Assembly (NCBI GenBank): GCA_973895155.1
Contig: OZ316899.1
Location: 2,255,573-2,319,572 of the forward strand
Length of the DNA: 64,000 bases
Source of the DNA: Marsupella aquatica
Taxonomy: Eukaryota > Plantae > Marchantiophyta
Direction: 5' to 3'
Shown here: one piece after another, positions 1 to 64,000 of the stretch
Position numbering within the stretch: position 1 is the stretch's first letter
Layout: each line of letters opens with the position of its first letter
Position numbers and translations under genes: made by a program
Notes under the pieces: generated by a model
Told to the model about the DNA's origin: nothing
Seen by the model: the letters and a program-made list of their open reading frames with translations, nothing else
The model's database searches: none

Positions 1-134
1 CCCACCCACAGATGTAAGGCGGGCACCATCTACTTCCACTTGCAAAAAACAAATCGGCCGCCCAACAACCTCTAGCCCCAACGCAATCCAACTTTATCCT
101 TAAGAGGCCGAGAGGAGTGAAACTAGGATACAAC

Positions 135-347
135 TCACAAAGGTAGCTTACGATAGCTTCCAAGGATCTCTGAGGCATTACCCAAATTTTCTTCCGGTTC
201 CCAACTACTCTCGGCCTGATCATAGCCAGCCCACTTCACCAAATACTCTAAGATTTGCCTTCCCAACTTGCGTTTGTAACAGTGGTCCAGAATTGCCTCC
301 ACCTCAAACTCCTCAGCGTCCTCCACTAGCATGGCGTCCGGACGCAA
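135..347 (-). pseudogene. Chromodomain at the integrase C-terminus of H
   Basis: EFEVEAILDH...EYLVKWAGYDQAESSWEPEENL, a canonical chromodomain pattern with aromatic residues. Confidence 0.9.
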
Positions 348-356
348 GACCTGATC

Positions 357-1340
357 CTAGTTGGGATCATCGTCTTTGACAAACTTCTTGAGCCGGCTAA
401 CATGGTAGCTTTTGCCCACGCCCATTTCCTTGGGTGTCTCCAACACCACCAAAACCAAATTATCCTTGTGGGCCCATCGTATGATGCGATAGGGCCCCGC
501 ATATCTGGGGGCCAGCTTCCTACTTATGTTCCCGTGGTATTTCTCAGGTCTCAACTGCAACTAGACGCTCTCCCCAATTTCAAAGCTTACCTGGCGTCGA
601 TGTTTATCCCCTTGCTCCTTGTACCAACTTTGGGCAAGGGTCATACCCTTGGTAGCCGCTTCCACAACTAGGCGCCGCTCTCAAATAAAATCATCCGCAG
701 AAGGAACCTTGCTTTCCGTCCGCCAAGCTTCCGGATTTATAAACCAGGAGGGCGCCCTCGGCGTCCTCCCTGTGGCCAACACAAACGGTGCAAACCCCGT
801 CGCTGAATGCTTGGTCGAGTTATACCTAAACTCGGCCATTGTTAAGTGTTTTGCCCAATCCTTTTGATTGGCCGTCACAAAGTGACGCAAGTAGTCCTCC
901 ACGATACCATTCACCTGTTCTATTTGGCCATTTGTCTCATGATGATACGCTGATCCCCTAGTCAGGTCCGTTTCGGATAACCAGAACAACGCCTTGCAGA
1001 AATGGCCTGTGAACTTGGTATCGCGATCGGAGAGGATGTGAAACGGCAATCCCCATTGTCGGAAGACATTGTCAAACACTAGACCGGCAACCTCTCGGGC
1101 CGAAACCACTTTTGTAGTAGGCAAGAAATACGCCATCTTGGAAAAATGATCCACGATTGTTAAGATGGAGTTACTGCCGTGGGACTCAGGTAACCCAACA
1201 ATGAAGTCCATGGAGATAGACTCCCATGGAGCCGCAGGTACCGGTAAGGGTTGCAGAAGTCCTCCTTTTGCCCTATAGACCGTTCGGTTCTTTTGGCACA
1301 AGTAACAACTTTGCACGTGGCGAAAGACCAATTGCTTCAT
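357..1340 (-). pseudogene. pol: Integrase of H (core plus GPY/F module), disrupted
   Basis: CYLCQ zinc-finger end, SMDFIVGLP, LSDRDTKF, ETNGQIEQVN, LAPRYAGPY. Confidence 0.9.
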
Positions 1341-3028
1341 GTCCGGCTAGTACACATCTTGCAACATGCTGCGATACGTAGCGGCTTGTCCTCCATGCCC
1401 TCCCCAGGGCGAGTTGCCTCTAACCTTAGAGACTCTGGTATGTACACACGCCTCTGCTTGTATCGCCATACCTGAACATTATGCATCGTATCCAACCCCA
1501 ATGACACGTGCCTTACCTTGCCTTGGCTACCCCCATTGCTTTGCCATTCCTTAGCCAACCTGTCATCCTCATACGCTGCGGCCAGAACCTTTGGCCACTC
1601 AGATTCGAGCATCGTGATCCCATTGACACAATGATGGTCCTTACGCGATAATACGTCAGTTGCCATGTTTGTCTTCCCAGGAACGTGACGGACTTCGAAA
1701 TCAAAATCCGCCAAGAACATCTGCCAGCGCATTTCCTTGGCGTTCAACATTGGCTTAGAATTCAAGTACCCAACGGGCAAGCTATCTGTGTGGATTACTA
1801 CTTTGGGACCATTCTTAAGGTAAATCTCCCACTTCTTCAACGCATAGATCACAACATACATTTCCCTTTCAGGTGTGATCCAATGATTTTCCAACTTACA
1901 TGACTCAAAGGCCACAGGACGCCCATCTTGGTGAAGACAGGCGCCAATGGCATAATCACTTGTGTTTGTCCAAATCTCAAACGGCTTCCCCATCTCAGGT
2001 AACTTTAGAACCGGTGGCGTTATCATTAATCGCTTAAGTTCTAGGAATGCTAACTCGCAATCTTGTGTCCACACAAACACTTTGTTTTTCAACGTTAGCG
2101 CGTTTAGGGGCCTCGCGATCCTTGCATAGTCTTTCATGTATCTCCGATAGAACCCCGTAAATCCTAAGAAGGCTCTAACCTGCCTTACATTCGACGAACG
2201 CTCCCATTCTTTGATCTCCTTAAGCTTGTCTCGGCTAGGCGTAATCCCTTTTGGGGTAAAGGTATGGCCGAGGAACTGAATCTCGTTCATTGCAAACTCA
2301 CACTTGCTAGGTTTAGCAAAGAGACGAGCCTTACAAAGGCAAGAGAACATTTATTTGAGCAACTGCTCATGTTCCTGCAATGTTTTTGAGTAGATTACGA
2401 TGTCATCAATAAAGATGACCACTCCTTGGTCTAACAAGTCATGAAAGATGGTATTCATCATCTTCATGAACGTTGCGGTTGCATTACACAACCCGAACGG
2501 CATAACCAAAAACTCATAGGATCCAAACCTTGTGCGCATCGCGATCTTATACTCGTCTCCCTTAGCCATGCGGATCTGGTAATACCCAGACCGCAAGTCC
2601 ACCTTTGAAAACTTCCTAGCCCCGGAGAGGCAATTGAAGAGGTCATCCATATGAGGTAATGGGTACTTGTTCTTTATCGTCTGCTTATTGAGGGCCCAAT
2701 AATCTGCGCACAATCTCCAAGTACCATCCTTTTTGGGCACAAATAGCGCGGGCGCCCCGTAAGGACTCTTACTGGGATGAATGAACCCTTGGTCGATCAA
2801 CTTTTCCAAGGCGTTCTTCAACATCATTCGTTTGTTCAGGTTCAAACAATAAGGAGCTTTAGCCTGAGGAGCCAAACCTGGCTCCAACTCAACCTGGTGA
2901 TCCACTTCTCTCCGCGGGGGTAAACCTTTAGGTAGCTTCTGCAAGAGCACGTCATTGAATTCCTCTAAAATTTCAGGAATTTGACTGCAGTCGGGCCCGA
3001 CCTTAGCTGACTTAACCTTTGGCTGCAA
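1337..3028 (-). pseudogene. pol: Reverse transcriptase and RNase H of H, with an in-frame stop near 2351
   Basis: [56 protein letters not shown]. Confidence 0.93.
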
Positions 3029-3359
3029 AGCAGCCTCCTAACTGGGTGGAGATGAAAGAAGAAACATTCATGTCCACCCTTGAAGTCTTTCCACCATTGC
3101 TTCGCCGATACACACGGAGACAACCATGACACTTTACTTACTTTGAGAAATCTTTCTTTATTTTTGGTAACTTAACTTTGTGTACAACGATGGGCTCACC
3201 GCCCTTATTAGGAAAATAGAGCACTTCACCCCCCGGTTTCAAGGTAACATTGTGCTTCCTGAGATAACCTACCAACAAAATGAAGTCTACGGCTAGACCG
3301 TCTAGAACGTAGAACATCTCCTGACTAACAAAATTTTGTTGTTCGCCTATGACCTCTAC

Positions 3360-3605
3360 TCAAAGTCTATGTACTACTCTTGACACTAACCCATTTGTGT
3401 CGTTGGCAAACTTGTACACTAACGGTTGTAGCAACTCTTGCACGTCCACCCCAATACGTGCTACCGCCTGCCCACTTATGAAGCAGGCGGTCACGCTTGT
3501 ATCCACCAAAGCAACACCCAGATTACCATTAGAAGTGACATTCACAAAAATCAGTTTTTCAAGATCCATTGTCTTAACCTTAGGTATCTTCTCTCGCACC
3601 AACAC
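3360..3605 (-). pseudogene. Aspartic protease remnant of H
   Basis: VALVDTSVTACFIS (degenerate DT/SG site) located between gag and RT. Confidence 0.7.
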
Positions 3606-3689
3606 CTCTCCGGCAGGAACATTCCCTACACCTTGTCAGCTACTAAGGGTTCGGTTAGAGCAATACTTACCTTAATGCTCTTCTGCCCT

Positions 3690-5224
3690 CCATCTCCGCT
3701 TGGCTTGCCACCTTTTGTGGAACAATCCTTACTTTGATGGCCCATGGCACCACACGTGAAGCATGAACCTTTCGCCCGCCTCTGCTCCATGAGTGCCTAC
3801 TTCTTTGCTTTTGGTGCCAATGAGGTTCCTTTCTTGAAGTTGCCGGCCTTCTGGTTTTGCTTAGCTTCTCCATTCTGGGGGTGGGGGTCCGAACCACCGG
3901 CCCCCGCCCCCTCAGGTTGCTTACGTTATTCTTGAGACCTTTTGCTTTTCCAGTTTCCCCCTCGGATCCCTTGCCACCCACCTTTGCCAAGTCCGATTGG
4001 TTATTCACTAACGTAGTAGCCTTGCCGAAGGCGTTAGAAAGTGTTTTTGAACTCGTGACATTTTTCCTGTAACTTTTCCCTGAGCAACGGCGGGAGCTTC
4101 ACTATAAAGTTGTGAAGTTGTGTATGTAGGGTCTCTTGCCCCGTTGGGATACACGCCAACTAGTTACGGTAATAAGTGATGAACTTTTGGATATCACCCC
4201 TGAAGCTCATCTCCGTTACGCATTTCTGAGCGTGCCGCTCTGGGTACTTAGTGGTGACATGAGCACGGAGACCCTCAACCAGGTTTTCCCAAGTTAATGG
4301 CAAGGAGGAGTCTTCTCTTGACTTCTTCCATGACTTGTACCAAGTCATGGCATAGTCCTTTAGGTAAGGAGCGGCTGCGGTAGCCCAAGTGGATTGCTCA
4401 ACACACACTTGGAGATGAATCTCCACCGTGGAGAGCCAACTCAGGAACTTTTGTCCACTTTGCTCATAGGCCCCGTCGTAAGTTGGAGGAGTCGGTAGCT
4501 GGTTCACTTGGAACATACTCCGTCCAACTACCATTCCCCCCTCTGGACGTATCGCACTCTCACTACCCAGACTAAGTAAGTACTTAATCTGGGCCCCCTT
4601 GTTGTGTTCTAATTGCTCATAAATGAGTCGTTGGTCTTGAGTCAACGGACCCAAACTATTGTCAGCGGCTGGGCCCTTGTGGGTTGTATGAGAACGGTCC
4701 TCCAACCGTCTTTCTTTTGCGGGCCGCCTGTCCTTAGGTTCTCTCGTGGATTTTGGTGACACCACCCGCGTCTTGCAAGCACGATGACCTCCTGGGACTG
4801 AGGCATCACCCGCATCGCCCTGGTTTTGCTTGGTCAAATTATCCATGATGACGTCCGGCTTGACATCATCCTCTGGTTCCGCATACAACCCTCTCAAGGC
4901 TGGGATCAGTTCCTCCTCTGGGTCCTGACCCTCTTCCTCCGATTCAGCTTCAGCATCGTCGTCGCTTCCATCCGTGTTGGAGCCGTCATCGTCCGACCCA
5001 TCCTCCAAAGGATTAGCCACCTCCTTCCCTTTAAGTTGACGATGCTCTGCACTTGACGTGTTTGCCATGGCGGTTGACGGTTTGGCCGCCACGTCTTCTT
5101 CGTCTTGCTTGTAACGTTTGTCTAGGGAAGTCGACCCGTCCTCCTTCTGTTCGTCTTGAACTTGGGCTCTGCCCTTAGCGGGGGGAGTCTGTTTGCCAGT
5201 CTTTGATCGAGTGTTTTTAGCCAT
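3690..5224 (-). pseudogene. gag: Gag of H with one CCHC knuckle (3722-3763), disrupted
   Basis: Retrotrans_gag-like FLSWLSTVE...AMTWYKSW...LTWENL; the knuckle CFTCGAMGHQSKDC was read from the reverse complement. Confidence 0.85.
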
Positions 5225-5355
5225 GTTCCCCGCGACCGAATCTGCCCGCAGTCAACTCGTCGGGCACGTTGAAGTGCTAAATCCCCACAAAAATCCGTTA
5301 AGATTTTTGGATTCCAACTTAGCACAACCCCGACCCGGTGTCTATGCCAGCAATC

Positions 5356-5367
5356 GCTCTGAGACTA
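5356..5367 (-). other. Possible degenerate tRNA-iMet primer-binding site of H
   Basis: Plus-strand gctctgagacta versus the expected gctctgatacca (2 mismatches), about 130 nt upstream of the gag ATG. Confidence 0.35.
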
Positions 5368-5369
5368 CA

Positions 5370-6780
5370 AGTGGTGGACCTTGCCACCCAGCGCCCTCAC
5401 CAATCCCAGCACTCCCGCCTAAGTGCCCCTGGTGCCCGAACGCCTCCACAAAATATCTTGAGCAAGCACCCTAGTGCCCCTTGCACCGCTAGCGACCCCT
5501 CCCATACAAAGCCGTGCTTGCTCACCTACACGACCACTACTCAACGGTCCTCACCGTCTGCACAAGCAACCAAGCACCTCGGTAAGTAACCCTTCAGGAT
5601 CTAGAACTGGCCAAGTCTAGCATCCTAACTCAAGCTCAACAGACATTGGTAAATAGGTCAGCGATAGGTCCTCCCGATGCCATAAGCCGGAACCAGAACC
5701 CACGCCCACTGTTCGTCCAGAATAGCTCCTTCCTTGGGCGCGGCCCGGTTCCCCCTTGTACCTATCCATCACCAACTAACCACCCTGACCTCAGGACATG
5801 CTCATGGCCCAAGTAGCGTAGCTTGTCCTAAAGCTTGTCCCGACACGCCGGGACCAGAATGGCCCCGCCTCTAGCAACCAACTCCCAACTCGCCCCACTG
5901 ACGGTCTAGGGATCTAGCACACTTGGAACTCAACTTCCATACCTACTTGGACTTGCCTCCCCGACGCAAGCTCCCTTGGGAGACTAAACGGCAGGATTTG
6001 GCAAGCGGATGAGTTAACACCCGCAATCCCCGAGAACCCAAGGTGCCCCCAGACCCAGATGAGCTCAAGAGGGCGTAGCCCTTCACAAGAGCTTTCCAAC
6101 GCACCCAAGAAGTCCTCCAACGGACTTTCGGTTGGTAAGATATCGCCGTTTCTGTTTGAAGGTTTCCCTTAGTATCGCGATTGCCGCGGCTCACGACTTC
6201 GGCTCGCCCTTAGCCCCCAGGGAGACATCACTCCCCTCATATATGCTTATGGAGACCTGTCACCCCTAGACCAACTTTGGTCTCTAAACATTTGGCCCCC
6301 AACCCGGATCCTATCGCGCATAATGGGCGCGCCACCAACTGGCAACTTCCATAACTTTCTCGTTAGGCATCCGCAAGCGGAGCGCCTTAGCCCGTTGTGA
6401 TCAGGCCAACCTAGTGCTCATGCCTAGGCCCTAAAGTCTCATCGCCGCTTGGGGCCCCCGATCGGCCCAACCCGGATCGGGCCATAACTTGCGCCCCAAG
6501 CGTCCGTTGCCCATGGCGTCAACTCCACGGGCCTTGGGCCCAAGAGGAGCTCACACCCAAGCCCTCAGAACTCAAGGTCCATCCGGAGGTCCAGACGGTC
6601 GACCCTAAGCCTGGCCCATTTCCCCTTCAACCCGACCAGCTCCCAGCTAGTCCAAGTCCTTGGTGTGTGTCACTAGCTTGGCTCCTTGCCTTTGCTAGCC
6701 CCATGTCTTGTTGCTCACAAGTCTCCCCATGCTAAGGCCTCCCCGGATGGCCTATCCGGGCCTGGACCATAAGGGATCTT
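5370..6780 (-). repeat. Putative 5' LTR of H (ends approximate)
   Basis: About 5847-6480 is an inverted homologue of 56597-57251; TATA-like site near 6240 on the minus strand. Confidence 0.55.
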
Positions 6781-6829
6781 GGCGTCAGAGTCAGCGACGC
6801 CGGAGCTAAGTGTTAAGGTAGTTGAGTTC

Positions 6830-8610
6830 CGCGACTAGCCACCATCGCGGTGGCCAAATTGACCATGCATCAAATGGGGGAGAATGACCACAAAAACATT
6901 CTCCACTTGAAGCATGCATGTTACTTGAAGACCCAAGGGTTCAAGCACCTCTTTGCTCTTCCTTGGAACACGTGCAAGTACTATGGGCAGGATATGATGG
7001 AGTTTATCCAAAACTTTGACAAGGCCTGCCAAGAGACCCGTGCGCACGGACAAGTGATGTCCTTAAGCAATGCACAGTTGAAGCTCATCTTTGGCTTACC
7101 CAAAGAAAAATATTGGGTAAAGTCACAAGCGCCAAGGGGCAAGGGAGCCAAGTACCACTCCTCCGACGCCAAAGCCAATTGAGGGGGCTTCATCTTCCTT
7201 GCCCAATACGGCGGTCATTGCGGCCTTGGACGTGCAGAACCAAGCTTGGGGAACCATCACGGTTGACCCCGTAGAAGATGACGCCAACCCAAAAGCCCTC
7301 ATCGCGGAGGAAATTCCAACATCCCCAACGCCAGCCCCAATAGAGCCCTCCCTCAGCAAATCCATCTGGCCCTATTCTCGTCACCCTAGAACTAGATTTG
7401 TCTGCCCCCACCCCCACCCAGCTAGAGGGAGGCCCTTGCCTGAACCATAGCGGGCATGACCTGGTGAACCCATAATTTTTTGGTTCGGGTACATATTTGA
7501 ATGGGTTTCTTGGCAACTTCTTTGTGGAAGCCAATTGAGATATGGGGGTGTTTATGGCCCGCAAGGTGCTTACTTCTTCAGCCAAGAGCTAGTGGCAGCA
7601 GTAAAGGCAGGGCATGCCTAGTCCAAAGTCACGAGGAGGATAGAGCAATATCGGGGCGAGGCAACCCAACTGTTAAATGAAGCCTCAGCCCAAGAGGCCA
7701 AGCTGCAAATTCTTTGGCCCCAACTTGCAATTGCCTTGGCCCAGATCACCAAAACCAAAGCCAAGACAGCCTTTGCCGCACAAGCTGGAGCCAAAAAGGA
7801 TGCGGAGATTGCCTAACTTTGGACACAAATTGATAGCTTGAAGGGACAGTCTATCATCTGGCAGAAGGGCGTAGAGGAGGCTGACGCTTGGGCCCAGAGA
7901 GATATGAAAGAGGTGGATGCCCTGAAGGCAAAGGTGGCACGGCTTCCGCAAGTAGCCACAAAATAGGACCAATTGGTGGCATTGTTGACAAGCGACGCCC
8001 AGCAGTTGGAAGAGGCATGCTAGGATGCCACGGAGAAGACAAACGTGACATAGAGAGAGAACGAGTCTCTCTTGGATCAAGTCCAGCTACTCAAGCAAGA
8101 CATAGACCATTTGAGAAGATAGCAAGACGGCCATTCCAAGTCCAACTTGGGTGGGTCTGGCAAGCATGCCAGACATTAGCGGCGGGGTAGGTTTAGAGTA
8201 GAGACACGATTAGACAGGGAGGTTGGTCACTGGAGACGTACAAACGCCAAAACTAGTTAGCAACATTGCCTTATCCGACCGACCCCACTTAGAGCAGAAT
8301 CTAAGGATAGGACGCACCGTTTTGTGATTTGACAATTAGAGAAACTTAGGATAGGTTAGACTTGGCGTCATGGCTGTTCTTGGCCCCAGCCCTTAGATAG
8401 TTTTTAGTGCACCCCTGGTAGAGACAAGGGGATTTTAGGTTCAGAATCAAGTATCTGCAAGATGTGCGGGGAGTCTTGGCCTTTGTGAATAGAGATAGCC
8501 AAGCAATAATCGAAATAATTAGCTGACCGCAATAGGTGAAAAGGTGGCCAAGCAGGCTCTCTCTTTCTTCTCTATTTCGATAGCGTATCTCTCTCTCTGG
8601 GGTTAGTACC
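6830..8610 (+). mobile_element. D2: truncated, internally deleted D-family LTR fragment with accessory ORF remnant
   Basis: AKLTMHQMGENDHKNILHLKHACYLKTQGF matches D 15442-15768; coiled-coil remnant at 7.6-8.2 kb; 8402-8480 matches the reverse complement of D 13640-13720. Confidence 0.85.
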
Positions 8611-8619
8611 ATCTGTACT

Positions 8620-9922
8620 CATGGAGGTCCATCATTACTTCATAATTCTAATTATTTTTTCATGAATGTGCTCCATTAATAAAAAATACTTATCAGACTT
8701 CCTCCATAGATCTTGACTTCCAAACCACATCGTTACCTTAATTTGGATCAAATTTAAAATCCCCAAATTTTTGTAACCGTTTTTGTTTATTGGCTCCTAC
8801 AGCAATTTAAATTGTAGTTGTCGGGATTCAAATTCCTTCTATCGCACAACACCAAATCCTTGAGCACTATCTTAATTCAGAAACATTGGCTTACATATGA
8901 TAACAGACAATCTTAATTACCAATGAATTGATACGTCTATCAATTCATTTTGTCAAGACAATTGGCATCATTTGCAATCCCTTTACGCCCCATTCATGAC
9001 GATTCATTCTTGGCACCAATGATCGGGCGTTCTGTCTCCTGGATCTTGTTACTATCTTCCTCCTTGAGGATTTGATGGTGCACCTTTCTCATCCTTTTGA
9101 CATACATTTTGGGTGCATTCTTGATGGTGAATGGTTGTACGTCGAACTTAAACACCAAGGGCGGCATCCACAAATAGTCCTCCATCACGAACAGTTTGTA
9201 AAACTTGGCACAGTCTTCAGACTTCAATTTTTTTTCAATTTCCAATCTATTGGCAAAACTTCAATCCGCTGTCTTCATGACTCGATTTCTTGATTTATTC
9301 CCCGGCAGCGTCGCCAAAAAGAATATGTGGTAAGCGTTTTAGATGAAACTTGTATGAAACGTATCTTAGAAACTCAAATTCGTTCCCGTAGGGAATTAAG
9401 GAAATCAAGTTATGATGGTATTAAGGACTTTGAGATCTTTAGGAGTCTCTTTCCTTACACAACTACTATGTATCACTCAAAATATTTATGATCAATCATT
9501 TTAATATGGAAACTCTCAGATTATTGCTCCTTCTCAATAGAAGTTTGATTTTTGTTCCATTCCTAAATTCCTTATACTCAACAAAGATCAGCTTTACATT
9601 AGGGATTTCACTACAATTCTCTAAACTCTAGATTTTAGAACTTTACTCATATTTTTCCATACAAAACCAAAGAAACGTTTTAAATGTATTCATTCATTCC
9701 AAGGTTTGCAAGAAATTCACGAGGAAATCATGAATAACAGTGGAATTTGGGTGGTGCATTTTCTCATTTCTGCGATTCTTCCTCCTAAGCCCAACTTGGC
9801 ATGAGGAAAAGACCCATACTGGTCACAAATCATTTCCACAGAAAATGACAAGGCAATTTTGCTTGGGAGTTCAATTTTGCTATAGGGAGAATTTTGCTAT
9901 AGAGAATATTCTCCCTATAGCA
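8620..9922 (-). mobile_element. G: 5' fragment of an AT-rich Athila-like element; LTR 9326-9922 followed by PBS
   Basis: The minus strand starts TGCTATAGG exactly where C2 homology stops, ends ...TACCACA, and is followed by TGGCGACGCTGCCGGGGAA; left boundary approximate. Confidence 0.65.
9298..9316 (-). other. PBS of G, tRNA-Asp-like
   Basis: TGGCGACGCTGCCGGGGAA, compared with TGGCGCCGTTGCCGGGGA complementary to plant tRNA-Asp. Confidence 0.75.
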
Positions 9923-12714
9923 GGCCGTTATGTGATCTGCCTCTACCTTTTTCAGCTCCTGCTTCCACTTCTCCTTGAGGGCTTCGGCCAAGTCTTCCTG
10001 AGTCTGGGCTAGTTGCCCTTGCATGATACTTATTTCATGCTTCCTAACTTGAAGCTCGTCCTGGGCCTGCTTGGCCACCTTTAACTCTCCGGCCTTGGCT
10101 TCCTTCTCTCTTAGCCGCTGGATGACTTCTTCATCCTCTCCAAGGCCAGTGCATCCTCCAATTGGCTTTTCTCCAACATCTCCTTATGGATGAAGGCTCC
10201 CATCTCTAACTCGTCCCCAAAGATGTCAAGGGCAAGTAGCCCGCACATCCTCCATATTCCAAGGCTCTGGAACGTGCATAGGTGGAGTGGTTAGGAGATG
10301 TCGGCATCTCCCAACGTGGCCTTCTTTCCCAAGCCGCCCTTCGTATCTCCTCAAATGTGGGCAAAGGCCCGGCTTGAGTCCCTGCCAGTTGCCGAATGTC
10401 CTCCGGCCATCCACCGCCTGGCAAATCCTTCTCCTTGGCCAGGGTTGCTTCCTCCATGTCATTGAATTGCTGTTGCAACTCGTGATCGGCCTGTTGTCTT
10501 CCGTAAAAAATTGGCGGAGGTGCGTCCGATGGGGGAGACTCCGGGCTCCCCTGCTGTTGTGGATCCCCACGTACCACTCTTGGTAGTCTGGGGATAAAAC
10601 GGCCGCAGGTCCGCACCCCTGGTACCGAGCGATCCGACCCATAACCCAAGTCCTTGTGGTATTACTCCACGTATTCCCCAGCCTCTGGCGTCCTGGTGCC
10701 TGCTTGTCCTCTCTAGGACTAGCCATAGAGCCGGCCTTCTGCCAGGGATTATACATGCGTGCGGCTTGCCCTTCTGGCTCCCGCACTTGACTTTCGCACT
10801 CCTTTTCATGACTGGGAACCCTGGGTCCCAGTTCCTCTGATTCTTCACTAGAGGCTCCTACATACATCTGCACCTTTGGCTTGTTTTCCGACCTGCTTCT
10901 TTTTACAGCCCCGGCCATGGGTTCTCCTCTAGCGGTTCTTCTGGTGCCCGCTGCTGCTGCCTCTGGTGCTAGAGCCGCCTTCTCCTTGTTCAGTATGTGC
11001 ATGAGGCTCTGCATGGCCGGTCGTTGCATCGGCCCGGCTTCCGGCACCTATTGGAAGACCTGAGCTATTGTGGGGCTGCCGGGCGGGTCAGGCTGCTTTG
11101 CTGCCGGCCTCGGTTCTGACTCCTCTTCTGGCGCTCTAGCCTGCAGGGGAATGATCAGGGCAAAGGTTTGACTCTGGGCATACCGGCATAATAATAGCAT
11201 GTGATAACCAAGCCGGGACACGCTCCCTTGACTAATCACCTGTTGTTCCTCCCTTAATATCTTTCTGAGTTGGTTGAGGAGGTACCCATTGTAATCCCGA
11301 CTTGGGTCTGGCCTCTCTGGCAGGTAAACTTGTGCCTTGCCGATCTCTGGCCTTGGCCAGTTGCAATGCATTGTTACCCGTAGGAAATCAATCATTTCTC
11401 CAATATGCAGGTTGGTGCAGGTGCCTCGGAGGAAGCCATTCTTCATTGACGGCCCGGGGAACAATCTAAACTCCTTGTCCGGCAAGTTCTTCTGGGTATC
11501 TACCTTAGCCTTGTTGCCCATCTGCAAGCCAAACACTTCGGCAATCACGTTGGAGGTGAGATAGAAGTCCCTCTTGTAGATCTTTGTGGAGCTGGTCTTG
11601 TGGTCCCATGATCCCACAAATTCCAATAAGTCCAATTCTGGCACCTCCTTCTTCAGCCACAACAGTCTTACAATGGTCTCCAAGCCTGATCCGACCATGA
11701 AGCCCTGGTACTTCTTGGTCTGCATGGCTGTAAAGCATGCATCCTCCTCTCGTGCAAAATGTAGCTACACTGCCAGTGGTATTATTGTTGCCCAACCCTT
11801 CCAAGTGTCATCTCGGGTAGGGACGGCATTGATTGGGTTGACTTCTTGTTCCTTGGCTGCCTCCTCTCTCTGCCTCCTCTCTCTGCCTCCCTTGTTTGGC
11901 TGGCTTCCTTGACACTGCGGACCTTGCCCTCTTGGCCGGTGTGTTTTCTTCATTGTTGGCCATCTTCCTCTTCATTTCAGCTGCACCTAACGATTCTCCC
12001 AACACTATTGCTTTTGTCCATGCCGCCGTGCAACCTTTCAGGTCCCAATGTTTGTCATTGCAATTGTTGATGGCTTGTCGGATGCTGATGATTCTGTTGT
12101 CTCAAATTAGAAGGTCGTCAAGCTCGTCGCCAGTAGGTGTCCACAGGAATTTAGCCCTGATGAATTCTCCTCCTAAGAAGGCCATCTTTTGCAGTTCCCA
12201 CATTTGAGAAAGTTCCTGTCGCTTGTGGGCTGCTCTTTCTGATTCTTCCTCCTCGTAAGTCCCAACGTACTCACTTGTCCGTTCGAGCAGGCATCCCCAA
12301 AAATGTGCTACTTGATTGATGTTGCTCATTCCCTTCTCTGGCGTTGCTTGGTAGTTGCTTATGCCCCCTGTGTTCTCCTCCGCAACTGACAATCGTTGGC
12401 TTCTGCTTGCACTATGCTTGCTTGAGGTGCAAATGTGAGCCGTCACTCATGGGTTGCCTTACCTTACCCCCCCTTTCCTTCCGGCCTGCGCTGTATGTCT
12501 TGGTACCGATTACCGGCAGCCGCCAGGGTTACGTGCCTTAACCCTAATCTTGACCTAGTGACCGTTACTCCTCTTTCGGCCTCGGCTCCGGTTCCATGTA
12601 TGCCCTTAATTGTTTATGGTTTTCCCTGGTTTTTTGCCCTCATACTAATGGTTTATTGTATACCCTCCTATTTTACTCCTAATATGGCCTAGTGATTCCT
12701 GGCTAGGCATCACA
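9923..12714 (-). mobile_element. C2: truncated C-family LTR with decayed accessory ORF
   Basis: Starts TGTGATGCCTAGCCAGGAATCAC like C at 41508; translated pieces (11048-11725, 10206-11047, 12102-12446) align with C 41623-44250. Confidence 0.9.
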
Positions 12715-13042
12715 CCCACATTCTGGGCTGGGAACAAAACACTTTGGATAAAAGGAAACACATTCTACTTCTGCATCTCTAGTATCATGTTTACATCAGA
12801 CAACACATGAGAGTATCTATTGATGCTCCTGATCATCGAGCGGAAAATAGATTCGCCGCCCATAATGCCCAACATTTCATCAAGGTCGTTTGCCTCCTCA
12901 GTTGTGACCATCTTTGCCATTGGGTCCTCAAAAATATCTTTAAGTTTTTGTACTGCCTCCATCTTGATCATAAATGACTGTGTAGTAGGACTCCTCTTTA
13001 GTTCCTCCTCCATGAGATTGCGCACAAGTGATTGTTGATCTT
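12715..13042 (-). pseudogene. DNA-transposase-like gene, third fragment (after the D insertion)
   Basis: Frame continues across D's TSD: NKD|QQSLVRNLMEEELKRSPTT...EMQK*NVFPFIQSVLFPAQN. Confidence 0.6.
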
Positions 13043-13934
13043 TGTCACATCGTCAGCCTAGGTCTTAACCTGGGCTTTGGCTTAGACAGGCACATCCTTC
13101 GTCAATGAGGGTTCGGGCAGGAAGGGAGGCACAGAATGCACCTAACTCACATAAACTAGCGCTAAGTGCGCCTATTGTCATATACAGACACCTCTTAGGT
13201 ATGGTTTGTGTTCCACCGCCGGAACGTACCTCAGTCGATAGCAAGATCAACCCCGGCTTACGGGCTTCTAAGCCTTCATGTTGTCCGCCTTTGATCCGAA
13301 TTCGATGGTATGGGTACTCAACCCGGGCTCGCAACCACTTACCTGCAAGCTGCACCCCGTGCACGACTTGGGTAGTGCGTTCGGCCAAGCGTTGGCACCT
13401 ATACACGAGATTCACACATATACATACGCACAAGCATACAATCTCGATTTACACGAAGGAAATAATGGGAAAGGATTTTACTACATAGGAGACATGCGTA
13501 CACTTAGTTGACCCGAAAGCTCTGGAATGAACAGGTCCGAGGCCGAGGGTGTACACTACAACGGAGCCCGGCTCCGCACTTGCCCAGCGAGCTTGGTCCT
13601 ACACCCTCCCCTTGGTACTCTTTCACTCCTAGAGGTCGGGACTCCCCGCACACACCGCGGATGTCCAACACTGAAACTAAAAATCCCCCTTGCCTCTACC
13701 GAGGGGTGCACTAAATACTAAGGGCCGAGGAATGGAGTGCCCTCTCACCCAAAGATTTGCTAACTAAGGTCCTCACTAAGCTGGCTGTCAAGCCGGAAAT
13801 GGCTTGTCTTATTAGAAGATCCTAATCTACGCAAGTTGTACAGCATGGCAGTGCTGCTTTAACTAGGGCAGGTGCTTGTCCCTATAGCCTAATTTAGCTA
13901 CTCCTACTCTATTTTAATCCTACTCTGCCGCTAA

Positions 13935-16539
13935 TGCCTGGCACGCTTGCCAGAGCCGCCCAAGTGGGAGCGGCTATCCCGCCTCCTTCTGAGTCTGTCG
14001 GCATCCTGCTTGAGTAGCTGGACCTGGTCCAGCAGAGATTCGTTCTCCCGCTTTGCCGTGTCCACCTCTTCCGCGGCCTCCTAGCATGCCTCCTCCAGTT
14101 GCTGGGTGTCACTCGTCAGCTTATCCACCAACTAGGCCTGTTTCGTGGCTTCTCCTTGAAGCCGCGCCACCTCTGTCTTCAGGGTGTCAATCTAGGCTGT
14201 GTCCCACTGAGATCTAGAGTTAGCTTCCTCTAGATCCTTTTGCCAACTGACGGTTTTTCCCTTCAAACCGTCAATCTTGGCCCAGAGCCGTGCAATCTCG
14301 GCGTCCTTTCCGAGCCCGGCCTATTCTGCTAAAGCTGCTCGGGCCCTAGCATTGGCAACCTGGTCCTCCGTGGCCATTACCTGAGGCCGTAGTTGCTGGA
14401 GTCCAGCCTCCAGGGTTGCCACTTTGTTCTCCAGGTAGGCAGACTCAACCCGATATCGCTCTATTCTCTGCGCTATCTCTGCTTGCGCATGTCCTACCCT
14501 TACAGCCGCAACCAACTCCTGGTTGAAGAAGTAGGCCACCCTCCGGGCCATGTATTCCCCGGTGTCCCAAGAGATCTGTTGCAAGAAATCTCCCAACAAC
14601 CCATTCAGAAATGTGCCCGGCGCAAAGAGTTCCGGATGATCTAGACTGTGTCCATCTGGATTCGGGCACGGGCAGACTCCAACCTGAGCGGGAGTAGGAG
14701 AGGACACATCCAGCCCTTGAGGTAAGTCGGTTGAAGGGGCTGGTTCCACTGGAGGTGGGCAGTTCTCCCGCACCACCGCGGGGGGTGGCGGAATCCCCTC
14801 GGCTACCGTGGCATCTGCTTTGGGTATGGTTCCATCCGGCCCGGCTTCCATTGCATTGTCCCGATTGATCACGTTTAAGGTTGCGATAACGTCAATGGGT
14901 ATGCCTAGCGGGGCGGCAGCGGCGAGTTGCGGGCCCGGGGTAGCAGGACTTGCAGTTGCCGGACTTTGGGCCTCGGGCTGCGGTCGCCTCACCTGGGCTG
15001 GGAACACCCATTTTGGCAGGGTCAGCTCGGGCTCGTTGAGATGCGGGAGGCTCTGGCGGTCAAAACAAGCGTACCACTTGATGATGATTTTGATGTGGCT
15101 AGCGAAGTATGCCCTTCCGCCAAGGTACAAAGTCTTCCTTCTCCGCTCCATCTCCTCGTGGAACTTCTTGACGAAGAAGGACGCCCACTTCGTGGGCCAA
15201 TAGTTCTCTACTTGGATGACCTGAGCGGCCGATATTTCTCCTCTGGGTTCCATCATGTGGAGGGCATACCGCTGGAACTCCAGGCGTTTTGCTACCTCTG
15301 GGATGAGGCACGTCCTCATTAAGAACCCATTATCCACTACCCCCTTGGCCGAGAAACTAGAGGACTGGTATTTAGCTCCCTTGCCCCCAGGAGCCCGCGA
15401 CTCTACTCGGTTTATCCCCTCGGGTAAACCAAAAATCATCTTTAGACGTGCCTCTTGAGACACATCACTCTCCCGTGCGCTCGGGTTTGTTGACGGGCCT
15501 CGTCGAAGTTCTGAATGAACTCCAACATATCTTGTCCGTAGTACCTGCTTGAGTTCCAAGGGAGAGAGGCGAGGTGCTCAAACCCTTGGGTCTTCAGATA
15601 GCATGCATGCTTGGAGTGGAGGATGTTCTTGTGAACATTGTCCCCCATGCGATGCATGGTCAGCTTGGCTACCGCAACCGTGGCCAAAGGCAACCCGGAT
15701 ACGGCTGCGGGCTCCTTCCTCTTCCTACCCCGAGACTGATTCCCGGGGTGACTAGAAGAGGGGGACACCTCTCCTTCCTCTCGGTCAGGTGGTGGTAGCG
15801 CGACTGCCGTGAGTATTGGTGTCGGGGCCGCTAGAGTTACCGTGTTATCCCCTTGGGCTTGCTAGAGTGGTGTTAGGTTGTTCGGCGCTCGTTGAGTCGT
15901 ACCCCGCGGCCGTCGATTCAGAGGAGGGTGAGCCTCCTCGTCTTTGGAGCTAATATTTACCGCATTCACCATGGATCATACTCGGAGAGGTGGTGGAACC
16001 GGTGGTGGGGACCGGCTTGGCTGAGGCCGAGGAGGTGTAGGTGCGGGTATGGGCACGGGTTGGCCGGCACTGGTCGTTGATGGTAGAGTTGCCATGAAGT
16101 TCTGCAGGTGCCGATGGAGGTTTTCTGAAGCAAGTGAAGACGGCCTTGTCGATCGGGCAGTGTTGAACTCGCTATTGATGATAGTCCAGACTTGAGCGGG
16201 GATGTGGTCAAAGTGGTGCCGCTACAAGTCGATCGTGCTCGAGATATTGAAGACCTCGTCCGGAAGCCGAAGCAATGCCTCCTAGAAGCCGATGTATTTT
16301 CCTCCGTCGAAGAAGTACCCTAATACTTCTTTGGGTCGGTAAAGCTCGCTCTGGGACGGGTAATCAAAGTTAAGGAGATAGTGGTGTCATCCTGCTAGGC
16401 GGATGGCTCTCTTGTATTCGCGTTCGATCTCGTATCGGCACGGGTTGGAGTGTTTCAATGAGTCGGCCAAGTGCCCTCCGATAGACAGGAACTGAGTCCA
16501 GAATTGTATGGCCAAACTAGAAAGTATTGTGTGTGACAT
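13935..16539 (-). pseudogene. LTR-internal accessory gene of D (about 860 codons; several stops and a frameshift near 15460; 3' end approximate)
   Basis: ATG at 16539; core LKTQGFEHLASLPW...DMLEFIQNFD...RLKMIFGLPEG...NGFLMRTCLIPEV; coiled coil at 13.95-14.5 kb; basic tail RLRRRRDSRS. Confidence 0.75.
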
Positions 16540-16639
16540 TTAGAGGAGATAGCAGGTGACTAAGGAAAAAGCTAGAGAGTCGGGGTCGAAGCTGGCGCGT
16601 GGACTGAAGAACTGGTGCACTGCAAAGGATCGGCCCCCT

Positions 16640-16647
16640 TTTATACC
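16640..16647 (-). promoter_or_regulatory. TATA box upstream of the D accessory ORF
   Basis: GGGTATAAAAGGGGG on the minus strand, about 100 nt before the ATG. Confidence 0.55.
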
Positions 16648-17013
16648 CTGAGAGCTCGTCGATCGCCTAACGCCTCCTCGCCACTTATAGGCCAAGCCTT
16701 TCACGCTCGCAGTGTACCGGCCCCTTTGCCAGTCCGGGTCAGCTCGTGTCAGTGGCTGCCTCTCGGAGTTCGTTATACGGACCCAAGGGAGGGGGAAAGG
16801 GGGCCCATTACACGCTCGCAACCCGGGCGTGCGAATGGCGACCCGTCGCCAGCCCGAACATGAATTCCCCTTATTGACTAATGATTTCCTACTCATAATG
16901 GCTACCTAAATACTGTCATTATGCTAATAATAACGGCCTAAGATACCTCTAACGCGCGTACTAAGCGCGATTAGACCAAATCACTCATTACCCGCCGTAC
17001 GGGCGCCGTCACA

Positions 17014-17600
17014 ATCTTTGTTGTGCGTGAACATTGCGGGATGGGTGTGATTTCCAACATGCATGGCAACACAAGACTTGTGACAGTAATTAACATCGTC
17101 CTTGGTTGGAGTGATGTAGTACATCTCACTTGGGCATCCAACTATACACCTGGGAGGCCTTCTACAAAAGCTACAAATTATACTCAATGCGGGAACGTCA
17201 CATCCAACAGGGAAAGGTAGCTCATTTGTGCCTGCTCAATCTTGGGTCCACTTTGCAAAAGTGTGCTCTTTGCGCTCCTCAAAATTCTCAAATCTCTATG
17301 CAGATAACGCAGAGAACCCAAACACTTCACAGTTTGGATCTTGTAAGAGTGACTATTGTTGTTTAGCTTTGGGCCAATATTTGCTCCTATCTCAATCAAC
17401 CTGCTCCACATGTAATAATAGTTCTTCCACTCCATCCCCCAAAAGAAACACCCCTTCGAGTATGGACCTGTAAAAGGTGGCAACTCAAAAACATGGTCTC
17501 CATCATACACTTCTGGCAATTGTTGAACTCTCTCCGGCAATTTTGTGCTCAAAATCTTACAAGCAGCCTGTACACATCAAGAGGTCCCTTTCCCGTGTAG
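17014..17600 (-). pseudogene. DNA-transposase-like gene, second fragment, with a WRKY/GCM1-like Cys/His zinc domain
   Basis: VQQLPEVYDGDHVFELPP...KCLGSLR...(frameshift)...CSFCRRPPRCIVGCPSEMYY...HVGNHTHP; resembles my recollection of MULE-like proteins from bryophytes and ferns. Confidence 0.6.
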
Positions 17601-17788
17601 TGTGATGCCGTGCCAGGATCACGAAGTACTTAGTTAAGCCTAAAATAATGGCTAAATAAAGATTAGGTAGATATAATTAGGGAGTTATAAAGATCGAAGC
17701 CGATTTCAATATGTTTGGGGGAAATTGTGATGGGATTTGATCCAACGGTCGTGATTAAGTGGGATTCGGGTTATGACCTAATCAGGGC

Positions 17789-18804
17789 TTGATCACGCAA
17801 GCCATAAGGAGGCGGCTTCGTAAGGAGGGGACCGACACTCTGTACACTAGTGCAATTGCTTGTTCGATCAACCTAGGGAATCAGCTGCCGATCGAACGGG
17901 GGAGGTGGTTTGAGAAATTGCGCAGGTTCTTGGCATTCGGTGGAATGAACATGGTGAATCAGGTAGGGAAGTTTTGGGGCTGTTTGCTTGAAGAAGCAAG
18001 GCAGCTGATACCTACATATGAAGACGTTAAGCCGGAGCGCGCAGCCAAAGAACGAGCAGAGCTTGCGTGATATGGGCAATTCACAAATCGGCATTCGTAG
18101 ATACGGAGGAGGTATTGGAAAAGTTCTTGTGGACACCCACCAGTGCGGAGCTTGACGAATTGCTAATTCGGGAGAATAAGGTCGTGGGGATCAGGGAGGC
18201 AATCAAGAACGTCGGGCAACCACTTTGGGAATTGAAGGGTCACACTGCAAAGTGGACAAAGGCAACTATTCTTGGGGAGTATTCAGGCACTGAAGAGATG
18301 AAGCGCAAGGGAGGTTCGGCATCTGCAACTCCAGCAAAGCGAACTAGGTTGGAGAGACCAATCAAGATGGAATCCGGGCCAATTAGAGATCGGGCTGTAG
18401 AAGATAAAAACATGACAGGGTGGGCGAACAGGTTACCTGCCAATTTACAATTATAGTTCGCAAGAGATGAGGATGAGGTCTTCAGTGCCGTTCAGGATAA
18501 CAAATATGCAGGATATATGAATGACACTGGGTTGGAGGGCTTTGTCAGGTTGCCCTGGAGAATGGTAGACATACCGGATGAGGATCTGTTGGACTTTGTG
18601 GGATGCTGGGAGGCTTCTTCCAACACAACGCTGCTGTATGGAAAGGTGTTCAAATTAACTCCTGCGCTTATCGAAGCCGTGTTCACTTTACCAACAGGAA
18701 GGAAAACAAAGGTGGAGCAGAGGAAGACGTTGCCAGACGACCAGTTCAGGTCATTTCCAGGGCCTTCCACTAAGAATGGGTTTTTTAGGAATCAGGAGTT
18801 ATGA
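17789..18804 (+). pseudogene. LTR-internal accessory gene of B, 5' LTR copy (stops, truncated by deletion)
   Basis: FWGCLLEEARQLIPTYED...MNDTGLEGFVRLPW...DLLDFVGCWE...FPGPSTKNGFFRN, homologous to the C ORF. Confidence 0.85.
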
Positions 18805-19634
18805 TATCAGTGTTATGATATCTGTTGCTTGATCGATTAAAGTCAGATAGGGTGAACTGTTGAGCAAAATACAATCGCATTGCCTTGATTGGAGACTGCC
18901 CAAATCAAACTCTGAGAGAATAGTGAGGATTGAGAGTGTTAGTCGGTGAAGTGTGGGTTGAGTCAGTCTGAAAAAGACCTTCAGCCGGCTTAAGAAATTA
19001 AGCCGTAGAGGTACATTCCGGGGGCGAAATACAAATATACCTGAAGAAGTTAAAGAGGAATTAGGTGTCTCAGTTGTGCACAATTCACAAGCCCAGTGAA
19101 AGAATCGGTCTGGTAAGTGTGGACCCAAGGAGAGTGTGACGGGTACCCCGTCACGGGAAGTCACACATAACTGGTTGCAAAGGCCGATACCTTGTTAATA
19201 GTCAATGTAAATAAGCCATTTTTTAATTTTTAGTTAATTCCGTCATTATAGGTTGATGATGCCCCAGGTGACTTTATATTCTTTCTCTCATAATAGTTCT
19301 AAGATTTGCGGCGACCTAAGTGGGCAAATATTTTGGGACCTTGAAACTAGCCAGGACCAGCCCCATAGGACTTACCGTTTTGCTTCAAGAGCTATTGTTG
19401 AGACCCCCATTGCAAAGTCAGGAGAGGGGGGGGTTTTTTTTTAAATAAATCCCTCCTCAGGAGGGCGAGTCCCATTAGTGGCCGTCCGAGAGAAAGAGGG
19501 GCTGCCTCGCGAGCCCATAGGGCTGCGTGCCCGGGCGATTAATGGGGCTCCGTGAGCTGAAGGGGCTGCCTCGCGAGCCCATAGGGCTGCGTGCCCGGGC
19601 AATTAATGAGGCTCCGCGAGCTGAAGGAGCGCAA

Positions 19635-19868
19635 GCGAGCGGGGGGGGGAGTTAAAGGGCCTCCCGCGAGCTGGGAGGATCACGCGAGCGGGGGGGAGTT
19701 AAAGGGCCTCCCACGAGCTGGGAGGATCACGCGAGCGGGGGGGAGTTAAAGGGCCTCCCGCGAGCTGGGAGGATCACGCGAGCGGGGGGGAGTTAAAGGG
19801 ACTCCCGCGAGCTGGGAGGATCACGCGAGCGGGGGGGAGTTGAAGGGCCTCCCGCGAGCCGGGAGGAA
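19635..19868 (+). repeat. 47-bp G-rich tandem repeat, 4 full copies plus 1 variant
   Basis: Unit GCGAGCGGGGGGGAGTTAAAGGGCCTCCCGCGAGCTGGGAGGATCAC; preceded by two copies of a unit of about 62 bp at 19500-19625. Confidence 0.95.
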
Positions 19869-20290
19869 TGGCCGCGCGCCCTGCATAGGGCCGCGCGCAG
19901 GAGGACGCAAGGGTAAGGCCCGAGAAATGGGCCGGGGCGCATGGCGAAGGCGCCAGGAGTTTTTTCGGTTCTATTTTTTTTTCCTTCCTTTTTCTTTCCC
20001 TCTTCCTTTTGCACGACCCTCTCATTGCCGAAAGCAAAAACGGGGTTCTTCTCTCTCTTGCCGGAAGCTCTCTCCAGATTCTAATTATTTTTGAAGCTCT
20101 CTCTTTCATGGTGGATTAGTGGGGCTTGCTGGCGTCATTCTTCCAGGCATTAGTGGCGGCCGCACGGAGTAGTGACGGGAAATTGAGAGAATTTAAGTGA
20201 TCGGGCTACGGGGGCTGTTTCGGGCCAGGGAATTGACATTGCCACGGGTGACGGGATTGGTGATTGAGAAATTGATTTCGGGATGCATGG

Positions 20291-22147
20291 ATGCTAGATC
20301 AACCAGAGTTTAGTGCGTCACGCATTCGGAGATACAAGGCTGCTTACCGTGACTACGTGGAGACTCGGATTACACGGGAAAGGGAAGAGAGAGAAGTTAT
20401 GATGAGCACGGGATTGGCAGCGGGTTCCTCACCGGTGGGTAGGAAGATTTTTCGTCGAATTTATCCCAAGACCTCCACCAAGGTGATGGAGGATTGTCGG
20501 AACATTTTCCAAGCCACCGGGCTTACAGAATTCATGAAGGTGGAGATTACCATCCCTTCAGGGAAGAGCTGGGACATTGAGGCCGGGATGGAGTTCCGAA
20601 CGGAGGGAATCTACTTTGAATGTCTCAAACGTGTAGTGCCCCATGTGGAGTTGGCTAAGCTATTGTTTCTTGAGAATCAGAAATTCTCATTCACACCTCG
20701 GAATATCAGGGGAGAACTCACGTTGAAAATGGTGGCCACTTGGGTGACCAATCCTACCTCCACCACCGCCATCCCTCTTTCTGCTGTCAAGGATGTTGAG
20801 TATAAGGGCTTCCTGGCCAAGGTGCATCAACGGGTTCTTGGCAACGTGCAATCCGGAGTGCTGAATGAGGAGCATTTCGTGGTAGCTATGGACATCAAGA
20901 ACTACCCAGCCCATGTGTACGGATGGTGGTGCTACGGATTGAAGAAGCTATTGGCCGCTGAGCCCGGGAGTGTGAAACCAGGTGGGGCTGTACATTTGAT
21001 GGGGTCATTTGTATTGGCCAGGGCAGAAGGGTTGATTGGTTCTCCGGGGCATGAAGACACGGGATCATCTCTCACCACGGAGATCCGGAGTATTGCCACT
21101 ACCGTTTTAGGGAAGCTCACGGAGGAATCATTGTCTGCTGGTGGGGAGGATAATAGAGAAGAAGAGAACCAGGAGGATGATTGCACATTGGAGTGGCTTG
21201 AATCACTCGTGGGAGATCCGAAACAGCCTCTGGAATACAACATTCCGGATGTTTACTTGGCAGAGCTACGGGATTTCAGAGAGGGAGTCCACGAGGGACT
21301 CAAGCTAGTCCACGCATTGAGGGAGTCTCTCAAGCACGCCACAGTCAAAGTAGAGACGTTAGAGCAGAGCATCCTGTCACTGAAGGAGGTGATCAAGACC
21401 AAGGAGCAGACCATTCATGAGAAGGTCAGGCACATCAATGCAGCTCACGTAGAGATCACCAACTTGAAGGGAGCTTTGTCCACCAAGGCCAAGGAAGCAG
21501 AAGAAGTAGGAGCGTTGAGGCAAGCATTGGCCAAAGAGAAGCAAAATTCTGGAGAAGTGATGGAGTGGAGGAACCAGGTGGGAGCACTACGGAGTCAGGT
21601 GGCAGCCTTTGAGACACGAGCGAAGAGAAGTGAGGCCCTGAGTCTAGGGAAACGGAAGAGTCCCGGCACACCTGGCTCCACACTTTCCCCGGATGTGATC
21701 TCCCAAGCTATCGAGATGGTGGTGAAGGAGGTTAGTGGGAAGTATGGACCCTTGTTGGATGGAGCCAAGAAGAGTCAGGAGAAGAGTAAGAGCTTGGAGA
21801 AGAAGCTCCGGGAGGTACGGAAATCGTTACGGGAGGCTCAGGTCAGTACGGGGATGCCACCCAGGTCTGTCACCCCCGGGACTCCCATGGCCACGGGGCA
21901 AGTTCTACCGTTGGAGTTGCGGTCCGGAGAAGAGGCTACCCTCTGGAAGGACACAATTGGTGAGGGGTACATCAAGGCGTGGCAGGCCTTGGCTGCTTTG
22001 AGGAAGCGCGGGAGCAGCAGCACTAAGAGTACTCCGTCGAAGAAGAAGAAAAGTACGGTGGCACTCACTCCCGTGAGTGATGAGGAGGAGGACCACTCAC
22101 GGGGCACAAGTCCGGGCACCGAGAGCGAAGAAGAAGAGGAGGATTAG
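20291..22147 (+). CDS. 618-aa accessory protein encoded inside A's 5' LTR (plant-transposon-protein-like N domain, coiled coil, basic/acidic tail)
   Basis: Intact ORF; FQATGLTEFMKV aligns weakly with the B/C/D core; heptad-rich region at about aa 325-520; SKKKK and poly-E tail; no obvious transmembrane segment. Confidence 0.8.
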   Translation: MLDQPEFSASRIRRYKAAYRDYVETRITREREEREVMMSTGLAAGSSPVGRKIFRRIYPKTSTKVMEDCRNIFQATGLTEFMKVEITIPSGKSWDIEAGMEFRTEGIYFECLKRVVPHVELAKLLFLENQKFSFTPRNIRGELTLKMVATWVTNPTSTTAIPLSAVKDVEYKGFLAKVHQRVLGNVQSGVLNEEHFVVAMDIKNYPAHVYGWWCYGLKKLLAAEPGSVKPGGAVHLMGSFVLARAEGLIGSPGHEDTGSSLTTEIRSIATTVLGKLTEESLSAGGEDNREEENQEDDCTLEWLESLVGDPKQPLEYNIPDVYLAELRDFREGVHEGLKLVHALRESLKHATVKVETLEQSILSLKEVIKTKEQTIHEKVRHINAAHVEITNLKGALSTKAKEAEEVGALRQALAKEKQNSGEVMEWRNQVGALRSQVAAFETRAKRSEALSLGKRKSPGTPGSTLSPDVISQAIEMVVKEVSGKYGPLLDGAKKSQEKSKSLEKKLREVRKSLREAQVSTGMPPRSVTPGTPMATGQVLPLELRSGEEATLWKDTIGEGYIKAWQALAALRKRGSSSTKSTPSKKKKSTVALTPVSDEEEDHSRGTSPGTESEEEEED

Positions 22148-23278
22148 ATAGGCGTACGGACGTGGGTGTACGGCCTCCAGATTTCCAACATTTTAGTGGG
22201 GGGTCACTCATGGGCTTGTTGGGATGAGCTCGCGGAGCTGATTCCAACAAGAGGCGGCGCTCCTCAAACGGAGCCAGGATGAGCAAGTTATGGCCTGGAG
22301 AACTTATGTTTTTGCGGTACGGAAACGGCCATAACTCAGGGGTCTGAAGTCCGTTGAGGGAGCGACTTAGTGATTCGGAAGCAGGAAAAGAAGAGCTATC
22401 CAGGGGTGAGCTCAGGTGTGCACTTGGAAGGGCACCTAGTTTCGGCCATTTTGGGGTGCCTCTCACTTTCAGGGTTCACGTGTACTGTTGGGGCGCCGTC
22501 GAAGGCACCGTCGGCCCCCTTGTTTTGGGTTTAGGGTTTTAGCAGCATGTGTGTGCCGCATGCTCCTCTTCAGTTTAAGGATTTCTCTTAGTGCAAGGTT
22601 TTAGCGGCGCCGCTAGGGTAGCCGCCACCGTTGTGACCCTGTGAGGGGTGCTTTGGTGTGATTTTTCAGTATTTAGGGGGATAGCCCCGAAGTAGTTAGG
22701 GGGACTCAGTGTGAAGTTAGCAAGGAGGGATAGAGTGGAGCCTGAGGAGTTTGAAAGCGTGTTCAGAGTAGTGAGGGGGAGCCATACTCATTGTCCGGAG
22801 AGGCAGGAGTTGAGTAGACGGCAGGAGGCCGGGTTACTCATGCAATGTGTATCGTTTTTCCCAAGAGATATGGATCTGTACATTTGACTTGATGGGCTTT
22901 TGTTGTGTGTTCCTTCTCCCTTTTTCGCTTTCCGAATTGTGTTCTCCCGTTCTATGATTTGAAGAAACTTGCTTGGTTTGAGTCGGCCTTGTGAGTAGGG
23001 GTGGTGACAGCACTCTTTGGGTGACTCCGAGTGAAGGTGTAGTGGGGTAGTCGGCAGGACTTGATCAAAAGCTGTGGGGTGAGGGTAGTCGGTAGACTTG
23101 ATCAAAACCTACATTTCCGGGAGCGGAAACCAAAATACTCATCCTGGTGTGAAAAGAATCCAAATAGCGTCCCTCCACGACCCCGTAATACGATACCAAC
23201 GGTTTAAGCGAAGAAAAGTGCGGTTTGCACGTATTAACCGTTGGAGAGGCAAGTGACATAAGTGTGGTCTTTTGTTTT

Positions 23279-23297
23279 TGGCGCCGCTGCCGGGGAA
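23279..23297 (+). other. PBS of A, tRNA-Asp-like
   Basis: TGGCGCCGCTGCCGGGGAA, 20 nt after the LTR end. Confidence 0.9.
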
Positions 23298-23513
23298 TCC
23301 TTCTTCTTGTTTGACGACACGAAGGAGGGGAGCTACGTCTATTGGGAGTTCAAACCTATCAACCACAACGCAACTTGCGACGGTTGATACGTGAGAAGTT
23401 TGTTGGTTACTTTGTTATTGTACGTCAACCACAACGCATCGTGCGACGGTTGATGTTTACAAATATTGCTTTCTGAGACATTGGTGTAAGTTTGGAATGC
23501 AGGTCTCAATGGG

Positions 23514-26500
23514 ATGCCGAGAGGGAGAAGGGGAGGTAGAGGAAGTCCCCAACACACACGTACCCCAAGATCAGAGCTAGAAGGGGGGCCCTCTTGGATT
23601 GGGACCAGACGACGAGTTGCTGCCGAAGAACGCTTACGGCTTGCAGAAGAGAGGAGGTTGCCACTGGTGCTGGAAGAACAAGTTGGTGTGCAACAGGAAG
23701 AGGCTCAACGTAATGAGGCCATATGCCCAGACGAAGAGCCAGACATAGATCACGAGCGAGAAGAAGGAGAGCCCTTTGTGTTGGTGCAGTCTGAGTTACA
23801 AAATCTGATCCCAGAGCTCACTGCATTGCCACAAATCATCTCACACCTATCATCGGTGCTGTTACCGGTGGCCCAACAAGCGCCATTACCACCTGTGTTG
23901 ATACAGGCACCGGCTGCACCGATGGCAGCTGCACAACGTACCCGTGTTCAGTACGTACCCTTCAAGGGGAGACCAAAGGATGATCCAGACGAATGGATTG
24001 AGGAGTTTGAAGGGATTGCCGAAGCTAATGGGGAGTCTGCACATAAGCTCACTATCATTCCTGGAATGATGAGAGGGGAGGCAGGTCCATGGTTCATTTC
24101 GTTGTTGGCCAACGTGAAAGCTGATTGGGCTCTGTTCAAGCAAGCCTTCTTGAAGGAGTTCAGATCCATAGGAGTGGAGGCCACCTCACTATTAAAGGTG
24201 GGCCAACTCAGGATGAAGAAGAAGGAGTCATTACGGAGGTTTTTGCAAAGGTTCCAAAAGCTGGTACGTCGGATCCAAGCCCGTACCGATGATGCTATGC
24301 GTCAAGCCTGGTTTGTGGCTGCCCTACCAAGCAAGATGGGGTTCTTTGTACGTCAAGCCAAGCCAACCACATTGGCTGAAGCTATTGCAGCAGCGGAGTC
24401 ATACACCGCAGCTGATGCCACAAGCAAGCGTTGCCGAAGAAAGAAGCTGAAGCCGGTTGACAGTTCCTCCAGTGAGGAGTCGAGTGGATCTGATTCAGAT
24501 AGTAGTGATGAATCTGAGGATTCTGAGAGTACTACAGAGTCAGACACTACGGAGTCAGAAGCTGAAAGACGAAGGAGGAAGAAGAAGAAGTTGTCAAAGA
24601 AAGTCAAGAAGTCCTCTCACCGTGAAGTGATACTACCCACGGTGGCCGTTACACCATTGTCTACGGCAAGACGCCTGAAGGAGCAAGAGGCCAGATATGA
24701 TGAGCTGACGGAGCAAATGAAAGCGTTGAAAGTACATTTTGCCGGACTCAAACCTGAGAGGAGAAAAGTTCCGGTGGAGAGAGCCAATGTGTGGTGCACC
24801 AAGTGCATGAAGTTTGGTCATGCCCCGAAGGAGTGCCCAGCGGGAGAACCAGCCAAGGTTTTCCAAGTACGGGAGGAGGATGTTGAGGGGGCAAGCTACT
24901 CAAATCCTTCATATGCAGCGGAAGGGCCAATAGAGTACTTCATGGAGGAGCCACCAGAGGCCAACGTGTATAGTGTACAACCTCTCAACCCGGGACCACG
25001 GAGCATTCATGGAGTTTCAACAAACGCCGGAGCACCCGCATACTCCAACTATCCCAACGCTAACCCAGGGAATCGACCACCGTACCCTGGAGTGAGGAAG
25101 ATCCCTATTTGTTACAATTGTAGAGTGGCGGGCCACTACGCTAATGTGTGCCCAGAGCCCACCCGTCAAGGCAATGGAGATTTTGCCCGGCTGTGTCAAC
25201 TATGCAAGGGGGAGGGTCATCTTGCACCACACTGCCCAACCTTGGAGGCGTTCAAGGCTCAACCGATTGGGGCACAAGAGAAGAAGGGGCCGCCACCTCC
25301 TCTGAAAGAAGCTAGCGTCAACTTTCTCACCACGGAAGCAGTCGACACCCCTCTAATCACTAGAAGAGAAGAAACCGTAGTGAACATTCCCAAGCAAAGG
25401 ATGACCACCATAACGGAGGAGGTGGTACCGCTAGTCGTTGTAGTATCTCCAGTTGTTGAGATACCGGTGGTTGTTGTTGCAACATCTACGGAAGTTGAAG
25501 TTGCTAACCCCTCACCCCCAAGTCATGAGTGGACTCATGCTGAGAATCTACCGGAGGAAGACAGCGACGAGGAGAGAAGGCATTACTCTTGTTACCGAGT
25601 CTCCACTCGATCCGGCAAAAAGAAGGGCAAGTCCGAGCTCAAGCAGAAGTACAAGGAGGTGCATCAAGCTTCCACATCGGGTACCTCACACGAACCGGAG
25701 GTGCCACCCATGGAGGATAGTGACTTTGATCGGGACAACCCCAAGTTGTTCTATCCGAAGGTGGGAGAAGAGGTACGTAAGCAGTTGGAGGAGCTAGAAG
25801 CACAAGCCATGCAAGCGGCCATTGACAAAGACATGGAGGAGGCAAAGGCCAGAAAGAAAGCGGAGGAGAGGGTTGTTCGTTGGAAACCGGGAGAAGAGGT
25901 CATCCCACCCATACCTCCTGCAACCGCGTACAACATTGCTCAAGACATTCTGGATTGCCCAGTCAGTGCCACAATTGGTCAACTATTACGGGATAGCTCC
26001 CTATACCGTCGCCAAGTCAAGGAGATTCTCATGAGGAGGAGACGTAGAAGAAGGTTACCCAAAGTTGGGGCTGACCCCATACAAGTCAACTGGGTCACGG
26101 AGGATTTGGGTGCCCCAGAACTCACGGTGGACATCAATGGATGTGCAATACGGTTTGTACCGGTGGACGGGGGCTCGGGAGTCAACATCATGACTGAGGA
26201 GACGGCAAACCGGTTGGGGTATACAGAGTTAGAACCACCGGCACGTGCCATGAGGTTGGCTGATGGTGCACGGGTGGTGCCGTTGGGGTGTCTCACCAAG
26301 ATTCCAACAATGATTGGGGGAAAATCTTTCCCCCTCAACTATTTGGTGATGCGACCCGTTCGGCCGTACGGTTTTCCCATTTTAATTGGCAGGCCATGGT
26401 TGTATGTGGCCAAGGTCACAAGTGATTGGGGCAAACGGCAGTTTCGGTTTGGTATCCCCACTATCACTATTCCATGGTCAGCGGAGTCACCTCACGGGGA

Positions 26501-29500
26501 GACTACGACTATGGAGGAGGAATATGATTCAGAGGTCACCTCAGATGAAGACGAGGATGAAGTATACATGGTGAAACTGATTTCTCACCTCACGGAGGAA
26601 GATGTTTTTGGCCCCGGAGTTGCTACTCAAGAGCATGCAGTAGAGGAATCAGTTAGCCAAGTGCACGCTGTTCTAGAAGAGATGGAAGACGAGCGAAGCA
26701 AAATTGTGGAGGCTGAACCTCTAGAGATTCATGATAGGGAGGCAGAGGATCACCCCGAGGAGGTGGAAATGCAAGCCCACACGATCATGTTTGATGATGA
26801 GCAAAGAGAGCAGTTTTTGAATGACATCCTGGATGATGACTTTAGAGAGGAGCTATTGTCACATTACAAAGAATCTGACGTTGAAGAAATAATGGCCCAT
26901 GTGACAAAGGATCCACCTCCATCCCGACCAGACCAGGAGGAGAGTGATGCACCGGTGTATGGAGGGATGAGGCTCACACGGTTGGAAGAAACCTTTGATG
27001 AGGAGACACGCAACAAGTTGGACGTGATCAGGCCGGAGCAGTACACAAAGGTGGAAGTGGGTGAGGGCAAGACACTCAACATTGGTAGTAAGTTGGATGC
27101 TACGGAGCAACGCACGATTCAGGAATTGTTGAAAGAGTACCAAGACGTATTTGCGTGGAGCCACCAAGATTTGAAAGGAGTGCCACCTGAGTTTGGTGAG
27201 CACAGCATTGACCTGATGTCAGGAGCACGACCTGTGAGGCAACGCCAATACCGCCTCAACCCCAAATACTCACTCATGGTGAAGGAGGAGATTGACCGTT
27301 TGTTGGATGCAGGATTCATTTATCCGGTCATGCATAGTGAGTGGGTGTCACCCATCGTAATCGTGCCCAAGAAAAAGGGGCCAGACGGGAAGGTGAAAAT
27401 ACGGGTGTGCCAAGATTTTCGAAAGTTGAATGATGCGACCAAGAAGGATCACTACCCGCTACCGTTCACGGATATCGTGTTGGACATGGTAGCAGGTTGG
27501 GAGATATACAGCTTCTTGGATGGCTACTCTGGGTACAACCAAATCTGGATACGGGAGGAGGACCAACTCAAGACGGCTTTCACAACAGAGTGGGGGATTT
27601 TTGCATTCCGGAGAATGCCTTTTGGGTTGTGCAATGCCCCTGGCATGTTCCAACGGCTCATGATGAATATATTTCATGACTTTTTACGCAGGTTCTTGGA
27701 GATCTTTATTGATGACTTTGCTGTCTACGGCAAACGAGTCAAGCATCCGGAACACTTACGGTTGACTTTTCAGCGGTGCCGGGAGACTTGCCTGAAGCTG
27801 CATCCGGAGAAATGTTTCTTTGGAATTGAGGAGGGAATCCTATTGGGCCACAAAGTGTCTGCACGAGGGATTGAAGTTGATCGTGAGAAGGTCGCCGTGT
27901 GGGTAGCAGTCTCATTTCCCAAGAATGTGAAGGAAGTGAGAGGGTTCTTGGGGTGTGTTGGCTACTACCGACGCTTCATCAAAGACTTTGCCAAGGTAGC
28001 CATGCCACTCACTTCCATGTTGAAAAAAGGAAGTGAGTTTGAACCTACTCCTTCCCGTCAGGCTGCTTTTGATGAATTGAAGAAACGATTGCTAGAGGCC
28101 CCCGTGCTCATTACGCCCAATTGGAATAAGGAATTCCATGTTTACGTAGACGTATCAGGATTTTGCATCGGTGCCGTTTTGAGTCAGTTAGATGATGATG
28201 GAAGAGACCATCCCATCTACTTTGCCAGTAGGCAGTTGGCCCCGGCAGAGAAAAACTACTCACCCACCGATAGGGAGGCACTTGGTATCATCTACGCTTG
28301 TAAGAAGTATCGTCATTATTTGTTGGGGTACAAGGTTGTGTTCCACACGGATCACAACAGCTTGAAATACATGGTCAACAAGCCAGATCTGTCCGGGAGA
28401 ATTGCACGTTGGGTTTTGTTGCTACAAGAGTTCAACTATGAGGTGAGAGTAAGATCGGGGAAGAGTCATAGCAATGCAGACTTCTTCTCCCGTATTGAGG
28501 GAGCATCTGACTCCCAGGAGATTGATGATCGGTTCCCGGATGAGGAAGTGTTCAGCGTGAATACAGAGGCCACTACTTGGTATGGAGAAATTTTGGAATT
28601 TCTCCGCACGGCTAGAGTTCCCTCACGTTTGGGCCCGGAGAGAGCAGCAGTGTTTTTGCGTAAGACAGGTCCCTACTTGCTTGTGAAGGGAGTACTTCAC
28701 AAGTACGGCATGGATGGCCGACTTCGTCGTTGTTTGGAGGAAGCGGAGATACGTACAGTCATGGCAGCATTACATGAGGAGGAAGCTGGTGGCCACTTTG
28801 CACGGGAGACCACCGCAAGGAAAATACTAGATGCTGGATATTGGTGGCCAACTCTCTTTCGGGATGTACACCGGTACATCCAGCGATGTGATCCGTGCCA
28901 GCGTCAAGGCAAACCAGGGCCCTCCTCACGACACCCATTGGTGCCCATACTTCCTCTTGCACCCTTTGAGAAGTGGGGGGTGGACTTCATTGGCCCTTTC
29001 ACTCCCATCACACGAAGAGGGAGGAAGCGCTACATCATTCTTGCAACGGACTATGCCACCAAGTGGGTGGAGGCCCGAGCTACTGCCAAGGATGATGCCA
29101 ACACCACGGCACGTTTTTTGTATGAGCAGATTTTTACACGATTTGGTCCACCATTGGAGTTGGTAAGTGACAGGGGTACTCACTTCCTCAATCATACGAT
29201 TGAACGTTTGACGGAGAACTACTTGATCTCACATAGGAAGACCACTCCGTACCACCCTCGAGCCAACGGGCTCACTGAGAGAGCCAACGGGATCATGGGC
29301 AAGATCCTCAACAAAACGGTATCCGCTCACAAGACCGATTGGGATTTGAAGTTGTTGGCTGCCACTTACGCTTACAACCTGGCTCACAAGACTACCACGG
29401 GCCACAACCCCTATTTCCTTGTGTTTGGACAACACTCTCTTGTGCCGGTGGAATTTGAGGTTCCAACCATTCGAATCCTAACACGGGAAAGGGAAGGGGC

Positions 29501-29912
29501 AGAAGAAAGTGTCGCTTCACGGATCCAACAGTTGGAGCAACTCACGGAGACACGAGAAGAGGCTTTGACACATACGGAGCAGGAGCAAGGCAAACGCAAG
29601 TCACATTACGATTCCCGTCTCCGTCGTGTGTCCATTGAGGAGGGAGATTTGGTGCTCCTCTACGATAGCCGCTTCATGCATTTCCCCGGGAAGTTGCATA
29701 CACGGTGGATGGGACCCTACGTAGTGGATGCCGTCTACTCCAACGGCTCGGTTCAACTCAAGACATTGGAGGGGCAACTACTCAACACACGGATCAATCA
29801 AGAGCGCCTAAAGAAGTACTACACGGAGGAAGAGTATGGTGCTCGCGGGGGCGCTTCGCAATTAAGAGAGGAGCTATGTGACGGGTACCCCGTCACGGGA
29901 AGTCACACATAA
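23514..29912 (+). CDS. gag-pol: Gag-Pol polyprotein of A, 2132 aa (CA, 3 CCHC, PR, RT, RNase H, IN)
   Basis: DPDEWIEEFE gag; VPVDGGSGVNI protease; MPFGLCNAP and FIDDF RT; VYVDVSG RNase H; H..GHF...C..C, VDFIG, VSDRG, ERAN integrase; RWMGPY. Confidence 0.98.
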   Translation: MPRGRRGGRGSPQHTRTPRSELEGGPSWIGTRRRVAAEERLRLAEERRLPLVLEEQVGVQQEEAQRNEAICPDEEPDIDHEREEGEPFVLVQSELQNLIPELTALPQIISHLSSVLLPVAQQAPLPPVLIQAPAAPMAAAQRTRVQYVPFKGRPKDDPDEWIEEFEGIAEANGESAHKLTIIPGMMRGEAGPWFISLLANVKADWALFKQAFLKEFRSIGVEATSLLKVGQLRMKKKESLRRFLQRFQKLVRRIQARTDDAMRQAWFVAALPSKMGFFVRQAKPTTLAEAIAAAESYTAADATSKRCRRKKLKPVDSSSSEESSGSDSDSSDESEDSESTTESDTTESEAERRRRKKKKLSKKVKKSSHREVILPTVAVTPLSTARRLKEQEARYDELTEQMKALKVHFAGLKPERRKVPVERANVWCTKCMKFGHAPKECPAGEPAKVFQVREEDVEGASYSNPSYAAEGPIEYFMEEPPEANVYSVQPLNPGPRSIHGVSTNAGAPAYSNYPNANPGNRPPYPGVRKIPICYNCRVAGHYANVCPEPTRQGNGDFARLCQLCKGEGHLAPHCPTLEAFKAQPIGAQEKKGPPPPLKEASVNFLTTEAVDTPLITRREETVVNIPKQRMTTITEEVVPLVVVVSPVVEIPVVVVATSTEVEVANPSPPSHEWTHAENLPEEDSDEERRHYSCYRVSTRSGKKKGKSELKQKYKEVHQASTSGTSHEPEVPPMEDSDFDRDNPKLFYPKVGEEVRKQLEELEAQAMQAAIDKDMEEAKARKKAEERVVRWKPGEEVIPPIPPATAYNIAQDILDCPVSATIGQLLRDSSLYRRQVKEILMRRRRRRRLPKVGADPIQVNWVTEDLGAPELTVDINGCAIRFVPVDGGSGVNIMTEETANRLGYTELEPPARAMRLADGARVVPLGCLTKIPTMIGGKSFPLNYLVMRPVRPYGFPILIGRPWLYVAKVTSDWGKRQFRFGIPTITIPWSAESPHGETTTMEEEYDSEVTSDEDEDEVYMVKLISHLTEEDVFGPGVATQEHAVEESVSQVHAVLEEMEDERSKIVEAEPLEIHDREAEDHPEEVEMQAHTIMFDDEQREQFLNDILDDDFREELLSHYKESDVEEIMAHVTKDPPPSRPDQEESDAPVYGGMRLTRLEETFDEETRNKLDVIRPEQYTKVEVGEGKTLNIGSKLDATEQRTIQELLKEYQDVFAWSHQDLKGVPPEFGEHSIDLMSGARPVRQRQYRLNPKYSLMVKEEIDRLLDAGFIYPVMHSEWVSPIVIVPKKKGPDGKVKIRVCQDFRKLNDATKKDHYPLPFTDIVLDMVAGWEIYSFLDGYSGYNQIWIREEDQLKTAFTTEWGIFAFRRMPFGLCNAPGMFQRLMMNIFHDFLRRFLEIFIDDFAVYGKRVKHPEHLRLTFQRCRETCLKLHPEKCFFGIEEGILLGHKVSARGIEVDREKVAVWVAVSFPKNVKEVRGFLGCVGYYRRFIKDFAKVAMPLTSMLKKGSEFEPTPSRQAAFDELKKRLLEAPVLITPNWNKEFHVYVDVSGFCIGAVLSQLDDDGRDHPIYFASRQLAPAEKNYSPTDREALGIIYACKKYRHYLLGYKVVFHTDHNSLKYMVNKPDLSGRIARWVLLLQEFNYEVRVRSGKSHSNADFFSRIEGASDSQEIDDRFPDEEVFSVNTEATTWYGEILEFLRTARVPSRLGPERAAVFLRKTGPYLLVKGVLHKYGMDGRLRRCLEEAEIRTVMAALHEEEAGGHFARETTARKILDAGYWWPTLFRDVHRYIQRCDPCQRQGKPGPSSRHPLVPILPLAPFEKWGVDFIGPFTPITRRGRKRYIILATDYATKWVEARATAKDDANTTARFLYEQIFTRFGPPLELVSDRGTHFLNHTIERLTENYLISHRKTTPYHPRANGLTERANGIMGKILNKTVSAHKTDWDLKLLAATYAYNLAHKTTTGHNPYFLVFGQHSLVPVEFEVPTIRILTREREGAEESVASRIQQLEQLTETREEALTHTEQEQGKRKSHYDSRLRRVSIEEGDLVLLYDSRFMHFPGKLHTRWMGPYVVDAVYSNGSVQLKTLEGQLLNTRINQERLKKYYTEEEYGARGGASQLREELCDGYPVTGSHT
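29860..29876 (+). other. Polypurine tract of A
   Basis: AATTAAGAGAGGAGCTA immediately before the 3' LTR TG. Confidence 0.85.
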
Positions 29913-30376
29913 CTGGTTGCAAAGGCCGATACCTTGTTAATAGTCAATGTAAATAAGCCATTTTTTAATTTTTAGTTAATTCCGTCATTATAGGTTGATG
30001 ATGCCCCAGGTGACTTTATATTCTTTCTCTCATAATAGTTCTAAGATTTGCGGCGACCTAAGTGGGCAAATATTTTGGGACCTTGAAACTAGCCAGGACC
30101 AGCCCCATAGGACTTACCGTTTTGCTTCAAGAGCTATTGTTGAGACCCCCATTGCAAAGTCAGGAGAGGGGGGGGTTTTTTTTTAAATAAATCCCTCCTC
30201 AGGAGGGCGAGTCCCATTAGTGGCCGTCCGAGAGAAAGAGGGGCTGCCTCGCGAGCCCATAGGGCTGCGTGCCCGGGCGATTAATGGGGCTCCGCGAGCT
30301 GAAGGGGCTGCCTCGCGAGCCCATAGGGCTGCGTGCCCGGGCAATTAATGAGGCTCCGCGAGCTGAAGGAGCGCAA

Positions 30377-30753
30377 GCGAGCGGGGGGGGGGGAGTTAAA
30401 GGGCCTCCCGCGAGCTGGGAGGATCACGCGAGCGGGGGGGAGTTAAAGGGCCTCCCGCGAGCTGGGAGGATCACGCGAGCGGGGGGGAGTTAAAGGGCCT
30501 CCCGCGAGCTGGGAGGATCACGCGAGCGGGGGGGAGTTAAAGGGACTCCCGCGAGCTGGGAGGATCACGCGAGCGGGGGGGAGTTAAAGGGCCTCCCGCG
30601 AGCTGGGAGGATCACGCGAGCGGGGGGGAGTTAAAGGGCCTCCCGCGAGCTGGGAGGATCACGCGAGCGGGGGGGAGTTAAAGGGCCTCCCGCGAGCTGG
30701 GAGGATCACGCGAGCGGGGGGGAGTTGAAGGGCCTCCCGCGAGCCGGGAGGAA
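30377..30753 (+). repeat. 47-bp tandem repeat, 7 full copies plus 1 variant
   Basis: Same unit as at 19635. Confidence 0.95.
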
Positions 30754-31175
30754 TGGCCGCGCGCCCTGCATAGGGCCGCGCGCAGGAGGACGCAAGGGTA
30801 AGGCCCGAGAAATGGGCCGGGGCGCATGGCGAAGGCGCCAGGAGTTTTTTCGGTTCTATTTTTTTTTCCTTCCTTTTTCTTTCCCTCTTCCTTTTGCACG
30901 ACCCTCTCATTGCCGAAAGCAAAAACGGGGTTCTTCTCTCTCTTGCCGGAAGCTCTCTCCAGATTCTAATTATTTTTGAAGCTCTCTCTTTCATGGTGGA
31001 TTAGTGGGGCTTGCTGGCGTCATTCTTCCAGGCATTAGTGGCGGCCGCACGGAGTAGTGACGGGAAATTGAGAGAATTTAAGTGATCGGGCTACGGGGGC
31101 TGTTTCGGGCCAGGGAATTGACATTGCCACGGGTGACGGGATTGGTGATTGAGAAATTGATTTCGGGATGCATGG

Positions 31176-33032
31176 ATGCTAGATCAACCAGAGTTTAGTG
31201 CGTCACGCATTCGGAGATACAAGGCTGCTTACCGTGACTACGTGGAGACTCGGATTACACGGGAAAGGGAAGAGAGAGAAGTTATGATGAGCACGGGATT
31301 GGCAGCGGGTTCCTCACCGGTGGGTAGGAAGATTTTTCGCCGAATTTATCCCAAGACCTCCACCAAGGTGATGGAGGATTGTCGGAACATTTTCCAAGCC
31401 ACCGGGCTTACAGAATTCATGAAGGTGGAGATTACCATCCCTTCAGGGAAGAGCTGGGACATTGAGGCCGGGATGGAGTTCCGAACGGAGGGAATCTACT
31501 TTGAATGTCTCAAACGTGTAGTGCCCCATGTGGAGTTGGCTAAGCTATTGTTTCTTGAGAATCAGAAATTCTCATTCACACCTCGGAATATCAGGGGAGA
31601 ACTCACGTTGAAAATGGTGGCCACTTGGGTGACCAATCCTACCTCCACCACCGCCATCCCTCTTTCTGCTGTCAAGGATGTTGAGTATAAGGGCTTCCTG
31701 GCCAAGGTGCATCAACGGGTTCTTGGCAACGTGCAATCCGGAGTGCTGAATGAGGAGCATTTCGTGGTAGCTATGGACATCAAGAACTACCCAGCCCATG
31801 TGTACGGATGGTGGTGCTACGGATTGAAGAAGCTATTGGCCGCTGAGCCCGGGAGTGTGAAACCAGGTGGGGCTGTACATTTGATGGGGTCATTTGTATT
31901 GGCCAGGGCAGAAGGGTTGATTGGTTCTCCGGGGCATGAAGACACGGGATCATCTCTCACCACGGAGATCCGGAGTATTGCCACTACCGTTTTAGGGAAG
32001 CTCACGGAGGAATCATTGTCTGCTGGTGGGGAGGATAATAGAGAAGAAGAGAACCAGGAGGATGATTGCACATTGGAGTGGCTTGAATCACTCGTGGGAG
32101 ATCCGAAACAGCCTCTGGAATACAACATTCCGGATGTTTACTTGGCAGAGCTACGGGATTTCAGAGAGGGAGTCCACGAGGGACTCAAGCTAGTCCACGC
32201 ATTGAGGGAGTCTCTCAAGCACGCCACAGTCAAAGTAGAGACGTTAGAGCAGAGCATCCTGTCACTGAAGGAGGTGATCAAGACCAAGGAGCAGACCATT
32301 CATGAGAAGGTCAGGCACATCAATGCAGCTCACGTAGAGATCACCAACTTGAAGGGAGCTTTGTCCACCAAGGCCAAGGAAGCAGAAGAAGTAGGAGCGT
32401 TGAGGCAAGCATTGGCCAAAGAGAAGCAAAATTCTGGAGAAGTGATGGAGTGGAGGAACCAGGTGGGAGCACTACGGAGTCAGGTGGCAGCCTTTGAGAC
32501 ACGAGCGAAGAGAAGTGAGGCCCTGAGTCTAGGGAAACGGAAGAGTCCCGGCACACCTGGCTCCACACTTTCCCCGGATGTGATCTCCCAAGCTATCGAG
32601 ATGGTGGTGAAGGAGGTTAGTGGGAAGTATGGACCCTTGTTGGATGGAGCCAAGAAGAGTCAGGAGAAGAGTAAGAGCTTGGAGAAGAAGCTCCGGGAGG
32701 TACGGAAATCGTTACGGGAGGCTCAGGTCAGTACGGGGATGCCACCCAGGTCTGTCACCCCCGGGACTCCCATGGCCACGGGGCAAGTTCTACCGTTGGA
32801 GTTGCGGTCCGGAGAAGAGGCTACCCTCTGGAAGGACACAATTGGTGAGGGGTACATCAAGGCGTGGCAGGCCTTGGTTGCTTTGAGGAAGCGCGGGAGC
32901 AGCAGCACTAAGAGTACTCCGTCGAAGAAGAAGAAAAGTACGGTGGCACTCACTCCCGTGAGTGATGAGGAGGAGGACCACTCACGGGGCACAAGTCCGG
33001 GCACCGAGAGCGAAGAAGAAGAGGAGGATTAG
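31176..33032 (+). CDS. Second copy of the 618-aa LTR-encoded accessory protein (one A/V difference)
   Basis: Identical to 20291-22147 except WQALAAL versus WQALVAL. Confidence 0.8.
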   Translation: MLDQPEFSASRIRRYKAAYRDYVETRITREREEREVMMSTGLAAGSSPVGRKIFRRIYPKTSTKVMEDCRNIFQATGLTEFMKVEITIPSGKSWDIEAGMEFRTEGIYFECLKRVVPHVELAKLLFLENQKFSFTPRNIRGELTLKMVATWVTNPTSTTAIPLSAVKDVEYKGFLAKVHQRVLGNVQSGVLNEEHFVVAMDIKNYPAHVYGWWCYGLKKLLAAEPGSVKPGGAVHLMGSFVLARAEGLIGSPGHEDTGSSLTTEIRSIATTVLGKLTEESLSAGGEDNREEENQEDDCTLEWLESLVGDPKQPLEYNIPDVYLAELRDFREGVHEGLKLVHALRESLKHATVKVETLEQSILSLKEVIKTKEQTIHEKVRHINAAHVEITNLKGALSTKAKEAEEVGALRQALAKEKQNSGEVMEWRNQVGALRSQVAAFETRAKRSEALSLGKRKSPGTPGSTLSPDVISQAIEMVVKEVSGKYGPLLDGAKKSQEKSKSLEKKLREVRKSLREAQVSTGMPPRSVTPGTPMATGQVLPLELRSGEEATLWKDTIGEGYIKAWQALVALRKRGSSSTKSTPSKKKKSTVALTPVSDEEEDHSRGTSPGTESEEEEED

Positions 33033-34267
33033 ATAGGCGTACGGACGTGGGTGTACGGCCTCCAGATTTCCAACATTTTAGTGGGGGGTCACTCATGGGC
33101 TTGTTGGGATGAGCTCGCGGAGCTGATTCCAACAAGAGGCGGCGCTCCTCAAACGGAGCCAGGATGAGCAAGTTATGGCCTGGAGAACTTATGTTTTTGC
33201 GGTACGGAAACGGCCATAACTCAGGCGTCTGAAGTCCGTTGAGGGAGCGACTTAGTGATTCGGAAGCAGGAAAAGAAGAGCTATCCAGGGGTGAGCTCAG
33301 GTGTGCACTTGGAAGGGCACCTAGTTTCGGCCATTTTGGGGTGCCTCTCACTTTCAGGGTTCACGTGTACTGTTGGGGCGCCGTCGAAGGCACCGTCGGC
33401 CCCCTTGTTTTGGGTTTAGGGTTTTAGCAGCATGTGTGTGCCGCATGCTCCTCTTCAGTTTAAGGATTTCTCTTAGTGCAAGGTTTTAGCGGCGCCGCTA
33501 GGGTAGCCGCCACCGTTGTGACCCTGTGAGGGGTGCTTTGGTGTGATTTTTCAGTATTTAGGGGGATAGCCCCGAAGTAGTTAGGGGGACTCAGTGTGAA
33601 GTTAGCAAGGAGGGATAGAGTGGAGCCTGAGGAGTTTGAAAGCGTGTTCAGAGTAGTGAGGGGGAGCCATACTCATTGTCCGGAGAGGCAGGAGTTGAGT
33701 AGACGGCAGGAGGCCGGGTTACTCATGCAATGTGTATCGTTTTTCCCAAGAGATATGGATCTGTACATTTGACTTGATGGGCTTTTGTTGTGTGTTCCTT
33801 CTCCCTTTTTCGCTTTCCGAATTGTGTTCTCCCGTTCTATGATTTGAAGAAACTTGCTTGGTTTGAGTCGGCCTTGTGAGTAGGGGTGGTGACAGCACTC
33901 TTTGGGTGACTCCGAGTGAAGGTGTAGTGGGGTAGTCGGCAGGACTTGATCAAAAGCTGTGGGGTGAGGGTAGTCGGTAGACTTGATCAAAACCTACATT
34001 TCCGGGAGCGGAAACCAAAATACTCATCCTGGTGTGAAAAGAATCCAAATAGCGTCCCTCCACGACCCCGTAATACGATACCAACGGTTTAAGCGAAGAA
34101 AAGTGCGGTTTGCACGTATTAACCGTTGGAGAGGCAAGTGACAGAGAGTATTGCGTTTCCAAGCTGAATAGGTGCCGTAAAGAAAGAGGACCAACATAAC
34201 CAAGTGGTTTATGATCGGTTGAGGGTAGTTCTCGGTGTTAGAGGTCTTGGGAACCATGCCACATTTT

Positions 34268-34285
34268 TGGCGCTAGATGGAGGGG
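34268..34285 (+). other. PBS of B, tRNA-Asn-like
   Basis: TGGCGCTAGATGGAGGGG, compared with TGGCGCTAGAAGGAGGGG complementary to plant tRNA-Asn (recalled); 4 nt after the LTR end. Confidence 0.8.
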
Positions 34286-34529
34286 GCATTCTTACTTGTG
34301 AATTGTTTGTTGCGCAGAGTTAGGTGATGAACAAATTCACACCACGAGAAGAGCGAGCAACACTAAGGGAGGAAGCGCGGTTGCAGCAAATTGCAAGGTG
34401 GAAAGAGTCGAAGAGGGTGAAGATTGCAATCGGCAATGGCGGTTCACGAGGTACTCTTGGAGTAGAACTGGAAGCTGTGGAAGGGGATCTGTTGAGTAGT
34501 AACGTGCCCAGTACCAACCCAGTTCACCA

Positions 34530-37500
34530 GTGCAAGAGATGGGTGAGCCAGATCCACAATTTGGTGGGCGAGCAGCACCACGGCTCAGTCAGAGATCACG
34601 AATCCATTACAAAGCATTCCATGGTAAACATGAGGAGGATCCGGATGACTGGCTAGAGGAGTTTGATGGGACTGCAACTGCTAATGGAGAGTCCGCTATG
34701 AAGATGCAGATCCTACCTGGATTGTTTAAGGGTGAGGCTCGACCATGGTATTCCAATTTGGAACCAGGGGAACAGAATGAATGGGTCACCTTCAAGCAAC
34801 TGTTTGTCAAGGAATTTCGTCCCATTGGGACGTCTGAATTGGCAATGTTGAAGCTAGGACAGCTTCAATTCAAGGAGAACAAGTCTTTCCGGAAATTCTT
34901 GCAGCGATTCCACAAATTGGTGCGACGAACCAAGACCAATGCATCAGACGAAATGCAGTTGCAGTGGTTGGTTAATGCTCTACCTCAGAAGATGAGTTTC
35001 GCGATTCGGAAGGGGAATCCGGAGTCTTTAGCGAAGGTCATTCGTGATATTCAGTTATACATCAATGCTGATATCACGAGCCGGAAAAAACACTATAAGT
35101 CTGAGGATTCATCTTCAGAGGAGGAATCCGGCAAGAAAAAGACTAAGAAAAAGCGATCCAAGAAAATTAAGGAGGAGAGTAGTAGCTCTGAGGGTGATAC
35201 CAGTAAGAGTGAAACATCTTCCAGCTCGGAGGATGGTGACAGGAGTAAGAAGAAGAAAATCACAAAGACAGAGAGGGTTGCAGAAAAGGTGAAAACCAAG
35301 TTGGATTCCAAGAAAGCATCTCCGGATCAGTTAACAGCTATCACGGAGCAGCTGAAAGCATTATTAGCCAACGCAAAGCCGTTGAACAAGGAGGCAGCCG
35401 ATGACACCTCAGTATGGTGCGCTCACTATTATACCACCGGACATCATAAGGATGTCTGTCCAAAGCGTGGTACAAAGCATGTTCGATTGATAACCGACGG
35501 AACGATAGGGGAGTTTGAGGTGGAGTATATACTTGGAGATGCCGCGGATAGTGTGTTCGGCATCAGTGAGGCCGGAGCCCGAGATTTGGCTAACCGACCC
35601 ACTTCATTGTGGGGAGCGTTGAGAACCAATGCAGGGGAGATGTATCCCCGCATCATTCAAAATCCAACTACACCTCCACAACCAAATGTTCAGAGATTTG
35701 CAGCATGCTACAACTGCGGTCAACCAGGTCAGTTCTCCCGGGAGTGCACCAATGCAAGGAAACAGGCGGATGGTCAGCCAGTCAAGCTTTGTATGGGTTG
35801 TAAAGGAGAAGGGCATATACTTACCCAATGCCCCATTTGGTTAGCCGGGATGGCTGCTGTACCTGTCAAAACTGCACCAAAGGTATTACCAGCAACAACT
35901 ATGCCGGGAGGAGCCCAGGTGAATCATATTGACTTAGGATGGCGTGAAGAAGCACGAGGAGAATTTGCACCTTCTGACGATGAAGCAGACGCCCTGTCCA
36001 CTTATTCCAAAGAAGAGGTTGATGCCGAGTGTTACCGTGTGTCCACTAGATCCACCAGAAGGAAGCAAAGGTGGGAGGGAATTATCAAGAACCAAAAGCC
36101 GTGGAAGGAAGATGCGTCTGATTCCACATATTTGGGTTCTAACGCAAGGCCCCTGTCAATGAGGACCCGCAAGTCGTACCTGGTGATCCCAGTCCATCCC
36201 AAGATAGTGATTTTGATCGAACGCATCCCAGTTTATTTTTTCCGGCAGTCACAGCTAGTGTGAAGGACCAGTTGCTAGAGCTGGAAAAGGACGAGAATGA
36301 GGTTGCACTCCAGAAGGATATTAAGAGAGCTGGCAAGCGAATGCAGGAGGAAATTGTTTTTGCTTCAAAGAAAGCAGTGGAGGACAGAAGTGTGTCACCA
36401 CTGACTTCACCAAGCACACCTCTAGAAACAAGGGAACCAGAATCATTACCAACTCAGGAGAATCCTCTTAGAGCAATTAAATTACCAGTGGAGGATGACA
36501 CATAGAAACAGTTGGTGCCATACAACTTGGCAAAGGATGTGTTGGAATCACGCGTTACGGCTACTGTGGGTCAATTATTAAAAAATAGCCCATATTTTCA
36601 GAAGCAATTGAAAAAAGCCATTGCCGGGAAGCCAAGGCTTCCTCGAGTAGCCACTCGTACGGATGTCATGATGATTCAGGAGGATAGGGGAGCCCCTTGC
36701 TTACCAGTCATCATCAATAAAGAAAAGGTTATGCATGTACCAATCGATGGAGGGTCTGGGGTATGCATACTGATTGATTCAACAGCGGCGGCTTGGGGAT
36801 TCAAACCAGAATTAACAGGGAGGGTGCTGAATATGGCGAATGGCTATCAGGTAGTTCCCACTGGCATCCTTAAAGAAATACGCACGGAGATTGGTGGTAT
36901 CGCATTCAGCATCAATTACATTGTGATGAAGCCGGTGAACCCTACCTCATTTCGGGTGCTGATAGGACGACCCTGGTTGTACCTTGCAAAAGTTGTGGAA
37001 AACTGGGGAACAAAACAGTTTACATTCGGAACTCCACCTATTACCATGTCATGGGAGGTAGAGGATGAAGCAACCAGGTTGATTCGTGAAGCAGACGGCT
37101 ATGATACTGGGTTAGAATCTGCTGATGATGTGCGTTGGCTGGAATGCTTATCAGGAGTATCAGAAGAGAGTGTGTTTGGACCTGACACACCTCCCAGCGG
37201 ACTCTGGATGGGAGACGCAGATTCCATGCGACCAATCGTTCCGGAAATTGAGGAAGAGCCCATTTCAATTCCACTAATGTTAGCAAGGAAGAGCCGGATG
37301 GAACCTATCATAGAGGAAGGCAATTCAGAATGCCAGGAAGTCCCAGCTGACAGCTGCTTCGCAATTGAGGCCGCCTTTTTGGAATCAATTATCATGGATA
37401 AAGAAACTGAATCACAGGTTCAAGTGGAGGAACTTGTTCTATCAAAGGATCCCAACGTCATGACGGTGGATTTTCATCGAGCGCTGTGGCACAGTGGCCG

Positions 37501-40500
37501 GAGTCAGCAGCGCTGGTTGATGAAACGGTCGCTCCGCTTACAAAGACTCACTCGGCAGACCAGGCAGCTACGCAGACGGATCAGGAGGCGTTGCAGTCAA
37601 TTCGATCAGGGGTACCTGCTGTCACAATAAATAAAGTGAGTTTGGAGTCAATTGTTCCGAGCGAGCTAAGTGTCGACCGGCTACTAAAAAAATGAGGTTG
37701 AAAATGCTAAGGCTACAAGGGAAGCCGAAGCCAAGCAAATCTACTCTAGTAGAGATCAACACCATCATTGAAGAAGTTACTTCTTCCGGTGGGGACTCAA
37801 CAGCGGAAGTGACTAAGGGAAGGGAGCAGGCGAAGCCCGAAATTCCAGTATATGGAGGAATGAGGTTGGCTAGGCTGGAAGCTGACCTGGATCCAACTCT
37901 AAAGAAGCAAATCAACATGATTCAATCAAAGCAATACAGAAAGCTCAAGTTGGGTGAGGGTCGGGAGGTAAATCTGGGTAGGGATCTTGCTCCCGAAATC
38001 GAAAAAGAGATCAGTGAGTTACTTATGGAATATCAGGATGTTTTTGCTTGGAGTCACCTTGATTTACAAGGAGTGGACCCAAAATTAGGGGAACATTGGA
38101 TTGACCTTATGTTGGGAGCCAAATCATTTCGGCAACCAATGAGGAGGATGAACCCAAAGTACTCATTGTTGGTAAAGGCCGAGATCGACAAGTTGGTAGA
38201 AGCCAGCTTCATTACACCAGTTCTCCATTCGGACTGGGTGTCTCCTATTGTCATTGTGCCCAAGAAGGCAGGACCGGATGGCAAGCCAAAGATAAGGGTA
38301 TGCCAGGATTACAGGAAGTTAAATGACGCCACTTTGAAAGATCATTTTCCGTTACCTTTTACTGATATGGTGCTAGATACTGTAGCTAGCCATGAGTTGT
38401 ATTCTTTCATGGATGGCTACTCCAGTTATAATCAAATCAGAATCAGGCAAGAGGATCAGATAAAAACCGCTTTTATTATGGAGTGGGGAATTTATGTATT
38501 CAATCGGATGCCATTTGGACTATGTAATGCGCCAGCTATGTTCCAAAGGTTGATGGTTAACATATTTCACGACTACCTAAGGAAATTCCTGGAGATATTC
38601 ATTGATGATTTTGCTGTGTTTGGGAAGGCGTCCAAACATGCCAAGTACTTACGTAGAACCTTTGAAAGATGCAGACAGGTGGGATTGAAGTTACATCCAA
38701 ATAAATGTTTCTTTGGAGTAACTCAGGGTGTCCTGCTTGGACACAAGGTATCCAAGAAGGGAATCGAAATTGATAAGGGAAAATTAGCCGTGTGGCTCGA
38801 TATCATGCAGCCCAAGAATATAAAAGATGTCAGATCTTTCTTGGGTTGTATTGGTTACTATCGCAGGTTTATCAAGGATTTTGCCAAGCTTGCACTACCA
38901 TTAACCAACATGCTCAAAGCAGGTTCAGATTTTGAAGCAACACCTGAACGGGTTACGGCTGTGATACAGTTGAAACAAAAGCTGGTTGAAGCACCCATCA
39001 TGATGGCACCTGATTGGAATAAGGATTTTCACGTGTTTGTCGATGTTTCAGGGTTTTGCATCGGCTCCGTTCTAAGTCAGTTAGATGATAAGGGGAAGGA
39101 CCACCCCATTTATTTTGCAAGCCGAGAGTTAGCTGTAGCCGAGCAGAACTACACGACTACAGAGAGGGAGGCGTTAGGGGTCATTTACTCATGTAAAAAT
39201 TTTTGACATTACTTATTGGGGTATCGTGTGATCTTCCATACTGATCATGAAAGTTTGAAGTACTTAGTGAATAAGCCGGATCTTACAGGATGAGTGGCCC
39301 GATGGATACTTCTGTTGCAGGAATTTGATTACGAATTAAGGATTAAACCTGGAAAGTTACACGCAAATGCTGATTTCTTCTCCAGGGTACTAGGAGACCC
39401 AGCAACGGATTGCATTGACGACCGGTTTCCGGATGAGGAGTTATTTCTGATCAAAAATTTGAATACTTGGTACCCCAAGATATTGGGATTTTTGAGTATA
39501 GCACGACTGAATACGGCATGGACCAGAGAGCAGAAGGCTATGTTTTTGCGAAAAGCAGCACGTTATCAGGTCATCAAGGGAGTGTTGCATAGATTGGGAG
39601 CATCTGGTAATCTCCAGAGATGTTTGGAGAGGAATGAAACCCGAAAGGTAATGGAAGCAATGCACGGCGAGGAGGCCGGAGGTCATTTTGCACCAGTAGT
39701 TACCACACGGAAAATATTGGATGTTGGTTACTGGTGGCCAACCTTGCACAAGGATGTTCATCAATTCATTAAGGAGTGTGATCCTTGTCAAAGAGCGGGG
39801 GGGGCCAAGGGCTGCCAGTAGACATCCATTGCATCCAGTTTTACCCCTTGTTGCATTTGAGAAGTGGGGGATTGATTACATTGGGCCTCTAAAACCAAAA
39901 ACTTATCCTCGGAGGAATAAGTACATCATCCTGGCCACTGATTATGCCACCAAATGGGTAGAGGCTTGGCCGACGACGAAAGATGATGCTATTACAACTG
40001 CTAGATTTTTATACGAGCAAATTTTCACCAGATATGGGGCGCCTCTTGAGCTGGTCAGCGATCGGGGGACTCATTTCCTAAATAATATCGTCGGTCGGCT
40101 TAATGAGCAATATCTGGTTCGGCATCGGCCTACAACTCCCTATCATCCTAAGGCCAATGGACTTACCGAGCGTGCAAATGGAATCATTGGTAAGATACTG
40201 AACAAGACAGTATCCGACCACAAGGATGACTGGGATGACAAGCTGTACACTGCTGTTTTTGCTTACAACTTGGCCTACAAAACGACTACGGGGCATACAC
40301 CTTATTTCTTAATGTTTGGGTAGGAGGCCTTGGTACCAATGGAATTGGAGGTTCCCACTTATCGAGTTACTATACGACAACGTCTGTCGGAGGCCGAGAG
40401 CAGGAGAGCAAGGTTGTACCAATTGGAAGCATTAGAGGAGGCTAGGTTGATAGCATCAGAAAGATTGAAGTATCGACAGGAACTAATGAAGCAGAGATAC

Positions 40501-40800
40501 GATAAGAAGCTAAGACCAATCTGTATTCAGACTGGAGATTTAGTGTTACTGTATGACAGCAGGTACGTAAAATTCCCTGGGAAGCTTTACACTCGCTGGT
40601 TAGGACCATACAAAGTGGAGATGATGTTCTCCAATGGGTCAGTCCAACTAGCCAATATCACGGGCGAGGTTTATCCCGTAAGAGTACATTATGATAGGCT
40701 TAAAAAATACTACATGTATGAATTTGAAGATGTTCGCAAGGACGCTTCACAATTAAGTGGGGAGCTATGTGATGCCGTGCCAGGATCACAAAGTACTTAG
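34530..40800 (+). pseudogene. gag-pol: Gag-Pol of B, with several stops and frameshifts
   Basis: [50 protein letters not shown] across ORF pieces 34530-36263, 36260-37630, 37692-39206, 39294-40800. Confidence 0.95.
40751..40767 (+). other. Polypurine tract of B
   Basis: AATTAAGTGGGGAGCTA before the LTR TG; parallels A's PPT. Confidence 0.85.
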
Positions 40801-40954
40801 TTAAGCCTAAAATAATGGCTAAATAAAGATTAGGTAGATATAATTAGGGAGTTATAAAGATCGAAGCCGATTTCAATATGTTCGGGGAAATTGTGATGGG
40901 ATCTGATCCAATGGTTGCGATTAAGTGGGATTAGGGTTATGACCTAATCAGGGC

Positions 40955-41507
40955 TTGATCACGCAAGCCATCAGGAGGCGGCTTCGTAAGGAGGGGACCG
41001 ACACTCTGTACACTAGTGCAATTGCTTGTTCGATCAACCTAGCGAATCAGCTGCCGATCGAACGGGGGAAGTGGTTTGAGAAATTGCGCAGGTTCTTGGC
41101 ATTCGGTGGAATGAACACGGTGAATCAGGCAGGGAAGTTTTGGGGCTGTTTGCTTGAAGAAGCAAGGCAGCTGATACCTACGTATGAAGACGTTGAGCCG
41201 GAGCGCGCAGCCAGAGAACGAGCAGAGCTTGCGCGATTGTGGGGAATTCACAAATCGGCATTCGTAGATACGGAGGAGGTATTGGAAAAGTTCTCGTGGA
41301 CACCCACCAGTGCGGAGCTTGACGAATTGCTAATTCGGGAGAATAAGGTCGTGGGGATCAGGGAGGCAATCAAGAACGTCGGGCAACCACTTTGGGAATT
41401 GAAGGGTCACACTGCAAAGTGGACGAAGGCAGCTATTCTTGGGGAGTATTCAGGCACTGAAGAGATGAAGCGCAAGGGAGGTTTGGCATCTACAACTCCA
41501 GCAAAGC
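40955..41507 (+). pseudogene. B accessory ORF, 3' LTR copy, N-terminal part (continues at 54007-54800)
   Basis: Near-identical to 17789-18347; interrupted by C. Confidence 0.85.
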
Positions 41508-41622
41508 TATGATGCCTAGCCAGGAATCACTCGGCCAGTTAAGTAGGGAAAGCAGGAGTGCACCCTAGAAACACCTTAGTATAGGGACAAAACAAGGAAA
41601 ATATAAACAATTAGGGGCGACT

Positions 41623-44600
41623 ATGGAACCTGGGCCGAGGCCGGAGGTAAGGACGCTGGGGGTGAAAACAAGATTAGGGTTAGGACGCGCTAAGCGTCGG
41701 CGGCTAGGAAGGATCAACGGGAGGAAGAACCGGAAGAGGAGAGGGGTAAGGAGCGCTTGCAGGGAATGGTGGCTCATTTGCGAGCACGAACTAGGCAGAC
41801 GACTACGGGAGGCCAACTACTGTCAGCTGCTTAGGCAAGCACTCGGGGAGAGAGTAGATATTGACGATCGACCTAAGGAGGGTATGAGCAACGTCAATCA
41901 AGCGGCACATTTCTGGGGATGCCTGTTCGAACGGGCAACTGAGTACATCAAGACTTACGAGGACGAAGAATCAGAAAGGGCAGCTCAAGAACGGCAAGAG
42001 CTCGCTCGATTGTGGGAGCTGCAGAAGACGGCTTTCTTAGGAGGCGAACTCATCAAGGCCGAGTTCTTGTGGACTCCTACTTCCAATCAGCTCGACGATC
42101 TTCTGTTTTGCAAAGATAGAGTCATCGGCATCCGAGAAGCCATCAAACGCTGCAACAACATACACTAGGAGTTGAAGGGTAGCACGGAGGGGTGGACAAA
42201 GGCAACCGTGCTAGGAGAGACATCCACGGGAGCCGAAATGAAGAGGAAGGGAGCCGTCAACAATGAAGCCACCCCGGCAAAAAGAACGAGGTCGGCGGCA
42301 CCAAAGAAGCCAGCCGAGCAGCAGAGCAGGAGGCAGGGAGAAGCCAAAGAGGAGGACGATCCCATCAATGCCATTCCAACCAGGGATGACACCTGGAAGG
42401 GCTGGGCGGCAACCCTACCAGAGGAGGTGCAACTACATTTTGCACGGGAGGAGGATGCATGCTTTACGGCCATGCAGACCAAGAAGTACCAAGCCTTCAT
42501 GGCCGGATCCGGCTTAGAGGCCTTTGTAAGATTACCATGGCTGAAGCCGGAGGTGCCGGATTCAGACTTATTAGAATTCGTGGGGTCATGGGAACCCGAG
42601 ACCAATTGCACGAGGATATATGGGAAGGATTTCTATCTTACTCCCAAGGTGATTGCCGAAGTGTTTGGCTTGCCGATAGGCAATAAGACCAAAGTTGATA
42701 CCAGGAAGACCTTGCCTGACAAGGAGTTCCGGTCGTTCCCCGGGCCATCAACGAAGAATGGCTTCTTCCGGAACACCTGCACCAACCCGCACATAGGAGA
42801 GATGATCGACTTCTTGCGGGTGACCATGCATTGTAACTTGCCGAGGGCAGAGATCGGCAAGGCACAGGTCTATCTGGCAGAGAGGCCAGACCCAAGCCGG
42901 GACTACAATGGGTACCTCCTCAACCAATTGAAGAAGATCTTAAAGGAGGAGCAGCAGGTAATCGGCATGGGGAGCGTGTCGCGGCTTGGCTATCACATGC
43001 CGCTGTTGTGCCGGTATGCCAGAGGTCAGACCTTTGCCCCAGTACTTCCCCTGTAGGTAAGGACACCCGAGGAAGCTCCAGCACCGAGGCCGGTAGCAGA
43101 GAAGCCTCAACCACCTGTTAGCCCTACGATTGAGCAGGTGTTTAGGCCAAGGAAGGAAGACTTGCCGATGCAGCAACCAAGCATGCAGAATCTGCTGAAA
43201 ATGCTGGAGAAGGAAAAGACGGCACTGGCACCAGCTTCGGCAGCGGCACCAATACAGGACACTGCCCCAGAGGTCAACCTAAGCAGACTTAGAAGGGAAA
43301 ACCCCTTTACCGGAAATAAGGAGAGAATCAGGCCAGAATCCAAGCCGGGTGTTCGAATGTACGTGGGAGTCTCAAGCTCTGAATCTGAGGCAGAATTGCC
43401 TGAAGCTCCTACCGGCGAAGACGAGAGGGAGAAGCCGGAAGTCCAAGGGTTGGAGGAGGCAGTGGAGGACTGCAGCCATGATAACTCCGGCTATGGGTCG
43501 GACCATCACGTTCCAGGAGTAAGGACCTGTGGCCGGTTTATCCCCACACTTCCAAGGGTAGTTTGAGGGGACCCCAACCAGCAGAGTAGCCCCGAGTCTC
43601 CCCCACCAGATGTTGCTCCCCCGAGCTTTGACGGCATAAAGCAGACGGCACAGGAATTCCAGGAGCAACTTAGGGAAGCAGAAAAGGCAGCCCTGGCTAG
43701 GGAAAAGGATTTGCCAGGAGGAGATTGGCCGGAGGACATCAGGCGGCTAGCCAAAAAAGGAAGCAAACCTCTAGCCACGATTGAAGAGATCCGCAAGACG
43801 GCTTGGGAGCAGAGGCCGCGATGGGCGATGCCGATCACTTCTACTTACTCCACCTACGCTAAGAATAGAGCCATGGAGTATGGTGAGATATGTGGGGAAC
43901 TTGCGCTCGGCATCTTTGGGGAGGAGTTGGAGGTAGGACCCTTTTTCCATAGGGAGCAGTTGGAGAAGCACCAGTTAGAAGAAGCGGTGGCTTTAGAGAG
44001 AACGAGGTCATCTGGCGGCTTAGGAGGATGGAAGCCAAGATTGAAGATCTAAGGGCGGCCAAGAAAGCCCAAGATGAACTACAGATTAAGCGGCATGAAC
44101 TGAACATCATGCAGGGGCAGTTGGACACCGTGCAGGCTGATAATCAGATTATCAAGGATAAACTGACTCAGACCCAGGAAGAATTGGCCGACGCAATCAA
44201 GGACAGGGAGAAATGGAAGAAGGAGCTGAGAGACGCAGAGGAGGCCCATATAGCAGTCAACAACCGGGTCGCGGTGGAGACTCAGAGAAGGGAGAGGGCG
44301 CTGAAGGGAGAGCTCGAGGTCATCCGCCAAGCCCTTGAGCAGAAGGAGGCCGAGTTAGGGAAATCCTATCAAGGGATTGTTGCGCTACAGCAGGAGCTTG
44401 CGTCCCTGACGGCCAGCTTCAAGGCCGACCTGCGGGAGAAGGACGCCCAGCTCGACCAGACTTATGCCAAGATGAATAACATGGAGTCTGAGGTCGTAGC
44501 GGAGCTCGACAAGGAGCTAAGAGCAACCCAAGAGGAGAGGGCTACCACCAAGAAGGAATTGGAGGAAGCCCACAGGGAATTGGAGGAAGCCAAAAACGAG

Positions 44601-45002
44601 CTGGAGGAGGCACGTAAGGACCTGGATGAGACCCAGGAGGAGTTGGAAGAAATCACGAGGAAGATGGAGAATCTACAGCGGCGGGCCGACAACCAAACAG
44701 AGCGGCTGAAGAAACAAGCCGCAGTATTTAAATGCTTAGCTGCATCAGGTCCATCTCCCATTGGGGCAAACCAGTTACCCGGGGTGGTAATTGCCGAAGG
44801 ACCAGCCGTGACAGTCACACGGCCCGGTGCCAGACGTTGGCAGCAAGGGGAAGGAACCGGCTATGGAGATAGTGAAGAAGAAGAAGCGGAAACCTTCGGG
44901 GTCCGGAGGTTATTCGACCCCTCAAGCCGTACTCAAACCGGTACACTAGTAGAAAATGGGCCCATTTTAGACCATATTAAACGACTGTGCACCACCATTT
45001 AG
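41623..45002 (+). pseudogene. LTR-internal accessory gene of C (about 1120 codons, few stops and a frameshift)
   Basis: N domain shared with B; core MAGSGLEAFVRLPW...DLLEFVGSWE...IYGKDFYLTPKVIAEVFGLP...NGFFRNTCTNPHI; long coiled coil at 44028-44720. Confidence 0.85.
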
Positions 45003-47542
45003 GACTCACAAACAACTGGACAGGACTCAAGTCGTTTATAGGACTGCGAGTTGTATGTTTTGTTACTAAAATAGACTTAGTTGTTTTCAAAACTGAGGGC
45101 TTAGTTGTATAAGAGACTTGATTTTCCAGTCGTTTGTAGTCTTTCATACGGGCTGGATGGGTGAGTCATTTTCAACGACTAAAACAATGTTTGTAGGGTA
45201 GTCATTTTAAGTACTGTTTGGGTTGACAAAATGACTAAGAGAAATATCAAGGTCCGGTTCATGTAAGTCATTCATTCTAACTAGGAATGACCTGATAAGT
45301 ATGCACCAATAACATTCATACACATTCATTCATACATAGGTTGAACTCTATTTCACATTCAACTTGAACTCTATTGCACAAAGTGTACCTCCATACAATG
45401 TACACACATTCTGCATCAAACAAAACAGATTCAAACACCAAACACCATATATACAAATGGATACACAATTTCCACACTTGCTGCATAGATACATACATAG
45501 ATCACAAATGGCAGGAACACAAATGACAAAGAATAATTCATCCTACTTACCAAGTAAAATTGGTACATGATGTTTGCCTTGGATCTTCCTCCAAGTCAAT
45601 GCTGCAATCTAACATAATTACTATCTAATATTCTATCTACATTCCCACTCACTATGGAAAACAAACCTACTCTGATGGTCAGAGCTCAAGAATTCTCATT
45701 GCATCTGCAATTACATCCTGAGGTGGATCATAGTCATCATCATACTACCTATCACCAGGCATCCCTCGTCAATTACTCTGGCTCCTTCTAGGGTATCGAT
45801 TATGTGATTTTTCTTTAGCTACTTACCAACCTGGCACTTGATGTGGGCCCTGTGCATCCTGTATAGATTCATTCTTCTGTGAGCCCCCTGTATCCATGTC
45901 TTCATCCACATCTAATCCGTCCTCTTCACCCCACTGTCCAAGCCCCAAGTTTGACTCCATGTCATCACCTTTTTCCCCATAGCTTTTGCACTACATCCAC
46001 AACCAAATAGGGACAATAAAACATAACCCAATTTCATGGATGCATTTGGCCTACAAACAATTCATGTATGCTTGACTTTCCATGGCATCCCTTCTGTGTG
46101 TCACTTTATTCCATCCTACTGGACGACAAACACATGTCATCTATGGTCACCCTGTAAGACAATGCAACCAAGTTGACCATCCATCCATCCATATATCTCT
46201 CTTGCTTGACAATTACTTTATCACGCAAATTTCCCCTAACTAATGTCCATGCAAACAATTTAGGTTATTCAGATCACAAGCACGCTGTCACTAGAAGAAA
46301 ACTACCTTCTACACTCTTTACAATATTTAGTCTCACGAAACAATTAGTTTCACTAACAATTAGTGTCACACACTAATTAGGGGTATCCCTTGATTTTCAG
46401 TCAACTGACCAGAGGTTCAGACTGTTGCATACAAACAAGAGAAACTTTGACTCCGCTGCCAAATTCATACCTTCATACGTCTACCATTAATAGAGACGAC
46501 AAGGACTTCAAAAGTGAGTGCATCAAAAAAGTAAGCACATTTAATGTATCTCACCGCATACAAAGGCATAAAACATGTATTTAATGTGAGCTATAGGCTG
46601 CAAGTAGATAATGGACTCTACATTTAAAAAATAAGAAGAGATGTAGCCTAGTCCTAATAGGCCCCACCAAATCACAGAATTAAAGGAGCATGGACCACAA
46701 AAAAGCACTAGCCTATTGAACTTCAAAAACTAGCTACAAGAATTACCGAACTCAGCACAATGTTGTACAGAAAGAGAAGTTACCCCACTATTGTGGCATG
46801 GTTTGTACTACAGATGGACAGGCAAATGGATCACTCAACGCAAAATCTGAAGAGAAGTATTATTCTATAAACAGAAAATTAAAAGTAAATACAAACTGAT
46901 TCCTAAGAGGTGAGAAGGCTATATACAATGAACACAAAGTCCTAATGAATACATAAGACAATAGCAAAATGAAAAGTAATGATGTTTTGGCTTATTTCTA
47001 GATCTGTCTGATATACAAGAGACCTTTTCAACCATGGGTAAGGAAAGTTCTTTACTATATTTTTCACCTTGTATGATATCTATAAAACGATGTCATTGCT
47101 TCATCACCCTTTTGACAAAGTCCATGGAGCTGCGTACTGTGGTGCAGGTGGCATCATTGTAAGCAAAGTTTTTTCAAACTAAGAGCTCAATAGATGGTGG
47201 CGGCTGATAGAGAATTCTACAGAAAGGGACATTCTTCTCAATGTCCCAATAGGCCCCACGGGCTCAAAGAATCAAAGCGGAGTGGACAAAATACCCTACT
47301 TGCACAATGAGATACAAAACGTAGCTACGACAACAACCACAAATAGCACAAAAGACATTCTACAGAAAGAGAAGATTCAAACTAAACTTGTGGCAGGAGC
47401 TGGACTATATAATCAGTGTACTATAGGCCAAATTAGGATAGGTCTTTATCAACTATTGAGCTGCATTCTTTCTGATTTCTTATTTTCAGCATATATGATT
47501 CTATACAATGCTTCCGCCCTTCCGACTGATTATTGTTAGGAT

Positions 47543-50171
47543 TGTGATGCCAATGACATGGTCCTTATTTTGTAATCTGATTAAGTAGGTTGCTGTATGC
47601 AAGGAGTAGCTATTGATATTGCATAACAATTAGCAAGATGGCAAGAATAGGGGCAATCAGGGCGTTAAGAGTAGGGAAATAAAAGCTATGTCGCGGGTGG
47701 TCGACGACCATATCTCTTTCAATATGTCACCAAATCCGGATCTATAAAGAGCATTGGAAAGATCTGGTCAAGGCGAGTAAAATCGATATAAAACCATCTC
47801 CTTGTACCTGAGGATCACGAAGGGATGTTGTGAATGCCGATAAACACCAGTTTATGCCCTTAACACCAGACTATCATAGCAAGACTCTATCACACATCAC
47901 CCAAGCTCAATCCCAAGGAACCAAGGTTGGGGATCAGATCTGCGCTCATGATAGTTCTGGTGAGAAGGGGTCTTCATATCGGGCCCGTACACACAGCACT
48001 ATGGTGCGCAATAGGTCTATACATATGCTTACTGTCATAGGTATGTTTCTATTCCGCCGCCGGAATGTACCCATAAACCAGTGACTCCTGACTGATTCCC
48101 GGCTTAGGGACTTCTAAGCCATTGCCCCACCACTCTGCCATTCCACTCTCAACAATCAGAGCTATGACAGTCCTCACCCAACCCGCTTCAATGCACCCGG
48201 TACACCTCTCAGTGGCGCTGCTAGTTCCATCATACACTCAGATTGCCTCACACACACACACGTCCATGAGAGAAATGAGGCCTGAGAGGAAAACTCAATT
48301 AGATTCAAAGATGTGCACAATAGTTCACTGAGAACACTTGATCCAAATACTAGGGCCGAAGGCTGTCTCCTCCAGATTGTGACGTGCTTGCCCTGCAAGC
48401 CCCGTGCTTGCCATGCAAGCTCAATCCTGAACCTGAGCCCGGCTCACTCCAGATTGCGACGGCAGATTGGACTCAAACCAATCCCGTACTTGCCTTGCAA
48501 ACTCAATCCTGAACTCAACCTCCTTCACTGCACTTCATTCTTGGGGGCACATACAGATCTCACACCTCCAATTCAGAACGTCAAGTTACGCATGCATAGT
48601 TGACTCGACTTCAAAGCTGGTACCAGGCCTAACGGCGATCTACCCCAGACTGCAATGAGGCCCGGCCTCATGCTTGCCCTGCAAGCTCAGCTCTGGCCAT
48701 AGATCCCTTAGTGCTCTCCACCAGACAAAGGCCGGGACTCCCCATGGATCACGTAGCCTTGCCAGACTGAACTGTAAATGCTCCTCCTGCTGCCCCTTAA
48801 TCAGTACCTCAGCCTCCCTAATGTGCCCACCGCAAATCGAATTGAAATCCTCCCCACAGTTTACAATCACCAATACATCACCTATCACCAAGGCTCTGTA
48901 TCGGGGGAAAAGAACCCAGTTGTGCTGCCCACTAGAAAGAGCCACAATCCAGCTCGCAAACCTAGCAACCCGTTGCTGTGAAGCTTGGCTGATTACTCCC
49001 TGAGTAATAGCACAACCAAGCTCTCCCCAACACGCAGCGTCCAAGTCCAGCCTTGCTTGCACAGAGCTCCTCCCCGCTGCTCAGTCTAAGTGAGATCACA
49101 CAACTGAAGTCCCCCCCCCCTTGCCTCTACCGGGGGCTGCTCTATATACTCTCATACTGAGCCCAAATGGGTGGATACTACGCTGCTGGAGCCCCATCCC
49201 AGCCCTAACAGAGCCGCCACTATCTCTAACTATTGAACCCTAACTCGCAACTTTATTTCTATCTCGAATTGGCTATGTACTTCGGATTCGGCCCTCCTCC
49301 ATGGTTTTCGCGAGCTTGCGCCTCCTCTCCCGATTTCTCTATTTAACCATTTTCTGCGTGGATGGCAGCGTTGGAAGCGGCTTGAGCTCCTCTTTCCAAC
49401 GAGGTCAATTATAGCCGATTTGGTCAAATACACAGAGAGTTATGCCCCCGCAACCGAGAGGGGGTACTCACTGCTGCGCTAACCCGAGTTACATAGCTAA
49501 CCCGAGTTTGGCTAACCTAGCTATCCTATCTAACCCGAGTAGAGCTAACCCGTGGTCTCGGGTTAGGCCGCTACCCGCTATCCGCTAACCTAGCCTAAGC
49601 TGAGCCCGAATCCGAGCTTACCTATGCTAACCTGAGGCCGCGCTGACCTGAGCTAAGCTGAAGCCGTGTTGACCTGAGCTAAGCTGAAGCCGTGCTGACC
49701 TGAGCTAAGCTGAAGACGTTCTTACCTGAGCTAAGCTGAAGCCGTGCTTACCTAAGCTAAGCTGAAGCCGTGCTGACCTGAGCTAAGCTGAAGCCGTGCT
49801 CACATAAGCTAAGCCGTGGTTAACCCGAAACTGAAGCCGAATCCGCTAATTCCAGCCACAAGTTAACCCGTCACACTAATCAGGCCGTATCTTTCTTAAT
49901 ACACCTCCGTTTCTCGAGTGTTTTATATCGATTTTACTCGCCTTGACCAGATCTTTCCAATGCTCTTTACAGATCCGGATTTGGTGACATATTGAAAGAG
50001 ATATGGTCGTCGACCACCCGCGACATAGCTTTTATTTCCCTACTCTTAACGCCCTGATTGCCCCTATTCTTGCCATCTTGCTAATTGTTATGCAATATCA
50101 ATAGCTACTCCTTGCATACAGCAACCTACTTAATCAGATTACAAAATAAGGACCATGTCATTGGCGTCACA
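47543..50171 (-). mobile_element. E: LTR-like element with 252-bp terminal inverted repeats and 5-bp TSD AGGAT
   Basis: 47543-47794 is the reverse complement of 49920-50171 (2 mismatches seen); TG...CA ends; AGGAT at 47538-47542 and 50172-50176; interior shares motifs with D. Confidence 0.92.
49642..49797 (+). repeat. 26-bp tandem repeat, 6 copies plus a partial
   Basis: Unit GCTGACCTGAGCTAAGCTGAAGCCGT. Confidence 0.92.
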
Positions 50172-52756
50172 AGGATCAATGAATTATTCAGTTGGTCCTG
50201 TCATAAAGACAAGAAGGATACTAGGATTTGAGTCTCCACAAGGGAGAAGAACTAAGCAACGTACGGAGGACAAATGCGGTCAATGTCAAAATTCACAAAG
50301 AAATATTCTTTAGAAATGATAAATAATGCAGCTCACTAGGACTATGAGCAAGACCTGAACCCCTTGCTTCTAGACAAGACTAAAGTCCACACAAAAGTGC
50401 TCCTATCGTAGATTAGATACGTGGAGCTGCTATTCAATATGCTTCAAGAAAGGAATAAGGTGCGAAGTCTACAACCGAAGGAGCTAATTTGAAACAAATT
50501 TGTTTTCATAAACTTCAATGAGAGGTTCATTTCTCATGATTCTGGAACTTGTTCAGACGAGCCGGAAGAAGAGAAATGTAGAGAATAGAAGAGACTGAAT
50601 GGTATTGGTAGCTCAAATACCAAGGAGGGAGTGAACTTGCAAGTAGACGTCATAGTAGCACCTCGCTCAAACTCAGACAAATTCATGCAGCCAAAACCTT
50701 GTAGTAGCGGTGACGTTGTGTGATTGCAGCTCCTGCTAAGTCGATCAGCTGTACACAGACGTTGATTGCAGCTTTGTTTGCTTAGCACCTCACTCGATCA
50801 GCAGCTCAGCTCATTCAGGTTCATCCTCCGTTCAATTGATGAGGACCCCCAGTCACTATGGCCTTCCAATCGGTTCACCAAGCCTTGGAGCTCACTTGAC
50901 CCTAACGTACATTGAGTCGATCTGCACCACCGCTCACTCATCTTGCATCTTCAGTCTACACGTTAGGACAGATCCACGTTGATCCTCACTACATTATGAG
51001 GTTCAAGCTCCCTTCTAGCTATATGAGCAGGTCCCGGTCACGTGACCCCACTCAAAGTCGTAGCTCTTGAGCTCAGCTCCCTTGGCCAGCTCAAATGAGG
51101 TCCGCGATCCCAACGGCATGCAGCTTCACAGCTTGATCAATAAGTATAAACTAAACTCAGCAGTTCAGTTCAGCTCGGTTACAAACTTGGGCTCCCTCTC
51201 AGTTCATGAATAGCATCAGCACAGCGCAGCCCACCGCTTGCAACTAAAACTATTGTCAGTGCAACTCAGTCAAAGCAGCTCAGCCGCCTTAGCTTCACAC
51301 CGTAGCAAAAAATGATGAGACCAATAGCAATCACCACAAGGCTTCAAAATGGCGAGAGTGTGTTGTTCTCTCCCCAAACACATGAGCATAGAAAGCCAAA
51401 TGATGCCGCAACACTATCAGTCTCATTGGATCGACTAGCCGCACACTCTCACTGGATTGATCATCATTAACAAACTCAATAGCATAAACTTATCCCTTGC
51501 TCTTCTAGGTAAGCTTGCTCCTCACTCACAATCCCTCGCTCTTCAGGCAAGTCACTCACATTACCCACAGTTGATGCACATTCCTACTTGGTGACAAAAT
51601 GCATGCTCGATCTCCATTTTTGTGAGGACGCTATGTGCAAATTGAGTAACGGCTCCACGCAAAAGGAATCCAAGGTGCACTGATGCATTAAACCCTAAAC
51701 CCTTGCTTAATTAAAGCCCAATTTGTTTATGACCGTCGGATCCTTCTTTGATTAAACTGTTGATTGTGAAAGTGTTGTAGATTCTCTGCTCATGCACAAG
51801 TGATTTGCCGCTTGATTGTGCAACAATACTGAACACATTGAGCACAAACACATATCTAGCATCCATGGAGGGAAACAAGTAGTCCTGGTACTTTTATTTA
51901 TTTTAACATTTTATTATTTATTATATATATGTCGGCTTAGTAAGACCATCATGGGGATGGTTAAAAAGGTTCATAATAATTAATATGTAAATACTTCCAG
52001 GCCTAAACGTCATATAATGTGAATCTTCTTGAAAATATAAAAGTCCCAAATAAACCTTAAATCCACAATAAAGTAACTAACCTCATTCAAGTAGACATTG
52101 AGTTCCTTATTAAAGGTGTAGAAATTAATTGTAACATACTTTGAAAACATACTTCTTTTATGACTTCCTCATGACTTACACACAAAAGTCACATAAGTGG
52201 CTTTCAAACTAGTCACTAACCGGCCTTCCCGTTTGCTAGACACTCTGGAACCCTAAAGTTGAGCCGGCCCTTGCGGGAGAACCATAAAACGTAGCGTCCA
52301 AACTATCATCTCCCAACACCAATGAAGTAAATGTGCTGGTTCCCGCTCGTTGCCTCGCGATTGTAAACCCTCTCCACAAAACCTCCACTAGACAGGAAGG
52401 AAAATCCATTGAGCATAATACTAGGACTTACTATTTGGCAAAGACCCATGCACTTTTAACATGGAGGACAACTACTATGACACTCCGCCAAATCACTCTA
52501 AACACAATAAAGAAGCCAATTAATTAGTTGTGCAACCCCCCCCATTATCATTATCAATAGCCAACAATAAAACCAATGACATACTAGAGTGTTCACCCTT
52601 CAAAAAGTACCAAGGTTACATGTCATAGTCTTTTCATAAATCATTAAACATTGAAAGTCTTTTCTAGTGTTCATGTGAACCGGTACAATGGTTCCTAGTC
52701 GTTTAGAGTATGTAAAAAGGACTTAGTGGGCTTAGTCCTATAAGGTTCAGTCTAAA

Positions 52757-53220
52757 TTGCCCCGCTTTCTACTAGTGGTACCAACCTCCGGCATGAACAC
52801 GGCAATAGATTTCGCTACCACCAAAGGTGGGGATGGCGCGACCCAAGCCGAACTACTCAGTAATGAGGCCGGTATCCCAGATCCACCTCTTGAGCAAGCC
52901 GGGGAGGCCGTGGCCGAGGCTGAGGCCGTAGCCGAGGCTGATGTTGAAGCCGATACCGTTGCCGGGGGTGGACCCAGTCAGGCCGATGGAGAGTTGACTC
53001 AGTCAAGGGCCGGTAATCTATCAAAGAACAAACCTACGGCAGTGGCTGAGGTGGAAGCGTTGGGGGCGTCCACTGAGGAACAGCCACCGCTGCCATGATG
53101 GTGGTGGAGGGCCGCTCCTTTCAAGGAGGGCGAACGTGGAGGGAGGAGGCATGAGTGGGCAGGGCGGGCTCAGATCTCTAAGTTTAGGATTAGGATCAGG
53201 ACCAGGAGGCGGCCCTGACA
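52757..53220 (+). pseudogene. Acidic-then-basic ORF tail in the right part of C
   Basis: EAVAEAEAVAEADVEAD...PPLP*WWWRAAPFKEGERGGRR...RIRIRTRRRP, paralleling B 54600-54899. Confidence 0.5.
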
Positions 53221-54006
53221 CTTAGCTTAGTGGGATTGCGGTTCCACTGGTAAGAGCAACACTTGTACTCCTGCCTCGCTGTACATAGGTAGATCCAGTT
53301 AGGTAGATTAGGCTTACGCTGCAAAGAATTAGGCGGATCCACTACCAGGATAAGTACCTGGGCAGCGGGGAGATCAGGGCCTCTTCTTTAGCAAGTTTTT
53401 AGTTTGCACCAGCCGGGCTGGGATCAAGTAGTAAGAGAAGCTCTCAGTTAGTCATACAGTGACCCTTGTGTATATTCATGTTTCCTCATGCCTAAGAGCT
53501 GAATAGAGTTGGCCTCACGGCTTAGTTCGCAGAGCTTGTGTATGAGATGTACTGTTTGTATGGCAAGTGCATGGTATGACTAAGTCAGAATGAGTCATTT
53601 TCCTATTTGTGTGTCGCATTAACTTGTGTGAAGAGTGCCCACATCAACCAATAGAGGAAGGAAAGTAAGCAGGGGAGTGAGAGTTGGATGTGTCGAGCTG
53701 AGAGAGGTCTTAGCGGCTTAACCAAGCCTATTGGGGATCATTCCGGCGGCGGAATCCAAACATACCTAACAAGACGGAGGGGAAGACAAGGGAAGGCCTA
53801 GATTAGGCCGGCTACGTATCTCATGACCCGATGAAGGATCTGTCCAGTATATGTGTGTGTTAATAGTAATAGTAGTAGTAGAAGGTTAGCAGCGTCCCAT
53901 GCCGCTAAGCCGCGGAAACGGCCTCGCCAAGCGCGAAACCTGCGGGAATCGGCTTGAGCTGGGGGGTTTCTTGGGTTTAGGGAGCCATGGGACGCACCAC
54001 AAAAGC

Positions 54007-54800
54007 GAACTAGGTTGGAGAGACCAATCAAGATGGAATCCGGGCCAATTAGAGATCGGGCTATAGAAGATAAAAACATGACAGGGTGGGCGAACAGGTT
54101 ACCTGCCGATTTACAATTACAGTTCGCAAGAGATGAGGATGAGGTCTTCAGTGCCGTTCAGGATAACAAATATGCAGGATATATGAATGACACTGGGTTG
54201 GAGGGCTTTGTCAGGTTGCCTTGGAGAATGGTAGACATACCGGATGAGGATCTGTTGGACTTCGTGGGATGCTGGGAGGCTTCTTCCAACATAACGCTGC
54301 TGTATGGAAAGGTGTTCAAATTAACTCCTGCGCTTATCGAAGCCGTGCAGTTGGTGGCAGACTTGGCAAAGACGTTCATGGGGCCAGACGATAATAAAGT
54401 TAAAACCGTTAAAGCCACTCCGGAGGAAGTCGAGAGCATGGCTGCTCACATTTGTGGTACTGTGGCCCTGAAGGCAGCGGTGGTAGAGGTAAGTACTGCG
54501 GATCAACTTGGAGCTGCGGTAACAGGTTTAGACGATGGTACTGCTTCTATGGACACACAGAACGTGAAACCGTGGGTTATCGAGACCGAGCGCATCGGGG
54601 AAAAGGCTTGGATTGAGGAAGTTAAGGCAAAGGCTCTCCAAGCCGTTTCCCAGGAGGATGCGGATGCAGATGCAGATGCAGATGCCGATGCCGAGACCGA
54701 TGCCGGGGCCGGCAAAACAGAAGCCGAAGGGGTCGGGCCGGGGCCGATGGCAGGAGAAGGTGCAGAGTCAGAAGATTCGGACTTACCCCCGATCATCTGA
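54007..54800 (+). pseudogene. B accessory ORF, 3' LTR copy, core plus acidic tail (in-frame deletion junction near 54346)
   Basis: Matches 18348-18681, then switches to QLVADLAK...DADADADADAETD. Confidence 0.8.
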
Positions 54801-55724
54801 CAATTAAGGAGGGCCAGTCATCGGTTGGAAGGAGGACGTGGCGGCAAGAGAAGGGCGCGGGCCAGAAGGGCGCGGGCCAGAAGGGCGCGACTGTTGTAGG
54901 ATGGGACAGGGCAAGTAGCGCCCTGTCGGCTTAGATAGTAGTAGATGCTCGGTTCACACAGGGTTCCGGGCTATTCAAGTTTTTAGGTGATAGTTTTTTT
55001 TAGGATTATCGCGGTGGAAGGCCATGTGTGGTGGTTAGGATCTGTGTTGTTGTTTTTTAAAGCGCTGCAAGGATAAAACCTGGGCAGCGTGGTTTCAGGG
55101 GCTTTTTCTTAGTCAAGGCTTTAGTACGTGTTAATCTGTATTGTTGTAAACACAGGAAGCTCTCGGCTAAATCTAGACCGCAGGGTATCAGTAAACCACC
55201 AGTTCCCTTGGATTTCTGAGCAATTGTTTGAATTGAGTTGGCTTCGTTGCATAGTTTGCAGATTCTTGCCATCCAAGAAGTTGAGTGTTATGATATCTGT
55301 TGCTTGATCGATTAAAGTCAGATAGGGTGAACTGTTGAGCAAAATACAATCGCATTGCCTTGATTGGAGACTGCCCAAATCAAACTCTGAGAGAACAGTG
55401 AGGATTGAGAGTGTTAGTCGGTGAAGTGTGGGTTGAGTCAGTCTGAAAAAGACCTTCAGCCGGCTTAAGAAATTAAGCCGTAGAGGTACATTCCGGGGGC
55501 GAAATACAAATATACCTGAAGAAGTTAAAGAGGAATTAGGTGTCTCAGTTGTGCACAATTCACAAGCCCAGTGAAAGAATCGGTCCGGTAAGTGTGGACC
55601 CAAGGAGAGTATCGCGTTTCCAAGCTGAATAGCTGCCGTAAGGAAAGAGGACCGACATAACCAAGTGGTTTATGATCGGTTGAGGATAGTTCTCGGTGTT
55701 AGAGGTCTTGGGAACCGTGCCACA

Positions 55725-56572
55725 TGTAGCATGGCATGAACAACACTGACAAGGAACTCATCCTTCCATACTAAATTGCCTTCTCAAAGACCCTCTATGA
55801 GAAGAAATGCCTTTGATCAAGGTGTCTCCTTTGGTGGAGTATAAGCAACTCCTTGATCCTCCCAGAACTGGGATGATTTAGACTTGGGTGTATTTGTTCA
55901 AGAAGATTCACCATCTTGAAGACCCGCTCTGAGGTTGAATGCACTTGATCAAGATTTCTCCTTCACTGGTGTATCACCATCTCCAAGATCCTCCCACATT
56001 TGGAATGAATTGGATGGAGGTGTACTTGATTGAGAAGGTTCACCATCTTGGAGACCCCTTCTGAGATTGATTGCACTTGGTCGAGGTGTCTCCTTCACTG
56101 ACTCATCTGCATCTCCAAGATCCTGCCACACTCGCGACAAATTTGAGTCGGGTGTACCAACTTGGGGAATATTTTTGACATAGTATATTGTTCCATAATT
56201 CACCCGGTTCATCAATCTGTGGGGGGTGTGCAAAATCTCCAAGACCCTCACTAACATTGCATGAACTTGCTTTCTTTTTGTAGAGAGTATAGGACATGCC
56301 ACATTTCAGATACCATCTTGCTCATCTCCATCTCCTTTGGATTCAGCAAAAGTGGACAACCCTCCTTCTCTCTCCTCGTAAATCATGAATCCCGTACCTT
56401 GAAACCAAATTGGCTTGCTACTTCATGCTCCTTAGTCACTTGAACATTGTCTCCCTCAATCTGACAAAAAACAATATCCCCGGTTACTGATTGAATTATC
56501 ACAAGAGAAGCCATGTGTCCCAAATCCACATTGGGAGTGTTAGTCGCCAGGCCTTTGGCTTTATACATCAGA
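55725..56572 (-). pseudogene. DNA-transposase-like gene, first (N-terminal) fragment
   Basis: Other flank of B's TSD; long, partly open minus-strand frame (55949-56302, 56383-56568) leading toward the 17.6 kb fragment. Confidence 0.5.
55810..56140 (-). repeat. 132-bp (44-codon) degenerate tandem repeat, about 2.5 copies
   Basis: ctcc(a/t)(a/t)gatcct at 55849, 55981 and 56113; peptides WQDLGDAD, WEDLGDGD, WEDQGVAY. Confidence 0.8.
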
Positions 56573-57251
56573 TGTTAAAGTCTTTGTACCACCATCGATC
56601 CGGGTTGGGCTGATCGGGGGCCCCAAGCGGCGATGAGACCTAAGGACCTAGGAATGAGCACTGGGTCGGCCCGATCACAACGGGCTAAGGCACTCCACTT
56701 GCGGATGCCTAACGAGAAAGTTAGGGGCGTTGCCACTTGGTGGCGCGCCCATTATGCGCGATAGGATCCGGGTTGGGGGCCAAATGTTTAGGGATCAAAG
56801 CTGGTCCGGGGGTGGCAGGTCTCCATAAATATATATGAGGGGAGTGGTGTCTCCCTGGGGACTAAGGCCGAGCCAAAGTCGTGAGCCACGGCGATCACGA
56901 CCCTATGGAAAACCGCCAAACGGAAACAACAATATCTTCCCAATGGGAAGTCCGTTGGAGGACTTCTTGGGTGCGTTGGAAAGATATCAACAAGGGCTAC
57001 GCCCTCTTGAGCTCAACTGGGTCTGGAGGCACCATGGGTTCTTGGGGTTTGTTGGGTGTTAACTCGCCCGCTTGCCAAATCCTGCCGAATAACATCCAAG
57101 CCGCGTTCAGTCTCCCAAGGAAGCTTGCGTTGGGGAGGCAAGGCGAAGTAGGTGTGGAGGTTGAGTTCCAAGAGGGTTCGGCCCCTAGACCATTAGTGAG
57201 GCAAATTGGGAGTTGGTTGCTAGAGTCGTGGCCATTCTGGTCCCGACGTGT
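56573..57251 (+). mobile_element. H2: truncated LTR related to the H 5' LTR region
   Basis: Begins TGTTAAAG; 56597-57251 is an inverted homologue of about 5847-6480; TATA-like TAAATATATATGAGGGG near 56830. Confidence 0.75.
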
Positions 57252-57675
57252 TCCTTGAAAGGGGGTTTTTATAAAATAAAATAAGCCGCGAAACCCCACG
57301 GCGGGGGGAAGCAAATAGGGAATGTTCCATCACAGATAGAATACAATATACACATCCCGGCAAGTGTGGTTGTCAAAATCTATGGTCCCATAGAACCGCC
57401 TCATCAATCCTATATACAGTGCCATGTGGTATGGGTGTCCCTGCAATTTTTTCTGGAAACTTGTTTATTTTTAGCATATCACAAGATTTACTTACACTTT
57501 AGACACCTTCCGGCCAACATTTACTTGTTCTGGACACTTATAGAAATATTTGACATCTCCGGCTTTCCTGACGATTCCTAGTGTACTTTGCCCGACGCTG
57601 TGACCAGCGCCCGTTTCTTTTACTCAAGACGCTGCGGAAGCGTCCAACCTCCTCATGACGCTTTTGGCAGTGCCC

Positions 57676-57774
57676 GACCGCCACCAAGACTCTATGAGGA
57701 TTTCGACCGACCGCCACCAAGACTCTATGAGGATTTCGACCGACCGCCACCAAGACTCTATGAGGATTTCGACC
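57676..57774 (+). repeat. 33-bp perfect tandem repeat, 3 copies
   Basis: GACCGCCACCAAGACTCTATGAGGATTTCGACC x3, with no spacers. Confidence 0.95.
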
Positions 57775-58884
57775 GACGCTGTGGAAAGCGTCAGCTTCAA
57801 CACACGACGCTGTGAGCAGCGTCCACCCTAGTATTGACGCTGTGAGCAGTGTGAGCAGCGTCCGTTGGTTTTACTTAAGACGCTTCTAGCAGCGTCCAGA
57901 TTCTCCCGACGCTTCTAGCAGCGTCCGCTCAACACTTAGTTTTTGAAGTAGATTACTAGTAAAGTAGTATTCTACCACCCTTGTTGAAGTACTTATGCTG
58001 TGCTTCTCCCTTGTTTAGTTTTAAGCTTGGAAAGGCACGACTGTTCTTACCTCCTCCATTTTAGGATTCCAGCACTTATAAGACAGAGTAGAATGCTCAT
58101 TTGAAGTAGAGAGAAATAGAGTTAATACTGTATTCAGAATTGAGTCTTCTGAATAGTTTTCTCCTCCTTCCATTGTAACAAGGCATGCTGTGAGTGTTTT
58201 GTATGGAAGTAAAGCTATATTGATTGAAGTTAAGATTGAATTCAAGAGATTCCTGTGGTGATTGAATTCAGTTGCAGATTTCTGAAACTCGTATTGAATT
58301 CACTGCTAGGCTTGCTTGCAGAGTCGGGATTCGCTAGCCAATTCAAGAATAGTTAATGATAAATGAGAAGTAAATTCTGATTCTCAGAGTAGTTAGTACT
58401 GTTGCTTTGATTCTGGAATATGGTTTAGAGTTTGACTGAATTGCGTATCGCTGATGTCAAACCATGTTGACGGCATTTTAAATCATATCATTCATTTGCA
58501 ATCAGAAAGCTTCTGCTTCATCAGATTGAGAATTCCATTATCATTAACCTTTGTGTTTTGAAGAGTGAGATGGATGAATTATGAGATAGATTTCATGTCT
58601 ATACTGAGCCCAAATCCTTTCTGAAGGAGTGGCAGTAGCTTGTAGTCTCTAAATCCTTACTCATTTCTTCTCTAATTCATAAATCAGAAGTTCAGTTACT
58701 TTGTTGTTTGTTTATTCGATTTTTTTTATTGAGAAGTGAAGTCAACATAGAGCTCAAGACTCTAAATCACTCGGAGTGATAAAAGTTATACAATTCATTC
58801 TGAAATCTGTTCTTAAAGGGATCGAAACCCTGGTTTTAGGTGAGGAGAGTCACTTTTGATACTTAGCACTATACGACATCTTTT

Positions 58885-58903
58885 TGGCGCCGCTGCCGGG
58901 GAA
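58885..58903 (+). other. PBS of F, tRNA-Asp-like
   Basis: TGGCGCCGCTGCCGGGGAA, 6 nt after the LTR end. Confidence 0.9.
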
Positions 58904-60096
58904 CGAATTTAAGATTGAATTGACGTACAGGCAGTGTATGCCAGAAGGAGCTAGACGGGAGAGGAATTCACGTTCTACTATAATTGTGAAGATGCGTCAT
59001 CACTCCAGTTAAAAAGATGAAGAGCTTCCATTTCGAGGTGATGCCGTACTCTATCCAAAGCGCCCCGGAAGCTCTCTTAAGAGTATTGGAAAAATTTGTG
59101 GTGCCAAACTTAAGAGAAGAAACCGCCCTCCCACCAGAAAAGGCCTCACAGAGAGGAGCTGTTGCTCGTCAAGTTGCTTTGGAGATAGTCGAAGACACCA
59201 AAGACACTTTGAGTGACAAGTGAAGTTATTCTAACGTTGCTCGGGACGTATGATTTGTAAAATTGTCCAACCATCCTGGTTCGTGTGACCGATGCCACCT
59301 ATCCGATCTTTGGGAACATTAAGAATTAGGAATTTGAGGAATCGTTATGTTAATTCTTGGGTTCTGAGCCTGAGAGGGAGGAATGGCATACATTGGTTAA
59401 CTATCACCTGGTGGGAAGATGAAAGTTTGCATTTAGTAATATTAAGGCTGAATGGTAGGATCACACAGGAGTGATATTTAGTCATTTCCATTCGGGAGTT
59501 AGCGGAAAGAATCATGCACCAGGAATTGCGTAGAAGATTAGGAAGGAGTTAGACGTCTGATTAGTAGGATGGCCTAGTGTAGCGTACCATGTGGTAAAGA
59601 AATTTCAGGGTGAAGGAAGTCGGAGATTATGGGGAACGCCCGGTTCCAGTAATCGCCACCGTAAAGGAGATAAGGAAGGACGCCGCGAAGAGCGTCCAAT
59701 GCGATTCGTCCCAGAAGATTCCGCAAGTCAGGACGCTTCGAGTAGCGTCCGATCCCAGTGGACGCTGTGAGCAGCGTCCGGTGGAATCTGTGACGAACCA
59801 ACGTGCGCGACGCTTCTGGTGTGCCTTTCCGCGTCTCAACCTGAAGGACGCACCAGAGAAAACGAGGTTTTAGAATCTCGGCTGGTCACTGAAGGGAAGT
59901 ATTAGCTACGGGATAGCAAGGGGGAGGAATCATGCAAGGGATGTTGAACGACGCTACGGGAAGTCACTTTGAGGAAGCAGGTTCATATCTCCCGGAGTGG
60001 GGTGATAACGTCGCACCTAAATGGTGACTCCTTGCATAAAGACTCCTGAGGAGCGGGTCTGGTGTCTCAAAATCACCCGTGCTTGGAGAATGAGGG

Positions 60097-63000
60097 ATGT
60101 CTGAGGGAGATCCACCGAATAAAAGAAAACCTACCAAGACCTCCAGTAATTCGGATGCTGCAAAATTAGTAGTGACCCCTCGCACATTGTTACCCGAATT
60201 CCAGTCACCAGGAGCACCTGCACCGGGTAGTGTGTGGAAACAAGTGGGATCTATTCAAGAGGCAAGTGGCTCTTTGGAAAGGCCCACGTCGACCCGACCC
60301 CTGTTTGTAAATCTTCGTTCAGGTCCAAAACTTATTGGTTCTCAAAAGACCAAGCTCCGCCAGCAGACAGTACGTTCGGTGAACCAAATTGACTCTGGTG
60401 TGGATAGTACCACTGAGAGGGCCTTATCTCATACCGAAGGAAGAAATTTGGGTTTGCCCGAGAATACAGTTGCAGAATCGCTGGCCCAAGATAATTCTGT
60501 CGATCTTTCACAATTGGATAATCCAGAACCACTGAGTGAAGCCAGTGGTTCGTCTTCTAGTGAGACAAGCAGCAGTTCAGGCTTGGGCAGCCCAAACCCA
60601 TTTGCTACCCGATCAGCTCTTCCTTTCGTTACCCTCCTAGCTCCAACCACGATGGCTCGAAATAATGTGAGGTACGACCGGTTCTTCGGTACTTCCAAGG
60701 AGGATGCAGAGGTGTATTTGAAAGAATTTGAAGCTGCAGCTGCATCCAATGGACAGAGTCAAGACGCTGAAAAAGCCAATCTGTTTGGTGGTCTAATGAA
60801 AAAGGGTGCTCAGAAATGGTATGACCGTTTTCCGGACAAGCAGGATTGGGGGAAATTGAAGGCTGCTTTCTTGGCCAAATATAAAGAAGAAGGAGCAGCT
60901 GCGCGTGCCTTTGCCCGAATCTCACATCTGCACATGAAGAAACATGGGTCTGTGAGGAAATATGCCGACAAATTATTGGATTTGGTAGATCAATATAATC
61001 CAGCTACCTCGAAATCTACTATCAAGGACTGGTTTATTAACGGTTTACCCTCCAGGATTGCTCGTTACGTGAGACGAGAAGGTGGCACCACTTTGGAAGA
61101 AGTACAAGAGGCAGCCCAGAAGTACGTAGACTCGGAGATTTCAGAGAGAAAACGAGTTAAGAAGGACCTGAAGAAAGACAAAAGAAAGAAGAAGAAAACG
61201 TCCAGGTCTAAATCTGACTCGGAGACGGAATCAAGTGGAAGTAGCACTAGTGAGGAGGACGAGAGTACAAATTCGAGCACTAGTGATAGTTCAAGCTCAA
61301 GTTCCGACTCAGAATCCGTTGCTCCTAAAAAGAAGAAATCCTCTGTAAAAGGGAATAATAAAGTTCCCAACCAGAAGAAGATGGATCGCATGATGGAAGA
61401 ACTCTCTGGCCAATTGTCCAAGTTGAATGTCAATATCGCCGCGGTAAAACCAGTACGAAGGTTGCCTGCTCCCATGAGAATGAACGTATGGTGCACCCGA
61501 TGCAGTCAGCAGGGCCATTACCCGAACGAGTGCCCCACATTACGAACCCCGGTGAATTATGTAGATGGTCAAGAAGAGGCTGAGGAGTATGAGTACGATC
61601 CCACGTATACCGTCCAAACAGCACCCCCTGGACAGTATTTCCCACCACCTCCTGCTTCCAGACCGACTTGGGGACCACCTAAGCCCACTTTCAATAAACC
61701 AACGTCAAGACCACCCATGGGACCCCCGGGAGGATACCCACCACGAGGAATGCCGCGTCAAAAAGGGGCTTGTTGGAATTGTGGCCAACCTGATCATTAT
61801 TCACCCCAGTGCCCTTATCCCAAACAGGAGGTGGGGTATACACCTGTCTGTGGGAACTGTGGAAAAGAAGGACACTTACCGGTGGAATGCCCGAATCCGG
61901 CTAAGCCTAGGCTGATGGTTCGATTTGCTCAAGAGCCAGTTAAAGAAGCAAGTCGACCTGAAGCCAAGATTCGGATGGTTTATTCTGAAGAGATGGAGCA
62001 ATGCAGCTTCATTCAACATATGGATGTAAATCGGGTGGAATTAAAGCCAGATTCACTTTTTCATCAACCAGTATCCGGGGTGGTGCCTGATGTCTTGGTA
62101 AGTCATTTAGTGAAACCTGAAGTAGTTGGTATGCCGAATGATCGAGTTCAGAATCGGGATAAAGTTCTGACTAATATTTACGCAACTACTCGTTCGAAGA
62201 AAAAGGAGACCAAGAAGCACGAGCATCAGAAGGTCGCGAAAGCTCCCAAGGATGAAGGGCGCAAGCCATGTAAGGAAGGCCTCGACAAAGAAGACGACCC
62301 TGCTTATGACCGATATGACCCAAAATACTTCTTGCCCGACATCTCTTTGGAAGTGAAAGACCATCTGGAAGAGCTAGTTAAGGAGCAAGTGCAATCTCCT
62401 AACCCACCAGTAGTAGTCAAAGCTAAAGAGCCACTGAAAAATCCAGGTTATGATATTGTTGAAGATGTCAAGAATCATCCTGCACATATCACCATTGGGG
62501 AATTATTACAGGACAATCCGGTTTATAGGCGACAGCTGAGGAGCCTCCTTGCAGGAAAACGGAGGAAGAAGAAGTTACCTTCGGTGGATGTGCTACGAAC
62601 AGAGTGGGAGGACAAAGGACCGATGGAAATTGAGGTTCAAATCCAGGGGTGTGTCATTCGGAGAGTTCCTGTGGATGGAGGAGCCAGCGTTAATCTGATT
62701 ACACAGTCAGCAGCATTTAATTTGGGTTTCACTAAGTTTGAGCCCACTCCCAAGATTTTGCGCATGGCGGATCAGTCTCGTGTGGTACCCATAGGGAAGC
62801 TGACCAGAGTAGAAACTTTGATTGCTGGTGTCCCTTTTCTGTTGGATTATGTGGTTATTAATCCGGAAATACCATCCAGCTTTCCTGTTTTGTTAGGCCG
62901 ACCATGGTTGTATAAGGCTCAAGTTCAGGTTAATTGGCAATCTCAAGAGCTTTCATTTGGGAAGCCTAAGGTGACTGTTAGTTGGGTTCCGGAACCACAT

Positions 63001-63150
63001 TTTGGAGAAACACAAACAGATGATGGGTACACCTCGGATTTTTCGACCTCTTCGCTAGTCCTGCAGCCATTGGAATTTGAACTGGAGGAAGTTCGTTACT
63101 TGGAAGTTTATCTGTCTGATGCTCCCATAAAACCAACTAGGCCCTCCTGA
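60097..63150 (+). CDS. gag: Gag-protease of F, 1017 aa, 3 CCHC knuckles
   Basis: DAEVYLKEFE, CTRCSQQGHYPNEC, CWNCGQPDHYSPQC, CGNCGKEGHLPVEC, VPVDGGASVNL. Confidence 0.92.
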   Translation: MSEGDPPNKRKPTKTSSNSDAAKLVVTPRTLLPEFQSPGAPAPGSVWKQVGSIQEASGSLERPTSTRPLFVNLRSGPKLIGSQKTKLRQQTVRSVNQIDSGVDSTTERALSHTEGRNLGLPENTVAESLAQDNSVDLSQLDNPEPLSEASGSSSSETSSSSGLGSPNPFATRSALPFVTLLAPTTMARNNVRYDRFFGTSKEDAEVYLKEFEAAAASNGQSQDAEKANLFGGLMKKGAQKWYDRFPDKQDWGKLKAAFLAKYKEEGAAARAFARISHLHMKKHGSVRKYADKLLDLVDQYNPATSKSTIKDWFINGLPSRIARYVRREGGTTLEEVQEAAQKYVDSEISERKRVKKDLKKDKRKKKKTSRSKSDSETESSGSSTSEEDESTNSSTSDSSSSSSDSESVAPKKKKSSVKGNNKVPNQKKMDRMMEELSGQLSKLNVNIAAVKPVRRLPAPMRMNVWCTRCSQQGHYPNECPTLRTPVNYVDGQEEAEEYEYDPTYTVQTAPPGQYFPPPPASRPTWGPPKPTFNKPTSRPPMGPPGGYPPRGMPRQKGACWNCGQPDHYSPQCPYPKQEVGYTPVCGNCGKEGHLPVECPNPAKPRLMVRFAQEPVKEASRPEAKIRMVYSEEMEQCSFIQHMDVNRVELKPDSLFHQPVSGVVPDVLVSHLVKPEVVGMPNDRVQNRDKVLTNIYATTRSKKKETKKHEHQKVAKAPKDEGRKPCKEGLDKEDDPAYDRYDPKYFLPDISLEVKDHLEELVKEQVQSPNPPVVVKAKEPLKNPGYDIVEDVKNHPAHITIGELLQDNPVYRRQLRSLLAGKRRKKKLPSVDVLRTEWEDKGPMEIEVQIQGCVIRRVPVDGGASVNLITQSAAFNLGFTKFEPTPKILRMADQSRVVPIGKLTRVETLIAGVPFLLDYVVINPEIPSSFPVLLGRPWLYKAQVQVNWQSQELSFGKPKVTVSWVPEPHFGETQTDDGYTSDFSTSSLVLQPLEFELEEVRYLEVYLSDAPIKPTRPS

Positions 63151-64000
63151 CAATTAACTTCATCATCGGAAGTGGGCCCAGCAGCAGACGAACCTCCTAA
63201 TACTGAGGCTAATAGGGATTTACACCATGATATGGGAATGTCAGCTACCCTTGAGCCATTTGCACCAGAAGTATCCAAACTTGGACTTCAGCCGGCAAAC
63301 CTCACGGATGGAATTGTGGATCCAAAAGCTTGTCAGAAAATCGAAATTGAGCCAGGCAAGTTTTTGAATATTGGTAAGCATATCGAAGGAGAGCTACGGG
63401 AACAGTATATCAGTTTATTAACCCAGTATAAAGATGTCTTTGCCTGGAGTCATTCTGATTTAAAAGGTATCCATCCACATTTGGGCGAACATCGTATTGA
63501 CCTTATGGAAGGAGCAGTACCTGTCCGACAGAGACAGTACCGTTTGAATCCCAAATATTCCATCCTGGTTAAAGACGAGTTGGACAAGCTCACGACTGCT
63601 GGATTTATCTACCCGGTCTTGAGTAGTGAATGGGTCTCACCAATTGTCATTGTCCCCAAAAAGCCGGGACCCGATGGTAAAACGAAAATTCGCGTTTGTC
63701 AAGACTTCCGGAAGTTGAATGCTGCCACTCGGAAAGATCATTATCCTTTGCCATTTATTGATCTGGTACTTGATTCAGTGGCCTTGCATGAGTTATACAG
63801 TTTTTTAGATGGGTACTCTGGTTATAACCAGGTGTCCATTCGGAAGGAGGATCGCGACAAGACTACGTTCACCACCGACTGGGGTACATATGCATTTACC
63901 ATGATGCCTTTTGGGCTGTGTAATGCCCCGGGTACTTTTCAGCGCATTATGATGATTATTTTTCAAGAATATTTGCGGCATTTCATGGAGATTTTTATTG
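63151..64000 (+). CDS. pol: RT of F (partial), in frame after the TGA
   Basis: 283 open codons: [37 protein letters not shown]. Confidence 0.9.

What the first reader, a model, noticed from the sequence alone, without database searches (positions are those of the whole stretch)
13197..55517. Covarying stem-loop motif conserved near the 3' end of five LTR families
Seen (sense strand): B AGGTA-C-ATTCCG-GGGG-CGAAAT-ACAAATA-TACCT (19009-19042, 55484-55517); C GGGAT-C-ATTCCG-GCGG-CGGAAT-CCAAACA-TACCT (53733-53767); D AGGTA-C-GTTCCG-GCGG-TGGAAC-ACAAACCA-TACCT (13231-13197); E GGGTA-C-ATTCCG-GCGG-CGGAAT-AGAAACA-TACCT (about 48070-48039); A inner stem TTTCCG-GGAG-CGGAAA (23114-23129). The inner stem shows compensatory pairs (A-T, G-C, T-A) and a G-U pair. 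B, C, D and E also carry an upstream GGCTT(A)..(T)AAGCC hairpin with variable loops. The motif lies about 130-260 nt from the LTR end in otherwise poorly alignable DNA. Inference: a functional RNA element in R/U5 (packaging, strand transfer, priming or polyadenylation; a ribozyme is not excluded).
Basis: partly seen in the sequence, partly recalled or inferred. Interest (0 to 1): 0.8.

Follow-up and report, generated by a model that had tools for sequence, protein, structure and literature searches.

The report
Conserved hairpin in retrotransposon LTR ends
A 35-base block that folds into a small hairpin is the best-conserved piece of the 3' part of the long terminal repeats of several related Athila-like retrotransposons in this plant-like (probably liverwort) genome. 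Base changes keep the hairpin paired, so it is probably a cis-acting signal for the element's own replication, though its exact job is not shown.

Summary
Seven copies of a ~35-nt block, (A/G)GGTAC-NTTCCG-GNRG-CGGAAN-ACAAAC-ATACCT, lie at the stated coordinates. A covariance model finds only these seven in the window (E 1e-12 to 4e-8; next hit E=3). The block is a conservation island: 0.70 pairwise column identity against 0.1-0.45 in the flanks.

The 6-bp inner stem is supported. With four more units from two outside contigs, 96% of cells pair. The closing pair takes all four Watson-Crick forms, and the loop-closing pair is G-C, A-U or G-U.

The outer GGTA/TACC stem and the upstream GGCTTA hairpin show no covariation. 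The "five families" are three lineages: B~C, D~E and A.

The hosts are Athila-like Ty3/gypsy elements. A tRNA-Asp primer site was found in A, F and G only. Relatives with the same primer site lack the motif.

Rfam gives nothing, so a ribozyme is unsupported. Whether the motif is transcribed (R/U5) could not be determined.

Best reading: a lineage-specific cis-acting hairpin with a G-rich tetraloop, most likely a Gag/nucleocapsid recognition or reverse-transcription element. Rivals are a DNA-level regulatory palindrome and a partial mimic of the tRNA-Asp 3' end that pairs with the primer site. The finding is of moderate interest: a new member of a known kind.

The parts
19009..19042 (+). Motif copy in family B, 5' LTR (inner hairpin 19015-19030, loop GGGG, C.A mismatch in stem)
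   Evidence: 55.6 bits
55484..55517 (+). Motif copy in family B, 3' LTR, identical to the 5' copy
53734..53767 (+). Motif copy in family C (inner hairpin 53740-53755, loop GCGG). It lies 234 nt before the end of the 12.5-kb insertion in B's 3' LTR.
13197..13231 (-). Motif copy in family D (inner hairpin 13225-13210; G-C closing pair, G.U loop-closing pair, one extra base in the tail)
48039..48072 (-). Motif copy in family E (inner hairpin 48066-48051). This is the only copy whose fold is significantly stable (z=-3.2).
23108..23140 (+). Divergent motif copy in family A, 5' LTR (inner hairpin 23114-23129 TTTCCG-GGAG-CGGAAA; no outer stem)
   Evidence: 39.3 bits
33993..34025 (+).
18987..19004 (+). 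Upstream inverted repeat GGCTTAA-GAAA-TTAAGCC in B. Equivalents: C 53715-53728 (+), D 13255-13274 (-), E 48101-48120 (-). The arms are invariant, so there is no covariation.
23279..23296 (+). Primer binding site of A, TGGCGCCGCTGCCGGGGA. It is complementary to the tRNA-Asp 3' end and is predicted to pair with A's motif in the leader fold.
   Evidence: tRNA-Asp assignment from the PBS given in the ATHILAfinder preprint
19135..23258 (+). 5' LTR of element A (4.1 kb); the 3' LTR is 29877-34143 (99.6% identical). A's intact 2132-aa gag-pol is 23514-29912.
54002..55725 (+). Distal part of B's 3' LTR. B's LTRs are 17601-19135 + 34144-34264 (5') and 40768-41507 + 54002-55725 (3'), each split by a nested insertion.
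47542..50172 (-). Unit E: a 2631-bp LTR-like unit flanked by a 5-bp duplication (AGGAT), with 253-bp terminal inverted repeats (99%)

Best explanation
The motif is a small cis-acting nucleic-acid hairpin. It has a 6-bp stem NUUCCG/CGGAAN, a G-rich tetraloop GNRG and a conserved 3' tail (A/C)CAAAC-AUACC. Selection keeps it in the 3' part of the LTR in one sublineage of Athila-like Ty3/gypsy retrotransposons from a bryophyte-like genome. A tRNA-Asp primer site is confirmed for A, F and G only.

Shown: its presence, its conservation above the flanks, and compensatory changes that keep the inner stem paired.

Inferred: it lies in R/U5 and so sits in the 5' leader of the genomic RNA, upstream of the primer site (139 nt upstream in A). 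There the exposed G-rich loop on a short stem would serve as a recognition site for the CCHC zinc knuckles of the element's own Gag. That would mark the RNA for packaging or dimerisation, or help start reverse transcription. This mirrors the GGAG/GGUG and GACG tetraloop hairpins of retroviral packaging signals.

The specific role (packaging versus priming or strand transfer) is a best guess.
For: Specificity and conservation:
- Seven specific copies in the window and nothing else.
- The conservation peak is 0.70 against 0.1-0.45 in the flanking LTR.
- C and E, from different lineages, share 93% identity over 30 nt while their flanks do not align.

Inner helix:
- 96% of cells pair across 9 units.
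- The closing pair is AU3/GC2/UA2/CG1 and the loop-closing pair GC6/AU2/GU1.
- The covariation score is 0.384 against 0.18 in shuffles (0/500 reach it) and 0.13 or less for slid registers.
- RNAalifold predicts the same helices independently.

Control: 20 distinct chance bacterial matches to the same pattern pair at the two free positions in only 4/20 and 10/20 cases, against 8/9 and 9/9 for the LTR units. Fisher p=0.0009 and 0.011.

Strand: sense-strand G.U pairs in D, L022u1 and L022u2 against one antisense-only G.U in B. The conserved tail is on one side only.

Position: upstream of the primer site in A and in its closest outside relative L022.

Loops are all G-rich: GCGG, GGGG, GGAG, GUGG, GCGA. 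A's Gag has three CCHC knuckles and B's has one; F, which lacks the motif, has three as well.

The hairpin is tandemly doubled in L018 and L022.

Indels in D and A break any reading frame, so the block is not coding.
Against: - No transcript evidence. The transcription start and poly(A) site are unknown and no consensus signals were found, so the motif could lie in U3.
- The hairpin is thermodynamically ordinary; 4 of 5 window copies are no better than shuffles.
- Family B carries a stem mismatch in both LTRs.
- Relatives with the same primer site (F and G in the window, L001, Riccia L003, L023, L025) lack the motif, as do L004, L024 and L026, where no such site was found. It is therefore not essential to the clade.
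- Only 9 units from about 5-7 independent lineages are available. Some outside units were picked by eye or by a scan that required pairing, which inflates the pairing figures.
- Nothing tests Gag binding.
Confidence: 0.45

Rival explanations
1. The motif is a DNA-level regulatory element. It would be an inverted pair of TTCCG/CGGAA half-sites in the LTR promoter or enhancer (U3), bound by a host transcription factor. The 'hairpin' would then be a palindromic binding site.
For: LTR 3' ends of related B-like elements (L020, L027, L028, L029) are packed with CGGAA/TTCCG (12-18 per kb against 1.6 in the window), and L020, L028 and L029 also with CCGG (24-32 per kb against 4.1), apparently on both strands, like clustered factor sites. 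The unit is tandemly duplicated in L018 and L022, as enhancers often are. A U3 location cannot be excluded.
Against: Double substitutions change both arms together (TTCCG/CGGAA to TTCCA/TGGAA; flanking pair in all four Watson-Crick forms), which a fixed half-site preference does not predict. G.U pairs are tolerated on one strand. The loop and the conserved tail are asymmetric. The 8-nt TTC-to-GAA spacing does not fit a heat-shock element (2 nt). The window families carry one unit, not a cluster.
Confidence: 0.2
2. The motif is a partial copy of the tRNA-Asp 3' end, that is, the complement of the element's own primer binding site plus the preceding T-run. In the RNA it would alternate between the local hairpin and a long-range U5:PBS duplex that gates primer annealing. 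Alternatively it is a relic of self-priming.
For: Both covariance models weakly hit the reverse complement of the PBS in other loci. Local alignment of the motif to the PBS complement beats shuffles for A (p=0.0055) and marginally for C, E and L018u2 (p about 0.04). The minimum-energy and centroid folds of A's leader pair the motif with the PBS over 17 bp. In A and in L022 the motif is the best PBS partner within 420 nt upstream.
Against: Duplex energies are not better than shuffles (A z=-1.4, L022 z=-0.3). There is no similarity for B, L018u1, L022u1 or L022u2. The B and D leaders do not pair best with the motif. Stem covariation argues for the local hairpin. The PBS matches the ATHILA tRNA-Asp/Asn PBS and is identical across A, F and several outside loci, so self-priming is unnecessary. 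A GC-rich PBS finds partners easily.
Confidence: 0.12
3. The motif has no function of its own. The block would persist by shared descent plus exchange between LTR families. The apparent compensation would come from mutational correction of quasi-palindromes by template switching during reverse transcription or replication.
For: The families are related (B~C, D~E, shared TG(TG)ATGCC LTR starts). Related elements lack the motif without obvious harm. The sample is small.
Against: The flanks have diverged beyond alignment while the block stays 66-93% identical across lineages. The single-stranded loop and tail are conserved too, which palindrome correction does not explain. Recent exchange would give near-identical blocks, but A, L018 and L022 are clearly diverged versions.
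Confidence: 0.12
4. The motif is a self-cleaving ribozyme, as in retrozyme LTRs.
For: None beyond its location in an LTR.
Against: No hit to any Rfam family, including the self-cleaving classes it holds, at gathering score in the window or at E up to 10 in 400-nt stretches around C, D and A. The conserved structure is a single 6-bp hairpin without a catalytic core.
Confidence: 0.01

Closest known systems
Retroviral packaging-signal stem-loops with G-rich tetraloops (HIV-1 SL2 GGUG / SL3 GGAG; paired GACG-tetraloop hairpins SL-C/SL-D of gammaretroviruses). Recalled from established knowledge, not tested here.
   Same: A short stem capped by a 4-nt G-rich loop (A's loop is GGAG; others are GCGG, GGGG, GUGG). 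It lies near the primer binding site, occurs as a tandem pair in two loci, and the element encodes CCHC zinc-knuckle Gag.
   Different: It sits inside the LTR upstream of the PBS rather than downstream in the leader. There is no sequence homology. Binding by Gag is untested, and close relatives lack the motif.
U5-IR / U5-leader stems and primer activation signals of retroviruses; Tf1/Sushi self-priming (discussed in PMC3601003; PMC6317226)
   Same: A U5-side sequence that can pair with the PBS region; 17 bp are predicted in A.
   Different: The complementarity is imperfect and not statistically secure. The PBS matches the ATHILA tRNA-Asp/Asn PBS, so a tRNA primer is expected. Stem covariation supports a local hairpin.
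Palindromic cis-region of maize Sirevirus LTRs (PMC4728375, seen, abstract only)
   Same: Conserved palindromic or inverted-repeat motifs in plant LTRs.
   Different: Those are in Ty1/copia Sireviruses. They lie in the LTR cis-regulatory region and are discussed there in relation to siRNA targeting. No sequence relation was tested.
Athila / OTA non-chromovirus Ty3/gypsy lineage (host elements)
   Same: A tRNA-Asp PBS preceded by a short AT-rich spacer, very long LTRs, extra ORFs and tandem-repeat arrays, and gag-PR-RT-RH-INT order.
   Different: The closest named proteins are from the liverwort Riccia at only 55-58% identity. The ORFs lie inside the LTRs. Clade assignment by phylogeny was not done.

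Membership tests
Self-cleaving ribozymes (hammerhead as in retrozymes, and the other Rfam classes) | Match to the family covariance model (conserved catalytic core and helices) | tested here: not met
   No Rfam hit at gathering score in 64 kb. No relevant hit at E<=10 around the motif in C, D and A.
Histone 3' stem-loop (6-bp stem, 4-nt loop) | Match to Rfam RF00032; GG base pairs and a U-rich loop | tested here: not met
   No Rfam hit. The loop is G-rich and the stem is NUUCCG.
Retroelement packaging / NC-binding stem-loop | Short conserved stem with exposed G-rich loop, maintained by compensatory change | tested here: met
   inner helix 96% paired, two covarying pairs, loops GNRG.
Retroelement packaging / NC-binding stem-loop | Element encodes a zinc-knuckle nucleocapsid | tested here: met
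   CCHC motifs in A Gag (aa 428, 533, 561) and B Gag (aa 421), and in F, which lacks the motif.
Retroelement packaging / NC-binding stem-loop | Lies in the 5' untranslated part of the genomic RNA | not testable with these tools
   No transcript data, and no TATA or AATAAA signals to place the start or poly(A) site.
Retroelement packaging / NC-binding stem-loop | Specific binding by Gag/NC and requirement for encapsidation | not testable with these tools
   Needs binding and packaging assays.
Tf1/Sushi-type self-primer | Perfect complementarity (about 11 nt) between the transcript 5' end and the PBS, in place of a tRNA-matched PBS | tested here: not met
   The PBS is an 18-nt match to the ATHILA tRNA-Asp/Asn PBS apart from one position. 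Motif:PBS pairing is interrupted (7+5+5 bp) and not above shuffles.
Heat-shock element (as in ONSEN LTRs) | nTTCnnGAAn units with 2-nt spacing | tested here: not met
   TTC and GAA are 8 nt apart in the motif.
tRNA-derived LTR segments (Helenus-type TRIMs, PMC10886601) | A whole tRNA-like sequence in the LTR | tested here: not met
   ARAGORN finds no tRNA-like gene in the window. Only about 19 nt resemble the tRNA-Asp 3' end.
Athila-like OTA Ty3/gypsy (host elements) | PBS complementary to tRNA-Asp, long LTRs, gag-PR-RT-RH-INT order | tested here: met
   for A, F and G. B and D have degenerate primer sites.

The most novel reading that the evidence does not exclude
The hairpin is a partial mimic of the 3' end of tRNA-Asp embedded in U5. 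It would switch between a local stem-loop and a long-range duplex with the element's own primer binding site. That would gate primer annealing, shield the site from tRNA-fragment silencing, or mark a transitional form between self-priming and tRNA priming in plant Ty3/gypsy elements.
Probability: 0.1. Interest if true: 0.65.

Novelty: new member of a known kind. Interest (0 to 1): 0.4.

Why it matters
Cis-acting RNA signals of plant LTR retrotransposons (packaging, dimerisation, primer placement) are poorly known compared with those of retroviruses and yeast Ty elements, although these elements make up most of many plant genomes.

A short, recognisable, covarying hairpin shared by several active-looking families gives a concrete handle for experiments. 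Element A has 99.6% identical LTRs and an intact 2132-aa gag-pol. Such experiments could test how Gag chooses its RNA in an early-diverging land-plant lineage.

The motif is also a practical marker for annotating LTR 3' ends and their orientation in such genomes. Its patchy distribution among elements with the same primer site shows how quickly such signals turn over.

Tried and rejected
1. Rfam. Nothing at gathering score over the whole window, and nothing relevant in permissive mode around three copies.

2. Collection scans with a 19-20-base motif pattern.
- Metagenomes: 15 loci, all chance or bacterial coding matches except L018.
- Viral contigs: none.
- Prokaryote genomes: 15 chance matches, reused as a null control.

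3. Protein-led retrieval of related elements.
- Only L022 has clear homologous units.
- L001, L003 (Riccia), L004 and L023-L026 lack the motif.
- L020 and L029 (TCCGGAGGAATAC) and L028 (TTTCCGG-16 nt-CCGGAAA) carry doubtful variants. I left these out of the covariation count.

4. The search for related loci on viral contigs with A's RT found no relatives. The B gag homology search found a single protein.

5. Complement-of-PBS idea. The similarity is significant only for A and duplex energies are not above shuffles, so it is kept as a minority reading.

6. Coding explanation rejected: there are frame-breaking indels between families.

7. TATA, AATAAA and CCAAT scans to place U3/R/U5 gave nothing usable.

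8. The tail CAAAYATACC is not otherwise enriched in the window.

9. The outer GGTA/TACC helix is only 60% paired across the 9 units and has no clean covariation.

10. Literature searches found no description of this motif.


Full report
**What is there**

The window is a nest of Ty3/gypsy LTR retrotransposons (self-comparison; tblastn with A's polyprotein; Pfam).

- Element A has 4.1-kb LTRs (19135-23258 and 29877-34143, 99.6% identical) and an intact 2132-aa gag-PR-RT-RH-INT ORF (23514-29912). It is inserted in the 5' LTR of element B.
- B's LTRs are 17601-19135 + 34144-34264 and 40768-41507 + 54002-55725.
- The 12.5-kb stretch 41508-54001 is an insertion in B's 3' LTR. It ends with the C motif and contains unit E.
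- D lies on the minus strand. It is cut at 12712 by the 5' LTR of element G, whose PBS is at 9316 (-) and whose pol is at 2980-366.
- F (PBS 58885, gag-pol from 60097) lies at the right end.

A, F and G have the primer binding site TGGCGCCGCTGCCGGGGA (one mismatch in G) preceded by TTTT. That is the ATHILA-type tRNA-Asp/Asn site. Together with the very long LTRs, extra ORFs and tandem arrays, this fits the non-chromovirus OTA/Athila group.

The nearest named proteins are from the liverwort Riccia sorocarpa at 55-58% identity, so the source is probably a bryophyte. The window's own genome is not in the protein collection.

**Check of the observation**

All reported sites exist, and A has a second copy in its 3' LTR.

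The alignment shows a block of about 35 nt: (A/G)GGTAC-N-TTCCG-GNRG-CGGAA-N-(A/C)CAAAC(C)-ATACCT.

- A covariance model of the five units finds only the seven copies in 64 kb, at E 1e-12 to 4e-8; the next hit is E=3.
- In a 560-nt alignment of the LTR 3' parts, the block is the conservation peak: 0.70 pairwise column identity against 0.1-0.45 elsewhere.
- That alignment also shows that B resembles C and D resembles E well beyond the motif. The five "families" are therefore three deeper lineages.
- From motif end to LTR end is 118 nt in A, 208-214 in B and 234 in C. It is about 154 in D and 151 in E, where the ends are inferred from terminus similarity.
- E is unusual. It is a 2631-bp unit (47542-50172) with a 5-bp target duplication, AGGAT, and its last 253 bp are an inverted copy of its first 253 bp.

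**Is the stem real?**

Single-sequence folding is unimpressive. Only E is more stable than shuffles (z=-3.2), and B does not form the hairpin because of a C.A mismatch. The evidence is comparative.

I obtained relatives in two ways.
- Protein-led retrieval used all 12 look-ups. The closest relative of A, L022, carries two tandem units 178-238 nt upstream of its tRNA-Asp PBS.
- A motif-pattern scan of metagenomes left the closing pair and one loop-closing base free. It gave one plant-like contig, L018, also with two tandem units.

On the 9-unit alignment A4, the inner helix pairs in 96% of cells.
- The closing pair is A-U (3), G-C (2), U-A (2) and C-G (1), with one mismatch.
- The loop-closing pair is G-C (6), A-U (2) and G-U (1).
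- The covariation score is 0.384, against 0.18 in shuffles (0/500 reach it) and 0.13 or less in slid registers.
- Several changes are between close relatives (D against E) or between neighbouring tandem units, so they are separate events.

As a control, 20 distinct chance bacterial matches to the same pattern pair at those two positions in only 4/20 and 10/20 cases. The LTR units pair in 8/9 and 9/9 (Fisher p=0.0009 and 0.011). RNAalifold on B-E predicts the same structure.

Two caveats apply. The sample is small, and L018u1 and the L022 units were recognised by eye or by a scan that demanded pairing.

The outer GGTA/TACC helix pairs in only 60% of cells; it is absent in A and weak in C. The upstream GGCTTA..TAAGCC repeat is present in B-E but has invariant arms. 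Neither is demonstrated as structure.

**Strand and level**

Three G.U pairs occur on the sense strand (D, L022u1, L022u2) against one that would be G.U only on the antisense strand (B). The loop (GNRG) and the conserved tail are one-sided. Indels between families rule out coding. This favours a sense-strand single-stranded form, either RNA or its strong-stop DNA complement, but only mildly.

No TATA, AATAAA or CCAAT pattern places the transcription start or poly(A) site. R/U5 placement therefore remains an assumption based on the short distance to the LTR end.

**Distribution**

The motif is not general to the clade. F and G in the window, and L001, L003 (Riccia), L023 and L025, have the same tRNA-Asp PBS but no motif. 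L004, L024 and L026 also lack the motif, and no such PBS was found in them.

B-like elements from ENA assemblies (L020, L027, L028, L029) instead have LTR ends packed with CGGAA (12-18 per kb against 1.6 in the window); L020, L028 and L029 are also rich in CCGG (24-32 per kb against 4.1). They also carry doubtful short or long-loop variants. This keeps a DNA-level factor-site reading alive. However, the coordinated two-arm substitutions and the asymmetry argue against it.

**An unexpected lead**

Both covariance models weakly matched the reverse complement of the tRNA-Asp PBS in other loci.
- A's motif resembles the complement of its own TTTT+PBS (p=0.0055 against shuffles). C, E and L018u2 do so marginally (p about 0.04), and B, L018u1 and L022u1/u2 not at all.
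- The minimum-energy and centroid folds of A's leader pair the motif with the PBS over 17 bp.
- In A and L022 the motif is the best PBS partner within 420 nt. The duplex energies are not better than shuffles, though (z=-1.4 and -0.3).
- The B and D leaders do not prefer the motif.

I keep this as a minority reading: a hairpin/PBS-duplex switch, or a tRNA 3'-end mimic.

**Mechanism proposed**

Shown: a conserved, covarying 6-bp hairpin with a G-rich tetraloop and a conserved 3' tail, near the LTR 3' end of one Athila-like sublineage.

Inferred: it is part of the genomic RNA leader and is read by the element's own Gag. A's Gag has three CCHC knuckles and B's has one. The role would be RNA selection or dimerisation, or assistance in early reverse transcription. 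This parallels retroviral GGAG/GGUG/GACG tetraloop hairpins, which I cite from established knowledge. Tandem doubling in L018 and L022 fits that analogy.

My confidence that this is a selected structure is about 0.7. That it acts in the RNA leader, about 0.5. That it is a Gag/NC recognition site specifically, about 0.25-0.3.

**Comparison and novelty**

There is no Rfam family, no ribozyme core, no histone-type stem-loop and no tRNA-like gene. Literature searches found general work on LTR structure and ATHILA signatures but nothing describing this motif.

It is best filed as a new, lineage-restricted example of a known kind, the structured cis elements of LTR retroelements. It is of moderate interest until transcript mapping and binding tests are done.

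No step needed referral.

Noticed in passing
window 20291-22147 and 31176-33032 (+): Each 4.1-kb LTR of element A carries an identical-length intact 618-aa ORF with no Pfam match. A 47-bp tandem array lies upstream of it (19589-19982; 30333-30867, with more copies in the 3' LTR). In the genomic RNA the 3' copy would act as a post-pol ORF lying in U3.
   Followed up: partly
window 47542-50172: Unit E is a 2631-bp LTR-like unit with a 5-bp target duplication (AGGAT). Its last 253 bp are a 99%-identical inverted copy of its first 253 bp, so both termini read TGTGATGCC... inwards. This looks like integration of an aberrant (snap-back?) reverse-transcription product rather than a plain solo LTR.
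   Followed up: partly
window 41508-54001: A 12.5-kb insertion in B's 3' LTR is bounded by a 5-bp overlap of B sequence, consistent with a target-site duplication. It has no gag-pol homology and no matching LTR pair. Its first 2.7 kb is homologous to G's 5' LTR (12712-9940, minus), but its end, which carries the motif, is not. It is either a composite or a large non-autonomous element. It includes a 324-aa coiled-coil ORF (44028-45002) with a borderline ATG16 Pfam hit, and a 26-bp tandem array at 49582-49840.
   Followed up: partly
L001 2133-2378 and 11623-11868; L018 1142-1384 (-): An 81-aa Elf1-type zinc-ribbon ORF (transcription elongation factor family) lies inside related retrotransposons: between the PBS and gag in L001, and 73% identical in L018. 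This appears to be a captured host gene carried by an Athila-like lineage. L001 is also a tandem LTR-internal-LTR-internal array.
   Followed up: no
window 18681-18809 versus 54347-55284: B's two LTRs are 97-99% identical but differ by about 810 bp at this point: 128 bp in the 5' LTR against 937 bp in the 3' LTR. This is an unexamined insertion or deletion.
   Followed up: no
window 34264-34300; 13043-12995 (-): B and D lack a recognisable tRNA-Asp primer site after their LTR ends. B has TTTT-TGGCGCTAGATGG, where only the first 6 nt match; D has none. B's gag-pol is split by stops into several ORFs despite its young LTRs.
   Followed up: partly
window 23070-23105; L022 about 575-590: Perfect palindromes lie just upstream of the motif: TTGATCAA twice, within a 27-nt direct repeat, in A, and GCTCTAGAGC in L022. 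The GGCTTA..TAAGCC repeats of B-E occupy the same position. Position and form recall retroviral dimerisation sites, but this was not tested statistically.
   Followed up: no
window 5843-6479 (-) versus 56596-57251 (+); 6838-8475 (+) versus 15684-13640 (-): Between G's PBS (9316) and its gag there are two pieces of other LTRs: an 85%-identical piece of F's LTR and a truncated D-like LTR in the opposite orientation. This indicates further nested or rearranged insertions in G's leader.
   Followed up: no

Follow-up and report, generated by a model that had tools for sequence, protein, structure and literature searches.

An intact gene inside both long terminal repeats of a Ty3/gypsy retrotransposon from the liverwort Marsupella aquatica

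Structure and gag-pol of the element

We analyzed a window of 64,000 nt from the Marsupella aquatica genome (contig OZ316899.1). Positions 19135–34143 of the forward strand were occupied by a complete, uninterrupted Ty3/gypsy LTR retrotransposon, as judged from the LTR pair, its termini, the target site duplication (TSD), and an empty-site paralog (Table 1). Both LTRs had TG..CA termini and were about 99.6% identical, with at most 13 substitutions and a few indels between them; the 3′ LTR contained three additional copies of a 47-bp tandem repeat. The element had inserted into the 5′ LTR of an older outer element related to it, whose 3′ LTR still showed the same site uninterrupted, with one GAGAG (55605–55609). 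The TSD and this paralogous site make the element bounds exact, and they place the 618-codon open reading frame studied here, designated ORF-L, inside both LTRs. A sequence-only reading of this locus had described a young and intact element delimited by TG..CA ends, TSD, primer binding site (PBS), and polypurine tract (PPT), a description that held in all these respects.

The PBS-like motif was located in a 28-nt stretch 96% identical to that of relative L001, the surrounding DNA being otherwise unalignable, and the spacer between LTR and PBS was also common to L001. The PPT was homologous in two relatives. Positions of both motifs were identical across three related elements, with LTRs of approximately 1.65–2.5, 2.48, and 4.12 kb.

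The gag-pol product matched Ty3 Gag-Pol over residues 1222–2103 (E 1.5e-91). An Arc/Ty3-like capsid (residues 156–291) and three CCHC knuckles were recognized, and RT, with an alignable active-site region, RNase H, and integrase were encoded in the Ty3/gypsy order. A protease-like region was weakly recognizable (105 aa aligning at 30% with a relative's protease region); it had no PDB match, and a simple pattern search did not pick up the canonical active-site pattern. No chromodomain was detected in gag-pol. A Sphagnum metagenome supplied the best pol relative, and matches with a name belonged to Riccia and Marchantia, as for a bryophyte-like host and not a seed plant; the similarity lists also included angiosperm matches (~40%), some of them gene models with Athila-ORF1 and extra-RNase-H Pfam domains. 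The LTR pair with its TSD, the PBS and PPT, the gag with capsid and zinc knuckles, and the RT–RNase H–integrase order assign the element to Ty3/gypsy (Metaviridae).

Table 1. Positions of features in the analyzed window
Feature	Position	Strand	Remarks
ORF-X, broken	9914–12714	−	behind LTR 5′ terminus of same type (12706–12714)
Outer related Ty3 element	17601–55725	+	TSD TGTAG; pol 61–64% identical
ORF-X, outer 5′ LTR copy	17789–18792	+	broken
TSD GAGAG (5 bp)	left 19130–19134, right 34144–34148		flanks the ORF-L element
5′ LTR	19135–23258	+	4124 bp
GC-rich tandem repeats upstream of ORF-L	19474–19870	+	64 bp ×2, 47 bp ×4.8
CT-rich pyrimidine tract	19960–20108	+	~180 nt before ORF-L start
ORF-L, 5′ LTR copy	20291–22147	+	618 aa, intact
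Constrained non-coding block	22198–22290 (3′ copy 33083–33175)	+	directly after ORF-L stop
Hairpin	22215–22251		within constrained block
Telomere-repeat-like motif (telobox)	22527–22542	+	reverse orientation
PBS-like TTGGCGCCGCTGCCGGGG	23278–23296	+	~20 nt past 5′ LTR end
gag-pol	23514–29912	+	single ORF, 2132 aa, no stops or frameshifts
PPT, purine tract	29864–29873	+	abuts 3′ LTR, within last pol codons
3′ LTR	29877–34143	+	4267 bp; starts 36 nt upstream of pol stop codon
Tandem repeats, 3′ LTR copy	30239–30752	+	47 bp ×7.8
ORF-L, 3′ LTR copy	31176–33032	+	618 aa, intact, A568V vs. 5′ copy
ORF-X, outer 3′ LTR copy	40955–54800	+	split by 12.5-kb insertion
ORF-X, broken (at least 4 interruptions)	41623–45002	+	start 115 nt after LTR 5′ terminus

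Coding evidence, relatives, and predicted structure of ORF-L

Both ORF-L copies were intact and lay wholly within the LTRs; they differed by two nucleotides, one change being synonymous and the other replacing a single residue, the one-residue difference having been noticed already in the bare sequence. The probability of a chance ORF this long was about 1e-10, and that of such an open frame anywhere in the LTR about 4e-10, which, together with codon-position conservation of the coding type, ruled out a chance ORF. The G+C content at the three codon positions (0.55/0.43/0.61) resembled that of gag-pol. Over 109 codons compared with relative L008, dN was 0.28 and dS was saturated, giving omega of approximately 0.07–0.18, well below 1; identity at codon positions 1/2/3 was 73/79/44%. 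The corresponding values over 298 codons of relative L005 were 58/71/33%, and dN/dS for the two comparisons was about 0.1–0.2. The start codon and domain order were kept in relatives down to 25% identity, and selection against amino acid change was seen in both halves of the protein among diverged copies. Thus, ORF-L is a real gene, intact, LTR-resident, and under purifying selection.

Several possible sources of the gene were considered. Descent from gag and kinship with a fused accessory ORF of an angiosperm gene model were both tested and rejected. Import by a nested transposon was dropped, no terminal repeats or separate duplication being found around ORF-L. A recent shift of PPT or PBS engulfing an internal ORF was not supported, since both motifs occupy identical places in two relatives devoid of ORF-L.

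The ORF-L family was small, with 13 database relatives, four from Calypogeia fissa and the remainder from short contigs. None of the 13 carried a Pfam family or linked ORF-L to any described family of additional ORFs (aORFs), and no similar angiosperm protein emerged when 1.84 billion representatives were searched. No PDB match was obtained for ORF-L by sequence or by profile. An exact sequence look-up returned no record; NCBIfam gave nothing beyond coiled-coil noise, and scanning of JGI metagenomes with the conserved N- and C-terminal motifs, and of IMG/VR, revealed no relative. When ORF-L alone or the alignment of its family was used as query in word-indexed protein searches, nothing matched, probably because the candidates were swamped by coiled-coil words.

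The family was multi-copy, its members mostly fragmentary within single samples. The four Calypogeia homologues were diverged, partly disrupted, and multi-copy; one had a P450 gene nearby and another an SMC-like gene, and neither a PBS motif nor same-strand gag-pol within 10 kb was found for any of them. ORF-L was not seen inside an LTR in any relative with enough flanking DNA. The ORF-L-bearing element was present in the window as a single copy, and ORF-L was absent from the closest pol relatives, namely L001 (73% identical), the outer element, and the element at 58.9–64 kb.

Structure prediction yielded a confident coiled coil, but no confident fold pointing to a function. AlphaFold pLDDT was 59.5 for full-length ORF-L, with 51 when its first 250 aa were modeled, and it exceeded 90 (AF2) over approximately residues 330–410; the only confident structure was the coiled coil of about 200 aa formed by helices at residues 320–519. 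The protein combines a globular domain at the N-terminus with an acidic linker, the coiled coil, and a small helical domain that is conserved at the C-terminus. Basic patches (KRK at 454, RKR at 571, KKKK at 584) and an acidic tail were present. The maximum 19-aa hydropathy of 1.09 indicated no membrane-spanning segment, and neither a signal peptide nor a transmembrane stretch of the env-like kind was recognized. The coiled coil, the KRK and KKKK motifs, and the absence of a transmembrane segment had all been noted previously and were recovered here. From its build, ORF-L looks like a soluble, oligomerizing, and probably nuclear or nucleic-acid/chromatin-associated trans factor of the element family; an activator or anti-silencing role is pure conjecture.

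Non-coding LTR features and ORF-X of related elements

Directly after the ORF-L stop codon, the block at 22198–22290 was 89% identical to L008 despite saturated synonymous sites between the two. An antisense ORF (22466–22065) was considered as the source of this conservation and rejected, as it was not conserved outside the block. Rfam gave no match anywhere in the element. The CT-rich tract upstream of ORF-L may belong to a promoter or a leader, or may serve as a splice acceptor. We failed to find a canonical TATA box in the entire LTR, and the sole AATAAA was located at 19444. A TATA-like site and a telobox following the gene had been proposed in the sequence-only reading; the telobox was confirmed, while the TATA element was not. 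Poly(A) and splice signals clear enough to fix the U3/R/U5 boundaries were not found, the splice scan being crude.

The outer element carried a second LTR-resident reading frame, ORF-X, in both of its LTRs, and two further LTRs of the window had it too; the 3′ LTR of the outer element also contains a 12.5-kb LTR-terminated insertion (41509–53996). ORF-X had no significant similarity to ORF-L (blastp E > 0.2; hhalign probability < 1%) and no match in PDB. Like ORF-L, it resides in the LTR on the gag-pol strand downstream of pol and PPT, and its build is the same, with an N-terminal domain, a linker, a coiled coil, and an acidic tail; the C-terminal coiled coil and acidic tail were evident in the copy at 41623–45002. 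Unlike ORF-L, every copy of ORF-X in the window was broken, and its start was much closer to the LTR 5′ end. Since an unrelated ORF also occurs inside the LTRs of related elements, LTR-borne accessory genes look like a trait of the clade, and two unrelated families at the same LTR position suggest a modular accessory slot.

The position of ORF-X also bears on that of ORF-L. ORF-X starts 115–190 nt into the LTR, counted from the 5′ end, right behind pol and PPT, so that a U3 promoter upstream of it would have little space. By analogy, and not through the TATA-like site on which the sequence-only reading had relied, a U3 location of ORF-L is plausible and likelier than the alternative placement, even though the AATAAA at 19444 and the CT-rich tract are also compatible with a transcription start site (TSS) upstream of the gene.

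Interpretation and comparison with known systems

We consider ORF-L to be a genuine accessory gene, an aORF, of a bryophyte Ty3/gypsy lineage that resides in the LTR with the layout and role outlined here, and assign this reading a probability of roughly 55%. As the PPT lies on the last pol codons in this clade, all sequence downstream of pol falls in the LTR, and an accessory gene located 3′ of pol is copied into both LTRs in each round of replication. In U3, ORF-L would be the 3′-proximal gene of the genomic RNA, as with retroviral accessory genes, and might be expressed from its own promoter (the tandem repeats and CT-rich tract) or from a subgenomic RNA. The replication-critical promoter/R/U5 part would then begin at the strongly constrained hairpin block after its stop codon.

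ORF-L might instead be a passenger: an ancestor of the element would have captured one copy from a bryophyte gene family, of host or other mobile-element origin, into its LTR, where it has no role in the life cycle. That plant LTR retrotransposons capture genes is well documented (PMC2774510, PMC3726574, PMC13317346), and both the lack of ORF-L in the nearest pol relatives and the Calypogeia fissa homologues, with P450 and SMC-like neighbors rather than same-strand gag-pol, are in line with such an origin. We nevertheless regard it as unlikely. Neutral decay with omega near 1 was not observed: change was biased to third positions, and purifying selection acted on both protein halves in diverged copies. 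Moreover, a multi-copy family that is mostly fragmentary within samples behaves as a mobile-element gene, L008 retains the adjoining LTR non-coding block together with ORF-L, and the LTR position of ORF-L is filled by a second ORF family in related elements.

The other placement puts ORF-L in R/U5, with a TSS near the AT-rich initial 300 nt or past the tandem repeats, making it the first ORF of the genomic RNA. It would then be a 5′ accessory ORF of the Ogre-ORF1/Retrosat2-ORF0 type, but upstream of the PBS; such 5′ ORFs are known from the Tat lineage (PMC3485330). The tandem repeats and CT-rich tract before the gene resemble enhancer repeats and a plant leader, and the single AATAAA would suit this arrangement. 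However, gag-pol would be placed behind a 618-codon ORF, and the LTRs with ORF-X would have almost no U3. A U5 or R of 3–3.8 kb and equally large strong-stop DNA would also be required, for which we know of no precedent; we therefore judge this placement improbable. An artefact, either a chance ORF or misdrawn LTR bounds around a truly internal one, is hardly credible given the chance of about 4e-10, the coding-type codon pattern, the exact bounds, and the PBS and PPT homologous to those of relatives.

Accessory ORFs of plant Ty3/gypsy elements are described as internal, lying in the stretch from LTR to gag or in that from pol to LTR; examples are Ogre ORF1, ORF0 of Retrosat2, RIRE3, and RIRE8, the env-like ORFs of Athila/Tat, and the antisense ORFs of Grande, RIRE2, and Retand. 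ORF-L likewise is an extra, lineage-specific, fast-evolving ORF in a Ty3/gypsy element of the non-chromodomain type whose LTRs are unusually long, kept in some lineages and missing in close relatives (PMC7264820, PMC3485330, PMC11963269). In contrast to these ORFs, it lies entirely inside the LTR and is thus present in two copies per element.

Among retroviruses, genes in or overlapping U3 include MMTV sag and nef of primate lentiviruses. If the U3 placement is right, ORF-L would share with them a complete accessory ORF in the LTR, 3′ of pol and duplicated in the integrated form; it differs in its plant host, the absence of env, the lack of any sequence relation, and a U3 placement that is putative. 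No PDB match links ORF-L to sag or nef by sequence or profile. Host-gene capture, as in Bs1 and in the maize, rice, and sorghum surveys, resembles ORF-L in placing foreign coding sequence within an LTR retrotransposon; captured fragments, however, are usually partial and present in one or a few copies, many of those in rice being now pseudogenes, whereas ORF-L is full length, belongs to a multi-copy family, and has omega well below 1.

ORF-L is a new variation on the known accessory-ORF theme, its LTR location being undescribed for accessory genes of plant retrotransposons; the sequence-only reading had been aware of no account of this architecture in plant Ty3 elements, and the searchable literature contained none. 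Accessory ORFs of plant retrotransposons are common, functionally opaque, and defined as internal, and the location of ORF-L offers a plant parallel to retroviral U3 genes. A selected, intact LTR gene means two copies per element, and it would persist in solo LTRs after loss of the remaining element. Annotation routinely masks LTRs as non-coding, which may explain why the protein collections searched contain only 13 relatives and not ORF-L itself.

A further step, which we put forward tentatively and with some doubt, is that the adjacency of PPT and pol led this bryophyte clade to shift the slot for accessory genes into U3, with ORF-L and ORF-X as interchangeable cassettes and each LTR as a self-contained gene. 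If so, every LTR, solo LTRs included, would have its own promoter repeats and terminator, and hundreds of dispersed LTRs could supply the coiled-coil trans factor independently of gag-pol.

The ORF-L element and its bounds

ORF-L, a 618-aa reading frame, is carried in both LTRs of a Ty3/gypsy element of Marsupella aquatica. The LTRs were recovered as direct repeats in the self-comparison of the window, with an identity of 99.2-99.6%; at most 13 substitutions separate them over 4.1 kb, and the insertion is therefore young. The main difference between them is the copy number of a 47-bp tandem repeat, which accounts for their unequal lengths. Both LTRs have TG at their 5' end and CA at their 3' end, and the target duplication GAGAG is present on either flank of the element. 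An older Ty3 element related to this one (the outer element, flanked by the duplication TGTAG) had received it in its 5' LTR, and the 3' LTR of the outer element keeps the empty site with a single GAGAG; thus, the bounds of the ORF-L element are exact to the base.

A PBS-like sequence, TTGGCGCCGCTGCCGGGG, was located about 20 nt past the 5' LTR end. This stretch was the sole non-coding sequence alignable (28 nt, 96%) with L001, the closest pol relative found, which lacks ORF-L; the spacer is also common to L001. A purine tract adjoins the 3' LTR, and both the outer element and L001 have homologous tracts. The LTR bounds, the PBS and the purine tract place both copies of ORF-L wholly within the LTRs. 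Two base changes distinguish the copies: a synonymous one, and another that causes the substitution A568V. The sequence-only reading, which had described a young intact retrotransposon with LTR-resident ORFs one residue apart, was thus confirmed in its observation, gag-pol being uninterrupted; its interpretation was partly supported.

Coordinates of the features in the window
Feature	Coordinates	Strand	Remarks
5' LTR	19135-23258	+	direct repeat
3' LTR	29877-34143	+	direct repeat
47-bp tandem repeat, 5' LTR	19643-19867		4.8 copies
47-bp tandem repeat, 3' LTR	30387-30752		7.8 copies
ORF-L LTR, 5' part	19444 (AATAAA)		AT-rich 300 nt with last pol codons, then sole AATAAA
ORF-L LTR, middle part			GC-rich tandem repeats, CT-rich tract, ORF-L
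ORF-L LTR, 3' part			non-coding block, telomere-repeat-like motif, T-rich stretch, LTR end
ORF-L	20291-22147 (5' LTR), 31176-33032 (3' LTR)	+	wholly LTR-internal
Non-coding block	22198-22290, 33083-33175 (3' LTR copy)
Hairpin in non-coding block	22215-22251
gag-pol	23514-29912	+	internal ORF, 2132 aa, no stops or frameshifts
gag-pol residues 601-1180	25314-27053		580 aa, zinc knuckles to RT
Outer element	17601-55725
ORF-X	17789-18792, 40955-54800, 41623-45002, 6910-7239	+	at least 5 copies counting both strands
ORF-X	9914-12714, 15074-15669	-	same family
12.5-kb insertion	41509-53996		in 3' LTR of outer element
Inverted repeat in the insertion	47542-47794 / 49920-50172
Further Ty3 element	58884-64000	+
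Further Ty3 element	366-6479	-
LTR segment shared by the further elements	5843-6479 / 56596-57251		inverted

ORF-L, its family and the adjacent non-coding block

Judging from its sequence, ORF-L is a real gene. The chance of a 623-codon open frame arising in its LTR was about 4e-10, and the GC content at codon positions 1/2/3 (0.55/0.43/0.61) follows the same pattern as in gag-pol. When 1.84 billion representatives were searched exhaustively with HMMER, 13 relatives emerged: nine fragments, 41-62% identical, on short Logan or ENA contigs, and four Calypogeia fissa proteins with identities of about 25-30%. The start codon, N-terminal domain, mid motif, coiled coil and C-terminal motif recur across the family. 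In ORF-L itself, the N-terminal domain covers residues 50-250 or thereabouts, and the C-terminal domain residues 540-580. Comparison with L008, a relative carrying ORF-L sequence (109 codons), gave a dN of 0.28, saturated dS and omega of about 0.07-0.18, with identities by codon position of 73/79/44%; for another such relative, L005 (298 codons), these identities were 58/71/33%, and its copy contained one in-frame stop. Several distinct fragmentary copies were found in a single sequencing run, and one Calypogeia copy was broken up by another repeat. Multiple fragmentary copies, an interrupted copy and codon conservation indicate that the family behaves as a multi-copy mobile-element gene; by its sequences, it behaves like one under selection in active lineages and decaying elsewhere. 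Distant homologues from Calypogeia fissa (L003, L004, L006, L007) are scattered through the genome of this leafy liverwort; neither an adjoining same-strand gag-pol nor a Pfam family in their gene models was found.

AlphaFold confidence for the protein was limited to helices 320-519, forming a long coiled coil, and 546-574, the pLDDT of the N-terminal domain being about 50. Basic patches were present at residues 454, 504, 571 and 584, the C-terminus was acidic, and a membrane segment was sought and not found, in agreement with the coiled coil, basic motifs and lack of transmembrane segments proposed earlier. ORF-L had no PDB or NCBIfam match, and no Pfam-annotated relative was found. Solely from this build, we take ORF-L to be an accessory gene of the element family, with an oligomerising product acting in trans.

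The non-coding block downstream of ORF-L was 89% identical between the ORF-L element and L008, with synonymous sites saturated, and is thus far more conserved than these sites. It contains a stable hairpin (z -2.8), is missing from the ORF-L-less relatives compared, and had no Rfam family. An antisense ORF does not account for the block.

ORF-X and the position of the genes in the LTR

The LTRs of the outer element also encode a protein, ORF-X, which came to light through a coiled-coil ORF in another part of the window. Every copy of ORF-X in the window was broken, the longest with at least four interruptions and another split by a 12.5-kb insertion; further copies were located in this insertion and on the minus strand near 12.7 kb, behind an LTR terminus of the same type. 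No significant sequence similarity was found between ORF-X and ORF-L; ORF-X is built as ORF-L is, with an N-terminal domain, a coiled coil and an acidic tail. A long LTR ORF was absent from L001 and from the element with a PBS at 58884. A duplication of 5 bp (AAAGC) and LTR-like termini were recognised for the 12.5-kb insertion, within which neither gag-pol nor a direct repeat was present; its possible identities are a giant LTR, a rearranged LTR and a non-autonomous derivative. An inverted repeat was also present inside it.

In the ORF-L clade, the PPT and the end of pol overlap, and therefore any gene 3' of pol falls in the LTR by definition. ORF-X starts 115-190 nt past the LTR 5' end, directly 3' of pol and the PPT, which leaves almost no upstream room for a promoter and so favours U3. 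By analogy with ORF-X, we consider that ORF-L probably lies in U3 (probability of about 0.6); such placement would make both genes 3'-proximal in the genomic RNA. A transcription start site upstream of ORF-L is a possible alternative to this U3 placement. The sequence-only reading had argued for U3 from a TATA-like site 3' of the gene; this argument fails, since the LTR contains no canonical TATA, while the telobox it reported was recovered as a telomere-repeat-like motif downstream of ORF-L.

Regarding origin, comparison with the ORF-less relatives shows either a gain of ORF-L inside an already existing LTR frame or its loss from these relatives; a recent shift of the PPT or PBS is not supported by the same comparison. 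LTR retrotransposons are known to capture genes. In reviews and case studies, the accessory ORFs of plant elements are assigned to the internal region (PMC7264820, PMC11963269, PMC3485330). LTR-resident ORFs were encountered in retroviral items only, a weak negative given the partial coverage of the literature.

Gag-pol and related elements

The gag-pol product matched Ty3 Gag-Pol (E 1.5e-91) and comprised an Arc-like capsid, three CCHC knuckles, RT, RNase H and integrase; no chromodomain was detected in it. Its protease region was weakly recognisable and aligned weakly to relatives, the canonical protease active-site pattern being sought and not recognised, and residues 601-1180 had no PDB match. 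The best relatives were proteins from metagenomes; the highest-ranking of them, with 73% identity over pol, derives from a Sphagnum-microbiome assembly. Among the named matches, two liverworts ranked best, Riccia with 58% and Marchantia with 46%, and these relationships point to a bryophyte-like host.

L001, from a Sphagnum-microbiome metagenome, was assembled as a tandem LTR-internal-LTR-internal array, and the 1.1-kb leader that separates its PBS from gag contained an 81-aa Elf1-type zinc-ribbon ORF (1938-2378 and 11428-11868 of L001). For two more Ty3 elements in the window, RT identity to the ORF-L element was 38-60%. The plus-strand one runs off the window end and has the same PBS sequence as the ORF-L element; the two share an LTR segment in inverted orientation.

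What the first reader, a model, noticed from the sequence alone, without database searches (positions are those of the whole stretch)
47543..50171. Element E: an LTR body bounded by 252-bp inverted repeats with an integrase-type 5-bp TSD
Seen: both outer ends begin TGTGA(T/C)GCC like the B and C LTR starts, the arms differ at only 2 of 252 positions, and AGGAT flanks both sides. The interior runs as a minus-strand LTR: 26-bp repeats, a TATATAGAG..CGGTAGAGGCAAGGGG site shared with D, the conserved stem-loop, and a plausible native end ..GCATTCACA at 47829. A 34-nt filler then joins it to an inverted copy of its own start. No PBS, PPT or coding domain was found. Inference: this is either a one-off aberrant cDNA with two U3 attachment ends, or a non-autonomous TIR element mobilised by a Gypsy integrase. 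The latter would echo Ginger transposons (TGT ends, long TIRs) and be an LTR-to-TIR transition form.
Basis: partly seen in the sequence, partly recalled or inferred. Interest (0 to 1): 0.85.

Follow-up and report, generated by a model that had tools for sequence, protein, structure and literature searches.

The report
Retrotransposon LTR with two inverted start ends
A complete 2.3-kb retrotransposon LTR, joined to an inverted copy of its own first 252 bases and flanked by a perfect 5-base duplication, was most likely inserted once by an integrase as a mis-made DNA copy; nothing shows it is a new mobile family.

Summary
The arms 47543-47794 and 49920-50171 are 252-bp inverted repeats with 2 mismatches. 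AGGAT lies directly outside both ends. The 2343 bp at 47829-50171 read as one complete minus-strand Ty3/Gypsy-type LTR. A 34-nt filler (47795-47828) joins that LTR to the inverted copy of its own first 252 bases. E has no coding capacity, no recognisable PBS or PPT, and no second copy in the window.

Three ordinary LTR elements in the same nest also have 5-bp duplications. The best reading is therefore one integrase-mediated insertion of an aberrant LTR-derived DNA that carried the U3 terminus at both ends. That DNA could have arisen by strand switching during plus-strand synthesis, or by end joining of two cDNA pieces. Which of the two cannot be told from the sequence.

The alternative, a TIR family moved by an integrase, has no support, and it could not be tested properly. 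Two metagenome scans, one viral scan and one protein-database search with E-specific probes found nothing, and the host genome, seemingly bryophyte-like, appears absent from the collections. E fits no Ginger-type family.

A likely side effect is a 252-bp hairpin RNA if the locus is read through. This is a real and uncommon structure of moderate interest.

The parts
47538..47542 (.). Left copy of the 5-bp target-site duplication, AGGAT
   Evidence: Read directly; identical to 50172-50176; the only flanking match of 5 bp or more among inverted pairs in the window
47543..47794 (+). Left arm: forward copy of LTR positions 1-252 (U3 start, TGTGATGCC...)
   Evidence: 252 bp, 250/252 identical to the reverse complement of 49920-50171
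47795..47828 (.). 34-nt filler of unknown origin between the inverted arm and the U5 end of the LTR
   Evidence: No match of 9 nt or more inside E, and local alignment to the LTR no better than shuffles. The only 12-mer elsewhere in the window is at 17615. Not significantly similar to the post-LTR leaders of D1, X or G. No TGG-type PBS.
47829..50171 (-). Complete LTR, 2343 bp, minus strand: TGTGACGCC...GGCATTCACA
   Evidence: Family start motif. Promoter core and hairpin block in the same order and orientation as in D1, X and Y, with the expected block-to-end distance. No coding domains.
49920..50171 (-). Right arm: the LTR's own first 252 bases (U3 start)
49608..49814 (-). Tandem array of a 26-bp unit, 8 copies, in U3 (LTR positions 358-564)
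   Evidence: TRF score 295, 87% matches; repeat family D1
49116..49150 (-). Promoter core: TATATAG followed by CGGTAGAGGCAAGGGG (LTR position about 1024); marks the approximate U3/R border
   Evidence: 88.6% over 35 nt to D1 at 13685-13719. Three-way alignment with D1 and D0 shows conserved blocks. TATA position.
48038..48071 (-). Conserved hairpin block (GGTACATTCCGGCGGCGGAATA..CATACCT), 209 nt before the LTR 3' end
   Evidence: Shared with X (19010-19042, 55485-55517), Y (53739-53768) and D1 (13193-13230). Folds as a hairpin in E, Y and D1, with one compensatory change in D1.
50172..50176 (.). Right copy of the 5-bp target-site duplication, AGGAT
   Evidence: Read directly

Best explanation
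E is the product of one integrase-catalysed insertion of an aberrant, LTR-derived linear DNA that carried the U3 terminus at both ends.

Shown:
- The body is a complete Ty3/Gypsy-type LTR with native U3 and U5 termini.
- It is followed by 34 nt of unrelated sequence and then by the reverse complement of its own first 252 bases, ending exactly at U3 position 1.
- The whole unit is flanked by a perfect 5-bp duplication, the signature of every normal LTR insertion in this nest.

Inferred: how the rearranged DNA formed before integration. There are two routes.
(a) Strand switching during plus-strand synthesis. A strand carrying LTR plus about 34 nt switches to a plus-sense U3 template at position 252 and runs off at its natural 5' end. 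The same product arises if a nascent 252-nt plus strand stalls just before the purine-rich tract that starts 4 nt on and then copies back along an LTR-plus-leader strand.
(b) End joining, with filler DNA, of a broken U3 fragment onto the U5 end of another cDNA. A later LTR-LTR recombination may have reduced a full element to a solo LTR.

The native termini of this LTR are themselves a near-palindrome (TGTGAYGCCAAT... against TGTGAATGCCGAT...). A U3/U3 donor therefore looks almost like a normal U3/U5 donor to the integrase.

Once inserted, E is immobile. Its only likely activity is passive: read-through transcription would give a 252-bp perfect-stem hairpin RNA able to feed siRNA against the U3 of its own family.
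For: - Exact arms, filler and AGGAT duplication.
- The same 5-bp duplication signature in three bona fide elements of the nest: G GAGAG, X TGTAG, Y AAAGC.
- LTR identity and orientation of the body. The terminal 9-mer occurs only at LTR starts. The promoter core is shared with D1 and D0. The hairpin block lies 209 nt from the 3' end, against 208, 214 and 228 in X, D1 and Y.
- The arm ends exactly at U3 position 1 and the LTR ends exactly at its CA. These boundaries are set by reverse transcription and integrase, not by random breakage.
- Arm divergence K = 0.008 lies between G (0.0012) and X (0.006-0.054). This fits the nesting order X > Y > E.
- E is compositionally distinct from both flanks: 50% GC against 37-45%.
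- No coding capacity or RNA gene.
- Rearranged and inverted cDNA forms are abundant in plant virus-like particles (PMC7197481).
- The arms pair in register in the predicted fold of either strand: 251 pairs, duplex about -478 kcal/mol.
Against: - Only one example exists, and the parent family is not in the window. The 34-nt filler therefore cannot be checked against the parent's PBS or leader. It has no TGG-type PBS and matches nothing.
- There is no microhomology at the arm/filler junction to support a simple template switch.
- A direct integrase-made autointegration junction would have no filler, so that specific route does not fit.
- In vivo use of two U3 ends by a Ty3/Gypsy integrase is assumed from in vitro retroviral work (my own knowledge), not shown here.
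- The hairpin-RNA consequence is pure inference: there are no expression or small-RNA data.
Confidence: 0.6

Rival explanations
1. Stepwise genomic origin. Two copies of the same family inserted in opposite orientation, either nested in each other's LTR or side by side at the same target. Later deletions and solo-LTR formation trimmed them to the present structure. The matching AGGAT belongs to one of the insertions or arose by target reuse.
For: Antisense nested self-insertions that place LTRs in hairpin configuration have been seen experimentally for EVD in Arabidopsis (PMC11624286). The window is a dense nest with repeated insertions into LTRs. Illegitimate deletion is a common fate of plant LTR elements (own knowledge). 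The rc U3 end and the U5 end share TCACA, which could serve as microhomology.
Against: It needs at least three events with base-exact outcomes. One deletion breakpoint must fall exactly on an LTR terminus, and the outer flank must be restored exactly to AGGAT. An integrase junction at LTR position 252 would leave no 34-nt filler. The filler is not a remnant of the LTR, although any remnant should be about 99% identical, as the arms are.
Confidence: 0.2
2. E is a member of a non-autonomous TIR family derived from an LTR. It would be mobilised as DNA by an integrase-type transposase, either a Ginger/GingerRoot-like enzyme or a Gypsy integrase: an LTR-to-TIR transition form.
For: TG..CA ends, long TIRs and a 5-bp duplication resemble integrase-related DNA transposons (PMC2836005). 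GingerRoot elements occur in bryophytes and lycophytes (PMC6839031), and the host's retroelement proteins look bryophyte-like. The absence of copies is uninformative because the host genome is not in any searchable collection.
Against: - No second copy and no integrase-only transposase gene in 64 kb.
- The duplication length does not fit Ginger1 (4 bp, CCGG/CCGT), most Ginger2 (4 bp) or GingerRoot (6 bp, mostly TA..TA ends, TIR 100-150 bp).
- The interior is an entire intact LTR rather than a deletion derivative of a transposon.
- The asymmetric architecture (full LTR, filler, 252-bp arm) looks like an accident, not an evolved TIR.
- An LTR-retrotransposon integrase has no known excision activity on chromosomal DNA (own knowledge).
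- E lacks PBS, PPT and 3' R for RNA-mediated copying.
Confidence: 0.08
3. Assembly artefact: a mis-join or chimeric read created the inverted left arm.
For: Inverted repeats in TE nests are classic places for mis-assembly. No reads are available to check.
Against: The two arms differ at two positions. The structure has a unique 34-nt filler. It is bounded by a perfect 5-bp duplication placed exactly at the two U3 termini. A mis-join would not create any of these.
Confidence: 0.04

Closest known systems
Solo LTR / LTR of a Ty3/Gypsy retrotransposon
   Same: TG..CA termini, family-specific terminal 9-mer, U3 tandem repeats, TATA core, conserved hairpin block about 210 nt from the 3' end, 5-bp target duplication, no coding capacity.
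   Different: A solo LTR has the U5 end against one copy of the duplication. Here the U5 end is internal, and a second, inverted U3 terminus (252 bp plus a 34-nt filler) takes its place.
Aberrant reverse-transcription and autointegration products (Ty1 inversion or deletion circles; SISYPHUS cDNA variants in Arabidopsis VLPs, PMC7197481)
   Same: An LTR next to an inverted portion of the same element. The boundaries are defined by cDNA termini. Generated before chromosomal integration.
   Different: Described autointegration products are circles and dead ends, and their junctions are direct with no filler. E is a linear product that went on to integrate into the chromosome with a normal duplication.
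Ginger1, Ginger2/TDD and GingerRoot integrase-related DNA transposons (PMC2836005, PMC6839031)
   Same: TGT.. / TG..CA termini like Gypsy LTRs. TIRs of tens to a few hundred bp. Short duplications; TDD-4 and TDD-5 make 5 bp. GingerRoot occurs in bryophytes.
   Different: Ginger1 makes 4-bp CCGG/CCGT duplications. Most Ginger2 make 4 bp at AT-rich sites. GingerRoot makes 6 bp with mostly TA..TA ends and 100-150 bp TIRs. These families are multi-copy and have a transposase-encoding master. E is single-copy here, and its interior is a whole LTR.
Transposon-derived hairpin loci (maize Mu killer, PMC3440606; EVD antisense nested insertion, PMC11624286)
   Same: An inverted duplication of a transposon terminal or regulatory region that could give a hairpin RNA on read-through transcription and silence the family in trans.
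   Different: Mu killer is a rearranged DNA transposon, and the EVD case is a normal nested insertion. E seems to have been made as a unit before integration. No small-RNA or expression data exist for E.
DIRS-type retroelements with inverted terminal repeats
   Same: A retroelement-derived unit bounded by inverted repeats.
   Different: DIRS elements encode a tyrosine recombinase and make no target duplication. E has a 5-bp duplication and no coding capacity.

Membership tests
Ty3/Gypsy-type LTR (body 47829-50171) | TG..CA termini with a short terminal inverted repeat | tested here: met
   TGTGACGCC...GGCATTCACA. The start 9-mer is found only at LTR starts in the window.
Ty3/Gypsy-type LTR (body 47829-50171) | Internal LTR landmarks in the same order and spacing as related LTRs (promoter core, downstream conserved block, end) | tested here: met
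   Promoter core shared with D1 and D0. Hairpin block 209 nt from the end, against 208, 214 and 228.
Ty3/Gypsy-type LTR (body 47829-50171) | Membership of a family with a gag-pol-bearing master element whose two LTRs match this one | not testable with these tools
   No parent in the window. External scans and protein look-ups were empty.
Integrase-mediated insertion | Target-site duplication of the length made by the local elements (5 bp), directly abutting the TG/CA ends | tested here: met
   AGGAT/AGGAT for E. G, X and Y have GAGAG, TGTAG and AAAGC.
Complete LTR retrotransposon (autonomous or non-autonomous) | Two LTRs in direct orientation with a PBS and a PPT between them | tested here: not met
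   The repeats are inverted. There is no TGG-type PBS and no PPT at the expected places. No tRNA-like match.
Ginger1 | 4-bp CCGG or CCGT target duplication; TIR 40-270 bp; TGTNR ends | tested here: not met
   The duplication is 5 bp, AGGAT. TIR length and TGTGA ends would fit (for the definition).
Ginger2/TDD | 4-bp duplication (5 bp in TDD-4 and TDD-5) at AT-rich RTATAY targets; TIR 50-180 bp; a master encoding an integrase-like transposase | tested here: inconclusive
   5 bp matches only the Dictyostelium TDD members. The target is not RTATAY and the TIR is 252 bp. There is no transposase in the window. A master elsewhere cannot be excluded.
GingerRoot | 6-bp (rarely 7-8) duplication; 100-150 bp TIR; mostly TA..TA ends | tested here: not met
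   5-bp duplication, 252-bp arms, TG..CA ends.
Any mobile TIR family | Several copies with the same ends and internal junctions at different sites with different duplications | not testable with these tools
   Single copy in 64 kb. Host genome absent from the searchable collections.
DIRS-like elements | Tyrosine recombinase gene; no target duplication | tested here: not met
   No coding domains; a 5-bp duplication is present.
Hairpin-RNA silencing locus (Mu killer type) | Inverted duplication of a transposon's terminal or regulatory region able to form long dsRNA | tested here: met
   251 in-register arm pairs in the MFE fold of either strand.
Hairpin-RNA silencing locus (Mu killer type) | Transcription through the repeat, and siRNAs that silence the family in trans | not testable with these tools
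   No RNA or small-RNA data.

The most novel reading that the evidence does not exclude
E is one copy of a living or recently living non-autonomous family in which an LTR has become a TIR element. Two U3 attachment sites in inverted orientation would be recognised and moved as DNA by an integrase-type enzyme. That would be a natural intermediate between LTR retrotransposons and Ginger-like DNA transposons, found in a bryophyte-like genome.
Probability: 0.07. Interest if true: 0.85.

Novelty: new variant of a known kind. Interest (0 to 1): 0.4.

Why it matters
If the main reading is right, E is a clean natural record that a Ty3/Gypsy integrase can complete a concerted chromosomal insertion using two U3 ends, and that rearranged cDNA is not always a dead end. 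This bears on how LTR elements give rise to odd derivatives. It also bears on how hairpin-forming copies arise that could start silencing of an active family, the open question addressed in the Mu killer and EVD work. If the structure proved multi-copy, it would be direct evidence for an LTR-to-TIR transition. As a single locus without expression data it remains a well-documented curiosity.

Tried and rejected
1. Looking for other copies or the parent family.
   - Self-BLAST of E against the window gave only short conserved LTR blocks.
The TIR-end scan of viral contigs also gave 0 hits.
   - The exact-product look-up of the longest E ORF found none. The homology search with that ORF found none.
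   - Look-ups of the G ORF and the G polyprotein to identify the genome found none. The host genome therefore appears absent, and copy number stays untested.
2. Origin of the filler.
   - No k-mer of 9 or more inside E, and alignment to the LTR no better than shuffles.
   - One 12-mer matches near the X LTR start. I estimate about 0.2 such matches by chance, so it is not significant.
   - No significant similarity to the post-LTR leaders of D1, X or G. No tRNA or Rfam similarity.
   - The filler contains AGGATCA, which equals the duplication plus two bases of the right flank. This was noted but judged post hoc.
   - Tf1-like self-priming complementarity to the transcript start was not found.
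3. A direct integrase-made autointegration junction (one-ended or inversion circle) has the right topology. I rejected it as the exact route because it predicts no filler.
4. D0/D1 (6838-8475 against 13640-15684) as a second E-like inverted structure was rejected. Identity is 67-76%, the similarity is mostly a shared ORF and the promoter core, and there is no duplication.
5. E as the missing LTR of Y was rejected: the only similarity is the hairpin block.
6. Literature searches for integrated LTR elements with inverted U3 ends found no direct precedent.

Full report
**Observation**

The window is a nest of Ty3/Gypsy-type LTR retrotransposons. Reading 47400-50300 and running the repeat finders confirm one inverted repeat. 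The arms are 47543-47794 and 49920-50171, 252 bp each. The tool reports 253 nt because the T at 47542 and the A at 50172 happen to be complementary.

The arms differ at two positions, LTR position 6 (T/C) and position 202 (A/G). Both are transitions at methylatable cytosines, a CpG and a CHG on the other strand. AGGAT lies immediately outside both ends, at 47538-47542 and 50172-50176. A scan of every inverted pair in the window within 15 kb found a flanking match of 5 bp or more only here.

**The body is a complete LTR on the minus strand**

- The 9-mer TGTGAYGCC occurs five times in 64 kb against 1.0 expected. All five are either starts of LTRs (12714 minus, 17601, 40768) or the two outer ends of E.
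- Reading down from 50171 one meets a 26-bp tandem array of 8 copies (49608-49814).
- Next comes a promoter core, TATATAG followed by CGGTAGAGGCAAGGGG (49116-49150). It aligns in blocks with the equivalent regions of two other LTRs, D1 and D0.
- Next comes a 35-nt block containing a hairpin (48038-48071). The same block is present in the LTRs of X, Y and D1.
- The sequence ...GGCATTCACA ends at 47829, 209 nt after that block. The same distance is 208 nt in X, 214 in D1 and 228 in Y.

Order, orientation and spacing therefore all agree. 47829-50171 is one intact 2343-bp LTR with both native termini.

There is no gag-pol similarity anywhere between 41508 and 53996. The 10 ORFs lying inside E have no Pfam domain. 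There is no Rfam family or tRNA.

**The 34-nt filler**

Between the U5 end and the inverted arm lie 34 nt (47795-47828).
- They match nothing in E.
- Elsewhere in the window they share only one 12-mer, near an X LTR start. I estimate about 0.2 such matches by chance.
- They are not significantly similar to the sequences following the LTRs of D1, X or G.
- They contain no TGG-type primer-binding site.

This last point is weak evidence. Canonical PBS placement is also unclear in other elements here. In G, for example, the TGGCGCC motif sits 20 nt past the LTR end.

**Context**

Self-comparison and the junction sequences give the following nest.
- Element X spans 17601-55725, with duplication TGTAG.
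- Element G spans 19135-34143. It has 4.1-kb LTRs, an intact 2132-aa polyprotein and duplication GAGAG. It sits inside X's 5' LTR.
- Unit Y spans 41508-53996, with duplication AAAGC, inside X's 3' LTR.
- E sits inside an AT-rich part of Y.

E has 50% GC against 37-45% in its flanks. All four insertions make 5-bp duplications.

Arm divergence in E is K = 0.008. It lies between G's LTR pair (0.0012) and X's LTR pair (0.006-0.054 by segment). This fits the nesting order.

The host is not identified. The G polyprotein is closest to unnamed metagenome proteins (77-81% identity). Among named ones at comparable coverage it is closest to a liverwort protein (Riccia, 59% identity over 82% of the query; another Riccia 57% over 55%; Marchantia 49% over 100%).

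**Best explanation**

Two boundaries of E are not arbitrary. The inverted arm stops exactly at U3 position 1, and the LTR stops exactly at its terminal CA. Reverse transcription and integrase define those positions; breakage and repair of chromosomal DNA do not. Together with a duplication of the local integrase's length, the simplest account is a single concerted integration of a linear DNA that had the U3 terminus at both ends.

The native termini of this LTR are themselves nearly palindromic (TGTGAYGCCAAT against TGTGAATGCCGAT). A U3/U3 donor therefore differs little from the normal substrate.

How the donor arose is inferred. There are two routes.
- Strand switching in plus-strand synthesis. 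A strand consisting of the LTR plus about 34 nt copies back on a plus-sense U3 from position 252 and runs off at its natural 5' end. Equivalently, a nascent 252-nt plus strand stalls and then copies an LTR-plus-leader strand. A purine-rich tract (GAGAAACGGAGG) begins 4 nt after position 252. It could be a pause site, but this is only a suggestion.
- End joining, with filler DNA, of a U3 fragment to the U5 end of another cDNA, possibly followed by solo-LTR formation.

A direct autointegration junction has the right topology but predicts no filler, so I do not favour it. Inverted and truncated cDNA forms are abundant in plant virus-like particles (PMC7197481).

I put 0.6 on a single pre-formed aberrant donor.

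**Rivals**

- Stepwise genomic origin (0.2): antisense nested or adjacent insertions plus deletions. Antisense self-nesting is documented for EVD (PMC11624286). This route needs several base-exact coincidences and does not explain the filler.
- Mobile TIR family (0.08). It cannot be excluded because I could not search the host genome. It fails the definitions of Ginger1 (4-bp CCGG/CCGT), most Ginger2 (4 bp, AT-rich target) and GingerRoot (6 bp, TA..TA, 100-150 bp TIR). No transposase is nearby. The asymmetric make-up (whole LTR, filler, short arm) looks accidental. E also cannot be copied through RNA, because it lacks a 3' R, a PBS and a PPT.
- Assembly artefact (0.04). It is unlikely given two arm mismatches, a unique filler and the exact duplication.

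**What it may do now**

In the predicted fold of either strand the arms pair in register, with 251 pairs. If transcribed by read-through, the locus would make a 252-bp dsRNA stem corresponding to the first 252 bases of U3. That is the kind of trigger described for Mu killer (PMC3440606) and discussed for EVD. Both arm differences are consistent with C-to-T decay at methylated sites in the left arm. This is inference only.

**External searches**

All came back empty:
- two metagenome scans;
- one viral scan;
- exact-product look-ups;
- a homology search with the longest E ORF.

These blanks say that the genome is not represented. They do not say that E is unique.

**Verdict**

It is an unusual variant of a known process, aberrant cDNA integrated by an LTR-element integrase. 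Interest is moderate (0.4). The transition-form reading deserves a genome-wide junction search before it is taken further.

Noticed in passing
window 40955-41512 + 54015-54800 (X LTR; 5' copy 17789-18681), 41623-45002 (Y), 12341-9914 minus (D2), 15669-15074 minus (D1), 6910-7777 (D0): The LTRs of several different families carry homologous protein-coding ORFs, 41-73% amino-acid identity between X, Y and D2 and about 22-24% to D1 and D0. In D1 the ORF lies upstream of the promoter core, so it sits in U3, like nef or sag in retroviruses. There is no Pfam match; a coiled-coil region follows in Y (44028-45002). E's LTR lacks this ORF.
   Followed up: partly
window 20291-22147 and 31176-33032 (both LTRs of element G, 19135-34143): G's 4.1-kb LTR holds an intact 618-aa ORF with a coiled-coil stretch and no Pfam domain. 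It is unrelated to the X/Y/D ORF family. Only 13 relatives exist among 1.84 billion representative proteins, mostly fragments. One full-length relative (27% identity) is a called gene in assembly GCA_965154635.1 (locus L001).
   Followed up: partly
window 48038-48071, 19010-19042, 55485-55517, 53739-53768, 13193-13230: A 35-nt block (GGTACATTCCGGCGGCGGAATA..CATACCT) is conserved in otherwise unalignable LTR families, always about 210-230 nt before the LTR 3' end. It folds as a 6-bp hairpin inside an outer stem in three of the four families. D1 has one compensatory change and X a weakened stem. Its function is unknown; it may mark the R/U5 region.
   Followed up: partly
window 41508-53996 (unit Y): Y starts like an LTR (TATGATGCC, ORF family as above, 70-74% DNA identity to D2). 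It ends like one (hairpin block, ...CACCACA) and has a clean 5-bp duplication (AAAGC) inside X's 3' LTR. It has no pair of LTRs and no gag-pol. Without E it is 9.8 kb. It may be a giant solo LTR with old insertions, or some other non-autonomous unit.
   Followed up: partly
window 19135-34143 (element G): G looks very young and possibly active. The LTR pair has 5 substitutions in 4124 aligned bases, plus one 143-bp copy-number difference in a 47-bp tandem array. Its 2132-aa gag-pol ORF is uninterrupted. Its TGGCGCC PBS-like motif lies 20 nt after the LTR end, which is not where a tRNA primer site should be.
   Followed up: no
window 54347-55284 versus 18681-18809: X's 3' LTR has 937 bp where its 5' LTR has 128 bp. 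This is either a deletion in the 5' copy or an insertion in the 3' copy after integration.
   Followed up: no
window 47453-47480 and 50312-50339: A 28-nt imperfect inverted repeat (24/28) brackets the E insertion site. The two halves would lie about 200 bp apart in the empty site. It may be chance or a small palindromic element that E landed in.
   Followed up: no
window 6838-8475 (+) and 13640-15684 (-): Two LTRs of different families (D0, D1; 67-76% identity) face each other with D2 between them. This superficially mimics E's topology on a larger scale. The similarity is confined to the shared ORF and the promoter core, and there is no flanking duplication.
   Followed up: yes
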